Virus record (IMG/VR): IMGVR_UViG_3300033066_000895 | Span: 5,260 to 69,259 of that record | Length of the DNA stretch: 64,000 nt | DNA from: a virus | Taxonomy: Duplodnaviria > Caudoviricetes | Strand: one strand, 5' to 3' | Notes under the pieces: generated by a model | What the model saw: only the letters and a program-made list of their open reading frames with translations | Databases searched by the model: none | What the model was told of the DNA's origin: nothing | Shown: one piece after another, positions 1-64,000 of the stretch | Numbering within the stretch: position 1 is the stretch's first letter | How the letters are laid out: every line of letters begins with the position of its first letter | Position numbers and translations under genes: made by a program

Positions 1-19
1 GAGGGTCATACTGATTATT

Positions 20-286
20 TTACTCTGTTCCTCCTATTGTATCTGCTACACGGCTGACAAATGTCCTGATGAAGTTAACATCGTTTGACATTTTGTAAAT
101 ATCATGTGGTGAACTATTGGGTTCGGCTTGCTTGATCAGTTGTTGAAGTTTCGCAGGATCAGAGATTGCTCGGAGGATAGCGAAGGCAGCAGCAAACTTA
201 CCTTCAGCTACCCGTTTATCATGGTATGCGTTTGTCAGTTCTGATCTGAGGCTGGAGATGAGTCTTGTTTGATCTTCAGGAGTCAT
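20..286 (-). CDS. hypothetical protein
   Basis: 88-aa ORF in a tightly packed minus-strand operon. Confidence 0.5.
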   Translation of the reverse strand: MTPEDQTRLISSLRSELTNAYHDKRVAEGKFAAAFAILRAISDPAKLQQLIKQAEPNSSPHDIYKMSNDVNFIRTFVSRVADTIGGTE

Positions 287-449
287 CTTCTTCTTTCGGG
301 TTAACGACGCCGCAGACTTGTTCTTCGAATTCTTCAGGAGTTAGACCGGATTGCTTGTGGAGTGATCGGATTTCAGCCCTAAATACTTTCTCCGCTTCTT
401 TGAGTTTCTTCTTGATTTGTTTGATCGATAAGATTTTGGGTTTGGGCAT
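276..449 (-). CDS. small hypothetical protein (57 aa, below the ORF-track cutoff)
   Basis: Hand-translated MPKPKILSIKQIKKKLKEAEKVF...PKEEDDS*; purine-rich RBS; fills the gap between neighbours. Confidence 0.55.
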   Translation of the reverse strand: MPKPKILSIKQIKKKLKEAEKVFRAEIRSLHKQSGLTPEEFEEQVCGVVNPKEEDDS

Positions 450-771
450 TTGCTTCTTCCATTGTGGGTGGTTCGATACCGACTGCTTTAAGACAGTAGT
501 TGTTTAGCCGTTTGAGCATACCAATAATATCGGGTGGAATGATTTCTACTTTAACTCTGTGCTCATATCTGTAAACGGAATCGTTTATCCAACCCGGTCC
601 AGAGAGTTTCATTTCTGCTAGACATTTAGGATAGACATCTTTCTTTTTTCTAATGAGATGAATAGCTTCAGGAACTTTTGTTTCCCCAATACTACCCCAT
701 GATTTTGAACTACAATCCCAAATGAGAAATAAGCATACCAGAGTAAACAAACCGCCAATACATCGTATCAT
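379..771 (-). CDS. hypothetical protein with hydrophobic N-terminus
   Basis: ORF abuts upstream gene; GGLFTLVCLFLIW segment. Confidence 0.45.
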   Translation of the reverse strand: MIRCIGGLFTLVCLFLIWDCSSKSWGSIGETKVPEAIHLIRKKKDVYPKCLAEMKLSGPGWINDSVYRYEHRVKVEIIPPDIIGMLKRLNNYCLKAVGIEPPTMEEANAQTQNLIDQTNQEETQRSGESI

Positions 772-772
772 G

Positions 773-1258
773 TTATTCCTTCTTTACAGGGTCTAGGTGT
801 TCGTCATCATCGTCTTCGTCGTCACCGTAGATATCGGGATTCTGGTAGGGAATGTATCTAACGTTACGAGTCATCCCCCTGTTGAGTCGTGCTGACAGAC
901 CATGAGCCTGAAAGGGATCACCTGAGTAATCGAGAACGACGCGGTACTCGTATAGGTTGGGTATGTGTGTCGGATTGAGTGTGATGACTCCGACGACACA
1001 ACAGTGAGAACGGTTATGGAGTTCTGCAATCAACACGTCTGTTGAGCAGGTCTTCAGGTCTGGATTCCCTTTGATGGCGATATACTGGGCTGGATTCTTG
1101 GTCGTGTACTTGTCTGTGTAAGCTACGCTTTTGGAGGGAAATGATGACCGATTCCTTGCCCCGTAAAGTCGGCTTTTAATGTACTTGATGACCGCGATAC
1201 CAGAAAGGACCACAAAGGCGATCAACAGGAATGCTTGAAAGTCCGTCATATGAATCAT
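773..1258 (-). CDS. hypothetical protein with N-terminal TM helix
   Basis: FQAFLLIAFVVLSGIAVI segment; acidic tail; operon packing. Confidence 0.6.
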   Translation of the reverse strand: MIHMTDFQAFLLIAFVVLSGIAVIKYIKSRLYGARNRSSFPSKSVAYTDKYTTKNPAQYIAIKGNPDLKTCSTDVLIAELHNRSHCCVVGVITLNPTHIPNLYEYRVVLDYSGDPFQAHGLSARLNRGMTRNVRYIPYQNPDIYGDDEDDDDEHLDPVKKE

Positions 1259-1260
1259 AC

Positions 1261-1533
1261 CTATGGTACGAGTTTGCTGATTTTTATTAGAAGTTGATGT
1301 ATCTCCGTCAGGAATACATCTGAGGGTTCACCGTGGTGTAATGACTCCATTCGTTCAGCCATCTTACCGGCTTCCGCAAATGCTTCTTCTCGGGCTTTGT
1401 GTTCTGTACTGAGTTGTTGACAGTGCTGTCTGATTATTGCGGGATCAACAGGTAGACATTCATCGAGTGCTTCTTCTAGCTTTTGGTCGAATTGATTTTG
1501 GGCTTTCTTCAGGATGTTTTCTATTTTGGACAT
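1261..1533 (-). CDS. hypothetical coiled-coil protein
   Basis: Start re-assigned to MSKIEN; helical composition. Confidence 0.55.
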   Translation of the reverse strand: MSKIENILKKAQNQFDQKLEEALDECLPVDPAIIRQHCQQLSTEHKAREEAFAEAGKMAERMESLHHGEPSDVFLTEIHQLLIKISKLVP

Positions 1534-2035
1534 CTTGTACTCCATAGTGACAGATGAGGATTGCATCTGCGGTTTTGTGTGTTGGTTTTAGATGAGGGTA
1601 CAGTTTGTGTGCGAAACGGTACGTGATCTTCTTGTCTCCCTTTGTTTGACAGTTGAGTGCTTTCATCCATTTCTGAGGTGTGACAAATGTATACTTTACA
1701 TCCATGCCGATTAGAAGACCCTCTAGTCGTCCGATGGAGCGGGAGAACTTCATGGATGAGCCGATCCCCTGCCTCATCTTACCGTCTGCATTGGGTCGGA
1801 AAGGCATACCAGCAGGTGTTTCGAGGTAGAAGAAGGTTTCCCCCTGATAGTTCGTTTCAGCCATCCAGTCTTCGATCCACTGGTTGAGGATGTCACGGAC
1901 TTCAGGGGTCGTCTTCGGGAGGTTACAGGCAAAGCATCCACTTTCTAAAGAAGGGAAGTATGTTGAATCTTCCGCCATGAAACACATCCCGCCAGTTGAA
2001 CCGGGATCGATGCCGATGATCATTGTGGGTTTCAT
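1460..2035 (-). CDS. ruvC: RuvC-like Holliday junction resolvase
   Basis: IIGIDPG, YLETP, VTPQKW and ADAILI motifs; ATGA overlap with the upstream gene. Confidence 0.85.
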   Translation of the reverse strand: MKPTMIIGIDPGSTGGMCFMAEDSTYFPSLESGCFACNLPKTTPEVRDILNQWIEDWMAETNYQGETFFYLETPAGMPFRPNADGKMRQGIGSSMKFSRSIGRLEGLLIGMDVKYTFVTPQKWMKALNCQTKGDKKITYRFAHKLYPHLKPTHKTADAILICHYGVQDVQNRKHPEESPKSIRPKARRSTR

Positions 2036-2766
2036 AGGTTGGGAACCTGAATGATACATTTTGTCCAGTCTAGATCGGAGGGGAATATAGAAGCGTAATA
2101 TTCTATTGGTTCAGGCGTCATCTCCCATTCACCAGAACTGGTGTTATATTGACGTGGTTGCCATGAACTGACCCCACGACATGGATGTTCAGTGAACCAC
2201 CAAACTTCGCCATCCTTATCTTTAGCGATCCAATATCCGGGTTTGACTTCAGGAGGGAGGTGAGCATCATTACAGGACCAGTGTCGCTCTTGTCCTTCAA
2301 CGTGCTCTACCCATTTATACGGCTGTTTCTCTTTCCGTTGGAAGCAACACTGATACCACGGTAGATCGAGGATGGATTGGGGGATAGTGCTGATTTTTCC
2401 TAGATAGGTGTAATTGCCAGAAACAGTACCATACCCCCACATTCCATTGGTAGTGAATAATTTAGGTTTTACCTTATGTGAACACCAGTCACCAGAACTA
2501 TCACGAGCGACCCAATAACCGACTGGGACTGAATCAGGCAGGTAAGGACTGATGTCGGGTATCTCTGCTTTCTCCTCAGAAGCGGTAGCGTCTACTACGG
2601 TAGGGATAGTAGGGATTTCAGTTATAGATTCTGTGAGTTGGGCGATCTTGTCGTTTAATGTGCTGATTGTCTGGTATTGGTTTTCGATACGCCCATCTCT
2701 TGCTTTGATTTGCCCCTCAAGCTGTTCGATTCGTCTGAGGAGTTTACCTATAAACTTGGTCTCTGT
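2032..2766 (-). CDS. hypothetical protein with two copies of a GYW[VI]A[RK]D..G domain; frame is open to 2766 with no canonical start (possible +1 frameshift fusion)
   Basis: Hand translation upstream of the track ATG (2442) gives a coiled coil plus GYWVARDSSGDW, paralogous to downstream GYWIAKDKDGEVW. Confidence 0.6.
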   Translation of the reverse strand, partial: TETKFIGKLLRRIEQLEGQIKARDGRIENQYQTISTLNDKIAQLTESITEIPTIPTVVDATASEEKAEIPDISPYLPDSVPVGYWVARDSSGDWCSHKVKPKLFTTNGMWGYGTVSGNYTYLGKISTIPQSILDLPWYQCCFQRKEKQPYKWVEHVEGQERHWSCNDAHLPPEVKPGYWIAKDKDGEVWWFTEHPCRGVSSWQPRQYNTSSGEWEMTPEPIEYYASIFPSDLDWTKCIIQVPNL

Positions 2767-3151
2767 CTACAGCAAGCACTTTTTCTGCATGATGTTTACA
2801 TTCGGATCGCAGGTCTTTCAGTTCAGCATCCTTCTGATTGATCTTGTCGATGAGGGCTTGATATGCTGCCTCACTCGCAGTCAGCTTGTCCTTGTGGAGA
2901 GTGAGGGAATCCATGAGGTTGGTCATCCCCTTTTCGGCTTCTTCAGCACGGTTGCAGAGTTCGTTATTAAACGATTCTGCATTGATAGCTCGTATAAAAC
3001 AATCGTTCATTTTCTCAGTCAGTTCATCGTTTTCTTTATACATCTTTTTTCTAAATGCCCGATGTTCACGGTACATTGCAATCATTCGTAACAACATGAT
3101 CAGAGTTGTAACGCCGAGAATCCACGTTCCAGTAAACAGAGCATCATACAT
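2744..3151 (-). CDS. TM-anchored coiled-coil protein
   Basis: Start MYDALF with AAGGA RBS; TM helix followed by heptads. Confidence 0.65.
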   Translation of the reverse strand: MYDALFTGTWILGVTTLIMLLRMIAMYREHRAFRKKMYKENDELTEKMNDCFIRAINAESFNNELCNRAEEAEKGMTNLMDSLTLHKDKLTASEAAYQALIDKINQKDAELKDLRSECKHHAEKVLAVDRDQVYR

Positions 3152-3237
3152 GAGGGTCTTCCTTCGAGAGTGTATAGAAACGACAACATCCCTATTGTAG
3201 GACAATGGGATGAGCCGATGGAAGTGAGAAAAGAGAA

Positions 3238-3477
3238 TCAGATGGGCTGGATATTCTTGGCGGTAAACTCGAACCAAGCATCTTCCATTGTTGGAAACTT
3301 CTTACGCTTCAGGGGTTCGAAGTCCCACTTTTGACCACTCCACCAAAGGTCAGTATCAGAGTGCTTAGCAATTGTGGAAAGTGACCACCCCCCGATGTCG
3401 TTGTGTCGACAGACGATACGGTCACTGAATGAGTATTCCGTGATGATTGGATACTCAATGCAGGGGTACTTATTCAT
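3238..3477 (-). CDS. hypothetical protein
   Basis: Start MNKYPC; ATGA overlap. Confidence 0.55.
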   Translation of the reverse strand: MNKYPCIEYPIITEYSFSDRIVCRHNDIGGWSLSTIAKHSDTDLWWSGQKWDFEPLKRKKFPTMEDAWFEFTAKNIQPI

Positions 3478-3743
3478 TCGACTAATCCTAAACAAGAGTC
3501 TTCCCACGGGTCTTCAAAATAAGGCTCAACGGTTTCCTTGACGAGTGTAGCATAAACTTGAGTTGAACTACCCTCAGATATTGATACCAAGCTGCCGACC
3601 TTGAATACGGGTAGACCGGGAGTATCTGGACCGTAGATATGCTCGGTGTTCAGTTCAAGTATCTTATGACCACAGAGCATACAACGTTGGACCACCCGAT
3701 TACCGATCTGGATTGCATGAGCAGCGAGGTGGACAGTTTTCAT
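3474..3743 (-). CDS. hypothetical protein with CxxC motif
   Basis: QRCMLCGH; operon packing. Confidence 0.55.
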   Translation of the reverse strand: MKTVHLAAHAIQIGNRVVQRCMLCGHKILELNTEHIYGPDTPGLPVFKVGSLVSISEGSSTQVYATLVKETVEPYFEDPWEDSCLGLVE

Positions 3744-3823
3744 TTATACCTCAAAATAAATACGGGCGGATTTGTAGATGATCCACATGAGGAGGGAAAC
3801 AGCGGACCAGAGGTGGATAGTTT

Positions 3824-4252
3824 TCATGTTTCGCGTACCCCACAAGGATGCCCGCTAAGAAATGTCCAACTGTTGAGGAGGTCATCTCTCGTAAGGATTC
3901 TAACATCACTACCAGCAGGATGACCGTAGGCTACTACTAACCCATATTTCTGTGAAATCTCTAACTGACTGATCTGGATAGCAACAACAGTACCTGTCAT
4001 TGATGAATGATATTGGTTTTTTCGCTTGATGCACTTCCCCAACAGGTCAAGCATTTCGTTATCATTGAATGGACGGTAGATAGGAGGGGCAGGTGCTTGT
4101 TTAATCCGGTAGTTATCTGGAGAGCACGAGAAGTCAAGATTTTTGCTTACCTGCCAGCTTCTTGTACGATCATCTCGGAGAAGTTCAATATCTTTACCTT
4201 CCGCAAATGCCTGAATAATCGGCAGTAGTTCTTTTGCTCGTTCTGGGGTCAT
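3824..4252 (-). CDS. hypothetical phage protein, YRIK..RPF family, paralogue 1
   Basis: YRIKQAP..YRPFN and WTFLSGHPCGV motifs shared with 4249-4638 and 7060-7524. Confidence 0.7.
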   Translation of the reverse strand: MTPERAKELLPIIQAFAEGKDIELLRDDRTRSWQVSKNLDFSCSPDNYRIKQAPAPPIYRPFNDNEMLDLLGKCIKRKNQYHSSMTGTVVAIQISQLEISQKYGLVVAYGHPAGSDVRILTRDDLLNSWTFLSGHPCGVRET

Positions 4253-4638
4253 TGTTCAAGTACTCCACAAGGTGAACCATCAAGAAATAACCACTCGTCT
4301 AGTAAAGACTGATTACTGATATAAGATGCGTAACGAAATACCCTTACTCCCCCCAAACGATCACTAATGTCAATGATCGTAGTTGCATCACGGTTACTCC
4401 ATTCTTTATGCCTGATCTGTTTACCGAGTAGTCCCACCAATTCTTCAGGAGTGAACGGACGATATACCGGGTTGGGTTTGATGCGGAAGTGATCGAGGTT
4501 TCCAAGCGTCATACATCTCATCGTTACGCAATCATTCCATATACGATCCCCTTCATAATATTGAAGTGGTGTTCCGTCTCTAAATGCAGTAGCCAGTTCA
4601 ATGAATTTATCAACGTTATCTCGGGTTAATGTAATCAT
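4249..4638 (-). CDS. hypothetical phage protein, YRIK..RPF family, paralogue 2
   Basis: FRIKPNPVYRPFT, WLFLDGSPCGV. Confidence 0.7.
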   Translation of the reverse strand: MITLTRDNVDKFIELATAFRDGTPLQYYEGDRIWNDCVTMRCMTLGNLDHFRIKPNPVYRPFTPEELVGLLGKQIRHKEWSNRDATTIIDISDRLGGVRVFRYASYISNQSLLDEWLFLDGSPCGVLEQ

Positions 4639-5624
4639 TCTTCCTCCACTTCTTCTATTAGGATATCAAGTACTTCGGTCTGTTGTTCAATGACGGGTAG
4701 CAGTTCCTTCACTTCTGCCTCAATCACCCGTCTATCTTCTGGTTTGAGCATCTTGAGTAAATCTTTAATCATGTCGAATGCTTCAACACGGGCATCTCCG
4801 TTTGTCATCGATTCTACTGGTTGAACGTCTTCACCCTTACTATTCACAAGAGCGATCCGTTCAGGAGCATTGTTTCCTACCAGTAAATCAATACGGGTCT
4901 GTATCTGTCTAGCTACGCTTTCTGAGGAGGAAATAGCATCTTGTGCGAGGGTCTTCATCCGATAGGCTTTTTTCAGGATGTTGTCATACTGTTGTAGAGC
5001 ATGAACATCACCCCTTGAAGCCTTCATGTTATCCTTCACTTGTTTAACGAATTCATTCGCTTCCGCTAAATCCTTCTTAGCCCTATTTGCATCGGCTACA
5101 GCACTTCGAAGCTTCGTTGACCAGAACGAAAGTGAATCAGATTTCAACTCAAGGGGTTGTCGATCTAATATTGCGTTCTGACGCTTTCTTGCGATTACAA
5201 TATATTTATAAACAGATTTACGTGAAATGCTCCAAGCCATTGCACACGAACGGGCTATGTCCTCCTGACACATTGATAAACTCATCAATCCACGTATCTC
5301 TTCGATGCGATGATTGATCAATCGTGATTGTTCTTTTGTCCGTTTCCTCATCTTTCTTTTTGTACCAACAGGGTACAGCATCTCGACACCATATTCATCA
5401 ACAGCTAATCCCGTTTCTGGATCAATTGATTCAACACCGGGAGTTGGCGTGATCACTGGTGATTCGGGAAATGAATGAGGGCTGACTTCTGGGTTGAATG
5501 CTTCAGTTGCATCTTTAAATTCTGTCATTCGAGGAGCAGTTCGCCGTTTAACAGGATTACGAGGTATTCGGCCTGTATCTCTAACGACAGCTACCTTCTT
5601 CTTGACTGCTGCCTTCTTCGGCAT
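4635..5624 (-). CDS. HTH-containing protein, possibly the terminase small subunit
   Basis: QEDIARSC..WSISRKSVYKYI HTH-like segment followed by long helices; basic N-terminus. Confidence 0.45.
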   Translation of the reverse strand: MPKKAAVKKKVAVVRDTGRIPRNPVKRRTAPRMTEFKDATEAFNPEVSPHSFPESPVITPTPGVESIDPETGLAVDEYGVEMLYPVGTKRKMRKRTKEQSRLINHRIEEIRGLMSLSMCQEDIARSCAMAWSISRKSVYKYIVIARKRQNAILDRQPLELKSDSLSFWSTKLRSAVADANRAKKDLAEANEFVKQVKDNMKASRGDVHALQQYDNILKKAYRMKTLAQDAISSSESVARQIQTRIDLLVGNNAPERIALVNSKGEDVQPVESMTNGDARVEAFDMIKDLLKMLKPEDRRVIEAEVKELLPVIEQQTEVLDILIEEVEEE

Positions 5625-6117
5625 TTACGTCTTCCTCACGCTTGCGTTTAAATAGGATAAATGTACTACTTGGAGTTCGCTCATAGGTTATTAGATACTT
5701 AGACCCCACAACACCTTCCAACACCCACTCTATTGGTGTCCCATCGTACATTATGGGAGTTACGAAGCTGAAGAACGATTTGTGAATTTCAATCCACTGA
5801 CCGGGTTTAAGAGAGTTAAGCATTGCTCTAACTCTTTCAAGGTCACTCATTCTTCTTACTCCTATACATTCCGCTGACAGTTCAAACCATGCCCAAGCCA
5901 GTATACAAGCCACAATAAAGGTAATAAAGTTGATGGTGTATATCACTCCAAGGAATGGCTGCCATACCTCACCGTGATCCATCAAAAATTCAGGGAGTAG
6001 CTTGTAGAACTCTACCCATCGTGTTGCTAACATTTCAGCAAGTGCTAACAGGTACACAAATACAACGTAGCATAGGCCCATCCACTGTTCTTTACCAGAT
6101 TCCCATTTAGATGCCAT
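5581..6117 (-). CDS. membrane protein (two TM segments) with soluble C-terminal part
   Basis: Hydrophobic N-terminal half; possible internal start MSDLE with AGGAG RBS. Confidence 0.5.
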   Translation of the reverse strand: MASKWESGKEQWMGLCYVVFVYLLALAEMLATRWVEFYKLLPEFLMDHGEVWQPFLGVIYTINFITFIVACILAWAWFELSAECIGVRRMSDLERVRAMLNSLKPGQWIEIHKSFFSFVTPIMYDGTPIEWVLEGVVGSKYLITYERTPSSTFILFKRKREEDVNAEEGSSQEEGSCR

Positions 6118-6118
6118 G

Positions 6119-6364
6119 TCATCCCCTCACAATTCCAAGCTGTTCTTTTGTGTAACAGCCGATCAGTTCTTTTAGAGCCTGAAATGGAGTCAGCTTATGC
6201 CATACCCACAGTCTGAGATTTTTGCTGCGATCATCAGTATCAACAGTTATGAAGTTGATCAGTCTGTATTTACCAGTATTCACATCTCGACTGATGTTTG
6301 TAAACCCATCAGTCTCCCAGTCTTGATCGGTACCTGCTAGCGGTCCACCTATGCAAACAGTCAT
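6119..6364 (-). CDS. hypothetical protein
   Basis: N-terminal CIGGPLAG motif seen in small phage proteins; ATGA overlap. Confidence 0.6.
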   Translation of the reverse strand: MTVCIGGPLAGTDQDWETDGFTNISRDVNTGKYRLINFITVDTDDRSKNLRLWVWHKLTPFQALKELIGCYTKEQLGIVRG

Positions 6365-6675
6365 TGTATTTTCCTTTTTGGTTGAGTGATCAAGAGTCTT
6401 TCAACTTGTTTCAGGTAGAACCCCCTCCCTATATGCTGTGCTCTTGTCTCTGAACATACAGACGTTTTGAATACCCATTCCGAGTTGATCAAATCGATGT
6501 TCAGAGTAGGTGAATGAGGAGATGTCTTGATGTACCATATTCCCCATTTACCATCCGGCAGTTCCTTGATCTTTAATATCAGCAGCAGAGTAAACCCATA
6601 CATTGTTTTGTCTGAGTCAACAACTACTGTTTGCCATTTGATAGGCCGGATGGTGCACAGGGTAATGTTGGGCAT
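6361..6675 (-). CDS. hypothetical protein
   Basis: Operon packing. Confidence 0.5.
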   Translation of the reverse strand: MPNITLCTIRPIKWQTVVVDSDKTMYGFTLLLILKIKELPDGKWGIWYIKTSPHSPTLNIDLINSEWVFKTSVCSETRAQHIGRGFYLKQVERLLITQPKRKIQ

Positions 6676-6685
6676 TTAGACTGAC

Positions 6686-7063
6686 TCAAGAGCGGGGGGT
6701 ACTGAAGTAATATTTTGAAAAATGATTCCATCTGGCTACAGCATGTTCCTCCGTATCTTCATTTGGACCAGTATGACCGCACTTCATACATATCATTCTA
6801 TGATAAGGTTCTGCACGATTCATAGCATAAAGAGTTGAGTGTTCTACTCGATCAGATGTATTGCATGAGGGGCATGGTTCAATACCAACCAACATCAGAC
6901 CGTATTCTAAAGCTTCCTTGACTTGGTGTGCTGCTCTGATTTCCTCTTTTGCCACATCAATGTTCTTCGGGGAGTAACCACGACCGAATCTGTCAGTGTC
7001 AGGGTTACATCCCCTCAGTTCACAGAGTTTGAGAGCAGCAACTTCGAGTTGTTTAGCGTTCAT
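6686..7063 (-). CDS. Lar (restriction alleviation)-like zinc-ribbon protein
   Basis: EPCPSC...MICMKCGHTGP...AVARWN pattern. Confidence 0.65.
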   Translation of the reverse strand: MNAKQLEVAALKLCELRGCNPDTDRFGRGYSPKNIDVAKEEIRAAHQVKEALEYGLMLVGIEPCPSCNTSDRVEHSTLYAMNRAEPYHRMICMKCGHTGPNEDTEEHAVARWNHFSKYYFSTPRS

Positions 7064-7524
7064 TCGTCTCCCTCCTCATCTTCTTCGTCTTCAGTTGACA
7101 CTGAGCAGGGGTTACCATTGAGGAATGTAAATTCTTCCATCAACCGTTCAGGTGTCAGAGAATCACCTGATGTTATATGTATATAAAATGAAGTTTCAAT
7201 ACGGGAAGAAAAAACTCTATCAATTAAAGTAACATCACCAGTTGATTTACGTTTAACTGATGATCCAACATGAGGTTCGGCTTCAGCACGATTAAACGGG
7301 CGTCGTACTGGTTCGGGTTTGATGCGGTAGTTGAACTTACCACTCCATGCCGGACTGTTAGAGTATAGCCAACTACCTTTATCCGACAATGATTCAACCT
7401 GTATATCCTTCCCTGCCACGAAAGCTTCCATTTCGGGGCGGAATTGGTTGACCATTTCGAGTATTTCTTTTGTGTCTTTTCTGTTCACGGCAGATTCCTT
7501 CAGTTGGAAAGTGGGTTGGATCAA
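7060..7524 (-). CDS. hypothetical phage protein, YRIK..RPF family, paralogue 3
   Basis: YRIKPEPVRRPFN, FTFLNGNPCSV; acidic tail. Confidence 0.65.
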   Translation of the reverse strand: MIQPTFQLKESAVNRKDTKEILEMVNQFRPEMEAFVAGKDIQVESLSDKGSWLYSNSPAWSGKFNYRIKPEPVRRPFNRAEAEPHVGSSVKRKSTGDVTLIDRVFSSRIETSFYIHITSGDSLTPERLMEEFTFLNGNPCSVSTEDEEDEEGDE

Positions 7525-8525
7525 TCAGCGACGCAAAATCCGAGGCGTTCAAGCTTCGTGTAACATTCCTTCAATTCTCGATCGTTGGTAAATATTGGAC
7601 TGTGCTTATTGTACGCTACAATATCATCAAAAATCAGTCCTGATATACTACATGGGTCTGTACCAGTTATTCGTTTAATCATTTCAATATCAAGAGCAGT
7701 CAGATTCATGGCATTGAATCTATAATCCATGAATGCTTGCCATGAATGAGGGAACAACGGTTTGATGATCTGTTCCCCGATCACAGTTGCGTAGTCTCGG
7801 ATTTCCTTTTGAGCATGGGAATCCATCCTCAGACCGAGGAAATGGAAAACGTTGTGGAGGTCACACTTCCAGTAAACTTCGGTATAGGTGGAGAGGGGGA
7901 GGTCTTTACGAGCGACTTCCTTTGCTACTCCCATTTTCAGACGAGTATGGTAAACAGCAGCAGCAAAATCATGGAACTGTTCTTCTTGAGCAGTGAGGTA
8001 CTGACCGGGAGAATAGTCAGGATTGTATGGACGGGGATGATCACTGAAGTAAACAGATTTACCATCTTCGGAAAGGATACCTTCTGGCCATTCCGTAACG
8101 TTCTCTCCCGATGATCCTTGTTTGTTGCTGGTGGATTGGAGTCTCCACTCATCCGGGTTGGTTGTCTGACGAACATCAATTGCTTCTGTATACCGAGTTG
8201 AGTACTCATTGATTGAAGCGGTTCGGTGTCTAACCATCTGACGCCATGCATCCATCGGGATTCTGATCTTGAGTTTGACTTCACACTGTTCGAATGGTGT
8301 CGTATGGCGTTGACGCATCAGATATCGGAGCAGGTTTGAGTCTGCTTTGGAGAGTCCGTCTACAGTCTGACCAGAATCTCGACCGTCATTGCCGTAAGAG
8401 AGGCGAGCAGCTTGTACGACTGCTGCATCGTCACCCATACAATCAACGAGGCATACATATCCATCATTGAGGAGAGGAAACTTCTTCCAGCGGAGTTCTT
8501 CGACGATTAGGTGATTTGTGTTCAT
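7521..8525 (-). CDS. thyX: FAD-dependent thymidylate synthase
   Basis: RHRTASINEYSTRY signature; VVQAARLSY, HTTPFE, EVARKDLP, HAQKEIR; start MNTNH via ATGA overlap. Confidence 0.95.
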   Translation of the reverse strand: MNTNHLIVEELRWKKFPLLNDGYVCLVDCMGDDAAVVQAARLSYGNDGRDSGQTVDGLSKADSNLLRYLMRQRHTTPFEQCEVKLKIRIPMDAWRQMVRHRTASINEYSTRYTEAIDVRQTTNPDEWRLQSTSNKQGSSGENVTEWPEGILSEDGKSVYFSDHPRPYNPDYSPGQYLTAQEEQFHDFAAAVYHTRLKMGVAKEVARKDLPLSTYTEVYWKCDLHNVFHFLGLRMDSHAQKEIRDYATVIGEQIIKPLFPHSWQAFMDYRFNAMNLTALDIEMIKRITGTDPCSISGLIFDDIVAYNKHSPIFTNDRELKECYTKLERLGFCVAD

Positions 8526-8758
8526 TGTGTCTTCTTTCTGAATTGTTCTTGAAATAAATCTTCTGTACATTGACGGCATTTCATTTTGCCATTCTGAGGG
8601 TATGGCACCGATGCTTTTCGTCGGTCTTCATGTCCACATTCGAGTTTGAAGTATCTTGACTTATTGATGTATCCTGTGTAACGAGATGCACCATACAAGT
8701 AAGACTCAACAGTCTTTTTAAACACCGACTTTCTAGGAGGGTAACTCATCACTATCAC
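8522..8758 (-). CDS. small Zn-finger protein
   Basis: LECGH...KCRQC. Confidence 0.55.
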   Translation of the reverse strand: MIVMSYPPRKSVFKKTVESYLYGASRYTGYINKSRYFKLECGHEDRRKASVPYPQNGKMKCRQCTEDLFQEQFRKKTQ

Positions 8759-9053
8759 CTTCGGTTTTTGGGGGAGAAGTATATATAATTCCGCATTCGA
8801 TTATTATAGATTGCTTTAACCATTCTGTGTAATCAGAAAACCATTGTTCGGATGCTTTTAAGCTGTTTGCATCATCTGCTGATCCTAGTAATTCGTCAGC
8901 ATCCCTAACTAGCTTTTTCAGCCTTTCAATCTTCTGAGTTGCGTTAAGGTCCATCCCATCGTTGGCGAGCAACTGTCGAACTCGTGTCCTCCCCTCAGTT
9001 GAACGGAGAATCTTGAGCATTTCGGCTTGAGTGATCATTTTCATATGAATCAT
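8733..9053 (-). CDS. hypothetical protein
   Basis: Helical ORF; operon packing. Confidence 0.55.
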   Translation of the reverse strand: MIHMKMITQAEMLKILRSTEGRTRVRQLLANDGMDLNATQKIERLKKLVRDADELLGSADDANSLKASEQWFSDYTEWLKQSIIIECGIIYTSPPKTEGDSDELPS

Positions 9054-9093
9054 ATACCGTTCTGTGATTTTCGGAATTTTATTGAAAGTGAAA

Positions 9094-9372
9094 TTATCCT
9101 ATGGCGATTGCGATCTGTTCGAGTTCGTCAATGAGTTCTTGGGGGGCGGGGATCGTGGAAGCATCGACTTCATTCTTCTGGATTAGCTTTGCGATCCATT
9201 GACCTTTACTGTCTCGTACCTGACTTCCCCTATCCTTGTAGACGGCATTGCGTATTGCCAGACCGCACAATTCACCAATACGGATTAGTCGGACGGTGTG
9301 AGGGGATTTCTGTCCTTTGAGAGACATTGCGAGATTGAAAGCCATTTCTTTAACGTCTTGAGCAGATAACAT
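9094..9372 (-). CDS. hypothetical protein
   Basis: Start MLSAQ with GGAAGGA RBS. Confidence 0.55.
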   Translation of the reverse strand: MLSAQDVKEMAFNLAMSLKGQKSPHTVRLIRIGELCGLAIRNAVYKDRGSQVRDSKGQWIAKLIQKNEVDASTIPAPQELIDELEQIAIAIG

Positions 9373-9613
9373 GGTACTTCCTTCCAAAAACGAAGTGAGG
9401 ATAAAAGGGAGAAGATGTTGCTGACTCGATCCGATTCCCACGGATTCAGTACAAAGGGTACTTGGCCGATATTAACTTCCAAGCCAGCAAACATCCTCCT
9501 GATTTACAGTCTGATCGCACCCATCCGTTAAAGTTCATATGAGGCTTCATTGGAATGACTGGCAGACTGGTTTACAGGCAACTAAAACAAAAAGGTACAG
9601 TGACCCTAAGATC

Positions 9614-9643
9614 ACTATACCTTGTCATACAGAGCCGATACAA
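9614..9643 (-). promoter_or_regulatory. sigma70-like promoter, CGGCT class
   Basis: TTGTAT-CGGCT...(18-nt spacer)-TATAGT. Confidence 0.55.
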
Positions 9644-9645
9644 GT

Positions 9646-10020
9646 CTAGTCTTGGATTTCTGCTGCTACCGTGTTGACATCAACGTCCGTAGCTTGCATT
9701 GCCTTTTTGAGCGTTGCAATGGCGAGGGTATGAGCTTCGCCGTCGTTTAGCTTTTCTCCCTTCTGCTTTGCTGCTCGTTTGGTTTGAATCATAGTACGAT
9801 GAAGTAGGGAGCGTTCGAAAGTACCGTTGTCTTCGTCGTACCGATCAGAGACATAGTTCTTGACTGTCGTTGAGGAAGTAGCAGCACCAAAACATTTGAG
9901 TAGCATTGGTAGGACAATCGAGATGATCGAAATGATCGTAATGGGGTCAAGCCTTGGCAGGCTTCCCGTTGGTAGACTTTCCTGAATTTCTCTTGCTCTT
10001 GCTGTCAGAAGGGGTTCCAT
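9646..10020 (-). CDS. single-TM protein (holin-like?)
   Basis: DPITIISIISIVLPMLLKC hydrophobic helix. Confidence 0.55.
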   Translation of the reverse strand: MEPLLTARAREIQESLPTGSLPRLDPITIISIISIVLPMLLKCFGAATSSTTVKNYVSDRYDEDNGTFERSLLHRTMIQTKRAAKQKGEKLNDGEAHTLAIATLKKAMQATDVDVNTVAAEIQD

Positions 10021-10927
10021 TTTCTTTTTCTTTCTGTTTGGAGTTCTTTCGTGCTTCGACTTCTTTCATCCGTTTTGGCTTCTCTTCTTCGATGGCTTCC
10101 AGAGCATCGGTTTCAAGTCCGAGTGCTCTAAGGATTGCCATACCATCGATATACTCAGCATCGGGACTGAGTTCTAAGTGATTCATGAACAGTTCTTTAG
10201 AGGCATCTGAGGGGAAGATTACGCGAGCGAAGACTTTACCTTGTCGTAAAAAATCTTGTCGTTCCGCAAATTCTTTTTTACGTTCTTTAATCTCGGAGAT
10301 TTCTTCTTCTTGTGCTTCATCGTAATCGGCTTCTTCAGCGTCGTCTGCTGCCGATTCGATGTCTTCGACCATCTCTTCGATTTCAGGAAGGGATTGAGCT
10401 TCTAGGGGGTCAACCATAAACGCAGGAAGGTCAACACCGCGATCCATGTGTAGAAGTTCAAGACTAGAGAAATCAAAACCAGTGTGTGAAAGATCAACAT
10501 CCGGCATCGATAAGAGTTCATCCAGTTTCTCAATATCCCACGTACCCTTCAGTGCTTCGTTGTTGAGAGCAATGTTGATTTCGATTTCGCGTTCGAGAGG
10601 GACATCAATGACCGAGGCAACCATCGTGTAATCGGCATGACCCTTCAGGATGTCTTCCTGAGCGATCCGCTTGTGACCGCCGACAATGTTTCCGGTTCGG
10701 AGATTCCAGATGGGGGCTTCAATCAGACCACCAGTTAACTTGATGGATTCCCTGAGTTTCTTTTGAGTGACAGGATCGGACTGTTGAGGATTGTAGGGAG
10801 CGTTCTTGAACTTGCTACGGTGAAGGACATGGTAACGGCTACCATCACCAGACCCTTTGATGCCGTCAGGTAAACCTTCGGTTTTTGGGGAAGAATTAGT
10901 GACCGCTTTTTTGGTTTGCTTTTTCAT
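9947..10927 (-). CDS. ParB/Srx-like N-terminal domain protein
   Basis: APYNPQ, IWNLRTGNIVGGHKR, NIALNN..GTWD motifs; acidic linker. Confidence 0.8.
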   Translation of the reverse strand: MKKQTKKAVTNSSPKTEGLPDGIKGSGDGSRYHVLHRSKFKNAPYNPQQSDPVTQKKLRESIKLTGGLIEAPIWNLRTGNIVGGHKRIAQEDILKGHADYTMVASVIDVPLEREIEINIALNNEALKGTWDIEKLDELLSMPDVDLSHTGFDFSSLELLHMDRGVDLPAFMVDPLEAQSLPEIEEMVEDIESAADDAEEADYDEAQEEEISEIKERKKEFAERQDFLRQGKVFARVIFPSDASKELFMNHLELSPDAEYIDGMAILRALGLETDALEAIEEEKPKRMKEVEARKNSKQKEKENGTPSDSKSKRNSGKSTNGKPAKA

Positions 10928-11034
10928 ATGGGAATAGTCTTCTGAAATAGGATTGGTATTTTGGACAGTATTTGCAGTGAGTGGGGTAAACTGCTTTTAA
11001 GCACTGTTTACCGCACGGACAGGTAATAGTGATT

Positions 11035-11832
11035 TCAGTACTCGATGTTTGACTGATTTTGGATTTTGAGTTTTGCTCTAACCTCATCCCGGAACCTCGC
11101 GTCTTCTATGAAAGGGAACAGGTGTTTAACCCGAGCATAATCATTTGGATAGTGCCGCTGCAAGTGGGAGATGAAAACAGGGTTGGTTAGTTCGATGCCT
11201 GATGCTTTGTTGTAGTTATTCCCGAACATGTCTGGAGTTGGCAGGTGTCGTTCCTTGAGGTAAGAGAAGACGTTGTGAGAGGACCATTTGTAGATTGGAT
11301 AGACGCGGTAGATTGGTTCTCGCGTCTTCTCTCCATACTGCCAGAATCCACTGCATTGATGAAGCATGCCCCTCCTGTGAAGTGAATCAGAGATACGATG
11401 TCCTCCCGCGATCCACTTTGCTCCCGTCTTCATCCGAGCAACCTTCTCAGTCTTCTTGGCTGTCCACATTGACTTTGGACCTAGGCGTTCGATGATCGAA
11501 GGGGTAAGTGATCTGCCGGTACAGTTGCGGAGGAATTCAGCTAATCCGTAGTGAGGGATTTTGACGATTTGAGGCATGTCTTTATAGAAATGCTGAATTT
11601 TATTGAGAATTGCATTCTCGCATTCTAGGTCTTTAATCCAGTAGAGGTAGAAGGGGTGGACGTTCTTTTGTCCGAAGTACTGGATGCATAGGTCGAGTGT
11701 GGCGATCGAGTCTTTACCGCCTGAGAGAGCAGCAGCGATCTTGGTGTGTCCTGTTGCACGGACTTTATCGAGGAGAGCGTAAGCGTCCCGAATGGGGGTA
11801 CGAGTTGTCGTTTCTGATTTGTCGATAGGCAT
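11035..11832 (-). CDS. PAPS reductase-family (PP-loop) protein
   Basis: ALSGGKDS PP-loop, GGHRISDSLHRR, YPIYKWS..VFSYL. Confidence 0.85.
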   Translation of the reverse strand: MPIDKSETTTRTPIRDAYALLDKVRATGHTKIAAALSGGKDSIATLDLCIQYFGQKNVHPFYLYWIKDLECENAILNKIQHFYKDMPQIVKIPHYGLAEFLRNCTGRSLTPSIIERLGPKSMWTAKKTEKVARMKTGAKWIAGGHRISDSLHRRGMLHQCSGFWQYGEKTREPIYRVYPIYKWSSHNVFSYLKERHLPTPDMFGNNYNKASGIELTNPVFISHLQRHYPNDYARVKHLFPFIEDARFRDEVRAKLKIQNQSNIEY

Positions 11833-11929
11833 ATTTCCTCCAAAGGCGAAGCTGCTACGTGAAATAACCTCTTGGGGTATTTAATCCCAAGAGGTTACAG
11901 AGCATCTGGAAAGAGCTAGTAAACAGATG

Positions 11930-12358
11930 CTACTTGGATTTGTCGAGACCGCTCACGTTTCGTTTGATACGTGCTGACTGAGTTGATCGGTTCAGAACTG
12001 GGGCACCTTTCTCATTACGGGTAGCAAGCTTGCCACGGACAAGCTTGTTACCGATCTGACCCCGGATCTTGGCAGCGGCAGCTTTGTTGCCGGAAGCAAC
12101 AGCTTTTCGCAGCTTTGATTGGAGGGTACGGGAAGTGCCTTTCTTACCAGCACCACCAGTAACAGCTTTACGGGCAGCGGTAGCAGTTGCACCAGTCACA
12201 ACACCGGATTCGGCACGACGAGCACCAAAACCGGCAATACGCTTGCTTCGTGCTTTCTTTGCTGCTGCCGAGCCTAGACCACGAGAACCGTATTTCTTTT
12301 TTGCTTTACGGTCGATCTTGCCAGCAACTTTCTCTGCTGCTGATTTCTTTTTAGCCAT
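11930..12358 (-). CDS. very basic K/R/A/G-rich histone-like protein
   Basis: MAKKKSAAEK...; almost no acidic residues. Confidence 0.6.
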   Translation of the reverse strand: MAKKKSAAEKVAGKIDRKAKKKYGSRGLGSAAAKKARSKRIAGFGARRAESGVVTGATATAARKAVTGGAGKKGTSRTLQSKLRKAVASGNKAAAAKIRGQIGNKLVRGKLATRNEKGAPVLNRSTQSARIKRNVSGLDKSK

Positions 12359-12412
12359 GAAAAAAATCCTCACTGGGTAACACTGACTCTAGGGAGTCAT
12401 GCTTCAGTGAGG

Positions 12413-12441
12413 AGTATGGAGGGAATGCGGGTTGATGTCAA
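12413..12441 (-). promoter_or_regulatory. sigma70-like promoter for the histone-like/PAPS reductase/ParB operon
   Basis: TTGACA-17-CATACT. Confidence 0.65.
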
Positions 12442-12460
12442 GTCGGATTGTAGTACAAAT

Positions 12461-12685
12461 TTAATTAGAGGAGGGATTCGTCTGGGATTTAAACGAAGGG
12501 GGTTCGACTCCCGCCATCATTCTGGTCGACTCTTTCATTAAAGAGCTAAGGACTTGACCATTCTCATCTGAGTGAGTGACCACTACAGGCATATTAGTCG
12601 AATCTGTTCGTGCAATGGTCCCTAACCAACAAAAGAACTGATCCCAGAAATCAGGATCGTTTGAGTGGACAGAGACGACAGACAT
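12461..12685 (-). CDS. hypothetical protein
   Basis: 74-aa ORF. Confidence 0.4.
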   Translation of the reverse strand: MSVVSVHSNDPDFWDQFFCWLGTIARTDSTNMPVVVTHSDENGQVLSSLMKESTRMMAGVEPPSFKSQTNPSSN

Positions 12686-12716
12686 AGGAGGTGGGTTCTT
12701 GGGAATGATTTCCTTT

Positions 12717-12941
12717 CTAAAAACCGCAGTATGAAGCAGTTATTATTTCCCTCTTTCCTTCATCAGTAAGGGGGGAGCACGTTGTTTTGTTTTTGTCTTT
12801 CCATATACCATGATCTATCAAGTCGTACTTAGCAGCAATATTTCGTGCTATTTGTTCTGTCTCTGCTCGGATTACAAAATCAATATAACCATCTTGGGAT
12901 GCTTTGAGTTCTGCAATTCGTTTCAAGTACCATATCCTCAT
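12717..12941 (-). CDS. hypothetical protein
   Basis: Start MRIWYL via ATGA overlap with the ASCH gene. Confidence 0.6.
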   Translation of the reverse strand: MRIWYLKRIAELKASQDGYIDFVIRAETEQIARNIAAKYDLIDHGIWKDKNKTTCSPLTDEGKREIITASYCGF

Positions 12942-13489
12942 TCTGGATACCTCCACAAACGCAATTTGCCTTTAACTGTGATCGGCTTATCGAGCATGAC
13001 AGGGTTTGCAAAAATCCAATGAACTGTGCCGTTACGTTGTTCTGCATCGCCTAGATTATGCTTAGGACGTTGAGCAGTGTAAACGTTTGCCAAGTCTTTT
13101 AAACGGTTTCGATGACCTCTCCATTGAGCCTCAATAGCATGATATTGAGCGTAGTTAAATCGAGGGAGGTTTAGTCGTTTCCATCCGCATAGAGTCGCAT
13201 AGCCAATAATAGCACCATGTCGACAATCCCGTATCGATAATCCGTTCTCTTCATACTCTTCAAACGCTGACGCGGTACCGGATGCATGGATGAGAATGAT
13301 TGATCCCGGTTTGCAGTCTGGAATCCAAGATCGATTTTCAATCCATTTGATCCCGTATTCTGGATTTTTGGGATGAGGTGTCACCATCAATTGAGCGTAG
13401 GGTTGACGGACGCTAAGGACTAATTTTGACGGAAGAGTCTGACGGATTCTTGCGGATGGTTTTGTTTTCGCTTTCGATGTTCCGTTCAT
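12938..13489 (-). CDS. ASCH domain protein
   Basis: LSVRQPYAQL, GIKWIENRSW, IHAS, GAIIGYA, HWIFANPV..KPI.VKGKLRLW. Confidence 0.85.
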   Translation of the reverse strand: MNGTSKAKTKPSARIRQTLPSKLVLSVRQPYAQLMVTPHPKNPEYGIKWIENRSWIPDCKPGSIILIHASGTASAFEEYEENGLSIRDCRHGAIIGYATLCGWKRLNLPRFNYAQYHAIEAQWRGHRNRLKDLANVYTAQRPKHNLGDAEQRNGTVHWIFANPVMLDKPITVKGKLRLWRYPE

Positions 13490-13664
13490 AGTCTTCTTGT
13501 CCGATCTGGTTGATGATCTTGAATTTGATTGCTTCTCGAATCCACGTTGATAGCTCCATGTTCTCCAGTGTCGCACAGGAGCGGCAGAGTTCTTGGAGTT
13601 CGGGAGAGATACGGACTTCGAACTTCGGATATTTTCGAAGTTTTTCCGGTTTACTGCTTTTCAT
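13413..13664 (-). CDS. ribbon-helix-helix (CopG/Arc-like) regulator
   Basis: KFEVRISPEL...ELSTWIREAI; transcribed divergently from the early operon. Confidence 0.65.
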   Translation of the reverse strand: MKSSKPEKLRKYPKFEVRISPELQELCRSCATLENMELSTWIREAIKFKIINQIGQEDYERNIESENKTIRKNPSDSSVKISP

Positions 13665-13715
13665 TTAATTTTGTCGCCTTTCGGTGAGGGAAAACGGATT
13701 GCCGTAATTCTATTC

Positions 13716-13745
13716 ACTGTAACATTGTCGGACAAGCCGACACAA
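13716..13745 (-). promoter_or_regulatory. leftward promoter, CGGCT class, with TGTCGGACA palindrome in the spacer
   Basis: TTGTGT-18-TACAGT. Confidence 0.5.
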
Positions 13746-13792
13746 GAGCAGAAATATTTTTTATTTTTTTCTGGATTTTGTCATACAGACGC

Positions 13793-13820
13793 TGGACAAG
13801 AGCCGATACAGAGGTATAAT
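13793..13820 (+). promoter_or_regulatory. rightward promoter of the early operon
   Basis: TGGACA-16-TATAAT. Confidence 0.55.
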
Positions 13821-13873
13821 AAGGCCGTCACGCAACGAACGACAGACAGACAAAACAACTGAAAGGAAACGAA

Positions 13874-14107
13874 ATGAATCAGAGACAACAAAAGATTCTG
13901 AAAGCGATCTATGAAGGTCAATGCTATCTGTTTGAGTTGTACGAGTTCTTCAAAGCAAAGCGTACATACGTTCAAATCGATAAGGACATTCAGGTACTAG
14001 AATCTCTTGGATACGTGAAGACTCACGAGCGAAACGAAGCTGGATTGTCGATCCAGTTCTATACAACCAACGTCGGCGATATGCTCGCCTCACCTGTCAA
14101 AATCTAA
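13874..14107 (+). CDS. winged-helix-like small protein
   Basis: RQQKILKAI...DKDIQVLESLGYVK; AAAGGA RBS. Confidence 0.6.
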   Translation: MNQRQQKILKAIYEGQCYLFELYEFFKAKRTYVQIDKDIQVLESLGYVKTHERNEAGLSIQFYTTNVGDMLASPVKI

Positions 14108-14176
14108 TTGACCTTCTACTCACCGGATGGTTTACCGTCCGGTCTGTTGAATGCCAATTACTCGAAAGGAAACCAA

Positions 14177-14398
14177 ATGAAAATCTTCTCAATCGTCCGA
14201 ATCACGAAACCGACCGCTATCGTCTCTTGGGATTACGGACGAATTGAAGTCAATCACTCGGACGATGAATTGACAGCAGATAGACTGTGCAGTCAGTACA
14301 ACGATTGCAGAGGATGCCAAGCAGACCACTATCACTACGAAGTCGAATCAATCGATGAAATGTCACCTGAACGAGCACCAGCAACAGCAAGCTACTAG
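14177..14398 (+). CDS. hypothetical early protein
   Basis: AAAGGA RBS before MKIFS. Confidence 0.6.
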   Translation: MKIFSIVRITKPTAIVSWDYGRIEVNHSDDELTADRLCSQYNDCRGCQADHYHYEVESIDEMSPERAPATASY

Positions 14399-14405
14399 GA
14401 ACATC

Positions 14406-14630
14406 ATGCAGCACCAACAACACGAAATCAAGATTGTTGTCTTCACCTCCCGTATGGACGGTACTTTCGTTGCCGATATTTACTATGGATCAATCCGCGT
14501 TCACTGTGGCGGTGGTCCTATCGGTCAGACGTACACTCAAGCGTATGACGGAGCGTTGAAGTGGCTTGATAGTGTCGATGGACGAGTCGTCCTCGATCAC
14601 CTCATCCGTACCAATTCCAAGACCGAATAA
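14406..14630 (+). CDS. hypothetical early protein
   Basis: AGGA RBS before MQHQQ. Confidence 0.55.
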   Translation: MQHQQHEIKIVVFTSRMDGTFVADIYYGSIRVHCGGGPIGQTYTQAYDGALKWLDSVDGRVVLDHLIRTNSKTE

Positions 14631-14649
14631 CACCTCCTGAAAGGAAATC

Positions 14650-14925
14650 ATGACCACACGAACCAAGAAAACTGAAGTACCACCAGTCAAGGTATCAGGC
14701 AGTAAAGCCGCACGAGTCGCGAGGATTGTCGAATTGCGAGCACAGGCCAAAGCTTGCTATCAGGAGGCAGAAGCAATCGAATCCGGTCTTATGGACCGAA
14801 TGTCAGTCGGTGATCGTGTCAACCTGCCAGACGGTCGCGTAGCTCAACTGGTAGACAATTTCGCCGAGAAGAATATCGTCTGGTGTCATGCCTCTAGTCG
14901 ACGATTCGAAATTAAGGTTGTTTGA
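14650..14925 (+). CDS. hypothetical early protein
   Basis: AAGGA RBS. Confidence 0.65.
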   Translation: MTTRTKKTEVPPVKVSGSKAARVARIVELRAQAKACYQEAEAIESGLMDRMSVGDRVNLPDGRVAQLVDNFAEKNIVWCHASSRRFEIKVV

Positions 14926-15004
14926 TCCTTCTGCTATGCCGATTCTAAGGGATCGGCAGTGTTGAGTGATCCGGTAATCAGCTTCGCTTTCTGGAGAGAA
15001 ATAC

Positions 15005-15214
15005 ATGTCTACACAAGAGCAACTAGAAGCACTACAAGCGATCGGATTCGATGGCAGCTATATCACCGAATCAAAGGATATCCGCATTCGTTGCTCCCAG
15101 TGCGATGCACTGGTCATCCAAGGCATTCCCTGCCATGAGGTCGGATGTCCGAATGTCGTGAAGGATGACGATGAAGACGGTAACGAATTCTATGAGGATG
15201 AATTTCCTATCTGA
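15005..15214 (+). CDS. small Cys/His Zn-binding protein
   Basis: RCSQC...PCHEVGCP; GGAG RBS lies within a dispersed hairpin motif. Confidence 0.65.
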   Translation: MSTQEQLEALQAIGFDGSYITESKDIRIRCSQCDALVIQGIPCHEVGCPNVVKDDDEDGNEFYEDEFPI

Positions 15215-15225
15215 AAGGAATTGGC

Positions 15226-15315
15226 ATGGAAGCCATACTGCTTTACATGATTGCAGGTCTGACTGTGGTCTGGATGGTTTTGGTTTACACGTTGTTCAAA
15301 CTGTATTGGAAATAG
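15226..15315 (+). CDS. 29-aa single-TM peptide
   Basis: MEAILLYMIAGLTVVWMVLVYTLFKLYWK*; AAAGGA RBS. Confidence 0.5.
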   Translation: MEAILLYMIAGLTVVWMVLVYTLFKLYWK

Positions 15316-15316
15316 A

Positions 15317-15793
15317 ATGATTCCTGCTAGCGTCCTTACGAGAGATCAGAAGAAACAAACCGAGTACCGCCCCATCAGTGGCTACGGTACTAACGGACGA
15401 ATTAGAGTCAATCTTCAGTATGATGATTCATGTAGAAATGGCCATAACTCTTTCGCTATTACTGCGGAAGTCATTACACGAGAGTCATTGAGACAGAAAG
15501 ATATCGCTGCTGGTGGATGCCTTCACGAAGATATCGCAGCAGTATTTCCCGAGTACCAGAAGTACATCAAATGGCACTTAATGTCATCTAGTGAACCAAT
15601 GTACTACGTTGCAAATACTATTTACTGGATAGAAGAAGGAAACTTCAACAATGCCCGATCGTCTGCTGTCTGGCCAGAAGCAACAGATGAGGATTTGCGA
15701 CTTGAAGGGATCAAGGATCGATTAAATAACCGTCTGGAATCATTGCTGAATGAGTTCAAAACAGCGATGGAAGAACTGGGATTCGTTTACTGA
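15317..15793 (+). CDS. hypothetical early protein
   Basis: 158-aa ORF ending before a terminator. Confidence 0.65.
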   Translation: MIPASVLTRDQKKQTEYRPISGYGTNGRIRVNLQYDDSCRNGHNSFAITAEVITRESLRQKDIAAGGCLHEDIAAVFPEYQKYIKWHLMSSSEPMYYVANTIYWIEEGNFNNARSSAVWPEATDEDLRLEGIKDRLNNRLESLLNEFKTAMEELGFVY

Positions 15794-15815
15794 CGGTTGT
15801 TGTCAGATACCAATA

Positions 15816-15850
15816 GAAAAAGCCTCTAGCGAGTGACTAGAGGCTTTTTC
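15816..15850. terminator. bidirectional intrinsic terminator
   Basis: GAAAAAGCCTCTAG-CGAGTGA-CTAGAGGCTTTTTC between convergent operons. Confidence 0.85.
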
Positions 15851-15942
15851 GTTGGCGGTTTACAGGTACAGAAACCGATCAGCTATTCCGGTCGTCTTCT
15901 ATCGAGCCTCAGTCTGTTCCCTGCTGCCGTGATCTGAGCACT
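15816..15942 (-). ncRNA. candidate ~125-nt small RNA
   Basis: TTGACT-18-TATCTT promoter (15949-15978) followed by an ATG-free tract ending at the terminator. Confidence 0.3.
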
Positions 15943-16018
15943 AGACTGAAGATATCAAATCTCGTGCCGACAAGTCAAGAGAATTGACACAGAGGCGGGA
16001 TAAAGGTTCAGGGAGGTA

Positions 16019-16402
16019 TTAACCTTGTCCGGTTGTCGTGACTGGTACTACCTGTTCGACGTAGGCGATACCGCTTACTGTGCCAGCACTTGAGGTAAAT
16101 TTCAAGTCTTCGGCAACGTTGGTTTCCGCCCAAGGATAGGCAGAATCTCTTTTAAATGTTCCGTTCGGACATGGCAGGACGAATGGCCAAGCGGCGAGCG
16201 TCATTGCCCCAGTGATTGCATTTGCGGCAGACAGTATGGTCAAAGTCTGAGCAGTGGATGCGGAGAGGATTAAACCCCACAGGCGAATGACGGTCCCCGC
16301 CGTTCCAGCCAGTACAACGAAATTACCTGATCCTGCCGAGATGATAACAGGAGTCAGCTTGATAGGGATCGGACGGATATTGATTACTGTTGGTGCTGGC
16401 AT
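16019..16402 (-). CDS. putative virion protein (beta-rich)
   Basis: Composition and position in the tail-fibre cassette. Confidence 0.55.
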   Translation of the reverse strand: MPAPTVINIRPIPIKLTPVIISAGSGNFVVLAGTAGTVIRLWGLILSASTAQTLTILSAANAITGAMTLAAWPFVLPCPNGTFKRDSAYPWAETNVAEDLKFTSSAGTVSGIAYVEQVVPVTTTGQG

Positions 16403-16411
16403 TGGTAAACC

Positions 16412-17185
16412 TTATGCGGCTGATTGTGTGATAGTGGGAGAGATGACAAAGTTACCTTGGACGGGAATTGATGTTGATGCTGCTTTGATGACTTTAACGT
16501 CCCAAATGCAAGTATGAGACTTGAGGAGTGCCGAAACAGTCGACACGAACGATACCGTTATCGTCCCTGTAGAAGCATCAGAGACCGTAATGCTGCCATC
16601 TCCGGCAGATACTCCGTCAGTTGATCCGTTGACGATCGATAGACCATTAGAGCCACCAGACGCGAATAGACGCATCTGAATGATAGAAGCGGAGTCTGGA
16701 TCAGAAAGCCTAGTCTTGACGGTAAAGATCAATTCTGTCCATCCGGTAATTGTACCGATAACGAGTTCTTTACTGAATGTGCAACCAATCTGACAAGGAA
16801 TCGCATTTGGTGTTGATAGTGCTCTTGCCTGATCTGGCGTAATCGACAGATAGGAATTGATAGACACCAGAGGACTGACGCCCGCTGCAATTTCTCCTGC
16901 CGTTGGGCCAGATACGATATCGTAGTAGCCAGCGACTTCAGCAAGGTCGACTTTGAATGTCCCGATGTAATTCCCGTTGTCGAACATCTCAACCCAGTAT
17001 CCACTACCAGTAGTAACAACGTCAGTCATTGAAAACTGGTAAAGACGTGTGTTCGTACCAACAGTACCCGTCAGAACTCCGCTTGTATTGAGAGCAGGGG
17101 TTCCAAGGGCACGTGTGTAGACATTACAGGCCATCGTGTGACCGCGGAACCACGGGAACTGTAATATCTTGGTAACTGCGGGCAT
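16412..17185 (-). CDS. putative baseplate/adaptor protein with BppU-like C-terminal domain
   Basis: FTVKT..SDPD...DASTGTITVSF...WDVKV...QGNFVISPTIT pattern. Confidence 0.55.
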   Translation of the reverse strand: MPAVTKILQFPWFRGHTMACNVYTRALGTPALNTSGVLTGTVGTNTRLYQFSMTDVVTTGSGYWVEMFDNGNYIGTFKVDLAEVAGYYDIVSGPTAGEIAAGVSPLVSINSYLSITPDQARALSTPNAIPCQIGCTFSKELVIGTITGWTELIFTVKTRLSDPDSASIIQMRLFASGGSNGLSIVNGSTDGVSAGDGSITVSDASTGTITVSFVSTVSALLKSHTCIWDVKVIKAASTSIPVQGNFVISPTITQSAA

Positions 17186-17213
17186 TTAAAGCTTCGCTTT
17201 CTGGGTGGAAATA

Positions 17214-17582
17214 CTAAGAAGCGGTAGTCTGTTCGGTAACCGCTTTTTCAGCTTTGTCTGCTTTTTCTTTTTCGGACTGTGCGAGAACAAAAGCTTTTTG
17301 GAGTTGTCCCTTAATGATTGCACCGACCCCCGCATTGTCAACTTCTTGTCGTAGGTCGTGAAATTGTGCTTCGGTCAGTTCGAGAATCGGCTTTGCCTGT
17401 CTGTCTCTAAGAATCCACATGTATTCAACCATCTGCATTGGATTCTTACTTGCGGAAGGACTTAGGACAAAGTTACACAGACACCACGCAAGGTCAGCCC
17501 CCGGTTTATCTGCGATCACTGGTCGATTGTTATCGAAGTTCTGTAGCTTGGGGGATAGGTCAAGAAAATACTTGTCTGACAT
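17214..17582 (-). CDS. hypothetical protein (tail-fibre assembly-like)
   Basis: Downstream of tail fibre; start MSDKYF. Confidence 0.5.
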   Translation of the reverse strand: MSDKYFLDLSPKLQNFDNNRPVIADKPGADLAWCLCNFVLSPSASKNPMQMVEYMWILRDRQAKPILELTEAQFHDLRQEVDNAGVGAIIKGQLQKAFVLAQSEKEKADKAEKAVTEQTTAS

Positions 17583-17645
17583 GTCTTCTTCTTTCGTAAA
17601 CAGCAAATTTGATAACCACTCGGCTACCGAAGTATACTTTAGCGG

Positions 17646-18134
17646 CTAGCTTTGTTCAACTTCTGGTCTTTGGTCAAGCGGGCGGAAATCGATCGGAGTT
17701 TCGTCTAGAAAGATGATCCCTGACATATCATCTCTCCATTTGTATCTCCAACCGGGAGTTTCGTACTCATGGTAGATGAATCCTTCTGGGGTCTTTTGCT
17801 CCAATGGATCGTATCGACCGTCACTGAAAGCGTTCTTGTCGTAATCCAGAAGGTAGAGATAGCGGCTATATGTTTTTTGAAATGAGTACTGTAGGGCATT
17901 TAACCCCGGAATGACTTTGTTTTCGTTATCGAGAGCAGGCATCTCTGCCCACATGTCATAACGTGTCTGCATATCCTCCCGAGTCCAGTTTTCAGGGTTG
18001 GAGTATTTCCACCATCGTTTGAAGTTAGCAATCATGGATTCGAACTCTTCTTGAACGCCCATGATAAAAGCGTCTAAGTGATTTCTGATCCCTTCTTGTG
18101 GATCGGCGGGTTTTTCAGGACGAGCGAGAACCAT
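17646..18134 (-). CDS. hypothetical protein (tail-fibre associated)
   Basis: Immediately downstream of the fibre gene. Confidence 0.55.
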   Translation of the reverse strand: MVLARPEKPADPQEGIRNHLDAFIMGVQEEFESMIANFKRWWKYSNPENWTREDMQTRYDMWAEMPALDNENKVIPGLNALQYSFQKTYSRYLYLLDYDKNAFSDGRYDPLEQKTPEGFIYHEYETPGWRYKWRDDMSGIIFLDETPIDFRPLDQRPEVEQS

Positions 18135-18145
18135 TTAATTTTTCC

Positions 18146-19807
18146 TTAGACGACAAGAGCGATCTTCTTTAATGATCCACCAATCATTGCTTCAGCGTAA
18201 TTCGCAGTGTCGAGAGTAACCGTAGCGGCTTTCACGGTTCCTAGTTTCCAAGCTGGACCTGTTCCGCTTGTTGGGTCAGATGTAATTAAACTGTCAGAAG
18301 ACAATCCACCGGCAGCATTACCAGCACGATTCAAAACTGTGCAAGTGTTGTCTGTTACTGAGGACAGGACAAACCCGGATGTTACCCCTGAATTGGCAAA
18401 TCTCAGTTGAGAGGTGGCAATCCTTGCAAGTCCTGTATCTGCAACGTTAGATGAGTTACAGAACAACAGTCCAGAAGTGTTGGATGTATTCTGAATCATA
18501 ACAAAGTCGCTTGAGCCAGTTTGTAGTTTCAGTGCATTTGCAGTTCGGATATAAATCTGGAATGTCTGATCCAATGTCACAAACCCGTTTCCGGGATTGA
18601 TGGACAATCCGCCAACTGTTAGCACACCAGCCGAACTTAATGCCATTTTTGTAGAGTACGTGTTCTGTGTTGACCCGGTTGATCCAGCCGACGCCGTTTG
18701 CCAAGCGTATCCGCCTGATGCTCCAGTTCCAGTACCGGCAGAGTCTTTGAATGTCCATAATACACCAGCAGTGTTTGACGTTCCGGTAATAACCGACTGA
18801 ACACTCAGAGTTTGCGCCGTTGGAGACGCACCGTCGACGTTGCCAAACTGGATAGTGTCTGATGCTGGACTGGTTATCCTACCCCTGCTTGTCCAAATGA
18901 GAACCTGATTGCTAGCTAGGGTAATATTCCCGTTTGTGTTGAGCGTGTTCGCCACAAGTGCGAGGGTTGTTAAAGTCCCGCCAGACGACAGGCTTCCTAA
19001 CGACGTGCTACCCGCAATCCGAAAGTCGAAAAAGTTTCCACCAAATCCACTTGCCGCATTTGCTCCGAAAATCGTACCACCAGTTGAATATGTGGTAGCG
19101 GCAGTTGTTCCGGTCGGTTGATGAAAGAAGATCGGGAACGTGTCTGTCCCACTTCCACCACTGCGTAGCGTACCAGTGTGCTGGAATACGCCTTGCGATG
19201 CACCTTGATTGTAAGTGTCGTTGATGAATCCGCTGAGTGTATTATTCCCAGTAATATTCGTCCCGCCAGATGAAACTATCATCGTACTAACAGTCAACTG
19301 ACCCGCTGATGTTAGTTGCATCCGCTGAGCAGGGGCTGTTCCGTTGTACCCTGATGCAAACGTCAGCGTTGATGCAGAGCTTCCACCAGACGGAACATTA
19401 TAAACCCTCCATGTGGTGTAGGCATCCGCCGAGCCGCTCCAATGTCTGCCAGTCAAATCCAAGGCTGGTGAAAACTGAGAGGTAACACCGCTAGTCGTTA
19501 CAGTTGCGTTCTCTAGAACCACAGCAGCAGTGGGGGTACTGACAATGTTGTCACGTCGAACTGTCTGCGGCCCGCTCCAAGTGTTCGTGCCGCTGAGAAG
19601 GGGTACTTTGTCTCCGGATGTTCCTATGTCGACAACAGATGATGTACCAAGAGACGGTGTTCCTGTTACATCAGCATAGGCAACACTGCCGAAATAGAGA
19701 TTACCAGACCCATCCGTCATGATTGGCTGACGTGCAGCACCGTCAACCGTAGGAGAATAAAGAGTTACCCCTAAACCAATTGCTGGAGAAACGAGAACTC
19801 CCGACAT
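18146..19807 (-). CDS. tail fibre / receptor-binding protein
   Basis: G/S/T-rich beta-repeat protein with RMQLTSAGQLT and KMALSSAGVLT repeats typical of fibres. Confidence 0.75.
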   Translation of the reverse strand: MSGVLVSPAIGLGVTLYSPTVDGAARQPIMTDGSGNLYFGSVAYADVTGTPSLGTSSVVDIGTSGDKVPLLSGTNTWSGPQTVRRDNIVSTPTAAVVLENATVTTSGVTSQFSPALDLTGRHWSGSADAYTTWRVYNVPSGGSSASTLTFASGYNGTAPAQRMQLTSAGQLTVSTMIVSSGGTNITGNNTLSGFINDTYNQGASQGVFQHTGTLRSGGSGTDTFPIFFHQPTGTTAATTYSTGGTIFGANAASGFGGNFFDFRIAGSTSLGSLSSGGTLTTLALVANTLNTNGNITLASNQVLIWTSRGRITSPASDTIQFGNVDGASPTAQTLSVQSVITGTSNTAGVLWTFKDSAGTGTGASGGYAWQTASAGSTGSTQNTYSTKMALSSAGVLTVGGLSINPGNGFVTLDQTFQIYIRTANALKLQTGSSDFVMIQNTSNTSGLLFCNSSNVADTGLARIATSQLRFANSGVTSGFVLSSVTDNTCTVLNRAGNAAGGLSSDSLITSDPTSGTGPAWKLGTVKAATVTLDTANYAEAMIGGSLKKIALVV

Positions 19808-19810
19808 TGT

Positions 19811-20260
19811 TTATCTCTCAATCAATCCTGAGACGAACTTCAGAATTATCTTTCTGCGGGATTCTTGGGGGAGCGACCTAGGATAACCGATCATCCTATC
19901 AACTTCAACTTCGTTTCTGAGGAGAATAAACGTGGGGAGTGATTGGACTTTATACTTTTGAACTGTTCGTACATCCGTATCAAAGTTGATGAACTGAAAA
20001 TGATTTGTTGCATCATCCCCAAACTTCCACCCGGATGCCGTCATCCATTCTTGACAGTCACTTTTGAATACACGACACGGACCACACGATTTCGAAGTAA
20101 AAAACAAAACCCGCATGTTTGCTGATTTAGTTTTTATTTCTTTCGGTTCAGTTACTTGAAAGGTCATTAAAGTCTGAGGAGACCCTACTTGACCGGCAGT
20201 AACTTGATATGTCTGTGGTTCTGGATTCGCGAGAACTGTCAAGAGGATGATGGTGAGCAT
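19811..20260 (-). CDS. thioredoxin with predicted signal peptide/anchor
   Basis: CGPC active site, SLPTFI cis-Pro loop; N-terminus MLTIILLTVLA. Confidence 0.8.
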   Translation of the reverse strand: MLTIILLTVLANPEPQTYQVTAGQVGSPQTLMTFQVTEPKEIKTKSANMRVLFFTSKSCGPCRVFKSDCQEWMTASGWKFGDDATNHFQFINFDTDVRTVQKYKVQSLPTFILLRNEVEVDRMIGYPRSLPQESRRKIILKFVSGLIER

Positions 20261-20261
20261 A

Positions 20262-21110
20262 CTATCCTTCCTGTGTGGACGGAATCAGGTAGAACATGTG
20301 ATTTCTGAACGTCTGAGCAAAGTGATCCTTAGTGAGATAACACCGACCGTTTTGACCGAATGTTGGTCCCCACGAGTTTGGATCGTCAAACACTTCAGTA
20401 CCGTTTATGAGTCGCATATCGTCGACACAAACAGCATGGTTACCAGCACCATTATCGACACCAGCAATTCCCATGCTGTTTAACCGTGAGAATGTGTTAC
20501 CAACGTGAACAGCGACAATACCCATGAAACCAGCAGCACACCCGGAACGGAACCCTTGCATTGTCACTGCTGCGTAAGCTTTAAATGCCTTATGGTTCAT
20601 AGCGACTTCACGACAACCGGGAGGTTGAAGTTTCGGATAGATCATTTCTGCTGAAACCATCGACAAAGGAACGTTTCCGACTTCTTGAGAGACCTTCATT
20701 CCGTCTTCAAGAGCCGATCCGTTATCTCGACCGCCATTCATCAGGGAGTAAGGGAATGCACCCGAGAAGAGAGTCTTGTCGTCGAATCCACGGAGATACC
20801 GAGCACGCTGGTATGCTCCCGCTTCAGCATGACCGTTACAAGAACCATACTGGAGTTGATTCAGCAACCATTCAATACCAAACAGATCACGACTAACCCG
20901 ACGATTCGGATCGGTAATGAGTCTCTTAATTGTTGCATCATCGAAGACAGTAAACGAGTCTTCATAGACCGGCATACTGGTCAGGTTTCGTTTATCCGCT
21001 TCATCATGTTCGGGGAGGACGACGAGTGTACCGAGTTTTCTCAGTTGGTCATCATTGTCGAAGATGAATGGAATTTCTGAGTTGTCAGCATCTTTAAACT
21101 GGGGATTCAT
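20262..21110 (-). CDS. papain-like (C1) cysteine peptidase
   Basis: NQLQYGSC (Gln/Cys), NHAV (His), NSWG (Asn). Confidence 0.85.
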   Translation of the reverse strand: MNPQFKDADNSEIPFIFDNDDQLRKLGTLVVLPEHDEADKRNLTSMPVYEDSFTVFDDATIKRLITDPNRRVSRDLFGIEWLLNQLQYGSCNGHAEAGAYQRARYLRGFDDKTLFSGAFPYSLMNGGRDNGSALEDGMKVSQEVGNVPLSMVSAEMIYPKLQPPGCREVAMNHKAFKAYAAVTMQGFRSGCAAGFMGIVAVHVGNTFSRLNSMGIAGVDNGAGNHAVCVDDMRLINGTEVFDDPNSWGPTFGQNGRCYLTKDHFAQTFRNHMFYLIPSTQEG

Positions 21111-21943
21111 TATTGTCCTCCCGAATATTTGTTGATGTTGTTGGTGATGTCGAGAAGAGTTTTCGGTAATGGGATTACATCAATCGTCTTCAGTGAATCC
21201 TTGTTTTCGAAGACGAGAGCGGGGGGAGAGACGTTTTTCTGAACCATCTTGGCGATAACTTCTTTTCCTGATTTTTCATTCGTGTCTTTATCATAGAAAA
21301 TCCAGTCATGACCCATGAGTCTTACGTTGTTCCAGAAAACAGTCGAGTTCTGTACCGCCGCTGTTTCTTCTGTAATTCGTTTGACATCGTAGACTAGAGA
21401 AACACGGAGTTTCTGTTTGTCGATTGGAGTTGGGGGTATGGGGTCAGGTTTCGGTTTCGGATCAGGTGGAGGCTGAGCACCATTACCGCATTTGACTGTG
21501 ATCATCGCAATATCAACAGTATCACCTTGGGATACCGCAAGGATTGCTGTAATGATGCATGGTTTCGTCCCGGTCGGGATGAATACGTCTAGACCGTCGT
21601 TAGTAACGAATTTTCTAGCGTTCCGCTCTTGGGGAAGAATAATCCATTTAATCGATTCTGGTTTACAGGCGTGAGTTGATGTACGAGCGGATAAGACGAC
21701 CGCTTCCCCAAGAGAGACTTCTTCAGGAAGTGGTTGACCGTGAACATCTGTGATAGCCGCTTTAGCTGGCGGCAATGGATCAGCAGGTGCCATCGGGGCA
21801 GGAGCGACTTCTGCGACTTCAACAGTTTCGACCGGGAACGTTTGTTTCTTGAACTTGGCCGGTGGTTCATCCGCTGTGAAGGCATTCAGGGATATAAATG
21901 ATATACATATACCCAGAATTCCGAATTTTATTAAATTGTTCAT
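21110..21943 (-). CDS. exported protein with signal peptide and Pro-rich linkers
   Basis: MNNLIKFGILGICISFISLNAFTA; PPPDPKPKPDPIPP. Confidence 0.65.
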   Translation of the reverse strand: MNNLIKFGILGICISFISLNAFTADEPPAKFKKQTFPVETVEVAEVAPAPMAPADPLPPAKAAITDVHGQPLPEEVSLGEAVVLSARTSTHACKPESIKWIILPQERNARKFVTNDGLDVFIPTGTKPCIITAILAVSQGDTVDIAMITVKCGNGAQPPPDPKPKPDPIPPTPIDKQKLRVSLVYDVKRITEETAAVQNSTVFWNNVRLMGHDWIFYDKDTNEKSGKEVIAKMVQKNVSPPALVFENKDSLKTIDVIPLPKTLLDITNNINKYSGGQ

Positions 21944-22022
21944 TTTGTCCTTTCGTGAAAAAGAGGTAGCCTCAACGTCTGAAGGAAAGGACGGAGGCTA
22001 CCCAAGAGGATGGTCGGGAAGA

Positions 22023-22391
22023 CTAGCCAACCATCCATCTCTGCAACAGTTGCAGCAAAATCGGAAGAAGCCACGATGGGATTGAGTAATTCGGGGCTGT
22101 TACATTTCCTTCCTCAGAAGCCGCAGGCAAATGAGCGGGCATCTGATGAGTCTGAACAAAATTGTCCAGTCGAGCAATAAGGTCTTCGTTACTGACTTCA
22201 GAGAGGTTTTCCAAACCCATCTCTGCTCCAACAGTGTTTTTGTTTCCGGCCAGATAGGAAGTCAAACACCCGGCACACCACATCCCTGTTTGGATCGTTT
22301 CCAGACTGACAGCACCAGTTCTGAGGGACGAAACGAGGGACGCAAGGCATTCAAATGGGATTTCCGGGGGGAAAGCAACTTGGCAGGACAT
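22023..22391 (-). CDS. small membrane-associated protein
   Basis: GGAG RBS; C-terminal hydrophobic helix WLLPILLQLLQRW. Confidence 0.6.
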   Translation of the reverse strand: MSCQVAFPPEIPFECLASLVSSLRTGAVSLETIQTGMWCAGCLTSYLAGNKNTVGAEMGLENLSEVSNEDLIARLDNFVQTHQMPAHLPAASEEGNVTAPNYSIPSWLLPILLQLLQRWMVG

Positions 22392-22451
22392 GGTAGTCTC
22401 CAGTCTTCAAGAGAGTCTTCAATCAATGAGCAAATTGCTCAAACTGAGAAG

Positions 22452-22481
22452 ACGATATCCGGAAACCAGACCTATGGTCAA
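22452..22481 (-). promoter_or_regulatory. promoter of the protease/thioredoxin/tail-fibre operon
   Basis: TTGACC-18-TATCGT. Confidence 0.5.
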
Positions 22482-22486
22482 CCCGT

Positions 22487-22530
22487 AAAAAAAGACTGGG
22501 CTTGTGTTACATCACAACACAAACCCAGTC
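22487..22530 (-). terminator. intrinsic terminator
   Basis: 15-bp stem GACTGGGTTTGTGTT/AACACAAGCCCAGTC followed by T7. Confidence 0.85.
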
Positions 22531-22572
22531 CCCACTTTCCTACGAGCAACCCCTGCCGAGGCTACAGACTGC

Positions 22573-22602
22573 ACTATACCCAAAACTCGGAAGCCGTGTC
22601 AA
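22573..22602 (-). promoter_or_regulatory. promoter, CGGCT class
   Basis: TTGACA-CGGCTT...(18)-TATAGT. Confidence 0.6.
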
Positions 22603-24017
22603 TCCTTTTTCTTATGATGAGTCACAAGTTTTTTTCCATTGAAACTTCTCCAGAGTTCGCGGTACTCATGCTTGAATTGATAGACGTGTCTGTTACGTCC
22701 TTTCCCTTCACCGTTAGCACTTTTACAAAGACTGATTAACCCCATTACACGAAGATCGTCTAGTCGTTTTTTGACGTTTGATTCTGTGAGGTTAACACGT
22801 TTCGCAATTTGTGCTTTATCGAGTCCAATGCTTCCGTTGTCATGTGCTTTGCAGATTTCAGCTACGATATCGTAATTGAATCCTTGAGCAGTATCTAACG
22901 ACATCTTGCGAAGGATACGGAGGATGTTACCCCCTAGTCTGTTAGTTCCAAGAACAACAGATAATCCTACGCCGACTTTCATTAACTGGTTTCCGATGCG
23001 GATACCAATCGCTGATCGAGGACGATAGATAATATCCCGCTCATAACCTTTGCGGGTTACTTCTGCTTTGATCTTAGAAACGAACATTCCAATAGCGGTA
23101 ACCTTGTCAGTAAACCAATCCGGAACTTCAGGAGGTTCCTGAGTTACAAAGCGGTCATACATAACATTGATGAATCCAGCAGTACATCGCTTGATCCGTT
23201 CCATTTTATCTTTCGGGATGAACCGCTCTTTCTCTTCCCCTCCTTCTGGTCCACGTTGTTGGAATGATCCGAGGATAGCACCAACTGTTGAAGTTAAAGC
23301 TGCTTTGATATGAGACTTTGAACCATGAAATTCATCGGTGATATCAATGTGTAAAAACCGAGAACCGAGTTCGGAGTCATTGTACTTGAGGATTGCATCA
23401 GTCACCCCCGCAACCATTGCCATTCTGAAATTCTTGTAGGAGTGATATACACCGTTCTTAAATCTGGCTTCCGATGATCCGTCTGTAACATCCCGCAACT
23501 CCCCTTCAATTTGGTTTCGAGAAGCGTCGGGAAGAGAAAGAATGACGGTCCAGTCCTTGACGAACATGGTTTTCCCATCAATGACTTTCATCAGTGACAG
23601 GTCTTTCTTACCCTTCTTACGTACTCCTGAGTGGAATCCGGTAAACTTAGAAACCGGAACACTGAATCGACTGTTCGCTGAAACTGCCTCACAGATAGTT
23701 GATTTACCAGAACTTGAAGGACCACGAATGAAGAGAAGAACCATTTCATTACCTCCCATCATCGGGGTCAGGATGGTAGCCAGTGTGACAGCTAAGGTAT
23801 CCTTAACTGTTTGAGGCATAAACATCCCTTCCTGCTCATAGATAGCAATCAACTCTTCGAAAGTATCTATCGGAATCGGTTCAAGGTCTTTAGGCTTTGG
23901 TTCTCGGCTTTTTTGTTGGTGCCCGTCTCCGTCCTGATCGTCGTTCAGTTCCGGAGGGTCGACCAGATTCTCTAACAGAAACTCCAGAACATCCGATTCT
24001 GCTGTCGCTGTTATCAA
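22599..24017 (-). CDS. AAA+/MCM-like replicative helicase with C-terminal wHTH
   Basis: Walker A GPSSSGKS, Walker B-like MFVKD; probable TTG start at 24017 with AAGGA RBS. Confidence 0.75.
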   Translation of the reverse strand: MITATAESDVLEFLLENLVDPPELNDDQDGDGHQQKSREPKPKDLEPIPIDTFEELIAIYEQEGMFMPQTVKDTLAVTLATILTPMMGGNEMVLLFIRGPSSSGKSTICEAVSANSRFSVPVSKFTGFHSGVRKKGKKDLSLMKVIDGKTMFVKDWTVILSLPDASRNQIEGELRDVTDGSSEARFKNGVYHSYKNFRMAMVAGVTDAILKYNDSELGSRFLHIDITDEFHGSKSHIKAALTSTVGAILGSFQQRGPEGGEEKERFIPKDKMERIKRCTAGFINVMYDRFVTQEPPEVPDWFTDKVTAIGMFVSKIKAEVTRKGYERDIIYRPRSAIGIRIGNQLMKVGVGLSVVLGTNRLGGNILRILRKMSLDTAQGFNYDIVAEICKAHDNGSIGLDKAQIAKRVNLTESNVKKRLDDLRVMGLISLCKSANGEGKGRNRHVYQFKHEYRELWRSFNGKKLVTHHKKKD

Positions 24018-24432
24018 TTTCTTGTTCCTTATTGTTTGGGGATTGAAGTGATTTATTGATAGCAATCAAAGCTGCAATAGCGGGGTCGGGGGACTGATGA
24101 TCTTCTGCTGTTAAAAGATCATTAAGTTCAGGATGAATTGTCTCGAATTCCATCAGAGCAAAAACGTTCCATGCAATATGAGCAAGATGGTCTTCAGATC
24201 GATCACCCATGAGATACAAATTAAGATGCTCATGAATATGCTGAAACATTTCGGAGAACGCAAATCCTTTTCGGTAGTTGTGTGCTCCGTATTTCACAAA
24301 CCCTTCATGGCAAGTTTCAGCAAGGCGACGTAATCCAATCTGAGGGATTAAGTCGAATCGCCTACCATCAGCAGCAGTAGACCGCATAGCACCTGTTGAG
24401 TGAACTTTGGTTTCCGACGTGTCTTTCTTCAT
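23890..24432 (-). CDS. dATP/dGTP diphosphohydrolase-like (DUF5664-type) protein
   Basis: RFDLIP..GL...G..KYG.HNY.KG...H...G..SEDHLAH.AWN. Confidence 0.8.
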   Translation of the reverse strand: MKKDTSETKVHSTGAMRSTAADGRRFDLIPQIGLRRLAETCHEGFVKYGAHNYRKGFAFSEMFQHIHEHLNLYLMGDRSEDHLAHIAWNVFALMEFETIHPELNDLLTAEDHQSPDPAIAALIAINKSLQSPNNKEQEIDNSDSRIGCSGVSVRESGRPSGTERRSGRRRAPTKKPRTKA

Positions 24433-24704
24433 TTAGGAATTCCTTGAGCAATAACAATGGGAGAGGGTTCATTCTTTCTGAAATGACGTGATGGGAAGAG
24501 TTCGTGTGTAACCCCTTCTGTATCAGTTAAGTTTAATCTCATCTTGGATATCATGTCGAATCCCTGTTGATTAACAACGATCAAACCTAGACCACAGATG
24601 ATCATGGAGAGTTCAGCGACTTGAATGTCGGGTTGAGGATAGAACTCATAAGTTGTAATTGGTTCAACAGTGCCGTTTAGATGTTGGTTAAGATGAGCCA
24701 TCAT
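24429..24704 (-). CDS. hypothetical protein
   Basis: ATGA overlaps at both ends. Confidence 0.6.
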   Translation of the reverse strand: MMAHLNQHLNGTVEPITTYEFYPQPDIQVAELSMIICGLGLIVVNQQGFDMISKMRLNLTDTEGVTHELFPSRHFRKNEPSPIVIAQGIPK

Positions 24705-25567
24705 TTTTTTGTTTCCTTCAATTTGAGCATGAACAGATCACGGACATCGAATCCATCGGCTAGACCTTCTGGCCACTGGATAAACTTGAGTCTAGGGCGA
24801 ACATCATCGTCAAGTGATTCACACATCTTCGCAATACGGATCATTCCATCATAACCGGGTTTTGTGATTTTGCCTGTTGATTCTGACTTCCGTTCGTAGT
24901 CGTTATCGAATACCAGATAGACATCCCGGTTGAGTAGTTTATCGACCCATTCAGATTTAAATCCTTTTGCACCGGGAACAGAGAGTACATCAAACTCTTT
25001 TCGGCGTTTGAGTTTCCTCAAGACATGTTCCATGATTAGCCAATCCCAATGACCCTCAACAATCCATAATGGCTTCGCCTCTTGGGAAAGAAACTGTAAC
25101 CCCAAAAGACCGCTGTTCATCCCTGTAGTGCCGAACAGTCGGTTTTTAACCTCCCAGTACTTATGAATGTTGGTAACTATCGTGTTGCCTCTGTCGTTGA
25201 TTTTACAGGTAGGAATTAACCATTCCCCTGTAATAACCGATCGGCAGAGTCCGCAGAGTTTGGAGATAGAAGATGGAATGCGTTTCGCCTTCCACAGGTA
25301 CCCGTAGTCTTCTGTGTTTTGCTGAGAATACTTTATCAGCTTGTTCAGGAATGTAAATACGTTTCCTGATTCATCACAGTGATGACAAGACCACATGCCG
25401 TCAACGATCTTCTTCCCGTCTTTGAACTCGGGTGGACCGACCTTGACGTAGAAGTGACCTACCTTGCCGCAGAATGGACAATCGGATTTCTTCTGTCCCT
25501 GATTCGCGTCTGTGAACGCCATTCCGTGAAATTCAAATGCACGAATATAGTTTGTTTCGTCAGCCAT
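24701..25567 (-). CDS. DNA primase (Zn finger + TOPRIM)
   Basis: CPFC..HFY..WSCHHC; VEGHWD, VFDND, FDVRD. Confidence 0.85.
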   Translation of the reverse strand: MADETNYIRAFEFHGMAFTDANQGQKKSDCPFCGKVGHFYVKVGPPEFKDGKKIVDGMWSCHHCDESGNVFTFLNKLIKYSQQNTEDYGYLWKAKRIPSSISKLCGLCRSVITGEWLIPTCKINDRGNTIVTNIHKYWEVKNRLFGTTGMNSGLLGLQFLSQEAKPLWIVEGHWDWLIMEHVLRKLKRRKEFDVLSVPGAKGFKSEWVDKLLNRDVYLVFDNDYERKSESTGKITKPGYDGMIRIAKMCESLDDDVRPRLKFIQWPEGLADGFDVRDLFMLKLKETKK

Positions 25568-25575
25568 GTTATCTT

Positions 25576-27627
25576 TCAGAGAGAGAGAACCTTGATCCCC
25601 TTATCCCACGATTTGAGGATAACTTCGGGTTCTGTAGGGACAACCATATTATAGAATTGACCGGCGTTTTCCATCAGGTTCTTGATTTCCCACAAATGGG
25701 GGCAGTCTGAATACTCAAAGCAGAGTGTTGCTTTGTTTTCTTCGTTGAAATGAAATTTGAGACGGTCGTTCATATCCCATTTTGGAAGTGGAACACTGAA
25801 CAGTAATTCGTCGTGTACCTGAGCAATTAACTTGATCCCTGATTCTGAGTGTTTGTTGAGGTAGTTGTAGCAGTCGATCATAGCACGCTTAACAATCTCA
25901 CCTTCCGATCCCTGAACCATATAGTTGACTCCCTTATGTGTCTGATCACAGACGAGGGGGTAACCACCGGGAGTAAATACAACTTTGTCTTTCCTGACTC
26001 GTGCCTGTGTTGCTTTCATAAATGCATGAGCACTGGAGAACATCTTGGTGACTTCACCCCATAGACCATCACGTCCGGCTGTCTGCTCAATCTTCCGAGG
26101 AGAAGCACCGAAGATAAATCCAAAGTTGACGTTCTTACCGATACGCCTTTGCATCTTGTTGGGTTTAACACCGGGGGGCAGTTTGAAGATTCGGGAAGCC
26201 ATATAATCATGGGCATCCCATCCGCGAGCAAAGGCTTCCTGTAACGATTTCTCATCAGAGATGTAGGCGAATATTCTAAGTTGTAATTGTGAGTAATCGA
26301 TCGAGTACCACATGAATCCCGGTTCAGGACCGAAGCATTTACGGAGTCCTAAATCCGACTTCCAGAGTTCATTCATCAGTTCCCGTAGACCGTCGTTTTC
26401 TTCTTTCGATTCGTCGAATCCTTTTGAGACGATTTGTGTAGGGGGGTTGTTGTATGAGAGTCGGGTTGTGCCGGTTTGCACCAGATTGATTGAAGGGTAC
26501 AACCGTCCGTTATGTTCATTGGCACGGAATAGCTTAATGTAGTCGCAGGTTTTCTGATGCTTCTTTCCGAGGATCAACGATTTCCCAAACTCATGCATCC
26601 GTTTGTCGAATTTAACTTTGATGCCATCAGGGAACGTAAGGTCTGCAATTGTTTTGAAGTCAGTTGATAGCTGCCCCTTTTTGGTTCTCTTGATAACCGG
26701 CATCCTCCAGTTATCGTAGAGCAGAGAACAGAGTTGTTTGTAACTGTTCGGATTGAATGTGGTATTAGCGGGTAGGCTTTCAGCAGCAATCCGTTTTGCG
26801 GTTTCAAAATGCTTGTTGGCGATTGCTTGAGTACGCTTTTCTTCACGTTCCATAACGTCGCTATGAATTGGAATCCCTATGTTTTCCATATCGTAAGCGA
26901 CTCGAATCGTCCTATGACTGAAACGATCTTGTTTTGTCAGTTTGCGTTCCTCAATCTGTGATCGGAAGAGGTAGAACAGCCAAAGGGTACGCTCTGCATC
27001 GAGCATTGCGTATCGTTCACAGACTTCAGCGAAATGGATGGTTTCCTCTCGTGTGAGGATTCGTCTGTTCTCGTATTTCTCTTGAGCGTAGAGAGAGAGT
27101 TCTTTCGGTATCCACATGTCACAGACAGGCCACCCCTCTTTAGGAGCGTCTCCATTTGCTGGCTTGAAATGTGGATGATCTTCATGGGCAACTGCCCATC
27201 CGAGTTTAGTAGCAAGCCGCCTTGACTTATTAGAGACTTTGAGGAGTTCTTTTTGATCGCTGTCCCCTATACCGATGTATCTTGCCGCCAGTCCTTTTAG
27301 ATTATGCGGTTCGGCAGAGTTGACTAAATGTGATTGGTGCCAAGTATCAAATATTTTATCCCAGTGAGGGAGACGTACACCCATTGCTTCAAGAGCGTGA
27401 CAGTCGAATTTGGCATTGTGAAACACAAGACCATCTTCGTCTGAGTTCAAGTAGTCTTCGATATCCCGAACTTTTCTCTTTTCGTAAATGGGTGTACGGG
27501 TCATCCTGTTGACGCGGAAGTCCCAGTACTTTGGTGGATCACCGTTATCATTATATGTTGAAACAGCAAACGCTCTGCATCCGTGTTTTATGAAAAGGCC
27601 AGTCGTTTCGCTATCTGCTGCTATCAT
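25576..27627 (-). CDS. polA: family A DNA polymerase with 3'-5' exonuclease domain
   Basis: ExoI DSETTG, ExoII HNAKFD, ExoIII YAMLD; motif A DYSQLQLR, motif B RRIGKNVNFG, motif C VHDEL. Confidence 0.95.
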   Translation of the reverse strand: MIAADSETTGLFIKHGCRAFAVSTYNDNGDPPKYWDFRVNRMTRTPIYEKRKVRDIEDYLNSDEDGLVFHNAKFDCHALEAMGVRLPHWDKIFDTWHQSHLVNSAEPHNLKGLAARYIGIGDSDQKELLKVSNKSRRLATKLGWAVAHEDHPHFKPANGDAPKEGWPVCDMWIPKELSLYAQEKYENRRILTREETIHFAEVCERYAMLDAERTLWLFYLFRSQIEERKLTKQDRFSHRTIRVAYDMENIGIPIHSDVMEREEKRTQAIANKHFETAKRIAAESLPANTTFNPNSYKQLCSLLYDNWRMPVIKRTKKGQLSTDFKTIADLTFPDGIKVKFDKRMHEFGKSLILGKKHQKTCDYIKLFRANEHNGRLYPSINLVQTGTTRLSYNNPPTQIVSKGFDESKEENDGLRELMNELWKSDLGLRKCFGPEPGFMWYSIDYSQLQLRIFAYISDEKSLQEAFARGWDAHDYMASRIFKLPPGVKPNKMQRRIGKNVNFGFIFGASPRKIEQTAGRDGLWGEVTKMFSSAHAFMKATQARVRKDKVVFTPGGYPLVCDQTHKGVNYMVQGSEGEIVKRAMIDCYNYLNKHSESGIKLIAQVHDELLFSVPLPKWDMNDRLKFHFNEENKATLCFEYSDCPHLWEIKNLMENAGQFYNMVVPTEPEVILKSWDKGIKVLSL

Positions 27628-27658
27628 ATTATGCCTTCGTTTCTGGGGGAGAAGATGA

Positions 27659-28162
27659 TTAGTAACCGAATGTCAAACCGAGTGCTTTATCAGATAGCTT
27701 GCCGCTGAATAGATTGACCATTTCCTTTTCATCTTCATCGAGCCGACTGTATTGGATGAGAGTTACAGGTCGAGGATTCAATACATACCAATCTGAAAAC
27801 GTATCTTTTATTAGAAATCGAATTGGTGTCTCTGCTCGTTCATTCAGATTACCGAGGACAGCAACAATCAATCCCCGCTTCACAATATCAGGTGTTCCCG
27901 CGATTGTACCTGAACAGAAGTTCCCGACATATTTTGTTGTCAGCAGTTCTGGGCTATCAGAGAGAGCGTCTTCAATCCCTGATCGAATCTGAGGTTTTAG
28001 TGTGGGAAGAAGTTCATCCCTTAGAACAATCACTGACGGGGGTAGCTGGATGGCTATAGCTGCTCTTTTAGTCCTGTCTGCAAGCTTGATAATCCCGTGA
28101 CAGTTGGCAACAGTATCGAGAAGCAGAATCTCCTCATTACCGGCAATAGATAGTGCCAGCAT
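27659..28162 (-). CDS. CsrA-like N-terminal domain fused to an unknown domain
   Basis: MLALS...EEI...AAIAIQLPPSVIVLRDEL aligns by eye with the CsrA pattern ML.L...GE.I...V.IGI.AP..V...R.E. Confidence 0.5.
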   Translation of the reverse strand: MLALSIAGNEEILLLDTVANCHGIIKLADRTKRAAIAIQLPPSVIVLRDELLPTLKPQIRSGIEDALSDSPELLTTKYVGNFCSGTIAGTPDIVKRGLIVAVLGNLNERAETPIRFLIKDTFSDWYVLNPRPVTLIQYSRLDEDEKEMVNLFSGKLSDKALGLTFGY

Positions 28163-28266
28163 GGTAGTCCTTTCCATAAGGGAAAAAAGAAAAGCCTCTA
28201 CAGTTTTTATGTATAGGAACAACGAACTGTAGAGGCTCAATAAATCAGAACGGACAGACAGAAGGG

Positions 28267-29244
28267 TTACTTGAGATCAGTGGGATCGACATCTTTTGCG
28301 AGGCGTCCATCACTGACTCGTTTCAGATCGACTTTTCCGTTTGTCTTGACGGCAGTAATCGACCATTCGGAAGGCTTTGCTCCCTTGATGCCGTAGAGAA
28401 CCTTAGCACCTTTTTTGAGGGTTGAACCGGACTTTGAAGATGCTGCCGCTGGTTTCTTAGCTCCCTTCTTAGGGGGAGTTTCTTCTTCCTCGTCGGCTTC
28501 TTCTTCAGCGTCTTCTTCGTCCTGATACTCCTCCTCGTCTTCAGACTCCTCTTCTTCTTCGACTTTCTTTTTGGAGGACTTGGTACTACGACGAGCAGGC
28601 TTTTCTTCTTCCTCCTCATCAGCTTCTTCTTCAGCCTCCTCATCAGTCTCTTCTTCGTCGACTTCTTCCTCCTCTACCTTTTTGGACTTCTTGGCGGCCT
28701 TCTTCGTGGGGCGTTCTTCTTCGTCATCATCATCAGATTCTTCGTTATCGCCGTCCTCTTCTTCTTCTGGGTCGAAGATACCAACAATCCAAATCGATGG
28801 CTCATATTGTCCTGTTGGGTCATTCTTAACACGAATGCGGACATGTGGTTGTTCTTCAGCCAACTCATCCATTAAGTCAGTTGGCGATTCGTATTCTTCA
28901 GGATCTTTCTTAAACCGCTGACAATCAGCCGAGAAATCATCAACACGGTCTTGGTGGCTCTTAGTCGACTTCTCACTTGGTGGATTCAGGAAGTGACTCT
29001 TGATTGCTTTCTGACCATCAATATCTTCATCTTCCGATTCGAGGACAATATGGAATTGGAACCAAGGATAGCCGTTTCCTTGCATAACCCCATACATCGT
29101 TTTCTGTAACTGACCAACATAGGTACCGTCTGGAACGTCCAGACCAGTATCTACCTTGTGTTCCTTTGCTTTGGACCAAAGGGTTTTCACCTTTGCGTTC
29201 ATTGCTTTTTGAACTGCTGCTTTGTTTGGATTGGTTTTAGCCAT
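28267..29244 (-). CDS. ssDNA-binding protein-like with long acidic disordered region and small C-terminal beta domain
   Basis: DVPDGTYV...PWFQF..V OB-like pattern; position next to Sak4-like ATPase. Confidence 0.6.
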   Translation of the reverse strand: MAKTNPNKAAVQKAMNAKVKTLWSKAKEHKVDTGLDVPDGTYVGQLQKTMYGVMQGNGYPWFQFHIVLESEDEDIDGQKAIKSHFLNPPSEKSTKSHQDRVDDFSADCQRFKKDPEEYESPTDLMDELAEEQPHVRIRVKNDPTGQYEPSIWIVGIFDPEEEEDGDNEESDDDDEEERPTKKAAKKSKKVEEEEVDEEETDEEAEEEADEEEEEKPARRSTKSSKKKVEEEEESEDEEEYQDEEDAEEEADEEEETPPKKGAKKPAAASSKSGSTLKKGAKVLYGIKGAKPSEWSITAVKTNGKVDLKRVSDGRLAKDVDPTDLK

Positions 29245-29257
29245 TCTCACTGTCCTT

Positions 29258-29683
29258 TTAAGAGTATCGTTTCAACCACACTTTTTTTGAAATACCGGGA
29301 AATTTTCTATTACCAACGACAAGCACCCACTGCTCCCAAGGGGCAACAACAGTCGGAAGTGGAGGTAACAGAAGTCCATTCTGTCTGATGATCTTTACAC
29401 CACGTTCGATAATTGTTGTGTACTTCTTCTTGCTTATTTGTCCTTTCTTGTAGAGTGCTTCGAGACGACCGCGATGGATGAAAGAGTGATCAGCATGACA
29501 AACAGAAATAGTTTCAACATAGGTCATCGTACCCTTCTGATAGTCGATACTGTAACACTCGTGTGCTTCCATCCATTTGTGAAATAAGGCTTTCGACTTG
29601 TGAACACCACAAATAATACAGTGGTAATTTGTCTTCTGTTTAGCTTTAACAGACTCGCGATCCCACCAAGCAGATGACATCAC
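29258..29683 (-). CDS. HNH-like (His-Me finger) protein
   Basis: CIICG...EAHE.Y...SVCHADHSFIH. Confidence 0.55.
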   Translation of the reverse strand: MMSSAWWDRESVKAKQKTNYHCIICGVHKSKALFHKWMEAHECYSIDYQKGTMTYVETISVCHADHSFIHRGRLEALYKKGQISKKKYTTIIERGVKIIRQNGLLLPPLPTVVAPWEQWVLVVGNRKFPGISKKVWLKRYS

Positions 29684-29751
29684 TAATCGGGGGGCAACAC
29701 CATGTAACGGTTGAGGAATCTGCGGATGTAGAATCAGTTCTGGTCTGAGAG

Positions 29752-30687
29752 CTACCGGACAACCTTGCGTTTTGTGGTACTTTTTGATGGCTTTTCCTCC
29801 TGTGGATCAAGTTGACTGATCAGGTCATTCCACATTTCTTTTGGAGAATCATAAGGACCGATTTCGGGTTCAAGACCAAAACGATTCTTGGCGGTATAGG
29901 TCGCACAGTACTCAGTGCCAATGATACGAGTCTCACCACCCTTCGCTTTGTTCTTTCCGAACTTGCTGTTCCCTTCCTTGTTAATCTCGATGTTGTGTTT
30001 CACGAATAGAACAGCATCAGCCCATCGAGAAGTCATCTTCCAGATTGATTGTGCTTTTGGAGGATCAGCAAGATCAGGAGCATACCGATCGTAGTCAGGA
30101 CCATCGGGATTGTTGAACTTCTCAATACGTGAGTGACCAATCAGAGCAACGTTGACACCGATAGCACGAATACGATCCAGACGAGAAATGAACTCAGGCC
30201 AGTACTGTTGGGCTGTCGTAATCGGACCTTGTTGGAAAGCAAGGAAACCTTCCTTCGAGTTCAGATCACCCCCAAAGTTTGCATCTGCACAAGCTTGATA
30301 GGCGAGTCGTTGAATTTCGGAGAGTCCGTCAACAGCCAACCATTTATAGCTGTGGTCTGACTCAGCGAATTCATCAAGAGAATCGAGCGTGTCTTGGAAT
30401 GATTCGACAGGACGCCCGATCGTTACAGATGAAGGTACCAGTCCTCTCTTCTTCAGGATGTTGATTCCGCGTTCTTGAGGACCACAAAGGAAGAAAACGT
30501 TTGGAGCGAATCCGAGAAGGCTAGACTTCCCTACCCCTTCAGGACCATAAATCATTAAGCCTAGACCGTAGTTGTCGGCAACTGATTCTTCATCTTCAAC
30601 TGAGTCGAGCATACTTACCCGATCAGTATTCACTTTACGCTTCGCCTTTGGAGAAGATAGACGACGTTCACGAGATATCGATACCAT
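29752..30687 (-). CDS. Sak4-like (AAA_24) ssDNA-annealing ATPase
   Basis: GPEGVGKS, AVDGLSEIQ, LIGHS, WADAVLF, AKNRFGL. Confidence 0.85.
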   Translation of the reverse strand: MVSISRERRLSSPKAKRKVNTDRVSMLDSVEDEESVADNYGLGLMIYGPEGVGKSSLLGFAPNVFFLCGPQERGINILKKRGLVPSSVTIGRPVESFQDTLDSLDEFAESDHSYKWLAVDGLSEIQRLAYQACADANFGGDLNSKEGFLAFQQGPITTAQQYWPEFISRLDRIRAIGVNVALIGHSRIEKFNNPDGPDYDRYAPDLADPPKAQSIWKMTSRWADAVLFVKHNIEINKEGNSKFGKNKAKGGETRIIGTEYCATYTAKNRFGLEPEIGPYDSPKEMWNDLISQLDPQEEKPSKSTTKRKVVR

Positions 30688-30727
30688 AGCCGGGGTCCTT
30701 TCAGAGACGGGTTGAGGAGAGAACAGA

Positions 30728-30985
30728 TTAACCGTTTTTGATCCAAGACAATTTAGCTTCGAGTTCAGCGATCCGCTTTTCATAATCAGAAGCACGGGTA
30801 GTGAATCCGCTTTTCATAGCCTCGTAAAGCTCGATGTGGTTTTCAAGTTGGTCGATGATCGGTTTGACATCTGAGAATTTGCACCAATCCCCTGTTGGAT
30901 GTGAACTCATACAGGGGTTGCCGAGAGATTCGGTAGTGTCAGGATCGTAACGAGTAATCGATGCGGAGGCAGTGTTAGATGTCAT
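30728..30985 (-). CDS. hypothetical protein
   Basis: GDWCKFSDV motif plus coiled coil. Confidence 0.55.
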   Translation of the reverse strand: MTSNTASASITRYDPDTTESLGNPCMSSHPTGDWCKFSDVKPIIDQLENHIELYEAMKSGFTTRASDYEKRIAELEAKLSWIKNG

Positions 30986-31085
30986 TTGAATTCCATTCAA
31001 AATGAGGTAGGAAGTGGGTCAGTGGGTATCATAGGCAGACCGGCCAAGCCGATGCAAGCCTACATGAAACCCCTTATTTTGTAGA

Positions 31086-32324
31086 CTATTCATCCCAATT
31101 ACGAAATGCTTTACCGGATTTTCTATCCGATTCAGCTTGTCGTGCTTTAATGTCTTCTACCATCTTTTTCGGTGACGCTAGGGATGGGTCATCCAGTTCT
31201 GGAAATACCGTATCTAGTGTTTTCAGTCCGGCACGGTTAGCCCCGTTGCTGATAATGTGCTCGTGGTAGTCTCCGCGTCCACTATTCAACTGAGGATCAT
31301 AGATACCGAACGGGCGGATGAAGTGATGCTTATTGCGTATTCGTTTAGGCACGTAGGAACTAGCACCAGTTTTTTCCCATCCATTCGTCATCCATGGGTC
31401 TAGTGGATTATCCTTGATCGAATCCCACCAATCACATAGCTGTTCAAGTAGTGGGAACAGATAGCGATTGCGGAAGATATTCAGATCGTTGAGAGTGAGT
31501 GATACTCTCCAGCGATGAAAATACTTAGTGGGGTTGTCATGCATATCATCAATAGCACGCTGTTCGAACTCTTTAGGAGTTTCGGATTTCTTCTGTCTCA
31601 TTGGATACTTCCCGCCGAGAGGCCGAAGCATCACATTGTAGAGCACGTCGAGACAGGTCTGACCATCAATCAGTTCCAGACCGTCAAGAACGTGGAGGTA
31701 TGTCATCGTTTGCAGGTCACATTGCAATGATGACGTGATGCCTACCTCATCAACTTCACCTTTGCATTTGTTTTCTTGGAGGGTCGGAATCGGTTTCTTC
31801 TTTCCCTTCATGTTAAACAGTTCATCAAGCTTGCCTCTCAGATCGATTGTTCGACCGGATGGAAGCTTAGTAGCTACACGGAAAACAGACTCTTGGGCGA
31901 TGTAGTCCCGCTTGGAGTCTTCTTGCTTCCAGTGATTGGCATAGATCGAGAACTGAGCAATAGCCATTCTTTCCCAGAAAGCAATCTGCTGTACCGATTC
32001 GGGAAATCGTTCTTTCAGTTTTCTTGCGTATGATTTTATACCTAGATGGGCATTGTTAACACGGTTATTAAAAGCACTGTTTGATTCAGCGAATGCCTCC
32101 AGTCCGGCATGGAACATTGAACCGTATTCCATCGGATGTTTGAATCCTTCATCGGGTCGGAGTCCGAGGACTGTACGAATCCAGAATCGATGACGACAGA
32201 TGATGAAACGGGAGAGGAGGGAGAACGTTACTCCGTCACGGTAGAGGTTCCAGAGGGGTTCTTTCCGTTCCTTGGGGAGTACGGATCGTAGTTTGACTTC
32301 AGACGGCTTGGTGCCTTTTTTCAT
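31086..32324 (-). CDS. PD-(D/E)xK (RecB/Cas4-like) exonuclease
   Basis: TFSLLSRF..CRHRFW, LRGKLDE, ENK, QTMTY. Confidence 0.8.
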   Translation of the reverse strand: MKKGTKPSEVKLRSVLPKERKEPLWNLYRDGVTFSLLSRFIICRHRFWIRTVLGLRPDEGFKHPMEYGSMFHAGLEAFAESNSAFNNRVNNAHLGIKSYARKLKERFPESVQQIAFWERMAIAQFSIYANHWKQEDSKRDYIAQESVFRVATKLPSGRTIDLRGKLDELFNMKGKKKPIPTLQENKCKGEVDEVGITSSLQCDLQTMTYLHVLDGLELIDGQTCLDVLYNVMLRPLGGKYPMRQKKSETPKEFEQRAIDDMHDNPTKYFHRWRVSLTLNDLNIFRNRYLFPLLEQLCDWWDSIKDNPLDPWMTNGWEKTGASSYVPKRIRNKHHFIRPFGIYDPQLNSGRGDYHEHIISNGANRAGLKTLDTVFPELDDPSLASPKKMVEDIKARQAESDRKSGKAFRNWDE

Positions 32325-32335
32325 TTGAATTCCAT

Positions 32336-32569
32336 TCAGTTTGTAGGGTTGTTCGGAAGCATACACCAGAATTCAGGAACATGACCTGAGTCCATCAAAG
32401 CATCATTACCTTCATCATCCCATCGATCATGATATCCTTCTGTAAATTGAGCAACACGGAATATCCATTCGATGGTTACGTATCCGCTTTTACAAGCGAC
32501 AAGAATAAACATGTTTTTAGGAGCGGTAGCAATGGGTTGCCAGCTTATGACAGGCTCATGGAGGATCAT
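32336..32569 (-). CDS. DUF551-like small phage protein
   Basis: WQPIATAPK...ILV...PEFWCMLP. Confidence 0.65.
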   Translation of the reverse strand: MILHEPVISWQPIATAPKNMFILVACKSGYVTIEWIFRVAQFTEGYHDRWDDEGNDALMDSGHVPEFWCMLPNNPTN

Positions 32570-32580
32570 TCGGTTTCCTT

Positions 32581-33204
32581 TCAGAATGATTGTTTAATGA
32601 TCCGCAGGACATCGAGGGTACACTTAGCAACCTCATGTGATTGTGATTCACTGCTCTTTCTCAGTATGTGACTTGGATGAATAATGAATCCGATTTGCTC
32701 GACACTCGGGTAGAGTTTCTTGACCTTTGTGATGCTGTTCGCTCCCGGTAGCATAGCCTTTGCAACCGTGCCGACGCAAACCAGAACTTTAGGGCAGGAA
32801 TTGTGGATACATTCCTTTAAGCGGTTACGGCATGCTTCTGCTTCTTTCTTGGTAGGCGGTCTGTTCTCGGCATCCTTACCGGGAGGATGACAGGCGACAA
32901 TGTTGGTAAAGCCTACGATCGGTTTCCAGTCTAAACCTGATGGGTCGATCCATTCATTGAGAGCGTTGCGGATGATCTTTACGAGGAGTCTACCTGCGGG
33001 GCCAATGAATGGTTTGCCTTTCATGTCTTCGATCCCTCCCGGACCTTCACCGATGAAGAGAATATCGCAATTTAATTTTTGTGTTTTAATTCTGTCGTTT
33101 TTTAATCTCCTGAATAGAACAGTTCTTTTTCGTGTTTCACAGAGTGGACAGAGGGAGCAGAATTGCCAATGGTCAATATGCTCGTTCAGTGTGACTCGGT
33201 TCAT
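32581..33204 (-). CDS. uracil-DNA glycosylase, family 4 (Fe-S)
   Basis: CSLCPL, GEGPG, PFIGPAG, TNIVACHPP, NRPP, EACR, HPS; start MNRVT with GGAG RBS. Confidence 0.9.
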   Translation of the reverse strand: MNRVTLNEHIDHWQFCSLCPLCETRKRTVLFRRLKNDRIKTQKLNCDILFIGEGPGGIEDMKGKPFIGPAGRLLVKIIRNALNEWIDPSGLDWKPIVGFTNIVACHPPGKDAENRPPTKKEAEACRNRLKECIHNSCPKVLVCVGTVAKAMLPGANSITKVKKLYPSVEQIGFIIHPSHILRKSSESQSHEVAKCTLDVLRIIKQSF

Positions 33205-33246
33205 ATTTGTCTCCAGTTTGGAAATGGAATCAGTCGATAATAGAGT

Positions 33247-33276
33247 ATGGTACTTTGTCTGACATAGCCGATACAA
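33247..33276 (-). promoter_or_regulatory. promoter of the replication operon, CGGCT class, with TGTCTGACA in the spacer
   Basis: TTGTAT-18-TACCAT. Confidence 0.5.
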
Positions 33277-33431
33277 GCGTAAAATCGTTACGGTATTGAG
33301 GTTAGAACGATTCGGAATAAATTTCGGAATATTTTTGAGAAAATTCGGTTTTCGCATTGTTTTGTAGGACAAGAACGGTACAATTTGAGACGACGCGGAC
33401 GACAACAAACACACTTTCAGGAGATAGGAAA

Positions 33432-33596
33432 ATGCGACAAACACGATTTTCAGAACTGTCATACGATCAATTCGGTTCAGACTGGCGATTCATTGACAAT
33501 TCTACTGGCTGTGCAATCGGACCTTATTACAAAACGAAAACAGAACTCCTAGCTGATCTTGAACGATTCGCAGTTCAATTTGGATGCGACGCCTAA
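33432..33596 (+). CDS. small hypothetical protein
   Basis: AGGA RBS before MRQTRF. Confidence 0.55.
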   Translation: MRQTRFSELSYDQFGSDWRFIDNSTGCAIGPYYKTKTELLADLERFAVQFGCDA

Positions 33597-33638
33597 TCTG
33601 TTTATCTAAAATCAACCACTCTTCAGAAAGTCAAATCA

Positions 33639-35303
33639 ATGTCAATGTCCTCAATGGTTTCGAAAACGGTTAAGCGATCGGCAAACGTTGCAGCAAGCAA
33701 AGCAGACAAAGCTTTGGTTGATGCTCAGATGAAAAAACTACTCAAGACGGTTTCAGAACCGAAGGTCAAAAAGGATTCCGAGGTTCTCTGCCGCCGTGCT
33801 CCACATTTGATTGTATCGGCTTTCGCTGGATGCGGGAAAACAACGACGATAATTGGAGCGTTAGACATCCTCTATGGCAAGAAGCCTAAGATTACCCCCT
33901 CTGTTCAGCAAAAGGCGGTTTGGGACGTGATTTCACAGGAGAAGCCAAAAACGGTACTGTTCGCCGCATTCAACAAATCGATTGCAACCGAACTTGCCTC
34001 ACGTGTTCCTGATGGTGTTGAAGCAAGGACACTACACGCTTTCGGTTGTAAGATTCTGCGAACTGATCCACGTACCAAATGGTTAGGCAAGCCAAACGAA
34101 TACAAGACGATCAACAGTTTGGAACGTCTGACCGGATCGAAACTGTCCGATATGCGAAGAAACGGTATCCCAGTTTCCGAAGTCGAAACTCTTGTACGAC
34201 TCGCGAAAATGTCCCTGATTGACGTCGACAGTGAGACTATTGTTGATGACATTGAGCGACTCGTGATTGAGCACGCTATGGAGTTAACGGTATCGTTTGA
34301 AACGGTTGCCGGTTATGTGATTGACTGCCTTAAAGACGCATTGCGAGCAAATGACAAAGGACGAATTGCCGAATACGATTTCAGTGACATGATTTGGTTA
34401 CCGATCGTCCTCGACATTGCAATCGACAAAGCCGATTTGATCATGGTCGATGAAGGACAGGATTTGAACAAATGCCAGCAAGAGCTAGCTTGCCGAATGG
34501 CTGATCGTGTTGTGTTGGTTGCGGATCGTAAGCAAGCAATTTATGCTTTCGCTGGTGCTGATTGTCAATCCGTAGACAACATGAAGAAACGTCTTGAAGC
34601 GACCCCGAGAGGTGTTGTGGAACTTCCGTTGTCAGTTACTCGTCGTTGTGGGAAAGCAATCGTTGACGCCGCTAAGACGTTTGTTCCGACGTTTGAGGCT
34701 CATGAAACGAACTGCGATGGAGAAGTCACCTCGATTGACGATCAGGATTTTCTGAGTGTCGTTAATGATGCCGATATGGTCCTGTGTCGCGTTAATGCTC
34801 CACTTGTGTCCTATTGCTTCCGTCTGCTCAAGCAAGAACGGAAAGCACGAATTCAGGGACGTGACATCGGTAAAGGCTTGGTTGATCAAATCAACAAATT
34901 CAAGGCGAAAGACTTGGACGAACTGGTAGACAAGCTGGAAGCATGGAAGGAAAAAGAGGAAGCTAAGTTGCTCAAGAAAAAGTTTGTCAGTGAAGCCGCA
35001 TTGATCGCGTTGAATGACAAGTTCGATTGCATCATGACGTTCATTGACAATTCGGAATCCGTACAAGGTCTGACAAACAAGATTCAGACCGTGTTCTCCG
35101 ATTCTGGTGAAGGCGTTCTCTTCTCGTCTGTCCACAAAGCTAAAGGTCTGGAAGCGAATACGGTGTATCTGCTCCATCCTGAGTTGATGCCTCACAAGAT
35201 GGCAAAAACCGAATGGCAGATGGAGCAAGAAATGAACATCAAGTATATCGCTATTACTCGTGCAATCCGCAAACTGGTCTACATCAAGACGCCTAGCAAG
35301 TAA
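33639..35303 (+). CDS. SF1 UvrD/Rep-like helicase
   Basis: AFAGCGKT, AFNKSIA, VDEGQD, DRKQAIYAFAGA, HKAKGLE, YIAITRA. Confidence 0.92.
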   Translation: MSMSSMVSKTVKRSANVAASKADKALVDAQMKKLLKTVSEPKVKKDSEVLCRRAPHLIVSAFAGCGKTTTIIGALDILYGKKPKITPSVQQKAVWDVISQEKPKTVLFAAFNKSIATELASRVPDGVEARTLHAFGCKILRTDPRTKWLGKPNEYKTINSLERLTGSKLSDMRRNGIPVSEVETLVRLAKMSLIDVDSETIVDDIERLVIEHAMELTVSFETVAGYVIDCLKDALRANDKGRIAEYDFSDMIWLPIVLDIAIDKADLIMVDEGQDLNKCQQELACRMADRVVLVADRKQAIYAFAGADCQSVDNMKKRLEATPRGVVELPLSVTRRCGKAIVDAAKTFVPTFEAHETNCDGEVTSIDDQDFLSVVNDADMVLCRVNAPLVSYCFRLLKQERKARIQGRDIGKGLVDQINKFKAKDLDELVDKLEAWKEKEEAKLLKKKFVSEAALIALNDKFDCIMTFIDNSESVQGLTNKIQTVFSDSGEGVLFSSVHKAKGLEANTVYLLHPELMPHKMAKTEWQMEQEMNIKYIAITRAIRKLVYIKTPSK

Positions 35304-35316
35304 GCAAGTCGACAAC

Positions 35317-35341
35317 AGGCGGGAGAATGTACCTCCCGCCT
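35317..35341 (+). terminator. hairpin after helicase (weak terminator or RNA stabiliser)
   Basis: AGGCGGGAG-7-CTCCCGCCT; poor U tract. Confidence 0.4.
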
Positions 35342-35373
35342 CATTTCCCTCTGATCTATAGAACGGAATTCCA

Positions 35374-36078
35374 ATGAAGCCTACCAAATCAATCAAGTTC
35401 ACTCTTCCACTCCACAAGTCAGCAGATACAGAGTCCACACGATACGCTTTAGGAGCGGTCAAAGTGACTCCCGATAAAGATGGGAAAGTGTTCTGCACAA
35501 CAACGGATACACGAGTCCTATCGATTGTTAGACAGGAAGGAACTGTAGACGAAACTTGTATTGTTCCAGTTTCTCTAGTGCCGAATAAACCGGGAGAAAT
35601 GAAATGCACTAATCCAGAAGATTATCCGACTGTGACATCAGACGACAAGACATGGGAACGGCGAGCGGTTACAAAAGGATCGGTGTCGACGACATCAAAA
35701 CCATTACAGGAAGGAATGTTTCCGAGGACGCATGACATCATTGGAATTGCTCCCGATGATTCGATAACACTGGCAATTGACCCGCAGTTACTTCTTAATC
35801 TTGCTCAGTCAATGGGAATTGGAGTTGATGAAGAACGGAAGACAATCACTCTGATCATTCCGGCACCAGATAAGCACAATGAAATCACTGACCCCGTTAT
35901 GGTTCACCATGCTTCTGGTTCGATCGGTATGATTATGCCATGTGCAATGACGACACCGGGAGCCGGAAAGTTGAACTACTCTGGAAGTCAACGGATCAAA
36001 GAGTACAACGAAACGGCTGAGGCATACAAGCAAGCTACCACGAAGTACCCACAGCCAAAACCAGAAATCAAAAAGTAA
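35374..36078 (+). CDS. DNA polymerase III beta-clamp-like protein
   Basis: TRYALGAV, TTDTRVL, GMFP...II, AIDPQLL, GMIMP pattern of clamp domains. Confidence 0.6.
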   Translation: MKPTKSIKFTLPLHKSADTESTRYALGAVKVTPDKDGKVFCTTTDTRVLSIVRQEGTVDETCIVPVSLVPNKPGEMKCTNPEDYPTVTSDDKTWERRAVTKGSVSTTSKPLQEGMFPRTHDIIGIAPDDSITLAIDPQLLLNLAQSMGIGVDEERKTITLIIPAPDKHNEITDPVMVHHASGSIGMIMPCAMTTPGAGKLNYSGSQRIKEYNETAEAYKQATTKYPQPKPEIKK

Positions 36079-36125
36079 GCTTCGCTTCTGGAAGAGAAAT
36101 ACTAACCCCGTTTTGAGAGGTAACT

Positions 36126-36464
36126 ATGTCTGGTGAATTCATGGCGAGGATTTTCCTCGTCGATAATGATGTCGAATCAGTTGTAACGTTCTCTTATGAG
36201 CTTGAACCTGACATTATGGACTGTAGAACTGTTGAAAATTGGGCAAATGATCATATTTGTGAATCGTACAAATGTGACCAAATCAAAGAACTGTTTTCTA
36301 TCCCAAAAGGTGAACCCGGTGTGTGGCAGATTATTTTCAAAGGACGAATGGAAGCGGTCTGTTTGGACACAGCATATGGATATGAATGGGAGTCAGAAAT
36401 GCATATTGACGAAAGTCAACGAATAAAGATGGCTGATTCATGGCGTGAACGGTTTGGGAGGTGA
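36126..36464 (+). CDS. hypothetical protein
   Basis: GAGG RBS. Confidence 0.6.
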   Translation: MSGEFMARIFLVDNDVESVVTFSYELEPDIMDCRTVENWANDHICESYKCDQIKELFSIPKGEPGVWQIIFKGRMEAVCLDTAYGYEWESEMHIDESQRIKMADSWRERFGR

Positions 36465-36467
36465 CCG

Positions 36468-36680
36468 ATGATTCATGAAATCGTATGGAAGAAAGCACTT
36501 GATGGCTACGTGTCTCTAGATGGTGTTTGGAAAATACGCGGCCCCTTATTTGGTAAACGGATTTTTTGGATATACAAAAACGGTCAGCGGTTCTGCGAAA
36601 CAGAAAAGTACGATTCAGCAGTCAGCAAGCCTAGTCTAAATCAGGCTAAAAAATACGTTCAGTCAATTGCTCAGAAATGA
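36468..36680 (+). CDS. hypothetical protein
   Basis: GGAGG RBS. Confidence 0.6.
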   Translation: MIHEIVWKKALDGYVSLDGVWKIRGPLFGKRIFWIYKNGQRFCETEKYDSAVSKPSLNQAKKYVQSIAQK

Positions 36681-36931
36681 TTTTAATTGAAACGAAAGGA
36701 ATTAGTTCAATGGTCAGAATCGTGTCGACTGCTTGTGTACCGTCTGGAATGATGTCAAGAGACCTGTATTCTCCTCATGTGGCATCAATGTCGATTGCGG
36801 AGGCGAGACAGGCAGAAATCGACGCTCAGGAGCGAAAGAGAATGCAGAGGAGACAACGGTATCAGAAAGAACGACAGAAACAGAAAGGAACGACATTTTT
36901 CAAAAAAATCACGAATTCAGAATCAGACTGA
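36677..36931 (+). CDS. hypothetical basic protein
   Basis: ATGA overlap. Confidence 0.45.
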   Translation: MILIETKGISSMVRIVSTACVPSGMMSRDLYSPHVASMSIAEARQAEIDAQERKRMQRRQRYQKERQKQKGTTFFKKITNSESD

Positions 36932-37033
36932 TTGAATTGCTTCACGTCGATTGGTAATGTGAACGATGAAGACTCTGAGGTGTTCAACGTCGAACACCTC
37001 CCATCTCAGAAGACTCTCTAGGAAAGTGCTACG

Positions 37034-38305
37034 ATGTCTAAAACCTCTACCATTATGGACCAAATCAATTTCAAGGAAGAAGCGGCAGTATTGATTGACA
37101 AGCTTTACGCTCGTGACATGCTCATATTGCTTGGCGTCGACGATGCAGACGAATGGCTTCGCAAAATGTCAATGATGGACGGATCGACCAAAAGGAACAC
37201 AACAAATCGACCGTTTAAAAAGGTGCTCGGTGAACGATATGCCAGTGATATGCTACGTAAGAAATGGCCTTACAATGGCGAATCGATGGTTTTCGACAAG
37301 AACGGGAACACCGTCAGTGCTCAACATAGAGCATATGGACTGATTCGAGCAGAAAAGCTTCGGAAGCTGAATCCCGAAAAGTACCCTCAGTGGAAAGGCG
37401 AGGTTTACATTAAGGCTTTAATTGCGACAGGTATTGATCCGAAGGATTCAGACTCGACCGATCAAGGTGCTCCCCGTGCTCATGGTGACGTGCTGTTTCG
37501 ACGTGGTATCTTCGATAAGTATGTGAACTCGGATAAGACCGAGCAATTCAATCTGGCCGACAAGAAAAAGCTTGCTCGTGACTTGGCTACAGCGATCCGC
37601 ACAGTTTGGTTACGAGTCGGTGGCAAGGATGTCAGTGATGCTCCACACTTCCCGAAGTCGGAAATGTTGGATTTCCTCGAAAAGCATCCGAAGATTGTCG
37701 ACTGTGTCGCCTACGTCTATGAAGAAGACGACCGGCAAATCAAGTCAATCTGCTCGACTGTTACCCGATCGTACATGGCAGCAGTTATGTATCTGGCAGC
37801 AACCAGTGGAACGGATCGAGACGACTACGATGCAACAGGTGATGTTGATACCAGTTGCATGCAAGTTGCCGAAGACTTTGTTGCGAGTTATGGTAGTGGT
37901 GCAGGTCTGGAAGCGGGAGACCCTATCCTTGCACTCAAGAATGCGTTCCAGAAACAGATTGCTTCCGGAAAGACTCGTGATCGTGACGAAATCCTGAATC
38001 TGCTGGTGAAAGCATTTACGCTGTTCATCGATCAGAAAGAAGCGGATGGAAAGATTCTGACGATCGGCAAGGATGAGGCACAACCACGTCTTGGAGGATT
38101 AGACACAGTTGTCGAATCGCCAGAAGATGATGACGACGAGGAAGCCGAAGAAAAGCCGAAGAAGACCGTCAAGAAAGCAACCAAGAAAGCGGTGAAGAAG
38201 ACCGTCAAGAAAGCAACCAAGAAAGCTGTGAAGAAGCCTAAAACGTTGCTTGATGATGTCGACGTCGATTCTGATGACGATATGGATGACGACTCTGACG
38301 AGTAG
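37034..38305 (+). CDS. ParB-like (DGQHR-type) protein with histone H1-like tail
   Basis: W..NGES.VFD.NG..VSAQHR; tail KKTVKKATKKAV x2 then acidic end; upstream TTGAAT-17-TAATGT at 36932-36960. Confidence 0.6.
   Translation: MSKTSTIMDQINFKEEAAVLIDKLYARDMLILLGVDDADEWLRKMSMMDGSTKRNTTNRPFKKVLGERYASDMLRKKWPYNGESMVFDKNGNTVSAQHRAYGLIRAEKLRKLNPEKYPQWKGEVYIKALIATGIDPKDSDSTDQGAPRAHGDVLFRRGIFDKYVNSDKTEQFNLADKKKLARDLATAIRTVWLRVGGKDVSDAPHFPKSEMLDFLEKHPKIVDCVAYVYEEDDRQIKSICSTVTRSYMAAVMYLAATSGTDRDDYDATGDVDTSCMQVAEDFVASYGSGAGLEAGDPILALKNAFQKQIASGKTRDRDEILNLLVKAFTLFIDQKEADGKILTIGKDEAQPRLGGLDTVVESPEDDDDEEAEEKPKKTVKKATKKAVKKTVKKATKKAVKKPKTLLDDVDVDSDDDMDDDSDE
38158..38229 (+). repeat. 36-nt tandem repeat (2 copies)
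   Basis: gaagaagaccgtcaagaaagcaaccaagaaagc[gg/tg]t. Confidence 0.9.
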
Positions 38306-38566
38306 TCTGAGTCAAGTTGTGTGTTTCATTTGAAAGGATAGTCAATTGAATTGTTACATTTACGGCAATCTAGGCTCCCGGTTAATCTGTCTATCAATCT
38401 TACGTCTTAGATGTGGTGACGATGGACGACCAGACGAACGACCAGCATGGATTGCAGTATCAGAAGCATCTGAAATGGGATACACCAGCACCAAACTCAG
38501 ATACCAGTTTTACAAGGAATCCAAACTGAGAGGTGAAATGCGGCACTGATTAGACCGCTAAAACAG

Positions 38567-38610
38567 AAACCGGATATGATTTATATGTCATATCCGGTTT
38601 TTTCGTTTTT
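38567..38610 (+). terminator. intrinsic terminator
   Basis: AAACCGGATATGA-8-TCATATCCGGTTT followed by T-rich run. Confidence 0.8.
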
Positions 38611-38646
38611 TATTAAAAGTGAAATTTCTACCGGCCTCGACCACCT

Positions 38647-38889
38647 CTAGGACGTGGTTTCGGTTTCGGACGTTGACAACCACTCTTCATTGAACTCTTC
38701 TCCTGATAAATTGGCACGGAACCAGAGACCTAACGGACAATCATTTTCGATCATCCGAACCTTTAAAGCAAGGACGCAATTACAAGCGATGCAGACACCA
38801 TTAGAGGCTTTGCGGTCGCAGGACGTACAAACGGTCATCCTAGCCTGTTGGATGGCGGGAGACGCGGAGGAAGGGAGGAAGGAATCCAT
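38647..38889 (-). CDS. small Cys-rich protein
   Basis: R..VC.SC...C..C.C...K......CP..W module, also present at the C-terminus of 39380-40894. Confidence 0.6.
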   Translation of the reverse strand: MDSFLPSSASPAIQQARMTVCTSCDRKASNGVCIACNCVLALKVRMIENDCPLGLWFRANLSGEEFNEEWLSTSETETTS

Positions 38890-38891
38890 TT

Positions 38892-39380
38892 TTAACCAAA
38901 TAGGAGTATCATTGACATGATCTGAACCAGTGTCCCAGACATGTCGAGTGTTTTGTGAGAACTATCTACGGCAATCGATCCATAACGGACAATCATTGAT
39001 CGATCTTTAGCGGTTGGCAAAATGATCGTTCCGAGCGTATATCCGTTCGATGCTCCAGTAGCGATCTGGATCGAATTCGCGTTTGCAGAGTCGGAGACGA
39101 ATAATGCTGCTCTCAAATGCAATCCAGTCATATCGAGCGTAGGCTGATTCGTTGCAGTCAATGCCGTCAGGTCCAGTGTTTTGGCACCAGCAATAAGAGC
39201 AATATCCCCTCCCCAAATTTGAGTAACAGCGGGAGTTGACGTTGCGTTTAGTGTGAGCTTTGGTGCGATCGACTTGAGGTCATAGACAAACTGTGGATCA
39301 GCTAATCCGTTTGTGCTTAACCCACGTGTACAAGTAGCGTGAAGCAATGTATTGAAGTCAGCATTGACGGTCGTTGTCAT
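38892..39380 (-). CDS. putative virion protein
   Basis: Beta-rich, T/A/G-rich; structural operon context. Confidence 0.6.
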   Translation of the reverse strand: MTTTVNADFNTLLHATCTRGLSTNGLADPQFVYDLKSIAPKLTLNATSTPAVTQIWGGDIALIAGAKTLDLTALTATNQPTLDMTGLHLRAALFVSDSANANSIQIATGASNGYTLGTIILPTAKDRSMIVRYGSIAVDSSHKTLDMSGTLVQIMSMILLFG

Positions 39381-40894
39381 TATTCGGCCTTATTCCAACG
39401 TGGAGGGTTATCAGGACAGCGGGAGGATATATTTGCCAGTTTGTTTAATAGGTTTTGTTTTCGAGTTACATTGCATCCGCACAAATCACATCCACCGTCA
39501 ATTAAGTGAGAACATTGTTCGCAGATTTTAAACCTCTCGTCAATGACAGATTGAGGAGCGAGTTTACCCTGAACAGCAGTATTGACCATTGTTGAAGCAA
39601 ATGATTTAGCACGTTCTATCATTGATAGAGGCTTCGCCTTTTGGGGGAGAATGGTAGGAGGATTCAATTCAAGCAGATCACACGAGCCGCAAGATTGGAC
39701 AAATCTATTGCCGAGATTGTTTTTCTCTTCATCAGTTTGGACACAGAGTCTTTTATGTGGACATCGGTAAATCTGAATACCGGATTTCTTATCGGTTGAC
39801 GCAACCCCTCTACGGTGTTTGCATGCTTTCTCATCCAAGAGCGTAGCAGAATTAGTTTCCTTAACAGCTTGAACAGTGACTTTTATTTTTGATTGCGTTT
39901 CTTTATTGATGAAACGTCTGACGGTATCTTTTCCTCGCATTGAATGGACGATAGCAGGATTGATCATCGACTGTTCAGCGGTCATCCAATCTTCGTATTT
40001 CCACGGTTTACCATCCGGTAGTTTATCCTTGAAATTTCCTACCCAGTCACATGCCCATACATCACTGAGGTTTTGTACTGTATTCAATTCGTAGTTTGGT
40101 ACAAGAGTCTGGCCGACAACAGCTAATGGAGGTTCGTCAGAAACCATAGGGTGTGTAGCTTTCATCTTGTTCGCAATGCCTTCAACAAGATCGGCAATCA
40201 GTTTGATGTCTGTCCGTCTGACGATCCACATCCCCCCATTTGTTGACCAGATTTTTTTTCCAGAGCATCCGAGGGATTTCATGATGTCAAGTACTTGAGG
40301 AAATTTCATTGTCCACCAGTCTGGCCATCTGACTTTAGGCGATGTCAATTCTCCTTCCATTGAAATCCAGCACGGGTTATCTCGGATTAAGTTTTTGAGA
40401 TTACCGGGATGACGAACAAAATAGTTATCGGCATCTAGCCAAACGCAATAGTCATATGTTGTATTTTCTAGTTTCCTGAGGAAGTCGAGTTTTGCGAGAT
40501 GATTTCTCCAAGGAGTATTTTTTGGAATCTCATGAAATTCAAATCCTTTTACTTTCCAAGGAGAAAAAAGGTGAAAGTCTTCCGATACCCCTGAATCTCT
40601 AGCAGATTTTAACAGCATATGGATTAGGGGAATATCTGCCGCTCGGTTGGTTCCCGTGAAATAGCAGAAGTTTGACTTGTCTTGCATTTCAATAACACTA
40701 TGTTCTTTTCGTAGTGGGCACCCCTCACAGACATTGTAACTGCTGCCAATAGCTATATTTTTCTCGGCTTGTGTTTCTACACAGTAAGGAACACTGATTT
40801 CAGGATGTTCGCACTTTAGAACTGTAATATGAGGATCAGTACCTGCCCCCATATCACGGATAAATTCAATTTTTCCTAGATGAATACAGACCAC
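39380..40894 (-). CDS. glycosyltransferase (DxD) flanked by Cys-rich modules
   Basis: YDYCVWLDADNYF, NGGMWI, SDEP; Cys-rich N- and C-terminal modules. Confidence 0.65.
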   Translation of the reverse strand: MVCIHLGKIEFIRDMGAGTDPHITVLKCEHPEISVPYCVETQAEKNIAIGSSYNVCEGCPLRKEHSVIEMQDKSNFCYFTGTNRAADIPLIHMLLKSARDSGVSEDFHLFSPWKVKGFEFHEIPKNTPWRNHLAKLDFLRKLENTTYDYCVWLDADNYFVRHPGNLKNLIRDNPCWISMEGELTSPKVRWPDWWTMKFPQVLDIMKSLGCSGKKIWSTNGGMWIVRRTDIKLIADLVEGIANKMKATHPMVSDEPPLAVVGQTLVPNYELNTVQNLSDVWACDWVGNFKDKLPDGKPWKYEDWMTAEQSMINPAIVHSMRGKDTVRRFINKETQSKIKVTVQAVKETNSATLLDEKACKHRRGVASTDKKSGIQIYRCPHKRLCVQTDEEKNNLGNRFVQSCGSCDLLELNPPTILPQKAKPLSMIERAKSFASTMVNTAVQGKLAPQSVIDERFKICEQCSHLIDGGCDLCGCNVTRKQNLLNKLANISSRCPDNPPRWNKAE

Positions 40895-40903
40895 GATATA
40901 CCT

Positions 40904-41857
40904 CTAAGACAGACTGCAAGCAACATGAAGATTCTCCCCATCAATTGTAGGGTACCCGTGTACACAATAAAAGTCGCAGGTAGGATCAACCTCACTTAAT
41001 TCATCGTCGTTTGTAATACAACTCATACATCCGGGTGGGTCGCAGTTATTGCTTGCGTAGGTCCAAACAATATTCCCAATTCGTCCAGCGTCACAACCAG
41101 TACATAATGGTGACTGATCTCCACCAACACGATCTATAGCGACGTAATTACAGTTACCAGTACATGCCCCTGAACTGCTCGATGAACTGGAACTTGATGA
41201 CGAAGATGAACTGGATGAACTGGATGAACTAGAACTACTACTCGATGAAGATGAAGACGAACTGCTACTCGATGAAGATGAACTTGAACTGCATGATCGA
41301 CCACGGACGATGATATTAGAGGAGATAACCAATTCTGGATCAGTTGAAACACAGTCTCCGTCTGCTGTTTGGTCCCAAAGCAAAAATTCGTTTTCCCCGT
41401 AGCACAGTAAATCATTAGGAACATATGTGACTGTAATTGATGAAGTATGACTTGGATTCCAGAACTTCAGAATTAGTTCTACTTGACTGTCCCCAAGTAT
41501 AATGCTGGAGGAACTGGAAATAGAAACGATTTTGAGTGTTGCTTCTACATCAGAGTCGGTACCTGTGTAATCCCATTGACAGATTGGATCAACAATCTGT
41601 TTTTGCTTGCATACAGTACCTGATAAAAGTTCAATAGTCTGATCAGCAATAGAGACGATATCACAGTCTACTTGAGCTAACGATGCCCCCGACCAATCTA
41701 CTTCAAAACAGTTACAGCAGCACGAGTCGACAGGTCCGACACTGATACAAGGTTTACACTTCAACCTACTTCTATATAGAACGGACGCTCCGCTAGCTAC
41801 TGTAAGAGAAGAGTCACAGAGAGGAGAAAATCCTTTTTGTTCTGATTGGATTCTCAT
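40904..41857 (-). CDS. Cys-rich virion-type protein with ~40-residue poly-Ser linker (paralogue C)
   Basis: MRI.S..GF.PLC.S.L.V N-terminus; poly-Ser at 41171-41290. Confidence 0.65.
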   Translation of the reverse strand: MRIQSEQKGFSPLCDSSLTVASGASVLYRSRLKCKPCISVGPVDSCCCNCFEVDWSGASLAQVDCDIVSIADQTIELLSGTVCKQKQIVDPICQWDYTGTDSDVEATLKIVSISSSSSIILGDSQVELILKFWNPSHTSSITVTYVPNDLLCYGENEFLLWDQTADGDCVSTDPELVISSNIIVRGRSCSSSSSSSSSSSSSSSSSSSSSSSSSSSSSSSSSSSSSSSSGACTGNCNYVAIDRVGGDQSPLCTGCDAGRIGNIVWTYASNNCDPPGCMSCITNDDELSEVDPTCDFYCVHGYPTIDGENLHVACSLS

Positions 41858-42648
41858 GATGGACACGGGACTCCTCTAATACTTAGTTCTGACGGCAGAT
41901 TGCAATTGTTTGGGTCACCACTGCAACCACCACTGATACCACCAGCAGTACCACCGATTACCCCGCACATAGTAGAGGATGAAGCAGCACTGTAGGTAAA
42001 CAGTCCTCCAGATGCCGAAAAATCAGGACATGTATAAACCGCAAATATTTCGTAAACCAGACCGCCAAACCCAGTTACTTTCGGACGTTCAAACGCAATA
42101 AAAAATGCAGCACCAATCTTTCCGCCTCTATCGGGTACCATATGTGACCAGAGGTAATACGCTTCATAGTAAGTCGATCCTCCAAATGCAGAAGATGAAC
42201 TCAGATGATCATCCCCCGCCCCCCACAGACATCCAATGTCATTTATATTCTGAGTACATTGAACAAGCCCACTAGGAACGTATCCTAATATAAGTCTATC
42301 TGTGTTTGGTATTGTGTCTGATGTTAGAGTAATTGTTTTCGGGGTAGTTAATGCTTTCAATTGACTGCATATTGTAGTGTATCCTGTATCAAATCCAAAT
42401 TCAGTAAACCCACCTGTACCAGTATAAAGCTGCGGAAGATCGACTTGGAAGCAACCACAAACGCATACGTAATTAGCGGGGTTATGACCTGCCCTTATAC
42501 ACGGTTCACACCTCATTTTTCCGTTGTCTAAGCTGTCAACAATAACTTGTCGGTATAAAATTGGGCGGGGTTGCATTGTCTCTGCATTTGCAACAACCAT
42601 AGGACTGGAACATAGCGGATCAAAATTACCATCTGATACGATTCTCAT
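41854..42648 (-). CDS. Cys-rich virion-type protein (paralogue B)
   Basis: MRIVSDGNFDPLC...CEPC...CVCGCF. Confidence 0.65.
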   Translation of the reverse strand: MRIVSDGNFDPLCSSPMVVANAETMQPRPILYRQVIVDSLDNGKMRCEPCIRAGHNPANYVCVCGCFQVDLPQLYTGTGGFTEFGFDTGYTTICSQLKALTTPKTITLTSDTIPNTDRLILGYVPSGLVQCTQNINDIGCLWGAGDDHLSSSSAFGGSTYYEAYYLWSHMVPDRGGKIGAAFFIAFERPKVTGFGGLVYEIFAVYTCPDFSASGGLFTYSAASSSTMCGVIGGTAGGISGGCSGDPNNCNLPSELSIRGVPCPS

Positions 42649-42657
42649 GATTTAATT

Positions 42658-43383
42658 CTAATGGTGGCATTGATAACTGTAATGAGACGATCGCCATTGG
42701 TTATCCCACGGAGAACCTGATATGATAATTTTGTCTGGCCAAGTCGTTGTCGATACAAACCCTGATGATCCCCCATTTGAATCGAATGTGAATTCATTTG
42801 ATCCGCAAATCATTTTGTCTGGAGTTTTCAGATATGTTGCAAAGGCAACAAGAACTCCTGTTGATACTGATCTCGCCTCGATCATCACAGTCAAAACAGT
42901 ATTCATTCCAAAATATGTTGGCGGGTAGGCAAGTATATCATTCGCATACGTCATTGAGTAAGGTGTCGTTCCGACACGATTCCATTCAACAACTCCATTA
43001 GCATAGCCACGAATATCATAACCCGGTAATCCTAACCCATCAATTGTTGTTGGGGTTATTTCATCTGTATCCAAATTCTCAGATGCCCAACCACACAAAT
43101 CCGCAGTTCCCGGTTGTCCCGCATCATTGTAGTACCGCATCATCACATTATTGACTGCCCCTGTTACTACAGTGTAGGTAGTCATGCCGGACGTGAACAC
43201 ATGAGTCATTGACGGCAAATTAAACTTAAAATTATTGTCACAACATCCGCATTCGGTTTCTTCTGGTGTAACACAAGGTTTACAACTCCATCCAGTAACA
43301 ACCCGTTGGAGTGATTCACGATTTGTAATAACAAGCTTTGATTCACAGAGAGGATTGAACCGCCCAAGACTTTCGATTCGCAT
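42658..43383 (-). CDS. Cys-rich virion-type protein (paralogue A)
   Basis: MRIESLGRFNPLC...CKPC...CGCC. Confidence 0.65.
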   Translation of the reverse strand: MRIESLGRFNPLCESKLVITNRESLQRVVTGWSCKPCVTPEETECGCCDNNFKFNLPSMTHVFTSGMTTYTVVTGAVNNVMMRYYNDAGQPGTADLCGWASENLDTDEITPTTIDGLGLPGYDIRGYANGVVEWNRVGTTPYSMTYANDILAYPPTYFGMNTVLTVMIEARSVSTGVLVAFATYLKTPDKMICGSNEFTFDSNGGSSGFVSTTTWPDKIIISGSPWDNQWRSSHYSYQCHH

Positions 43384-45231
43384 TTAGATTAGCTCCGCTA
43401 TTTCGAGCCAATCATCCCCTGATACGAGAACTGGGCAGCTATCCCATGCAGGATTTCCATTTGCGTCTGTATAAATCTGTCCAACCCATTGGTAGAAACC
43501 GCACTTAATAGATGATGAACTGGATGAACTAGAACTACTACTACTCGATGAAGAACTGCCAACTTCATCTGTTTCACAAATTTCAATAATGCAAGATGAC
43601 CAGTAACATCCGCTTGGAGTAGGGGCAGCACTTGAACTGGAACTAGAACTACTACTTGATGAAGCATAAAGACAAATGTCTGTCCTCATACCGTAGGTTA
43701 GAGATATCAGTCCGCTATCTGTAAAACGTGGAAACGATGCCCATTCACCTAAATCAATGATGTAAGAATAGGAAGCACCTTTTGGAGCAGAAGCACAACC
43801 GCCAACAGTAGCTTGTCTAGGACTTAGACAGTTGAAGCAATCACAACATCCACACCCAGTAGATGATCCACCACCCCCGCTTGTGGTAGATGATCCGGCA
43901 GGCCAGTCTCGGACTTTTAATTCTTGAGGATCGAGAAAGAAGTCTTCATCCCTTGACCATTCGATACGGGTTTGCCACCCACTTCCTGTATCATACCAAG
44001 TGATCGTATGGGCATTGGTACATGAATAAAGAGGCAGACATCCTTCGTATACTTTTTCAGTCGAAATAGACTGCACTACGTATTTGTAGAATATTGTAGC
44101 GAGAACTTCAGCCCGTGTGTCTAAAGTAGACTTATTAGACGGAGAAGGGTCAGAAACAAGGTCTTCTTCTGGATTTATACTTGAACTGGAGCTTGAGCTT
44201 GAACTTGTTGTTGGACAGGCTTCATCTGTGATTGCTGCATATTGTGCATCAATATCACCCCAGATGTATTTTACTAATCCCGGTACTGGTTCAAACGGAC
44301 CAAATACAGAACTGCTACTTGAAATTGATGTCAGATAATCTGAATAAGAAAACTCTTTTGTGTAAAACGGGCGAATATGCAAGTCTTGGGTATCAGAAGT
44401 GTAGACGGTTGTGAAACAAACGATCACTTTTTCTGGTATGTCAATGTGATCATTGAATACTGTACCGTCAGTCATCAGCATTGCTGGACGGCAATCGGCT
44501 TCGATCCCCTCATAAACAACATCGGGAATATCAGGACGAACGACTGAGAATGTATCGACTATGGGATCGTAAGCTAGATTCATCCCAAAACGTTGAAGGG
44601 TATCACAATAAGCATCTAGAGCAGATACGTTATTATATTGAAGCCTTTCGGCAACTTCATCATAACCATCAAACAAATCTCCGTCATGAGGAGCAGCACC
44701 AACAAGATCAGGATCAAAATGTGCCCATATGTCTGTAAGAATTTCAGTACGAGTGAAAGCACGGCAAGATGCTCCGTCATGTTTCTGTGTACCGGGAAAA
44801 TAAGCTGAGTCTTCATTGACGGGCCTTACATTATACTGGAAATCTATTTGAGATTTCATCAGTACTCGTTTATCAGCAATTTCAACAAGCATTAAAGAAT
44901 TGTCATCGTCTTCATCACCAGCAAACACACGAATTGCTTTAACGAATACAATACTTGGCATATCGATATACTGAGGGATTCCATCGACCTCATTATCAAC
45001 ACCGATTTGAAGATTGTATTGGTCCCCTTCTGTCAGCGTATCGACATCTTCTTTAACCATTAACAAATGACCGTATCCGGGGGTTGATCCAAGACCAACA
45101 CTGAATACGTTTGCCAAACCAATGAATCCAGACTCATCTAGATCATGGTCTAGACAGTTCTGGATTGTTTGGGCGGCTGAATAAATCGGTAAGTCGTTGT
45201 ACGATCCGAATTGATTGAGGGAATCAGTCAT
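43384..45231 (-). CDS. putative tail/baseplate hub-like protein with Cys-rich poly-Ser C-terminus
   Basis: Acidic 615-aa protein; four Ser runs; GCGCCDCFNC. Confidence 0.55.
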   Translation of the reverse strand: MTDSLNQFGSYNDLPIYSAAQTIQNCLDHDLDESGFIGLANVFSVGLGSTPGYGHLLMVKEDVDTLTEGDQYNLQIGVDNEVDGIPQYIDMPSIVFVKAIRVFAGDEDDDNSLMLVEIADKRVLMKSQIDFQYNVRPVNEDSAYFPGTQKHDGASCRAFTRTEILTDIWAHFDPDLVGAAPHDGDLFDGYDEVAERLQYNNVSALDAYCDTLQRFGMNLAYDPIVDTFSVVRPDIPDVVYEGIEADCRPAMLMTDGTVFNDHIDIPEKVIVCFTTVYTSDTQDLHIRPFYTKEFSYSDYLTSISSSSSVFGPFEPVPGLVKYIWGDIDAQYAAITDEACPTTSSSSSSSSSINPEEDLVSDPSPSNKSTLDTRAEVLATIFYKYVVQSISTEKVYEGCLPLYSCTNAHTITWYDTGSGWQTRIEWSRDEDFFLDPQELKVRDWPAGSSTTSGGGGSSTGCGCCDCFNCLSPRQATVGGCASAPKGASYSYIIDLGEWASFPRFTDSGLISLTYGMRTDICLYASSSSSSSSSSSAAPTPSGCYWSSCIIEICETDEVGSSSSSSSSSSSSSSSSIKCGFYQWVGQIYTDANGNPAWDSCPVLVSGDDWLEIAELI

Positions 45232-45281
45232 ATAAGCCTACGGCTTCTGGAGGAGAATAGAGCCGCAAATTCGGCTATGGG

Positions 45282-45407
45282 TTACTCGTCATCTTCTTCG
45301 GTATCATCCTGATCATCCTCGTCTGGTTCATCAACCAAAAGGACATCGATATCAACACCTTCAACTTCACTGTCAACTTTTTTGAAAATCTCTTTAATGA
45401 AAGTCAT
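45282..45407 (-). CDS. 41-aa acidic peptide
   Basis: MTFIKEIFKKVDSEV...EEDDE*; starts 2 nt after the portal stop. Confidence 0.45.
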   Translation of the reverse strand: MTFIKEIFKKVDSEVEGVDIDVLLVDEPDEDDQDDTEEDDE

Positions 45408-45409
45408 CG

Positions 45410-55421: not shown

Positions 55422-55781
55422 TTAAGGTTGAGCAGTCCAAGTACCCGAGTAACCAGCAACATCCCATTTGCCAGCAACTACACATGTAAGATGAACAAAA
55501 CTTGTAATGGTATTGGATACCAGACCTTTGCTTGCTGATCCCTGAACGCCGGTTGATGGAAGTGCCATCGTGTCACCAGTCTGAACAGCGATCGTAAGAG
55601 ACTGAGCGACTTCACAGGCAAAGTGAAACTCCGATCCGGGGAGGCTTGCAGGCAGAGTCAGGACGATTGCTCCCGATGCTCCTACGTTGTTGTTAATCGA
55701 TCCGCTTTCGCGTTGAACTAAAGATCGAGATGCGGAGTTAGTAGTAACCCGCTTCATTCGAGCAAGAGAAATAGGAGGCAT
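55422..55781 (-). CDS. capsid decoration-like beta domain protein
   Basis: LTLPA..G.EF.F...LTI...GD resembles the C-terminal domain of 57598-58410. Confidence 0.55.
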   Translation of the reverse strand: MPPISLARMKRVTTNSASRSLVQRESGSINNNVGASGAIVLTLPASLPGSEFHFACEVAQSLTIAVQTGDTMALPSTGVQGSASKGLVSNTITSFVHLTCVVAGKWDVAGYSGTWTAQP

Positions 55782-55792
55782 AAAAATGTCCT

Positions 55793-56332
55793 TTAGTTAT
55801 TGAACAGTTGGGAAGTATAGTCGGGACTTCGGGGGAGTTTCGAATTAAACGGTGTAGTGCTCAAGCGACTGATGTATCGAATTTGAGCGGCTCTGAATCT
55901 CTGATCACGGTGAAGATTTGTCATCGTCATTCCGGCATTCTGATTCAGAAGAATCATATCGGAAGAACTATCTGGGGGGACTAGTGCCTCATTGATTTGA
56001 ACTGATTTGAGAAAGTCAATGTATTCACTTTCTTCAATCGTCAAGCTATCAGGAACAGTTCCACCACGTCTGCGAAGTAACTGAACGGCAGAAAGAACAG
56101 CACAGCACCATTTCATCCAAGTGTTTCCGGGTACACTTGTCAGCACGTAAACTGTGTGAATGTACTGATTGATTCTTACCTGTGCCCGTTCCATGCAGTC
56201 TGTAATGAATGTGTTTTCATCATCATCTGCATATCCAGTCTGATTGTCATCTGCTGCCCAGTTGACACCCTGTTCAGAAAGTACTGAATAGATATCTTGC
56301 TTTGAGCAGTAGGCAGGAAGTGTATTAGCCAT
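55793..56332 (-). CDS. Mu gp36/DUF1320-like head-tail connector
   Basis: AYCS..DI, ERA...INQYI..Y, W.C..L....L.RRR, FLKSV. Confidence 0.75.
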   Translation of the reverse strand: MANTLPAYCSKQDIYSVLSEQGVNWAADDNQTGYADDDENTFITDCMERAQVRINQYIHTVYVLTSVPGNTWMKWCCAVLSAVQLLRRRGGTVPDSLTIEESEYIDFLKSVQINEALVPPDSSSDMILLNQNAGMTMTNLHRDQRFRAAQIRYISRLSTTPFNSKLPRSPDYTSQLFNN

Positions 56333-56350
56333 TTTGTTTTACCCTCATAG

Positions 56351-56377
56351 AAAAAGAGGGAGGACGAATCCTCCCTC
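56351..56377 (-). terminator. terminator after the major capsid gene
   Basis: GAGGGAGGA-TTCG-TCCTCCCTC-TTTTT. Confidence 0.85.
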
Positions 56378-56400
56378 ATTTCATCCGAAGTCATCCTATC

Positions 56401-57552
56401 TTAGAATACGGCTGTTGCATATCCGGAAGCGGCGGGGATGTAGTTTGCTGGAATCGCGTTATCCAGCGTAAACAGCATCCGACCAGCAGGATCGTCAACA
56501 AGCTTCGTCCAAGCAGCCATCCCGTATCGAACTGTCTCGGGGCTTCCGTAGCCTTCGTTGACAGGTTCCGATCCGAGAAGCATCTCGAAGTAGTTCGTTG
56601 ATGGGTTTGGACCATACCAGAACTTGCCGTTCTCTACGAACTGAGTAAAGGTTTCAGAACCGGGAGCACCGATCTTGACACCTTCGTTCGTGATGATCCA
56701 CTGAATCCAAGGGACAGCAGCAATTCGACCGACGATCACCGTCTGGGGTCGACCTTCACTGTCAGTACCAACAGCACGTTCGTACTGAGTAAAAGGCGGA
56801 TTGCTGATACCAGCTTGGGCCTGAACGTTATCGTTCGAAATCACATATCCCCAAGTATCTGCGGGACAGATGATCAGATCGAGAGTCGTACCTGTTGAGG
56901 ACTGGAGAGCAGCATTGATATCTCGAAGATGCTTCGGGATATCTGCTGCGGGGTTTGCCCAAGATGTCGTGATCAGGTTTCCACCACCCGTGTAGTTCAC
57001 CTGAGACATGTTGGCGGAAGGCATCTTCCAGTCCACTTGGAACTGTTGAACACCAGACCCGGACGATGCCGAGAAATCGTACCAAATGTCGTCACCGTAC
57101 TTGAAACCGTAGAACGAGTTTCGAATCATACCAGCAAGCATAGCAAGGCGAGTATTGCCGACTCGTTGACCCATGAATCGTTGCTGTTTCAGAACGTACT
57201 GAACACCACGTTCATCGTAGACGTTGTTTGGAGCACCGATAGCACGCAAGTTATGAAGTTCTTCTGCAAGCAGAGGAAGTTTTTCATAGAAGCGGGGGAA
57301 GACACCATCGACGCGACCAACAGCTTGACGACGAACCGTACCGGCAGACGAACCGGGAGCACGACCCTGAGCCACAGTTCGCGTATCATTGAAGATATCG
57401 TAACCGAACTGTCGGTGACCTACTTGTCTTTCTGCGGAACCACCGGGTTCCATACCGAAGAGACGAAGCAGATATTTGTTCGCACCTGCTTCGCGAGACA
57501 CAACCCGAGTTGTGACTTTCGTTGACAGGATTTCGTGAAGTGAAGCGGCCAT
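56401..57552 (-). CDS. major capsid protein (HK97 fold)
   Basis: 383 aa; follows protease and decoration genes; strong terminator; biased codons. Confidence 0.85.
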   Translation of the reverse strand: MAASLHEILSTKVTTRVVSREAGANKYLLRLFGMEPGGSAERQVGHRQFGYDIFNDTRTVAQGRAPGSSAGTVRRQAVGRVDGVFPRFYEKLPLLAEELHNLRAIGAPNNVYDERGVQYVLKQQRFMGQRVGNTRLAMLAGMIRNSFYGFKYGDDIWYDFSASSGSGVQQFQVDWKMPSANMSQVNYTGGGNLITTSWANPAADIPKHLRDINAALQSSTGTTLDLIICPADTWGYVISNDNVQAQAGISNPPFTQYERAVGTDSEGRPQTVIVGRIAAVPWIQWIITNEGVKIGAPGSETFTQFVENGKFWYGPNPSTNYFEMLLGSEPVNEGYGSPETVRYGMAAWTKLVDDPAGRMLFTLDNAIPANYIPAASGYATAVF

Positions 57553-57597
57553 TTATTGTTTCCGTTTTCTTGGGTTTGGTTGGGTGAAGGTTAAATA

Positions 57598-58410
57598 TTA
57601 CGTTGCGATGGTAGCCACGTTGGTAGAGGCGTTCTTGATTGTGATGATCCATTTGAGTGTCGAACCCACATAGACGCATTCAACCATAACTCGACCACCG
57701 ATTTTGTGAGAAGCGGTAGAGAACGCAACCGAGTCAGCCGACAGGTCATTGTCGGTGACAATGTTATCCCCTTCAGCAGAAGTTACAGTCATGTTGGCAT
57801 CAACACAGTTCAAGAATTCAGCAACGAATCCAAGAGACGATGCGATTGCTGGCAGAGTGAAGTTGACTGCTCCAGTAATCGCTTGGAAGAGAGTACCATG
57901 ATCCGCAGCAACAACAGTATAGTCTGCTGCTTTGGTAACTCGTCGGCGGAACGACGAAACACCTAACCATGCATCGTCATCAAAAATGAATCCACGTCGA
58001 TTCAATTGCTGTCTGGCTTGCTGATCAAGATTGATCAACTGGTTTGCTTTTGCCTTACCAGCAACAACGATTGAACCATTCAAACGGGTCGCCGCTGAAC
58101 CAGTCGAATAGTCGAGCAGGTTGATTTCCTGCACGAGAATACCACGTGCTTCCTGCGATCCATCCGTTGCTGTAGGATCGTAGTCGACCCAGTTACCAGA
58201 TGCATCCAGCTTGGCCATCACCAGACCGGGACGCAAGAGCGACGTAGGTATATTTGCTGAATCGACTGCCGTTGAGTCGACAACAGGCATACCGTCGAAA
58301 ACAACATCGCCCTGAAAGAATGACTGCCACAGAACCGCAGATTCACCTGAAGTTCGTGCTGTCGTAAAGCCGGGAACACCCGGATCAAAACCCACTGCTG
58401 CCGTAACCAT
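57598..58410 (-). CDS. head decoration protein (lambda gpD-like) with extra C-terminal domain
   Basis: LRPGLVMAK...YDPTATDGSQ.ARGIL. Confidence 0.8.
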   Translation of the reverse strand: MVTAAVGFDPGVPGFTTARTSGESAVLWQSFFQGDVVFDGMPVVDSTAVDSANIPTSLLRPGLVMAKLDASGNWVDYDPTATDGSQEARGILVQEINLLDYSTGSAATRLNGSIVVAGKAKANQLINLDQQARQQLNRRGFIFDDDAWLGVSSFRRRVTKAADYTVVAADHGTLFQAITGAVNFTLPAIASSLGFVAEFLNCVDANMTVTSAEGDNIVTDNDLSADSVAFSTASHKIGGRVMVECVYVGSTLKWIITIKNASTNVATIAT

Positions 58411-58450
58411 TATTTATTTCCTTGTTGAAGGCTGGAGAACGAGGGAAGAG

Positions 58451-59869
58451 TTACTTTCCAGTAACGGGGTTTACCTTTGAGCAGTACTCATCGACGATTG
58501 CATTGACGCGGGCATCGTCGACTTCCGCATTATGGAAGAACTGAGAAGTACCAGAGATAGGAATTTCCTTTTCACTGAATTGCTTCGCTCGTTCATCTGG
58601 GGTGAACATTGCCCCTTCAGGATACTCTTCGATCAGACCGAGGATCGTATCCAGTTCCGACTTGTCGTCTCCGGTACCTGAGAACTGGTAGGTACTGGCG
58701 GTATTCTTGAGTGCTTCACCCTTAGCCGATGAGCATCGACCAGAGCGGACGCAAGCATCAATCCGATCGTTGTATGACTTTCGTCGGTTGTTCGAAATCT
58801 CAGCCATCAACGAATCAATGCGAGACTGTTGAGCAACAACTGTCGTTTTCAGTTGTGACATCTGAACAACATTGATGTCATCAACAGGAGTTTTGACTTC
58901 GGGGGTTTCAGGTGTTTCTTTTGACATGGCGATTACTGTTGCCTGTTCTGTTGGAGGTTGATTTGGGTTTCCGCCCATTTGGTTAGCTTGCATTCCGACA
59001 TTTCGGCTTGCCTGAGCGGTCATGTCAACAATCATCGAAAGTACACGACCCATTGATTCAGGGTCTTTCAAAATCGGACTGTCGGCAGCAAGTTGAATTC
59101 CCATTGCCTGAAGTGCTTCGGTTAACTTTGCCAACAAATTACCCGTTCCCTGATCGGTTGTTCCGTTCGAGTTCGGAGTTTGTTGATTTGGCACCGCAGC
59201 ATCCCCAAGACTAAATCGCAGAATTTCATCGTCGTCTAAGGCTTCAGAAATTTTGCTCATTTGCAATGGTGAAGAGTTTTGCTCGGAATCAGACCTATGG
59301 TCAACCCCTGATTCCGATTTTTTTGGAATAAAATCTGAGGACTGTTTTGGATTAACAGGATTCCGTGTGAGAGCGATGTGATGTAATGCGTTTTCCAGAA
59401 TCGTTCCATCCGGCAGTTTGAACCTACCAAACTGGGGGGAAACGTATGTTCCTGTTTTTTCCAGACGCTTGCCAATCGATTCTTCAGGATCGATATCAAC
59501 ATGGAACATACTGGTTTGATCGAGAGTACCTGACTCCACCCATCCTGAAAAATAAGGATCGCTTTCTGCTTGCTGGATCGCTTCGGCATCATCGGCTTTG
59601 ATCGGATAAGCAAGCGGTTCCTTTCTACCGGGATGTTCCATCCATGCAGGAATTCGATATCCAGCTTGTTTGATCTTTTCGATACTGGATTGCATCTGGG
59701 TCAAGTCTGCCTTTTCGACAACGATTGCCTGATTTCCTTTTCGGTAAATACCGGGACGCATAACATCTTTTTGCAGAGTGGTAATGATTGCACCTGTTTT
59801 TCTAATTGTCTTCAAAAGCTGACACTTTGGAGAACGCCTAACGAAACGTTCACTCCCTAGAATTGCCAA
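58451..59869 (-). CDS. Mu gpI-like prohead protease / scaffold
   Basis: PGIY, EHP, YVSPQF, IALTRNP; helical scaffold-like C-terminal half; start uncertain (TTG). Confidence 0.8.
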   Translation of the reverse strand: MAILGSERFVRRSPKCQLLKTIRKTGAIITTLQKDVMRPGIYRKGNQAIVVEKADLTQMQSSIEKIKQAGYRIPAWMEHPGRKEPLAYPIKADDAEAIQQAESDPYFSGWVESGTLDQTSMFHVDIDPEESIGKRLEKTGTYVSPQFGRFKLPDGTILENALHHIALTRNPVNPKQSSDFIPKKSESGVDHRSDSEQNSSPLQMSKISEALDDDEILRFSLGDAAVPNQQTPNSNGTTDQGTGNLLAKLTEALQAMGIQLAADSPILKDPESMGRVLSMIVDMTAQASRNVGMQANQMGGNPNQPPTEQATVIAMSKETPETPEVKTPVDDINVVQMSQLKTTVVAQQSRIDSLMAEISNNRRKSYNDRIDACVRSGRCSSAKGEALKNTASTYQFSGTGDDKSELDTILGLIEEYPEGAMFTPDERAKQFSEKEIPISGTSQFFHNAEVDDARVNAIVDEYCSKVNPVTGK

Positions 59870-59936
59870 AGTGTCAGCAGATGAGGATTCTGTTCGGAAC
59901 GGGGTCTGTGGTCAACAGGGATAAAACGATGGTCTG

Positions 59937-60336
59937 AATAAAATTCTGAAAACGGAGGTGTGGTATATAAATCATCAACTCCAAAAAAAGTCGGATTTCC
60001 AACTAGGTATGTCGATCCTCTCATCTCCCTTCCCCCGCTAGTAGATAGAGTACTCACTTCGTTCGTACTCTATCTACACCCCTATCCCTCTTACTCTCCT
60101 TTACTACGTTTCTGGAGGAGAATAACAGTACTCTTGACAGGTACTCTTCTCTTCTGTATCTATAATAGAGAGGAATACGAACGAAGTGAGTATTCCTCTC
60201 TCTTCTAGTATTTATATGATTTATATACATATACCCCATTTTCAGAATTTTATTAAAAATGCAAAATCAGAGTACCTCAGTACAGGAAACACTTTTTAAT
60301 AAAATTCTGGTTTCAGACAATGGTGATATGAATCAT
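59937..60336. other. symmetric cis-acting locus (candidate origin/pac or divergent promoter pair)
   Basis: Inverted 39-bp elements enclosing two opposite-strand hairpins; see findings. Confidence 0.5.
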
Positions 60337-60669
60337 ACCCAGAAAGGGATTCCAGACCTGAATCAGATCAACAATAAAGATGATCGGAGAGAAATCTGGA
60401 TTCTCCTAGATAAACTGACCCCGAAAGAGCGATGCCAGTTTTTAGAGTTCGTCGTCAATCAAGTGAATCAAGGCATCAAGCTCAAGCACAATCCGCCTTG
60501 GGTTCTGGTTGAAGTGACCAACAACTCGGGAGAGACGAATGAAGTCTATATCGATCTTGCTCACATTGTGTCTCAGTACCGGATTGGATGGAATCCAGTT
60601 CTGGCAACCCTCGAACGATTTGTTGCTCATCAGTCATGTGACAGTCTTTCTTCCCAGAAGCGAAGCTAG
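60259..60669 (+). CDS. hypothetical protein
   Basis: First ORF right of the symmetric locus. Confidence 0.5.
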   Translation: MQNQSTSVQETLFNKILVSDNGDMNHTQKGIPDLNQINNKDDRREIWILLDKLTPKERCQFLEFVVNQVNQGIKLKHNPPWVLVEVTNNSGETNEVYIDLAHIVSQYRIGWNPVLATLERFVAHQSCDSLSSQKRS

Positions 60670-60676
60670 TGTAGAA

Positions 60677-61093
60677 ATGACTACGAAGAAAAATATTGAT
60701 CGAGTCGGATACTTGGTCATCCTTGTCTGGGTTCTGTATTGCGTTTTCGGTTCAAGTGATCAACCACAAAAATCAACTGTAGGTGTTGGGCCGCGGTCCC
60801 CAAAATGGACCGAAGTCAGAAATCGGTTTGCTGCTGCTCATCCCGTTTGTGAAGTCTGTGGTCGTAAGACGGAAACGGTTCATCACCGAAAACCGTTTCA
60901 TCTCTACCCGGAATTAGAACTCGATGAGTCTAACTTGATTTCGTTTTGTGACCGATGCCATCTGGTGTTCGGTCATCTGTTCAATTTCCAAAATGAAAAC
61001 CCTGATGTTGATCAGCACATAAAAATGTTTCGGGATGCTAAACTCAAAGCTGATGAAAAACGGAAATCAGCGAAAACTACCTTAGCATTTTAA
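60677..61093 (+). CDS. HNH endonuclease with N-terminal TM/signal segment
   Basis: CEVCG..TVHH..P....LISFCDRCH..FGH; VGYLVILVWVLYCVFG. Confidence 0.75.
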   Translation: MTTKKNIDRVGYLVILVWVLYCVFGSSDQPQKSTVGVGPRSPKWTEVRNRFAAAHPVCEVCGRKTETVHHRKPFHLYPELELDESNLISFCDRCHLVFGHLFNFQNENPDVDQHIKMFRDAKLKADEKRKSAKTTLAF

Positions 61094-61118
61094 CTGTCTG
61101 ACAAAATTTGGGCCGGGG

Positions 61119-61148
61119 TTGACACGGCTTGACCGGATTGGATATTCT
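61119..61148 (+). promoter_or_regulatory. promoter, CGGCT class, flanked by TGTCWGACA palindromes
   Basis: TTGACA-CGGCTT...(18)-TATTCT; palindromes at 61095 and 61154. Confidence 0.6.
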
Positions 61149-61356
61149 TCAGTTGTCAGACACACCCCCCTGTACTGCGTCAGGTGATTGTGGAAGTCTT
61201 CCGTGAAAAATCCATCGCTTCCAAAAAAACTTGATGCAGTACTTTTAGCCTTAACCTGTCTAGCGGCAGATGATTGATAAGTCCTCGGGACGAGCAGAAC
61301 CGCATGGGATCATCCGCTAGTGATTCTATGCGGTTTTTGCTTTTTCAGGTGGTAAA

Positions 61357-61569
61357 ATGGATCAAGCCCTTGGTCAGATAATTTTTACTCGACCTCCGAA
61401 TGATTCTGTTTTTATACGGGAGAGGTGGAATCCTCATTACCTTACTCGGAATGACAGACAGTTGATTGTAAAAGCATTACGTGAAATTGCCGATGCAATG
61501 GACCTCGACGAGTTTGAACACAAGGGATACAAACGGTATTTCAAACCAGCGGAAGAAAGTTCAAAATGA
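61357..61569 (+). CDS. hypothetical protein
   Basis: AGGTGG RBS; ATGA overlap. Confidence 0.55.
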   Translation: MDQALGQIIFTRPPNDSVFIRERWNPHYLTRNDRQLIVKALREIADAMDLDEFEHKGYKRYFKPAEESSK

Positions 61570-61928
61570 CCCCTACTGCCCTTTTCTGTTGTGTCGTTAT
61601 GATCGTCATCGCAATCTATGATGGGATTGCGGTCAGCTTGTGGGGTGTTTCTGGAAGCGTCAGTAAGTGGATTCAGCGGACAGCAATTTCTAGCCCGATG
61701 TTTTCATTTTCATTCGGATTCATCGCTGGTCATTTGTTTGGGTATATGCCTGTTGACATGCCAAAAGCAAATCAAGACGGAATGTGGATTTCTGCTTTTC
61801 ACATTTTTATGATTTTACTTTTTGTGTGCCTCACGGTTGCTCTGAGGGATTCAATCACTATTTTGCGGAGCATGCTCAATGAGCGGAAATACAGAAAAGA
61901 AAACCGAGGATATCGGATCGATCGTTAA
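61566..61928 (+). CDS. multi-TM membrane protein
   Basis: Three hydrophobic segments. Confidence 0.6.
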   Translation: MTPTALFCCVVMIVIAIYDGIAVSLWGVSGSVSKWIQRTAISSPMFSFSFGFIAGHLFGYMPVDMPKANQDGMWISAFHIFMILLFVCLTVALRDSITILRSMLNERKYRKENRGYRIDR

Positions 61929-62020
61929 TCGTAATTCTTCTCCAGAGACCGAAGGTCGGAAACGCTACTACCCCGATAAGACATGTTGCAACGGATCACT
62001 CATCTACGAAGGAAATCAAA

Positions 62021-62404
62021 ATGGGATACAGAAGACAACAGGAGAGAAAACTGAGGGTCAAGACCGATCCGGAATTCAGACTCCGAGTTCTTGAGCATAC
62101 GAATGAATGGATTGCCAAGAACGTAAATCGTAGTGCAATGTTCCGGTTCCGAATCGTTTATCAAAGTCGTGAGTCTGGTTGTCCTCAAGTGCTCAAAGGG
62201 TCAGCGGCATCAAGTAAAAAGCATATTGAGCATACATTCCGTAATCGGTTTCCGGATTCTCGAATTCTGAATATCAAGCGGCTAGGAACGAAAACGTTTA
62301 AGCCCTCTGTTCCAAAGGCGATCCAGAAACGGTTAAGGTCTGAAAAACTGGCAGAGATGAAGCAACGAGCAGAAGAGTTGAAGGATATCGTCAAGAAAAA
62401 ATGA
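62021..62404 (+). CDS. basic hypothetical protein
   Basis: AAGGA RBS. Confidence 0.55.
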   Translation: MGYRRQQERKLRVKTDPEFRLRVLEHTNEWIAKNVNRSAMFRFRIVYQSRESGCPQVLKGSAASSKKHIEHTFRNRFPDSRILNIKRLGTKTFKPSVPKAIQKRLRSEKLAEMKQRAEELKDIVKKK

Positions 62405-62457
62405 GTTAAGCACGCCTCATTCAAAACGTGTTATCCCCTTTGTTTGGAGAGTGAAAG

Positions 62458-62688
62458 ATGAAAGTAGCAGACGTTAAGTTGAAGTGGACCCGTAGTCCAA
62501 ATTCAGATGTCACAAGCAGGAAGCTTAATGTAACAATCAATGGTGAAACGAATTCGTATGATGTCGGACCTGAAGTCAGCGAATACATGATTGAAGTTCA
62601 AGCGTTGGGTACAGTACAATTCAATACCACGATCTTCGACAATGAAGGGAATGAAGTCTCATCCGAGACGGCTACCTTTTCTCCATGA
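62458..62688 (+). CDS. stand-alone FN3/Ig-like domain protein
   Basis: VKLKWTRSP..DV...Y.V...Y.I.VQA beta-sandwich pattern. Confidence 0.5.
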   Translation: MKVADVKLKWTRSPNSDVTSRKLNVTINGETNSYDVGPEVSEYMIEVQALGTVQFNTTIFDNEGNEVSSETATFSP

Positions 62689-62746
62689 GAGTTCGATTCC
62701 CTCTAGAGCAAATGATGTAAGACTCCGTCTTTTGGAAGGAAACCAG

Positions 62747-63100
62747 ATGAAAAAACAACCGTTTGTAAATCCGACACGACTCCCCAAAAAGTCTATTGAG
62801 CAACGTCTAGCAGATATGGAGGGAAGGATAGCGGAAGATATCAACAAAGCGTTTGGCCGTTTTCAGAAATGTACTGATGAGTTAAGTATTCGGTTGAATC
62901 GCCTTGAAACCTTAGAAGAAAAACCTGCTAAAGAATTGAAGTCCAAATGGGCATTGTTCGAATCTGATTTTCGCCTCGATCTTGAAACTATGGTTGAGGA
63001 TGCTGGTGTACGGTTTGCTTCCGGTGTACCCCGAGATGAAGCGTACAGACGCATCAAGAAAATTCTAACAGAATATGCAGATGAAATAGTGGTTGACTAG
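62747..63100 (+). CDS. coiled-coil hypothetical protein
   Basis: GGAAGGA RBS before MKKQP. Confidence 0.6.
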   Translation: MKKQPFVNPTRLPKKSIEQRLADMEGRIAEDINKAFGRFQKCTDELSIRLNRLETLEEKPAKELKSKWALFESDFRLDLETMVEDAGVRFASGVPRDEAYRRIKKILTEYADEIVVD

Positions 63101-63103
63101 CAC

Positions 63104-63406
63104 ATGGATATACTCACCACCCAAATTCTATTCAACGTCTGGATTCTGGGATTCAATTTGACATTTAGTTTTGTCAGGTTAGGTCCGTATGCGTCTGAGT
63201 GGTGTTTAGCTGATGTTGTCTCTGCTTTGTTTTGGCCTGTAACGACTCCATTTCTTTTGTTTTTATATTGGAATGATAACATCATGATTCGATGGAAACC
63301 GGCAACTGTTAACAAACCCGTGGTTATGGCGGTCTGTAGGGTATGCAAACGCCCATTGATTCGTGATTTGAAGAACGGTGAAGTCTGCCCGAAGTGTAGG
63401 AAATGA
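63104..63406 (+). CDS. membrane protein with C-terminal Zn ribbon
   Basis: TM segments; CRVC...CPKC. Confidence 0.6.
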   Translation: MDILTTQILFNVWILGFNLTFSFVRLGPYASEWCLADVVSALFWPVTTPFLLFLYWNDNIMIRWKPATVNKPVVMAVCRVCKRPLIRDLKNGEVCPKCRK

Positions 63407-63675
63407 ACGCTACACAAGTAATAGCCCGTTTTTTTGGGAAATATCTAGCCATGACAATCCCATCAAGCTATCGAAAGCAGCTTTTGAAAACGTGTGCAGA
63501 CTGCGACCACGCACGGCGATTGAATCATCTGACGTATTGCGGAATCGGCGGACTGTCGATTGTCGATGTCAACAGAAATCTTAAGCCGCACGAGTCGCTT
63601 TCAGGTGTGCTGCAACCGTTCAGAGTGGACCCGGACGGAGTTTGTGATGAGTGGACCGAAATCCCTGCTGAATAA
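63403..63675 (+). CDS. Cys-containing hypothetical protein
   Basis: CADC...YC...C; ATGA overlap. Confidence 0.55.
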   Translation: MNATQVIARFFGKYLAMTIPSSYRKQLLKTCADCDHARRLNHLTYCGIGGLSIVDVNRNLKPHESLSGVLQPFRVDPDGVCDEWTEIPAE

Positions 63676-64000
63676 CCAGCGGGCAACATGATTAGGAGCG
63701 GAGAAAGTGATGTTGAGATGGCTTGTCGGTCTGTTTGGATTCAAGGTTGTTTACGTGTGTGAATGGGGTGAGTACGAAACACGGTACGACTCGCTGGACT
63801 ACCACATGGACCGTCCTGTTCATCGTGATATGAGTACAGCCCCGCCGTGGGCGAAGATGAAGTTCATTCGACGCTAACACACCGCAACCGAGAAAATAAC
63901 GGCTTTTGATGAACGGAACAAAATGGTTCCGTTGAAATTGAGGTTAGAAATGCGAGAAGCGAACAACATTTGGATCGTCACAGGAATCCTTTTTGGCCTG

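What the first reader, a model, noticed from the sequence alone, without database searches (positions are those of the whole stretch)
1120..62743. Genome-wide, strand-biased, covarying C(GNA)G mini-hairpin + CCA motif: candidate dedicated priming sites or ssDNA hairpin promoters
Seen by eye: about 22 copies of a ~24-nt element with plus-strand consensus [stem]-T(T/A/C)C-[stem']-TYTG(G/A)-RGRRGAA. Plus-strand sites start at 1120, 4911, 8757, 10872, 14980, 17188, 19907, 21617, 25071, 27633, 30639, 36077, 39629, 45234, 52896, 54979, 60103 and 62719. Minus-strand sites are at 11831, 60645, 61933 and (weaker) 2566. The stem covaries: AAGC-TAC-GCTT, AAACC-TTC-GGTTT, AAGCC-TAC-GGCTT, AAC-TTC-GTT, AAGAC-TCC-GTCTT, GACC-TTC-GGTC, AGCG-TTC-CGCT. 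This points to selection on structure rather than sequence alone; some stems are only 1-2 bp (27633, 60103). Copies occur both intergenically and inside unrelated genes, yielding peptides such as SPKTEG, SSPKAK, FILLRNEV and LPQKAK. On the opposite strand the loop reads GAA/GTA/GGA closed by C-G. Established: C(GNA)G triloops are exceptionally stable DNA mini-hairpins, coliphage N4 virion RNAP promoters are template-strand hairpins of this type upstream of a C start, and G4/RSF1010-type origins use hairpin-directed priming. Inference: with no RNAP in the window and most sites antisense to their genes, they may be sequence-plus-structure priming sites for the encoded primase, templating pppGGAG... 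primers every few kb on one strand, with opposite-strand sites clustered near the 60-kb locus. Alternatives: programmed nick sites, repressor 'stoperator'-like sites, modification or ParB loading sites, or GGA-containing RNA sites (11831, 14980 and 62719 overlap an RBS).
Basis: partly seen in the sequence, partly recalled or inferred. Interest (0 to 1): 0.92.

Follow-up and report, generated by a model that had tools for sequence, protein, structure and literature searches.

The report
Evenly spaced phage DNA mini-hairpin signals
An uncultured phage and several distant relatives carry about one copy every 3.5 kb, mostly on one strand and even inside genes, of a tiny covarying hairpin joined to a fixed purine-rich box; it most likely marks where lagging-strand DNA synthesis is primed, but this is unproven.

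Summary
A regex for hairpin plus box finds 18 (+) and 4 (-) copies in the 69-kb genome, against 0.38 and 0.36 in shuffles. Six copies lie deep in coding DNA, against 0.32 after synonymous-codon shuffles. A covariance model recovers all 18 plus-strand sites and 3 of the 4 minus-strand sites; 2566 fails. It adds 5 new sites.

The three inner base pairs covary, and the closing C-G pair is nearly invariant. On the opposite strand the loops read GNA or GNNA, the rule for extra-stable DNA mini-hairpins.

Five distant relatives (PolA 41-46% identical) carry lineage variants, always on the strand opposite PolA. Site positions are not orthologous, but density and even spacing are kept (CV 0.43 and 0.51). 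A copy inside the primase gene is not an insertion.

Sites in the oppositely transcribed UvrD cluster stay on the majority strand in four genomes. This argues for a DNA-strand process rather than transcription.

Best reading (about 0.4): dispersed single-strand initiation signals for the phage's zinc-ribbon/TOPRIM primase and its AAA+ helicase-like partner. Rivals are T5/tf-type nick sites, non-template-strand or RNA elements, and Chi-like sites.

This scan has noted a comparable cassette in another phage (e1-3429061).

The parts
1117..1147 (+). motif copy (AAGC-TAC-GCTT + TTGGAGGGAAA), inside a minus-strand ORF, antisense
   Evidence: CM R1 29.0 bits
4907..4937 (+). motif copy, 687 nt into a 329-aa minus-strand gene
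   Evidence: CM 26.3 bits; context
8753..8783 (+). motif copy at a gene boundary
   Evidence: CM 29.4 bits
9371..9401 (-). new copy, RBS-type (box serves as Shine-Dalgarno sequence, ATG follows)
   Evidence: CM 21.4 bits; sequence
10870..10900 (+). motif copy near the 5' end of the ParB-like gene
   Evidence: CM 30.9 bits
11827..11857 (-). RBS-type copy in front of the PAPS-reductase-like gene
   Evidence: CM 24.2 bits; Pfam PF01507
14976..15006 (+). RBS-type copy in the small plus-strand gene cluster
   Evidence: CM 30.7 bits
17186..17216 (+). intergenic copy filling the whole spacer between a stop codon and the next ATG of two minus-strand genes
   Evidence: CM 31.1 bits
19903..19933 (+). 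copy inside a 149-aa gene
   Evidence: CM 23.9 bits
21614..21644 (+). copy inside a 277-aa gene; the only G-C closing pair
   Evidence: CM 22.8 bits
22102..22132 (-). weak extra copy (GCC-TGC-GGC + TTCTGAGGAAGGAAA)
   Evidence: CM 20 bits; sequence
25067..25097 (+). copy inside the primase gene; encodes QFLSQEAKP, which aligns gap-free with homologues, so it is not an insertion
   Evidence: CM 30.1 bits; alignment A2
27629..27659 (+). intergenic copy ending 5 nt before the PolA start codon; relative L020 has a copy in the same place
   Evidence: CM 24.1 bits; L020 9968-10000
30634..30664 (+). copy near the 5' end of the AAA_24 gene
   Evidence: CM 27.2 bits
36074..36104 (+). copy in the plus-strand UvrD cluster, so sense to the local genes; it keeps the majority strand
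   Evidence: CM 31.0 bits; same behaviour in rel, L019, L014
39626..39656 (+). copy 1238 nt into a 504-aa structural-region gene
   Evidence: CM 30.0 bits
45232..45262 (+). intergenic copy ending 2 nt before an ATG
   Evidence: CM 26.0 bits
52891..52921 (+). copy inside a 572-aa gene
   Evidence: CM 28.7 bits
54975..55005 (+). intergenic copy between a stop codon and the next ATG
   Evidence: CM 29.9 bits
60098..60128 (+). copy between the twin hairpins of the divergent intergenic region
   Evidence: CM 24.2 bits
60641..60671 (-). opposite-strand copy in the plus-strand cluster right of the divergent region
   Evidence: CM 25.6 bits
61930..61960 (-). opposite-strand copy, intergenic
   Evidence: CM 25.4 bits
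62717..62747 (+). RBS-type copy
   Evidence: CM 25.0 bits
60041..60077 (-). 13-bp-stem hairpin whose tip shows AC-GAA-GT on the minus strand; part of the candidate origin
   Evidence: the repeat finder I5; DNA fold -10.8 kcal/mol, z -4.9
60167..60201 (+). 12-bp-stem hairpin with the same GAACGAAGTGA tip on the plus strand; mirror partner
   Evidence: the repeat finder I3/I2; fold -10.5 kcal/mol, z -3.9
24701..25567 (-). zinc-ribbon/TOPRIM DNA primase, the candidate reader of the motif
   Evidence: PHROG 47/239/849; invariant CPFC...C..C and EGHWD motifs in alignment A2
22599..24065 (-). P-loop ATPase with C-terminal winged helix; fused to the primase in relatives; weak MCM/AAA+-like fold
   Evidence: 36% identical to residues 319-744 of rel's 766-aa primase fusion; Foldseek MCM hits E 3e-6 but TM 0.35, on a low-confidence model with pLDDT 61
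25576..27627 (-). family A DNA polymerase, used as the family marker
   Evidence: PHROG 17 E 5e-85; homologues

Best explanation
The element acts on single-stranded DNA. That is a pyrimidine-rich box with an almost invariant CCA, a short A-rich spacer and a C(GNA)G or C(GNNA)G mini-hairpin.

I propose that it is a dispersed single-strand initiation signal, working in these steps:
1. When this strand is exposed as lagging or displaced template, the compact hairpin stays free of single-strand binding protein and serves as a landmark.
2. The phage's zinc-ribbon/TOPRIM primase starts at the CCA. In relatives this primase is fused to an AAA+/MCM-like ATPase with a winged helix.
3. The primase makes a purine-rich primer of about 10 nt (pppGGAGRAGAA).
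4. One such site every 1.4-7.7 kb on one strand gives programmed Okazaki starts.
5. The few opposite-strand copies next to the twin-hairpin divergent region would serve the short opposite fork from a candidate origin there.

Shown: the motif, its structure, its strand bias, its spacing and its family-wide conservation. Inferred: the ssDNA state, the primase as reader, the primer and the origin.
For: 1. Structure is selected. The inner three pairs covary, and the closing C-G pair is kept in 48 of 51 sites.

2. The loops obey the DNA mini-hairpin rule on the complementary strand. G first, A last, the middle base free (GAA > GTA > GGA/GCA), with GNNA tetraloops in relatives. The review PMC13037366 states that only GNA loops form these hairpins. 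It also reports them at the G4/St-1 primase origins, at RSF1010 ssiA (RepB' primase) and at N4 hairpin promoters.

3. Spacing is even on the majority strand.
- Own genome: n=20, CV 0.43 (P 1.5e-4), minimum gap 1430 nt (P 5e-5).
- Relative: n=16, CV 0.51 (P 0.005), minimum gap 1784 nt (P 1e-4).

4. Copies are forced into coding DNA: 6 observed against 0.32 expected. The copy in the primase gene is not an insertion.

5. The motif is kept in six genomes with PolA only 41-46% identical. It is always on the strand opposite PolA, and positions are not orthologous.

6. In the oppositely transcribed UvrD cluster, sites keep the majority strand in the own genome, rel, L019 and L014. None is flipped. 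This points to a strand-specific rather than a transcription-specific process.

7. Flipped non-RBS copies lie only in the cluster beside the divergent region, 3 in the own genome and 1 in rel. In the own genome that region holds two long hairpins that present the same GAA tip on opposite strands, like the ssiA/ssiB arrangement.

8. A cognate primase is present. No DnaB-type helicase was found. The primase partner looks like MCM/AAA+. Such helicases track the leading-strand template, which would leave the primase to find sites on coated ssDNA (inference from established helicase polarity).

9. The conserved box from TGG to GAA is 10-11 nt long, the usual length of a DnaG-type primer (my own knowledge).
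Against:
- TOPRIM primases normally need only a trinucleotide. No dispersed structured priming signal is known for a dsDNA phage.
- L011 (PolA 51% identical) has an intact primase but lacks the motif in 22 kb.
- About eight copies sit in sense orientation as ribosome-binding sites. Five of these are on the 'wrong' strand for the fork model.
- Third-codon GC skew makes the strand carrying the purine box G-rich throughout, including the flipped cluster. Under the bacterial deamination rule this suggests the opposite strand assignment, and it shows no replichore switch.
- Nearest-neighbour energies do not separate the two strands, and wobble pairs do not either.
- The MCM-like fold rests on a low-confidence model.
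Confidence: 0.4

Rival explanations
1. The sites are programmed single-strand interruptions (nick sites) of the T5 / phiKMV / tf kind. A phage nickase would cut one strand at each site late in infection, so that packaged DNA carries ligatable nicks about every 3.5 kb.
For: The genomic pattern is the same. Phage tf has 14 nicks, all in the top strand of a 46-kb genome with convergent gene sets, within a 9-nt consensus. phiKMV-like nicks lie in the non-coding strand (PMC3517423). Here about 80% of copies are on one strand regardless of gene orientation, and spacing is even. Nuclease candidates exist: an HNH protein at 29258-29683 and a ParB-like nuclease-fold protein at 9947-10927.
Against: Known nick consensus sequences are linear duplex words without covarying stems. 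The HNH gene is absent from the same place in rel. The strand rule is not absolute here, whereas it is absolute in tf. Nick positions are similar among LUZ24-like phages, while here positions turn over.
Confidence: 0.15
2. The element acts in transcription or in mRNA. One form is a non-template-strand mini-hairpin plus pause box that recruits an elongation or antitermination factor, in the manner of ops/RfaH. The other form is an RNA element (CU-rich box plus hairpin) placed after stop codons for processing, stability or translational coupling.
For: Most non-RBS copies have the GNA hairpin on the sense (non-template) strand. E. coli ops folds into a C:G-closed GGTA mini-hairpin in the non-template strand (PMC5995543). 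The weak site at 2566 reads AGCGGTAGCGTC on that strand, close to the ops consensus as I recall it. Loop centres are enriched in non-ORF DNA, 9 of 25 against 7.3% expected. Intergenic copies begin right after stop codons and replace the Shine-Dalgarno sequence of the next gene, including PolA in two genomes.
Against: In the UvrD clusters of four genomes the sites are on the template strand, and none is flipped. The majority-strand series, including copies in plus-strand clusters, is more evenly spaced (CV 0.43) than the antisense-only series (CV about 0.51, my hand calculation). Copies deep inside genes in several reading frames make poor processing sites. No Rfam family matches. No NusG/RfaH-like gene was looked for successfully.
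Confidence: 0.15
3. The element is a Chi-like, strand-specific control sequence for a helicase-nuclease. The reader would be either the host's enzyme or the phage's own UvrD-like helicase with its PD-(D/E)XK nuclease. The site would protect or direct processing of replicating or packaged linear DNA.
For: It is a strand-biased, over-represented, evenly dense motif that ignores gene orientation and turns over in position. It is read as ssDNA, and its density of about one per 3.5 kb resembles my recollection of E. coli Chi density (not checked here). All family members encode a UvrD/AddA-like helicase beside a RecB/Cas4-like nuclease.
Against: Known Chi sites are 5-8-nt linear words without structure. 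The motif varies between related phages more than a host-encoded reader would allow. L011 has the same helicase and nuclease but no motif.
Confidence: 0.08
4. The element is an RNA-level regulatory set. The sense copies (hairpin plus GGA-rich Shine-Dalgarno box) would be targets of the phage's CsrA-like protein, or of base pairing with the complementary CU-rich copies carried in the many antisense-type mRNAs. This would give temporal shut-off of a few genes.
For: Every box contains GGA. The protein encoded just upstream of PolA (27659-28240) is homologous to a CsrA-domain protein of L011 (E 6e-15). It also has a weak CsrA match of its own (E 0.003, below the family cut-off). CsrA-domain genes recur in L020 and L021. 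About eight copies are true ribosome-binding sites.
Against: This explains only the minority class. GGA lies outside the loop, unlike CsrA sites. L011 has the protein but not the motif, while rel has the motif but no detectable homologue. Even spacing and the strand rule remain unexplained.
Confidence: 0.07
5. The element is a selfish miniature repeat of the REP/MITE type that spreads by insertion.
For: It is a short dispersed hairpin repeat enriched between genes. This scan has seen mobile mini-hairpin units in other viruses.
Against: The copy in the primase gene aligns gap-free with homologues that lack it. Copies occur in several reading frames within conserved genes. Stems differ between copies, which a copied unit would not show. 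Even spacing and strand bias are unexpected for a selfish repeat. No transposase was seen.
Confidence: 0.03

Closest known systems
Single-strand initiation (ssi) signals: the G4/St-1/alpha3 complementary-strand origins (DnaG) and RSF1010 ssiA/ssiB (RepB' primase)
   Same: Both are ssDNA elements made of a conserved single-stranded stretch plus a hairpin tipped by a GNA/GNNA mini-hairpin: GCGAAAGC in G4, CCGAAGG in ssiA (PMC13037366). They are read by a primase. ssiA and ssiB sit on opposite strands at the origin, like the twin hairpins at 60041-60201. RepB' binds 6 nt 5' of the hairpin (PMC8567376), the side on which the box lies here.
   Different: Known ssi signals occur once or twice per replicon, at origins, and have 8-10-bp stems. 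Here there are about 25 copies, genome-wide and evenly spaced, with 2-6-bp stems, some inside genes. The primase here is TOPRIM type, not RepB'/AEP. RepB' starts 3' of the hairpin, where nothing is conserved here.
Coliphage N4 virion RNA polymerase early promoters
   Same: Both have a template-strand hairpin with a 3-nt GAA/GGA loop closed by C-G (GCGAAGC in P1), followed on the 5' side of the template by an A-rich spacer and a C-rich start region. The P1 oligonucleotide is 5'-TGCCTCCCAGGCAGTCAAAAGTTGCGAAGCAAC (PMC13434306). Here the strand reads 5'-TTCTCCTCCAGAAAGCGAAGC.
   Different: N4 has three such promoters, in sense orientation in front of early genes, and a 3500-aa vRNAP. Here most copies would drive antisense RNA, stems are shorter than the 5-7 bp of N4, and no T7/N4-like polymerase gene was detected.
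Localized single-strand interruptions of T5, phiKMV-like phages and phage tf
   Same: A strand-specific dispersed consensus: 14 sites in 46 kb in tf, independent of gene orientation (PMC3517423).
   Different: Those are short linear duplex words, strictly on one strand and similarly placed in relatives. Here the element is a covarying hairpin, about 20% of copies are on the other strand, and positions turn over.
ops element / RfaH recruitment
   Same: A C:G-closed mini-hairpin with a G...A loop in exposed single-stranded DNA, read by a protein (PMC5995543).
   Different: ops lies once in the operon leader and strictly in the non-template strand. The orientation test fails here in the UvrD clusters.
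Dispersed mini-hairpin cassette noted earlier in this scan (e1-3429061)
   Same: A phage of about 64 kb with dispersed copies of a box plus a GCGNAGC mini-hairpin, read there as priming sites or a promoter.
   Different: It is a different genome and a different box, has nine copies that are all intergenic, and involves a RepB'-type primase. It is an unchecked AI note, not independent evidence.

Membership tests
DNA mini-hairpin d(C-GNA-G)/d(C-GNNA-G) | Loop has G first and A last with the middle base free, closed by C-G | tested here: met
   The closing pair is C-G in 48 of 51 sites. Loops on the complementary strand are GAA, GTA, GGA, GCA, and GACA/GATA/GGGA/GTCA/GAAA/GGTA in relatives. The rule is taken from PMC13037366.
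DNA mini-hairpin d(C-GNA-G)/d(C-GNNA-G) | Folds as DNA with unusual thermal stability | not testable with these tools
   ViennaRNA DNA parameters give -2 to -3.4 kcal/mol, equal for both strands. They carry no GNA bonus.
ssi / G4-type priming signal | A cognate primase is encoded or available | tested here: met
   Zinc-ribbon plus TOPRIM primase at 24701-25567, conserved across the family.
ssi / G4-type priming signal | One or two copies, located at a replication origin | tested here: not met
   About 25 dispersed copies. Only the twin hairpins at 60041-60201 have an origin-like layout.
ssi / G4-type priming signal | Primer synthesis starts at the element on ssDNA | not testable with these tools
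   This needs an in vitro primase assay or mapping of nascent-strand ends.
N4-type hairpin promoter | Template-strand hairpin with a 5-7-bp stem and a 3-nt loop with a central purine | tested here: inconclusive
   The loops fit, except that GTA and GCA have a central pyrimidine. Stems are 1-5 bp in this genome and up to 6 bp in relatives.
N4-type hairpin promoter | Sits upstream of genes in sense orientation | tested here: not met
   Only about 8 of about 28 copies precede a gene in sense orientation. The rest are antisense or internal.
N4-type hairpin promoter | A virion or other single-subunit RNA polymerase is encoded | tested here: inconclusive
   No PF00940 match was found, but the control genomes also gave none. 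No RNAP hit appeared among about 48 proteins scanned. CheckV rates the contig 68% complete.
Localized nick sites (T5, tf, phiKMV) | Consensus confined to one strand | tested here: inconclusive
   20 strong copies on the plus strand against 5 on the minus strand.
Localized nick sites (T5, tf, phiKMV) | Ligatable nicks in virion DNA | not testable with these tools
ops / non-template-strand factor recruitment | Element always in the non-template strand of the transcribed unit | tested here: not met
   Sites in the UvrD clusters of the own genome, rel, L019 and L014 lie on the template strand.
Chi | Short linear word without structure, read by RecBCD/AddAB | tested here: not met
   The stem covaries. 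The host, and therefore the host's Chi, is unknown.
REP/MITE-type mobile repeat | Copies arise by insertion | tested here: not met
   The copy in the primase gene is gap-free against six homologues. Only this one copy was tested.
CsrA binding site | GGA presented in the loop of a short hairpin | tested here: not met
   The loops are TNC/GNA. The GGA lies in the single-stranded box 3' of the hairpin.
Rfam RNA families | Match at gathering score | tested here: not met
   No match in the window.

The most novel reading that the evidence does not exclude
A family of uncultured dsDNA phages programmes its lagging-strand synthesis. Okazaki fragments would start at dedicated, evenly spaced sequence-plus-structure signals, each a GNA mini-hairpin with a CCA start and a pyrimidine template for an all-purine primer. 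A TOPRIM primase coupled to an AAA+/MCM-like helicase would read them. The signals are important enough to be written into coding sequences. This would be the first case of genome-wide ssi-type priming signals, as opposed to trinucleotide recognition.
Probability: 0.33. Interest if true: 0.88.

Novelty: new variant of a known kind. Interest (0 to 1): 0.72.

Why it matters
If these are priming signals, lagging-strand initiation in a dsDNA virus can be hard-wired by structured DNA landmarks rather than by near-random trinucleotides. Mini-hairpin DNA, so far known only at a few origins and promoters, would then become a genome-wide signal.

The case also gives a clean in vitro system: a 288-aa primase and 31-nt oligonucleotides with natural compensatory variants.

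If the sites are instead nick sites or non-template-strand recruitment sites, they would be the first structured examples of those classes.

In any of these cases, a 26-nt nucleic-acid signal that overrides codon choice about every 3.5 kb is a strong, testable constraint on phage genome evolution. It is also a useful signature for recognising this phage family.

Tried and rejected
- Megablast of 24 kb against GenBank phages gave no match.
- The IMG/VR relatives L009/L010 (PolA 37% identical) lack the motif. They carry localized iteron arrays instead.
- GNA/GNNA mini-hairpins as a general class are not enriched in the own genome or the partial loci and are only mildly above shuffles in rel. Only the hairpin-plus-box combination is clearly enriched.
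- K-mer neighbourhood discovery in L011 and L014 returned only codon-level repeats.
- No alternative hairpin motif was found in L011.
- Cumulative GC and AT skews show no clear origin or terminus. The third-codon skew is strand-wide and conflicts with the fork model.
- The TopIB idea (pyrimidine-specific cleavage) was dropped. The TopIB domain is fused to the portal only in rel, not in this genome.
- Base-modification ideas: no TGT/DpdA and no PurZ were found.
- The genome search could not reach the Logan/ENA records.
- A genome-contig scan with PolA gave only 22-27% identical hits in bacterial MAGs, so no host was identified.
- Sense-strand hits inside PolA (rel record position 17730, L020 11329) lie at the same PolA offset in both genomes. 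They reflect a conserved peptide and are not sites.
- Wobble-pair counts do not tell which strand folds.

Full report
**Source and coordinates.** The window is bases 5260-69259 of a 69,259-bp IMG/VR virus record. Window coordinate equals genome coordinate minus 5259. CheckV rates the record 68% complete. However, syntenic relatives assemble to 67.9-71.6 kb with different break points, so I infer that the contig is near complete and circularly permuted.

Recognisable genes:
- family A DNA polymerase, 25576-27627(-)
- zinc-ribbon/TOPRIM primase, 24701-25567(-)
- UvrD-like helicase, 33639-35303(+)
- PD-(D/E)XK nuclease
- AAA_24 ATPase
- UDG-like protein
- ThyX
- PAPS-reductase-like and ParB-like proteins
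- a MazZ-like dGTP diphosphohydrolase domain
- major capsid protein

Most other proteins have no family hit. Most genes lie on the minus strand. Four plus-strand clusters interrupt them.

- A regex asks for a T-N-C triloop, at least 2 bp of stem, YTG(G/A) and a purine run ending in GA(A). It finds 18 plus-strand and 4 minus-strand copies in the genome. The means in 300 dinucleotide shuffles are 0.38 and 0.36.
- Restricted to the interiors of genes, 6 copies are seen against 0.32 after shuffling synonymous codons. Protein sequence therefore does not force the motif.
- A covariance model built from 22 sites scores the listed sites at 22.8-31.1 bits. It adds window 9371-9401(-) and 22102-22132(-). 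It also adds three copies in the 5.2 kb left of the window.
- The 'weaker' site at 2566 is not recovered.

**Anatomy.** Conservation runs from the second stem pair through 20 nt after the loop. Nothing is conserved on the other side of the hairpin. The distance from the loop to TGG is fixed at 5-6 nt.

Across 51 distinct sites from six genomes:
- the closing pair is C-G in 48
- the next pair is GC 22, CG 15, AU 11
- the third pair is GC 20, AU 17, GU 3
- no shuffle of 500 reaches the observed covariation score, and slid registers score far lower

That alignment was fitted to the model and leans towards it. The hand-made alignment gives the same picture.

The loops are TTC, TAC, TCC and TGC, and in relatives TGTC, TATC, TCCC, TGAC, TTTC and TACC. 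On the complementary strand these read G-N-A or G-N-N-A closed by C-G. This is the stated rule for the unusually stable DNA mini-hairpins GCGNAGC and GCGNNAGC (PMC13037366). T...C loops have no such rationale, so I infer that the complementary strand is the one that folds, as DNA. Neither nearest-neighbour energies nor wobble pairs can confirm this.

**Relatives.** A PolA search found syntenic contigs with 41-51% identical PolA.
- I rebuilt 60.7 kb of one of them ('rel', 45% identical) from five overlapping loci. It carries about 17 sites with the box TCTGGAGAGAA.
- L020, L019, L021 and L014 carry lineage variants, for example hairpin-TTGGGAGAG in L019 and hairpin-CTGAAGATGAA in L014. Their stems reach 6 bp and have quite different sequences.
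- In all of these genomes the motif lies on the strand opposite PolA.
- L011 (51% identical) and L009/L010 (37%) lack it.
- Site positions are not orthologous between this genome and rel. One exception is a copy immediately upstream of the PolA start codon, shared by this genome and L020.
- Apparent sense-strand hits inside PolA in rel and L020 fall at the same PolA offset and reflect a conserved peptide.
- The copy inside the primase gene encodes QFLSQEAKP, which aligns without gaps to six homologues. It therefore arose in place and not by insertion.

**Distribution.**
- On the majority strand of this genome, 20 sites have gaps of 1.4-7.7 kb: CV 0.43 (P 1.5e-4) and minimum gap 1430 nt (P 5e-5).
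- In rel, 16 sites give CV 0.51 (P 0.005) and minimum gap 1784 nt (P 1e-4).
- Adding the minority-strand sites makes the spacing less even.
- Loop centres fall in non-ORF DNA 9 times in 25, against 7.3% expected.
- Several intergenic copies fill the whole spacer between a stop codon and the next ATG.

**Orientation.** Two rules compete: 'one genome strand' and 'antisense to the local gene'. Gene clusters of minority orientation decide between them.
- In the UvrD cluster, sites stay on the majority strand in this genome (36074), in rel (two sites), in L019 and in L014. None is flipped.
- In the cluster between the terminase operon and the structural operon, the non-RBS copies are flipped. These are window 60641 and 61930 and genome 2153 in this genome, and record position 52100 in rel.
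- That cluster starts at a divergent intergenic region. In this genome the region holds two long hairpins (13-bp and 12-bp stems) whose tips present the same GAACGAAGTGA on opposite strands, with one motif copy between them.
- A model with an origin there, and one long and one short fork, fits all 20 non-RBS copies here. It also fits all but one in rel.
- The model has two free switch points. Third-codon GC skew is strand-wide and shows no switch, and cumulative skews are flat.

**A second class.** About eight copies lie in sense orientation, with the purine box acting as the Shine-Dalgarno sequence 5-9 nt before an ATG. They are 9371(-), 11827(-), 14976(+), 62717(+), genome 1311(+) and 2742(+), and three in rel. 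They score as full members. Those on the majority strand fit the even series, so they may be dual-use sites. Those on the other strand remain unexplained.

**Mechanism.** Covariation excludes simple duplex recognition. Even spacing on one strand, indifference to the orientation of the UvrD cluster, and copies forced into genes all point to a process on single-stranded DNA that runs along the whole genome.

Known biological uses of these mini-hairpins are primase origins (G4, St-1), ssiA/ssiB of RSF1010, and N4 hairpin promoters. The N4 P1 template oligonucleotide has the same order of parts: a C-rich start region, an A-rich spacer, then GCGAAGC. However, most copies here would give antisense RNA, and no suitable polymerase was found. 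That search's control was uninformative.

The primase is present. Its partner protein (22599-24065) is 36% identical to the C-terminal part of rel's 766-aa primase fusion. It has a P-loop and a winged helix. It gives MCM hits by fold search, though on a low-confidence model with low TM-scores. No DnaB-type domain was found.

If the helicase tracks the leading-strand template, as AAA+ helicases do, the primase must find starts on coated ssDNA. An SSB-resistant hairpin next to a CCA start and a pyrimidine template for a purine primer of about 10 nt would serve that purpose. This chain is inference. I give it about 0.4.

**Rivals.**
- Nick sites of the tf/T5/phiKMV kind share the genomic statistics but not the structure.
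- A non-template-strand (ops-like) element shares the hairpin type but fails the UvrD-cluster test.
- Chi-like control fits the statistics but not the stem.
- A CsrA-like protein is encoded upstream of PolA. It could act on the RBS-type copies only.
- Mobile repeats are contradicted by the primase copy.

**Novelty.** The parts are known: the mini-hairpin, ssi logic and strand-specific dispersed sites. The combination has no described counterpart that I could find in the held literature or in Rfam. That combination is genome-wide, evenly spaced, covarying, embedded in coding DNA and conserved across a phage family. This scan has noted a comparable cassette in another phage (e1-3429061). That note is a lead, not evidence.

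Noticed in passing
window 45410-49051(-); L018:18426-20933(+): The portal protein carries lineage-specific C-terminal cargo. The first ~400 aa are 53% identical between this phage and the relative. The relative's tail is a type IB topoisomerase domain (PF01028, E 1.6e-20), while this phage's 800-aa tail has no family hit.
   Followed up: partly
window 27659-28240(-): The protein just upstream of PolA is homologous (E 6e-15) to an L011 protein with a CsrA domain. It has a weak CsrA match of its own (E 0.003, below the cut-off). CsrA-domain genes recur in L020 and L021, so a CsrA-like RNA binder seems to belong to this phage family's replication module.
   Followed up: partly
window 59937-60309: A large mirror-symmetric divergent region: 39-nt inverted repeats containing ATGATTTATATAC at both flanks, two long hairpins with reverse-complementary 11-nt tips, and a 17-nt perfect inverted repeat at 60243-60309. 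It is a candidate origin and/or a pair of divergent promoters.
   Followed up: partly
window 24118-24369(-): A MazZ-like dGTP diphosphohydrolase N-terminal domain (PF18909, E 2e-17), also present in rel and L011, with no PurZ and no TGT detected. This hints at dGTP depletion or a guanine-related DNA modification, which could alter how the G-rich motif behaves.
   Followed up: partly
window 9947-11832(-): A ParB-like nuclease-fold protein (PHROG 9353/620) lies next to a PAPS-reductase-like PP-loop protein (PF01507). The same PAPS-reductase-like gene is present in rel. This may be a DNA modification pair. The PAPS-reductase gene uses a motif copy as its ribosome-binding site.
   Followed up: partly
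L016:12362-14089(+): In the relative, ThyX is interrupted by an intein with an HNH/HTH insert (precomputed Pfam hits). The PolA of another relative (P0048) carries a LAGLIDADG-type insert, and the PolA of L020 is 976 aa long.
   Followed up: no
window 29258-29683(-): An HNH endonuclease (PHROG 5200, E 2e-14) lies between the AAA_24 gene and the 327-aa gene. It is absent from that place in the relative, so it is probably a homing endonuclease.
   Followed up: no
L010:4500-4800 and 18350-18570, 21800-21920: The more distant IMG/VR relatives have dense localized iteron arrays (GAACGTAGTCA and CAATCGATTTTGTCGGGG) instead of the dispersed motif.
   Followed up: no
window 22599-24065(-): The C-terminal winged helix of the primase-partner ATPase is most similar, weakly, to archaeal Lrs14/Sta1/Sso10a regulators. 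One PolA relative (P0011) is labelled as coming from an archaeal MAG. The host domain is therefore open.
   Followed up: no
rel record 27259-27330 (L012:20885-20947): Two motif copies sit back to back on opposite strands within about 70 nt in the relative.
   Followed up: no

What the first reader, a model, noticed from the sequence alone, without database searches (positions are those of the whole stretch)
59937..60336. Mirror-symmetric locus with twin opposite-strand GA-mismatch/GAA-loop hairpins: candidate origin or packaging site
Seen: hairpin 1 is GTAGATAGAGTAC-TCACTTCGTTC-GTACTCTATCTAC (60041-60077, 13-bp stem). Hairpin 2 is AGAGAGGAATAC-GAACGAAGTGA-GTATTCCTCTCT (60167-60201, 12-bp stem). 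The stems differ, but the 11-nt loops are exact reverse complements, so each strand displays GA-AC-GAA-GT-GA (tandem G.A pairs capped by a C(GAA)G triloop). One dispersed motif (60103) lies between them. The pair is enclosed by inverted 39-bp elements (59937-59975 and 60216-60254, with 16-bp and 13-bp perfect arms 10 nt apart) and a third copy at 60298-60336. The locus sits at a transcriptional divergence point beside the capsid operon and an HNH gene. Inference: bidirectional origin with paired priming hairpins, a pac/cos region, or twin divergent late promoters.
Basis: partly seen in the sequence, partly recalled or inferred. Interest (0 to 1): 0.75.

Follow-up and report, generated by a model that had tools for sequence, protein, structure and literature searches.

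The report
Twin capped DNA hairpins, candidate origin
Two hairpins on opposite strands, sitting where this uncultured phage's genes diverge, are copies of a widespread hairpin whose stem varies but whose 11-base tip is conserved; the same hairpin occurs in many phages, bacteria and archaea, is in no catalogue I searched, and most likely marks where DNA copying (or else transcription) begins.

Summary
Hairpin 1 (60041-60077, 13-bp stem) and hairpin 2 (60167-60201, 12-bp stem) are perfect. Their 11-nt loops are exact reverse complements, and this 11-mer occurs nowhere else in the 69-kb contig.

The main new result is that the loop is not private to this phage. GA-N-CGAAG-N'-GA caps stems of unrelated sequence in many IMG/VR contigs, in cultured phages (E. 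coli RB16/RB43/Lw1, Enterococcus, Aeromonas, Vibrio) and in bacterial and archaeal contigs. It is almost always intergenic, and both the stems and the inner N:N' pair covary.

Opposite-strand pairs recur:
- in two further IMG/VR phage lineages;
- at three symmetric loci conserved across 63 RB43-like phages, one directly upstream of uvsY, where T4 has oriF.

The cap follows the published rules for very stable DNA mini-hairpins, whose RNA form is weak. Known uses are G4 oric, phage N4 hairpin promoters, and the paired ssiA/ssiB priming signals of plasmid RSF1010.

Best reading (about 0.35): strand-specific DNA hairpins at a divergence point, acting as paired initiation signals for a bidirectional origin. 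Rivals are RNA leader hairpins, regulatory DNA hairpins, and PeSL-like promoter/stem-loop cassettes. A pac/cos site is unlikely. Earlier notes from this scan describe related GNA mini-hairpin modules on other DNA. No function was tested.

The parts
58451..59761 (-). First gene of the leftward head operon. The protein database calls it as 436 aa; my longest ORF reading was 472 aa, to 59869. Its function was not identified here.
   Evidence: ORF list. Protein P0001, 436 aa, is 100% identical, and homologs P0002-P0007 exist. No Pfam or PHROG hit. The downstream genes are a decoration-like protein and the major capsid protein.
59887..59915 (-). Sigma-70-like promoter match, TTGACC-17-CAGAAT, pointing left toward the head operon.
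   Evidence: Consensus scan, 9 of 12 positions. The number of such matches in the region equals the chance expectation, so this is weak evidence.
59937..59975 (+). 39-bp AT-rich bipartite element ('motif A'), copy 1: AATAAAATTCTGAAAA, then 10 nt, then GTATATAAATCAT.
   Evidence: The 12-mer AATAAAATTCTG occurs three times in the contig, all within this locus.
60041..60077 (-). Hairpin 1: 13-bp perfect stem. The G-rich cap GAACGAAGTGA lies on the minus strand.
60103..60127 (+). Degenerate copy of the genome-wide 'motif B': a C(GNA)G mini-hairpin followed by TTTCTGGAG-RAGAA. Here the GNA form lies on the minus strand.
60134..60166 (+). TTGACA ... TATAAT pointing right. TATAAT directly abuts the 5' arm of hairpin 2. 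The spacer is 21 nt, which is not canonical.
   Evidence: Read from the sequence. The 16-18 nt spacer scan did not report it.
60065..60147 (+). Three direct copies of GTACTCT, at 60065, 60128 and 60141. These are the only plus-strand copies in the whole 64-kb window.
60167..60201 (+). Hairpin 2: 12-bp perfect stem, extendable to 19 bp with two mismatches. The G-rich cap GAACGAAGTGA lies on the plus strand.
60200..60260 (.). The most AT-rich stretch of the locus (about 80% A+T), directly 3' of hairpin 2 on the plus strand. It is a candidate unwinding element.
   Evidence: AT profile
60216..60254 (-). Motif A copy 2, inverted relative to copy 1.
60298..60336 (+). Motif A copy 3 (weaker). It overlaps an in-frame ATG at 60328, the likely true start of the first rightward gene (60328-60669).
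60692..61093 (+). HNH endonuclease gene. The likely start is the ATG at 60692, just after a sense-oriented motif B copy; the longest ORF runs from 60539.
   Evidence: Pfam HNH hit and PHROG HNH hits. Motif B lies at 60660-60666.

Best explanation
The locus is the phage's main point of transcriptional divergence. Its two palindromes are oppositely oriented copies of a widespread, strand-specific DNA hairpin module.

The module:
- Each stem is capped by GA-AC-GAA-GT-GA, which reads as two sheared G.A pairs, a 2-bp helix and a C(GAA)G triloop.
- This follows the published rules for very stable DNA mini-hairpins.

Proposed mechanism (inferred, not shown):
1. Negative supercoiling behind the two diverging transcription units, helped by the AT-rich 39-bp elements and the 80% A+T stretch next to hairpin 2, opens the duplex.
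2. The G-rich arm of each palindrome then folds into a stable hairpin, one on each strand. By analogy with the N4 and G4 mini-hairpins, these may resist binding by single-strand DNA binding protein.
3. The two hairpins serve as single-strand initiation signals for leading-strand synthesis in opposite directions. This would make the locus a bidirectional replication origin of the same logic as ssiA/ssiB in IncQ plasmid oriV.

What is shown: the anatomy, the conservation and covariation of the module across many genomes, and its recurrent pairing on opposite strands.

What is inferred: folding at the DNA level rather than the RNA level, hairpin extrusion, and priming.
For: 1. The structures are real and stand out in this genome.

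2. The hairpin is a conserved module.
- Among 95 distinct IMG/VR hits to the bare 15-mer, 37 have stems of 5 bp or more, against 1.5 expected. There are 21 different stem sequences.
- An unbiased pair count on 91 sequences gives 64% paired against 51% in shuffles (0 of 500 shuffles reach it), and 32-44% in slid controls.
- Loop positions 3 and 9 covary.

3. Copy number is low and pairs on opposite strands recur.
- 2 copies here, and 1-3 properly capped copies in each of three IMG/VR genome records searched whole, two of them rated 100% complete.
- Opposite-strand pairs occur in contigs L035/L086 and L050/L073.
- RB16 has three mirror-symmetric loci. Each has two caps on the top strand, a conserved AT-rich core of roughly 70-110 bp, and two caps on the bottom strand (in two of the three loci one bottom-strand cap is degenerate). 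Two of the three show outward sigma-70-like promoter matches on both flanks.
- The one RB16 locus used as a query (rnh/55) is at least about 80% identical (90% or more in the 40 listed rows) over 80% or more of its length in 63 RB43-like phage records, with three matching places in every listed record.
- One RB16 locus lies directly upstream of uvsY, where T4 has oriF.

4. Chemistry and precedent.
- d(GCGAAGC) melts at 76.5 C. The review gives about 39 C for an RNA mini-hairpin counterpart.
- Mini-hairpins occur at G4 oric, in RSF1010 ssiA (CCGAAGG) and in N4 promoters (PMC13037366).
- N4 c(GNA)g hairpins extrude at a superhelical density of -0.035, and SSB does not perturb the template-strand hairpin (PMC4496689).
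- ssiA and ssiB are two inverted 40-nt hairpin signals, present once each on complementary strands, with priming starting 3' of the hairpin (PMC8567376).

5. The model fits both geometries. With priming 3' of a cap, the 'divergent' arrangement (this window, L050) and the 'convergent' arrangement (RB16, L035) both give bidirectional synthesis. The RNA-leader model fits only the first.

6. Cap orientation does not follow gene orientation in annotated phages. RB16 is symmetric, Enterococcus EF1 is antisense, and Aeromonas ZPAH1 has 3 copies sense and 2 antisense to the flanking genes (a sixth site is an adjacent opposite-strand pair).

7. In T4, several origins lie at points of transcriptional divergence, and the two characterised minimal origins (oriF, oriG) consist of a promoter plus an AT-rich unwinding element (PMC3016281).
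Against: - No replication data exist for this phage.
- GC skew shows no turning point at the locus.
- No primase was detected: Pfam scans of ten ORFs in the replication region found none, and whole-contig searches for Prim-Pol and Toprim_2 found nothing. The RepB' search was uninformative because its control also failed. The contig is rated only 68% complete, so absence is weak evidence.
- No relatives of this phage could be fetched, so conservation of the locus within its own lineage is untested.
- The same cap occurs in settings that are not obviously origins: directly after tRNA genes, in arrays upstream of four-helix-bundle genes, and as a multi-copy element in some Clostridia genomes. The cap may therefore be a general structural device rather than an origin signal.
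- A test for G.T against A.C mismatches in stems found no strand bias (9 against 4, and these are not independent events).
- T4 itself lacks the motif, and only one of RB16's three loci coincides closely with a T4 origin.
Confidence: 0.35

Rival explanations
1. RNA-level leader hairpins. Two back-to-back promoters sit in the 89-bp core: TTGACA/TATAAT firing right, and the motif B copy or another signal firing left. Each outgoing transcript would then begin with the same GAACGAAGUGA-capped stem-loop. That stem-loop could act as a 5' stabiliser or as the binding site of one regulator on both arms, as boxB does in lambda nutL/nutR.
For: - In this window the G-rich cap is on the sense strand of both diverging arms.
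- TATAAT abuts hairpin 2, so a start about 7 nt downstream would give a 5'-terminal hairpin with a 7-bp stem.
- L050 has TTGACT-17-TATAAT between its two hairpins, and each hairpin is followed, in the outward direction, by about 40 nt of homologous sequence.
- In Aeromonas ZPAH1 and in L084, L047 and L016, a -10 box or TATAAATA lies 2-6 nt upstream of the cap.
- In one T4-like family the hairpin lies in a roughly 450-nt conserved non-coding region that folds better on the G strand: -71 against -52 kcal/mol.
Against: - The TTGACA-TATAAT spacer is 21 nt, and no sigma-70-like promoter precedes hairpin 1.
- In RB16 (three loci), Enterococcus EF1 and two ZPAH1 copies, the transcripts of the flanking genes would carry the complementary, pyrimidine-rich loop or would not include the element at all.
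- GAA triloops are poor RNA caps and excellent DNA caps (PMC13037366).
- No Rfam family matches.
Confidence: 0.2
2. Regulatory DNA hairpins with no role in replication. The hairpins are extruded by supercoiling and either tune or insulate the two divergent promoters by absorbing negative supercoils, or they act as N4-style hairpin promoters or docking sites for a polymerase or an architectural protein.
For: - The DNA-level arguments are the same as for the best explanation.
- The module is often found next to sigma-70-like or T4-late-like promoters.
- When the N4 P1 hairpin was placed between the -35 and -10 of the rrnB promoter, it silenced that promoter in a gyrase-dependent way (PMC4496689).
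- The locus sits where negative supercoiling from divergent transcription is greatest. This last point follows from the twin-domain model and is my own knowledge, not a tool result.
Against: - There is no N4-like giant virion RNA polymerase gene.
- The position of the caps relative to promoters varies widely: upstream, overlapping or downstream.
- Nothing tested here separates this reading from the origin model.
Confidence: 0.2
3. A PeSL-like mobile cassette combining a promoter and a stem-loop. The hairpins are terminator or attenuator stem-loops that travel together with promoters and serve mainly as recombination and shuffling modules. On this view, the conserved cap reflects common descent or horizontal spread rather than a dedicated function.
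For: - PeSLs of T4-type phages combine sigma-70-like promoters with stem-loops that often overlap the -10 box (PMC2839356 and PMC4122927).
- The same layout is seen in L084 and L047, and in ZPAH1 cassettes repeated at 6 sites (7 caps).
- The cap is spread across unrelated phages and cellular genomes, and is multi-copy in some.
Against: - This phage has only two copies, both at one locus.
- Neither hairpin is followed by a T-run, unlike this genome's real terminators.
- The rnh/55 locus of RB16 is positionally fixed in 63 phage records, with three matching places in each listed record. That argues for a stable function rather than shuffling.
- Published PeSL stem-loops have other consensus forms (poly-G/poly-C, A3-4G3...), and no conserved loop is reported for them.
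Confidence: 0.12
4. A packaging site (pac or cos), with the neighbouring HNH nuclease assisting the terminase.
For: An HNH gene lies about 500 bp to the right. HNH-assisted cos packaging is a known arrangement; this is my own knowledge, not a tool result.
Against: - The large terminase gene is at contig position 3578-5137. That is 60 kb away on the linear contig, or about 7.3 kb if the contig is circular.
- No small terminase gene was recognised nearby.
- The cap is shared by unrelated phages with different packaging strategies and by cellular genomes.
- The contig does not end at the locus.
Confidence: 0.03
5. An invertible promoter switch. The 23-nt inverted repeat (60048-60070 / 60173-60195) would flank a 102-bp segment that carries the TTGACA/TATAAT promoter.
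For: The inverted repeat is 91% complementary and encloses a promoter-like sequence.
Against: - Across genomes the asymmetric centre of each palindrome is conserved while the arms vary. This is the opposite of a recombinase site, where the protein-binding arms are conserved.
- No recombinase was seen among the ORFs I scanned, although I did not search for one specifically.
- Other phages have the pair in both relative orientations, which inversion cannot interconvert.
Confidence: 0.02

Closest known systems
ssiA/ssiB single-strand initiation signals in oriV of IncQ plasmids (RSF1010/R1162), recognised by RepB' primase
   Same: - Two hairpin signals form an inverted repeat and are present once each on complementary strands of one replicon.
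- ssiA is capped by a C(GAA)G mini-hairpin (CCGAAGG).
- They lie near AT-rich DNA and repeated elements.
- They give bidirectional leading-strand initiation (PMC8567376, PMC13037366).
   Different: - No RepB'-like or other primase was found here.
- The stems here are longer (12-13 bp), and the cap has an extra tandem G.A step.
- The sequence is not similar.
- ssiA/ssiB are described as unique to IncQ plasmids, whereas this cap is found across phages, bacteria and archaea.
- Function here is untested.
Phage N4 virion-RNA-polymerase early promoters (supercoil-extruded DNA hairpins)
   Same: - A c(GNA)g-capped DNA hairpin in a tailed phage.
- The stem varies as long as it pairs, while the loop and closing pair are conserved.
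- The hairpin is strand-specific and SSB does not melt it.
- Extrusion occurs at physiological supercoiling (PMC4496689).
   Different: - N4 stems are 5-7 bp with a bare 3-nt loop, and they sit at a fixed distance (-11) from the transcription start.
- They need the 3,500-aa virion polymerase, which is absent from this contig.
- N4 has three same-sense promoters at one genome end, not an opposite-strand pair.
DNA mini-hairpins d(GCGAAGC)/d(GCGNAGC) and the primase-dependent origin of phage G4
   Same: The core CGAAG, with its sheared G.A pair and C-G closing pair, is the same. The cap variant GAGCGAAGCGA contains GCGAAGC exactly. Mini-hairpins are linked to sites where DNA synthesis is primed (PMC13037366).
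   Different: - The 11-nt form with flanking tandem G.A pairs, sitting on long variable stems, is not in that review.
- G4 is a single-stranded DNA phage, whereas this one has double-stranded DNA.
PeSL promoter/stem-loop cassettes of T4-type phages
   Same: Both are intergenic composites of a sigma-70-like promoter and a stem-loop that overlaps or abuts the -10 box. T4-like phages carrying this cap (ZPAH1, RB16) show such composites (PMC2839356, PMC4122927).
   Different: - PeSLs occur in tens of copies, in hyperplastic regions.
- Their stems have other consensus forms, and no conserved loop is reported.
- They act as terminators.
- This locus has two copies, no T-runs, and is not in a T4-like phage.
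T4 oriF/oriG (promoter plus AT-rich unwinding element, primed by an R-loop)
   Same: Both lie at or near points of transcriptional divergence and combine a promoter with an AT-rich element. One RB16 twin-cap locus sits directly upstream of uvsY, where T4 has oriF (PMC3016281).
   Different: T4 origins share no sequence motif, and T4 lacks the cap. In RB16 the flanking promoters point away from the AT-rich core rather than into it.

Membership tests
IncQ-type oriV with ssiA/ssiB | Two hairpin signals, present once each, on complementary strands of the replicon | tested here: met
   The 11-mer cap occurs exactly twice in the contig, once on each strand, 125 bp apart.
IncQ-type oriV with ssiA/ssiB | Hairpin capped by a C(GAA)G mini-hairpin | tested here: met
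   The loop contains C-GAA-G closed by an A:T pair and flanked by G.A/A.G. Positions 3 and 9 covary in other genomes.
IncQ-type oriV with ssiA/ssiB | Adjacent iterons and an AT-rich unwinding region | tested here: inconclusive
   There are three 39-bp elements, three GTACTCT repeats and an 80% A+T stretch. No initiator protein is known, and the 39-bp element also occurs at gene starts elsewhere in the genome.
IncQ-type oriV with ssiA/ssiB | A cognate primase (RepB'-like) encoded by the replicon | tested here: inconclusive
   Whole-contig searches for Prim-Pol and Toprim_2 found nothing, Pfam scans of ten replication-region ORFs found no primase, and the RepB_primase search failed its own controls. 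The contig is rated 68% complete.
IncQ-type oriV with ssiA/ssiB | DNA synthesis starts 3' of each hairpin | not testable with these tools
   This needs nascent-strand mapping.
N4 vRNAP hairpin promoters | A 5-7-bp stem with a 3-nt GNA loop closed by C-G, on the template strand at -11 | tested here: inconclusive
The transcription starts are unknown (PMC4496689).
N4 vRNAP hairpin promoters | A giant virion RNA polymerase encoded by the phage | tested here: not met
   The largest ORF is 1,213 aa and has no polymerase hit. The contig may be incomplete.
PeSL cassettes | A sigma-70-like promoter with a stem-loop overlapping or abutting it | tested here: inconclusive
   TTGACA-21 nt-TATAAT abuts hairpin 2. 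The spacing is not canonical, and hairpin 1 has no such promoter.
PeSL cassettes | Many dispersed copies flanking variable genes | tested here: not met
   There are only two copies, both in one locus.
Intrinsic (Rho-independent) terminators | A GC-rich stem followed by a T-run | tested here: not met
   Neither hairpin has a T-run on either strand. The genome's other long hairpins do.
cos/pac packaging site | Lies next to the terminase genes, with genome termini at the site | tested here: not met
   The large terminase gene is 60 kb away on the contig, or 7.3 kb if circular. Termini cannot be tested without reads.
Any Rfam RNA family | A covariance-model match | tested here: not met
   No match reaches the gathering score in the window or in seven related loci. 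At E up to 10 only chance-level hairpin matches appear.

The most novel reading that the evidence does not exclude
The GA-N-CGAAG-N'-GA cap is an undescribed signal, used across phages, bacteria and archaea, that works on single-stranded DNA: an ultra-stable hairpin tip, possibly resistant to binding by single-strand DNA binding protein. It would mark where DNA or primer synthesis starts on an exposed strand. An opposite-strand pair of such hairpins beside AT-rich DNA would be a minimal bidirectional origin, used by unrelated tailed phages. That would include the three conserved loci of RB43-like coliphages, whose origins have never been defined.
Probability: 0.22. Interest if true: 0.85.

Novelty: new variant of a known kind. 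Interest (0 to 1): 0.66.

Why it matters
Replication origins of most tailed phages are unknown, and the T4 literature states that T4's origins share no sequence motif.

This work finds a short structural signal that can be searched for, that recurs in opposite-strand pairs at points of transcriptional divergence in unrelated phages, and that follows the chemistry of the DNA hairpins used at the few priming and promoter sites already understood (G4 oric, RSF1010 ssiA/ssiB, N4 promoters). That makes the question directly testable.

The test does not need this uncultured phage. The same module sits at three fixed loci in RB16, RB43 and Lw1, which grow on laboratory E. coli.

Even if the origin reading is wrong, the result stands that an 11-nt hairpin cap is conserved from phages to archaea without appearing in Rfam or in the papers I could search. 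This adds to a recurring theme in this scan of GNA mini-hairpin modules that are in no catalogue.

Tried and rejected
- **Relatives of this phage.** The search for related loci was run with the neighbouring protein, with an alignment of its homologs, and with P0003 and P0006, against viral, metagenome and genome contigs. Conservation of the locus within the phage's own lineage is therefore untested.
- **Similarity to cultured phages.** BLAST of the locus and of the major capsid protein against cultured phages gave nothing. The DNA polymerase is only about 23% identical to its best hits.
- **Rfam.** No family matches.
- **Literature.** Searching for the 11-mer as DNA returned only unrelated primer sequences. 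Searching for it as RNA returned nothing. Papers on the RB43 group do not mention the loci.
- **Strand test.** Counting G.T against A.C mismatches in stems gave 9 against 4, and these events are not independent, so the result is inconclusive.
- **GC skew.** There is no turning point at the locus.
- **Primase search.** Nothing was found.
- **T4 origin near gene 55.** None is annotated there. oriG and oriE lie 2-3 kb from the T4 genes that correspond to the neighbours of the other two RB16 loci, so only the oriF coincidence is close.
- **Readings considered and rejected.**
  - Recombinase (lox-like) site: the centre of each palindrome is conserved and the arms vary, the reverse of what such a site shows.
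  - Intrinsic terminator: there is no T-run.
  - K-turn, sarcin-ricin loop, boxB or hammerhead core: by eye, the sequence does not fit any of these.
  - Small ORFs 59960-60208(+) and 60054-60239(-): they lie across the hairpins and were treated as spurious.
- **Contig circularity.** I first assumed the contig was circular because an ORF spans its two ends. IMG/VR classes it as linear, and CheckV rates it 68% complete.
Full report
**What is in the window**

The window is 64 kb of a single 69,259-bp viral contig with 45% GC. IMG/VR classes the contig as linear, and CheckV rates it 68% complete. It is a tailed phage that is very distant from cultured phages. The locus and the capsid protein give no BLAST hit, and the DNA polymerase I is only about 23% identical to its best hits.

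- To the left of the locus runs a long minus-strand block. It begins with a 436-aa protein, a lambda-D-like decoration protein and an E-type major capsid protein.
- To the right, small plus-strand genes begin, including an HNH nuclease.
- The finding therefore occupies the roughly 500-bp non-coding region between 59762 and 60327, where transcription diverges.

**Check of the observation**

- Hairpin 1 (60041-60077) has a 13-bp perfect stem.
- Hairpin 2 (60167-60201) has a 12-bp perfect stem.
- The stems are unrelated apart from the six base pairs next to the loop.
- The 11-nt loops are exact reverse complements, so GAACGAAGTGA is displayed on the minus strand at the left and on the plus strand at the right.
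- The 11-mer occurs nowhere else in the contig.
- Each strand of each hairpin folds far better than shuffled sequence: z = -4.6 to -5.2, with 0 of 200 shuffles folding as well.
- The contig has only five perfect hairpins with stems of 11 bp or more. The other three are terminator-type hairpins flanked by A and T runs.

The enclosing 39-bp elements are real.

- Copy 1 (59937-59975) and copy 2 (60216-60254) share perfect 16-bp and 13-bp blocks separated by 10 nt.
- Copy 3 (60298-60336) is weaker.
- They belong to a dispersed family that elsewhere overlaps gene starts.
- Their leading 12-mer occurs only in this locus.

Between the hairpins lie:

- a degenerate copy of the genome-wide mini-hairpin motif (60103-60127);
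- a TTGACA ... TATAAT pair with a 21-nt spacer, whose TATAAT abuts hairpin 2;
- three copies of GTACTCT, the only plus-strand copies in the 64-kb window.

Directly 3' of hairpin 2 is the most AT-rich stretch of the locus, about 80% A+T over 60200-60260.

**The key result: the hairpin is a widespread module**

Among 95 distinct hits, 37 have perfect stems of 5-12 bp, where 1.5 are expected by chance. There are 21 different stem sequences of 6 bp or more.

I ran a pair count on all 91 distinct sequences without selecting for pairing. It gives 64% of cells paired against 51% in shuffles, with 0 of 500 shuffles reaching the observed value. Controls with the partner slid by 1-3 columns give 32-44%.

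Inside the loop, positions 3 and 9 covary: AC..GT, GC..GC and CC..GG all occur.

Almost all hairpin-bearing copies are intergenic. Copy number is low. Three IMG/VR genome records searched whole (two rated 100% complete) have 1-3 properly capped copies each, and Aeromonas phage ZPAH1 has seven.

BLAST of hairpin 2 against cultured phages found the exact 17-mer in several groups:

- E. coli T4-like phages RB16 and Lw1;
- Enterococcus phages with genomes of about 140 kb.

It also gave near-exact matches (91-95% over 21-23 nt) in Aeromonas phages ZPAH1 and Aswh_1 and in Vibrio phage VP4B.

Among 93 distinct hits, 23 have stems of 6 bp or more, where 1.5 are expected. These include 17-bp covarying stems in a multi-copy element of Oscillospiraceae genomes.

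No Rfam family matches. The papers I could search do not contain the motif.

**Opposite-strand pairs recur**

Besides this window, pairs occur in several other places.

- **A marine T4-like contig (L035/L086).** The pair is 108 nt apart and lies upstream of the late sigma factor gene.
- **A 156-kb phage (L050/L073).** The pair is 272 nt apart, with TTGACT-17-TATAAT between the hairpins. Each hairpin is followed, in the outward direction, by about 40 nt of homologous sequence.
- **RB16.** This is the most striking case. Three mirror-symmetric loci each carry two caps on the top strand, a conserved AT-rich core of roughly 70-110 bp, and two caps on the bottom strand (in two loci one bottom-strand cap is degenerate). 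Outward-pointing promoter matches flank them; two of the three loci show sigma-70-like matches on both sides.

The three RB16 loci lie in these positions:

- between rnh and gene 55, which diverge;
- between gene 3 and an ORF, which also diverge;
- between the end of gene 24 and the start of uvsY.

In T4, the 5' end of uvsY is the annotated origin oriF. The rnh/55 locus, the only one used as a query, matches at about 80% identity or more (90% or more in the 40 listed rows) over at least 80% of its length in 63 RB43-like phages of Enterobacter, Cronobacter, Citrobacter, Klebsiella and E. coli, with three matching places in every listed record. T4 itself has no copy. T4's oriG and oriE lie 2-3 kb from the genes that correspond to the neighbours of the other two RB16 loci. 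No origin is annotated near T4 gene 55. Only the oriF coincidence is therefore close.

**DNA or RNA**

Several lines point to single-stranded DNA.

1. The cap follows the published rules for very stable DNA mini-hairpins: a C-G closing pair and a sheared G.A pair in a GNA triloop. d(GCGAAGC) melts at 76.5 C, whereas the review gives about 39 C for an RNA mini-hairpin counterpart. One cap variant contains GCGAAGC exactly (PMC13037366).
2. Cap orientation does not follow gene orientation in annotated phages. RB16 is symmetric whatever the flanking genes. In Enterococcus EF1 the G-rich strand is antisense to both neighbours. In ZPAH1, three copies are sense and two antisense to the flanking genes (a sixth site is an adjacent opposite-strand pair), yet five of the seven caps lie on the same DNA strand across 160 kb.
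3. Both relative orientations of the pair exist: 'divergent' here and in L050, 'convergent' in RB16 and L035. A leader-RNA function would not tolerate that.

Evidence against this, or neutral:

- A test for G.T against A.C mismatches in stems shows no clear strand bias.
- In this window, in L050 and in several other loci a -10 box lies just upstream of the G-rich cap, so an RNA 5' hairpin is possible there.
- In one T4-like family the hairpin lies in a roughly 450-nt conserved non-coding region that folds better on the G strand.

**Mechanism proposed**

Known uses of such DNA hairpins are:

- primase-dependent priming at G4 oric;
- phage N4 early promoters. Here a c(GNA)g hairpin extrudes at a superhelical density of -0.035, SSB does not perturb the template-strand hairpin, and the stem sequence is free as long as it pairs (PMC4496689);
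- the IncQ plasmid origin. RepB' primase starts leading-strand synthesis at ssiA and ssiB, two 40-nt inverted hairpin signals present once each on complementary strands, with the primer starting 3' of the hairpin (PMC8567376). ssiA carries a CCGAAGG cap.

The window locus matches the IncQ arrangement point for point at the level of anatomy. It has one capped hairpin per strand, present once per replicon. It has neighbouring repeated elements and an AT-rich stretch. It also lies where negative supercoiling from two diverging operons is highest.

If priming starts 3' of a cap, hairpin 2 (plus-strand template) would start leftward synthesis from within the AT-rich stretch, and hairpin 1 would start rightward synthesis. 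In the RB16 geometry the 3' flank of every cap faces the central AT-rich core, so synthesis would run outward. Both geometries therefore give bidirectional replication.

The T4 review notes that several T4 origins lie at points of transcriptional divergence, and that the two characterised minimal origins (oriF, oriG) are a promoter plus an AT-rich unwinding element (PMC3016281).

I therefore rank 'paired single-strand initiation hairpins of a bidirectional origin' first, at about 0.35. Shown: the anatomy, the conservation, the pairing and the chemistry by analogy. Inferred: extrusion, strand specificity and priming.

**A weak extra hint**

The genome-wide mini-hairpin motif (about 22 copies; first-reader note e1-5798055, partly re-derived) has its GNA form on the minus strand at almost all sites from 1.1 to 60.1 kb. 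This holds even at two sites next to plus-strand genes (14981 and 36079). The next two copies to the right of the locus (60666 and 61951) have it on the plus strand. That would fit a polarity switch at the locus. However, gene orientation predicts the pattern almost as well (20 of 23 sites against 17 of 22), and GC skew shows no turning point there.

**Rivals**

- **RNA leader hairpins on two back-to-back transcripts (0.2).** This fits the window and L050 but not RB16, EF1 or two ZPAH1 copies. GAA triloops are also poor RNA caps.
- **Regulatory DNA hairpins without a replication role (0.2).** This shares all the DNA-level evidence and cannot be separated from the origin model here. An N4-type polymerase is absent.
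- **A PeSL-like promoter/stem-loop cassette (0.12).** This is the closest described class for the promoter-plus-hairpin composites in T4-like phages. But this phage has only two copies, they lack T-runs, and the RB16 rnh/55 locus is positionally fixed across 63 phage records.
- **pac/cos (0.03).** This is disfavoured by the distant terminase gene and by the motif's distribution across unrelated phages and cellular genomes.
- **An invertible switch (0.02).** This is disfavoured because the centre of each palindrome, not its arms, is what is conserved.

**Limits**

- No primase was found, but the contig is probably incomplete.
- The cap also occurs in cellular settings that are not obviously origins: directly after tRNA genes, and in arrays upstream of four-helix-bundle genes. 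It may therefore be a general structural device used for several purposes.
- Earlier notes of this scan report related GNA mini-hairpin modules in filamentous phages, microviruses and Bacteroidales repeats, and suggest similar functions at the single-stranded DNA level. Those are unchecked AI notes, and I treat them as leads only.

**Verdict**

The origin reading is viable and now has a named precedent. The pac/cos reading is unlikely. The promoter reading is partly compatible.
- The locus is a new variant of a known kind, the GNA-capped DNA hairpin signal. The 11-nt cap and the twin-hairpin architecture are found across many genomes and appear to be undescribed.
- The question can be tested in RB16/RB43 on laboratory E. 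coli.

Noticed in passing
L125:1447-1717, L151:1086-1407, L152:1158-1428 (E. coli phage RB16, NC_014467, about 137.8, 31.1 and 100.8 kb): RB16 has three mirror-symmetric intergenic loci. Each has two GA-N-CGAAG-N'-GA caps per strand (one bottom-strand cap is degenerate in two loci) around a conserved AT-rich core of roughly 70-110 bp, which contains a CTACAT..ATGTAG inverted repeat, and promoter matches pointing outward on the flanks. The rnh/55 locus, used as the query, is conserved in 63 RB43-like phage records with three matching places in each listed record. I found no description of these loci in the RB43/RB16 papers I read.
   Followed up: partly
L013:7834-8561 and about 22 related IMG/VR loci (for example L027:3650-4300): A non-coding region of about 700 nt lies between a T4 gp51-like baseplate gene and a PDDEXK nuclease gene in large T4-like contigs. 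It has blocks of very high sequence conservation, and the capped hairpin, followed by a second C(GAA)G hairpin, lies near one end. It folds better on the G strand (-71 against -52 kcal/mol). It has no Rfam match and no tRNA. It is a candidate large non-coding RNA or origin region.
   Followed up: partly
L160:560-700, L200:600-760, L235, L254 (Clostridia genome bins): Arrays in which a lineage-specific 9-mer direct repeat (for example AACTTCACT or ACATATCGA) alternates with GNA- or GNRA-capped mini-hairpins, including the 11-nt cap. In four independent loci the array lies directly upstream of a gene for a PF05635 four-helix-bundle protein (the 23S rRNA intervening-sequence / Avd-like family).
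   Followed up: partly
L159, L164, L189, L194, L210, L213, L225, L227, L269, L271 (Oscillospiraceae genome bins): A multi-copy element of about 130 nt with conserved flanks and a 17-bp stem that covaries between copies, capped by GAACGAAGTGA. It often lies at contig ends, as expected for a dispersed repeat that breaks assemblies.
   Followed up: no
L208:5850-5960 and L256 (Bacteroidota chromosome and another genome): The capped hairpin starts immediately after the 3' end of a tRNA gene, on the same strand. In L208 an ordinary terminator follows it.
   Followed up: no
L131, L135, L137, L139, L141, L127 (Aeromonas phage ZPAH1, MW272540): A composite cassette is repeated at 6 sites (7 caps). It has a roughly 65-bp element carrying a sigma-70-like promoter in one direction and TATAAATA (the T4 late-promoter consensus) in the other. 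Next to it, in varying relative orientation, is a conserved 39-nt unit that starts with the 11-nt cap. Five of the seven caps are on the same DNA strand whatever the gene orientation.
   Followed up: partly
window 4911, 14981, 17191, 25072, 30639, 36079, 39631, 45241, 52896, 54984, 60103 (+); 11852, 60666, 61951 (-): The genome-wide 'motif B', a C(GNA)G mini-hairpin followed by a TTTCT-N4-AGAAA hairpin, sits 5-12 nt upstream of start codons in both orientations. In one orientation its GGAG loop serves as the Shine-Dalgarno sequence. In the commoner orientation, no Shine-Dalgarno sequence is visible between the motif and the start codon.
   Followed up: partly
window 39380-40894 (-): The 504-aa ORF is probably two genes read as one. 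A motif B copy followed by an ATG lies at about 39606-39637, and the last 75 aa match a stand-alone 69-aa PHROG family (phrog_13558).
   Followed up: no
window 1240-1295, 9035-9090 (-) and 60291-60346 (+): Copies of the 39-bp 'motif A' overlap start codons, so that the genes begin ATG-ATT-CAT-ATG (M-I-H-M) or ATG-AAT-CAT. The element reads like an A-rich upstream block, then TTCNGA, then 16 nt, then TATRAW. It could be a promoter that produces mRNAs with little or no leader.
   Followed up: partly
window 15816-15850, 38567-38600, 11865-11897; contig 3030-3058: These four long perfect hairpins are flanked by A and T runs. They look like bidirectional intrinsic terminators at operon ends or convergence points. 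The loop of the first (CGAGTGA) partly resembles the 3' half of the cap.
   Followed up: no
contig ends (genome 69182 -> 213): A 96-aa ORF is continuous across the joined contig ends, which suggests circular permutation. However, IMG/VR classes the record as linear and CheckV rates it 68% complete. The large terminase gene (contig 3578-5137, minus strand) lies far from the head genes.
   Followed up: partly
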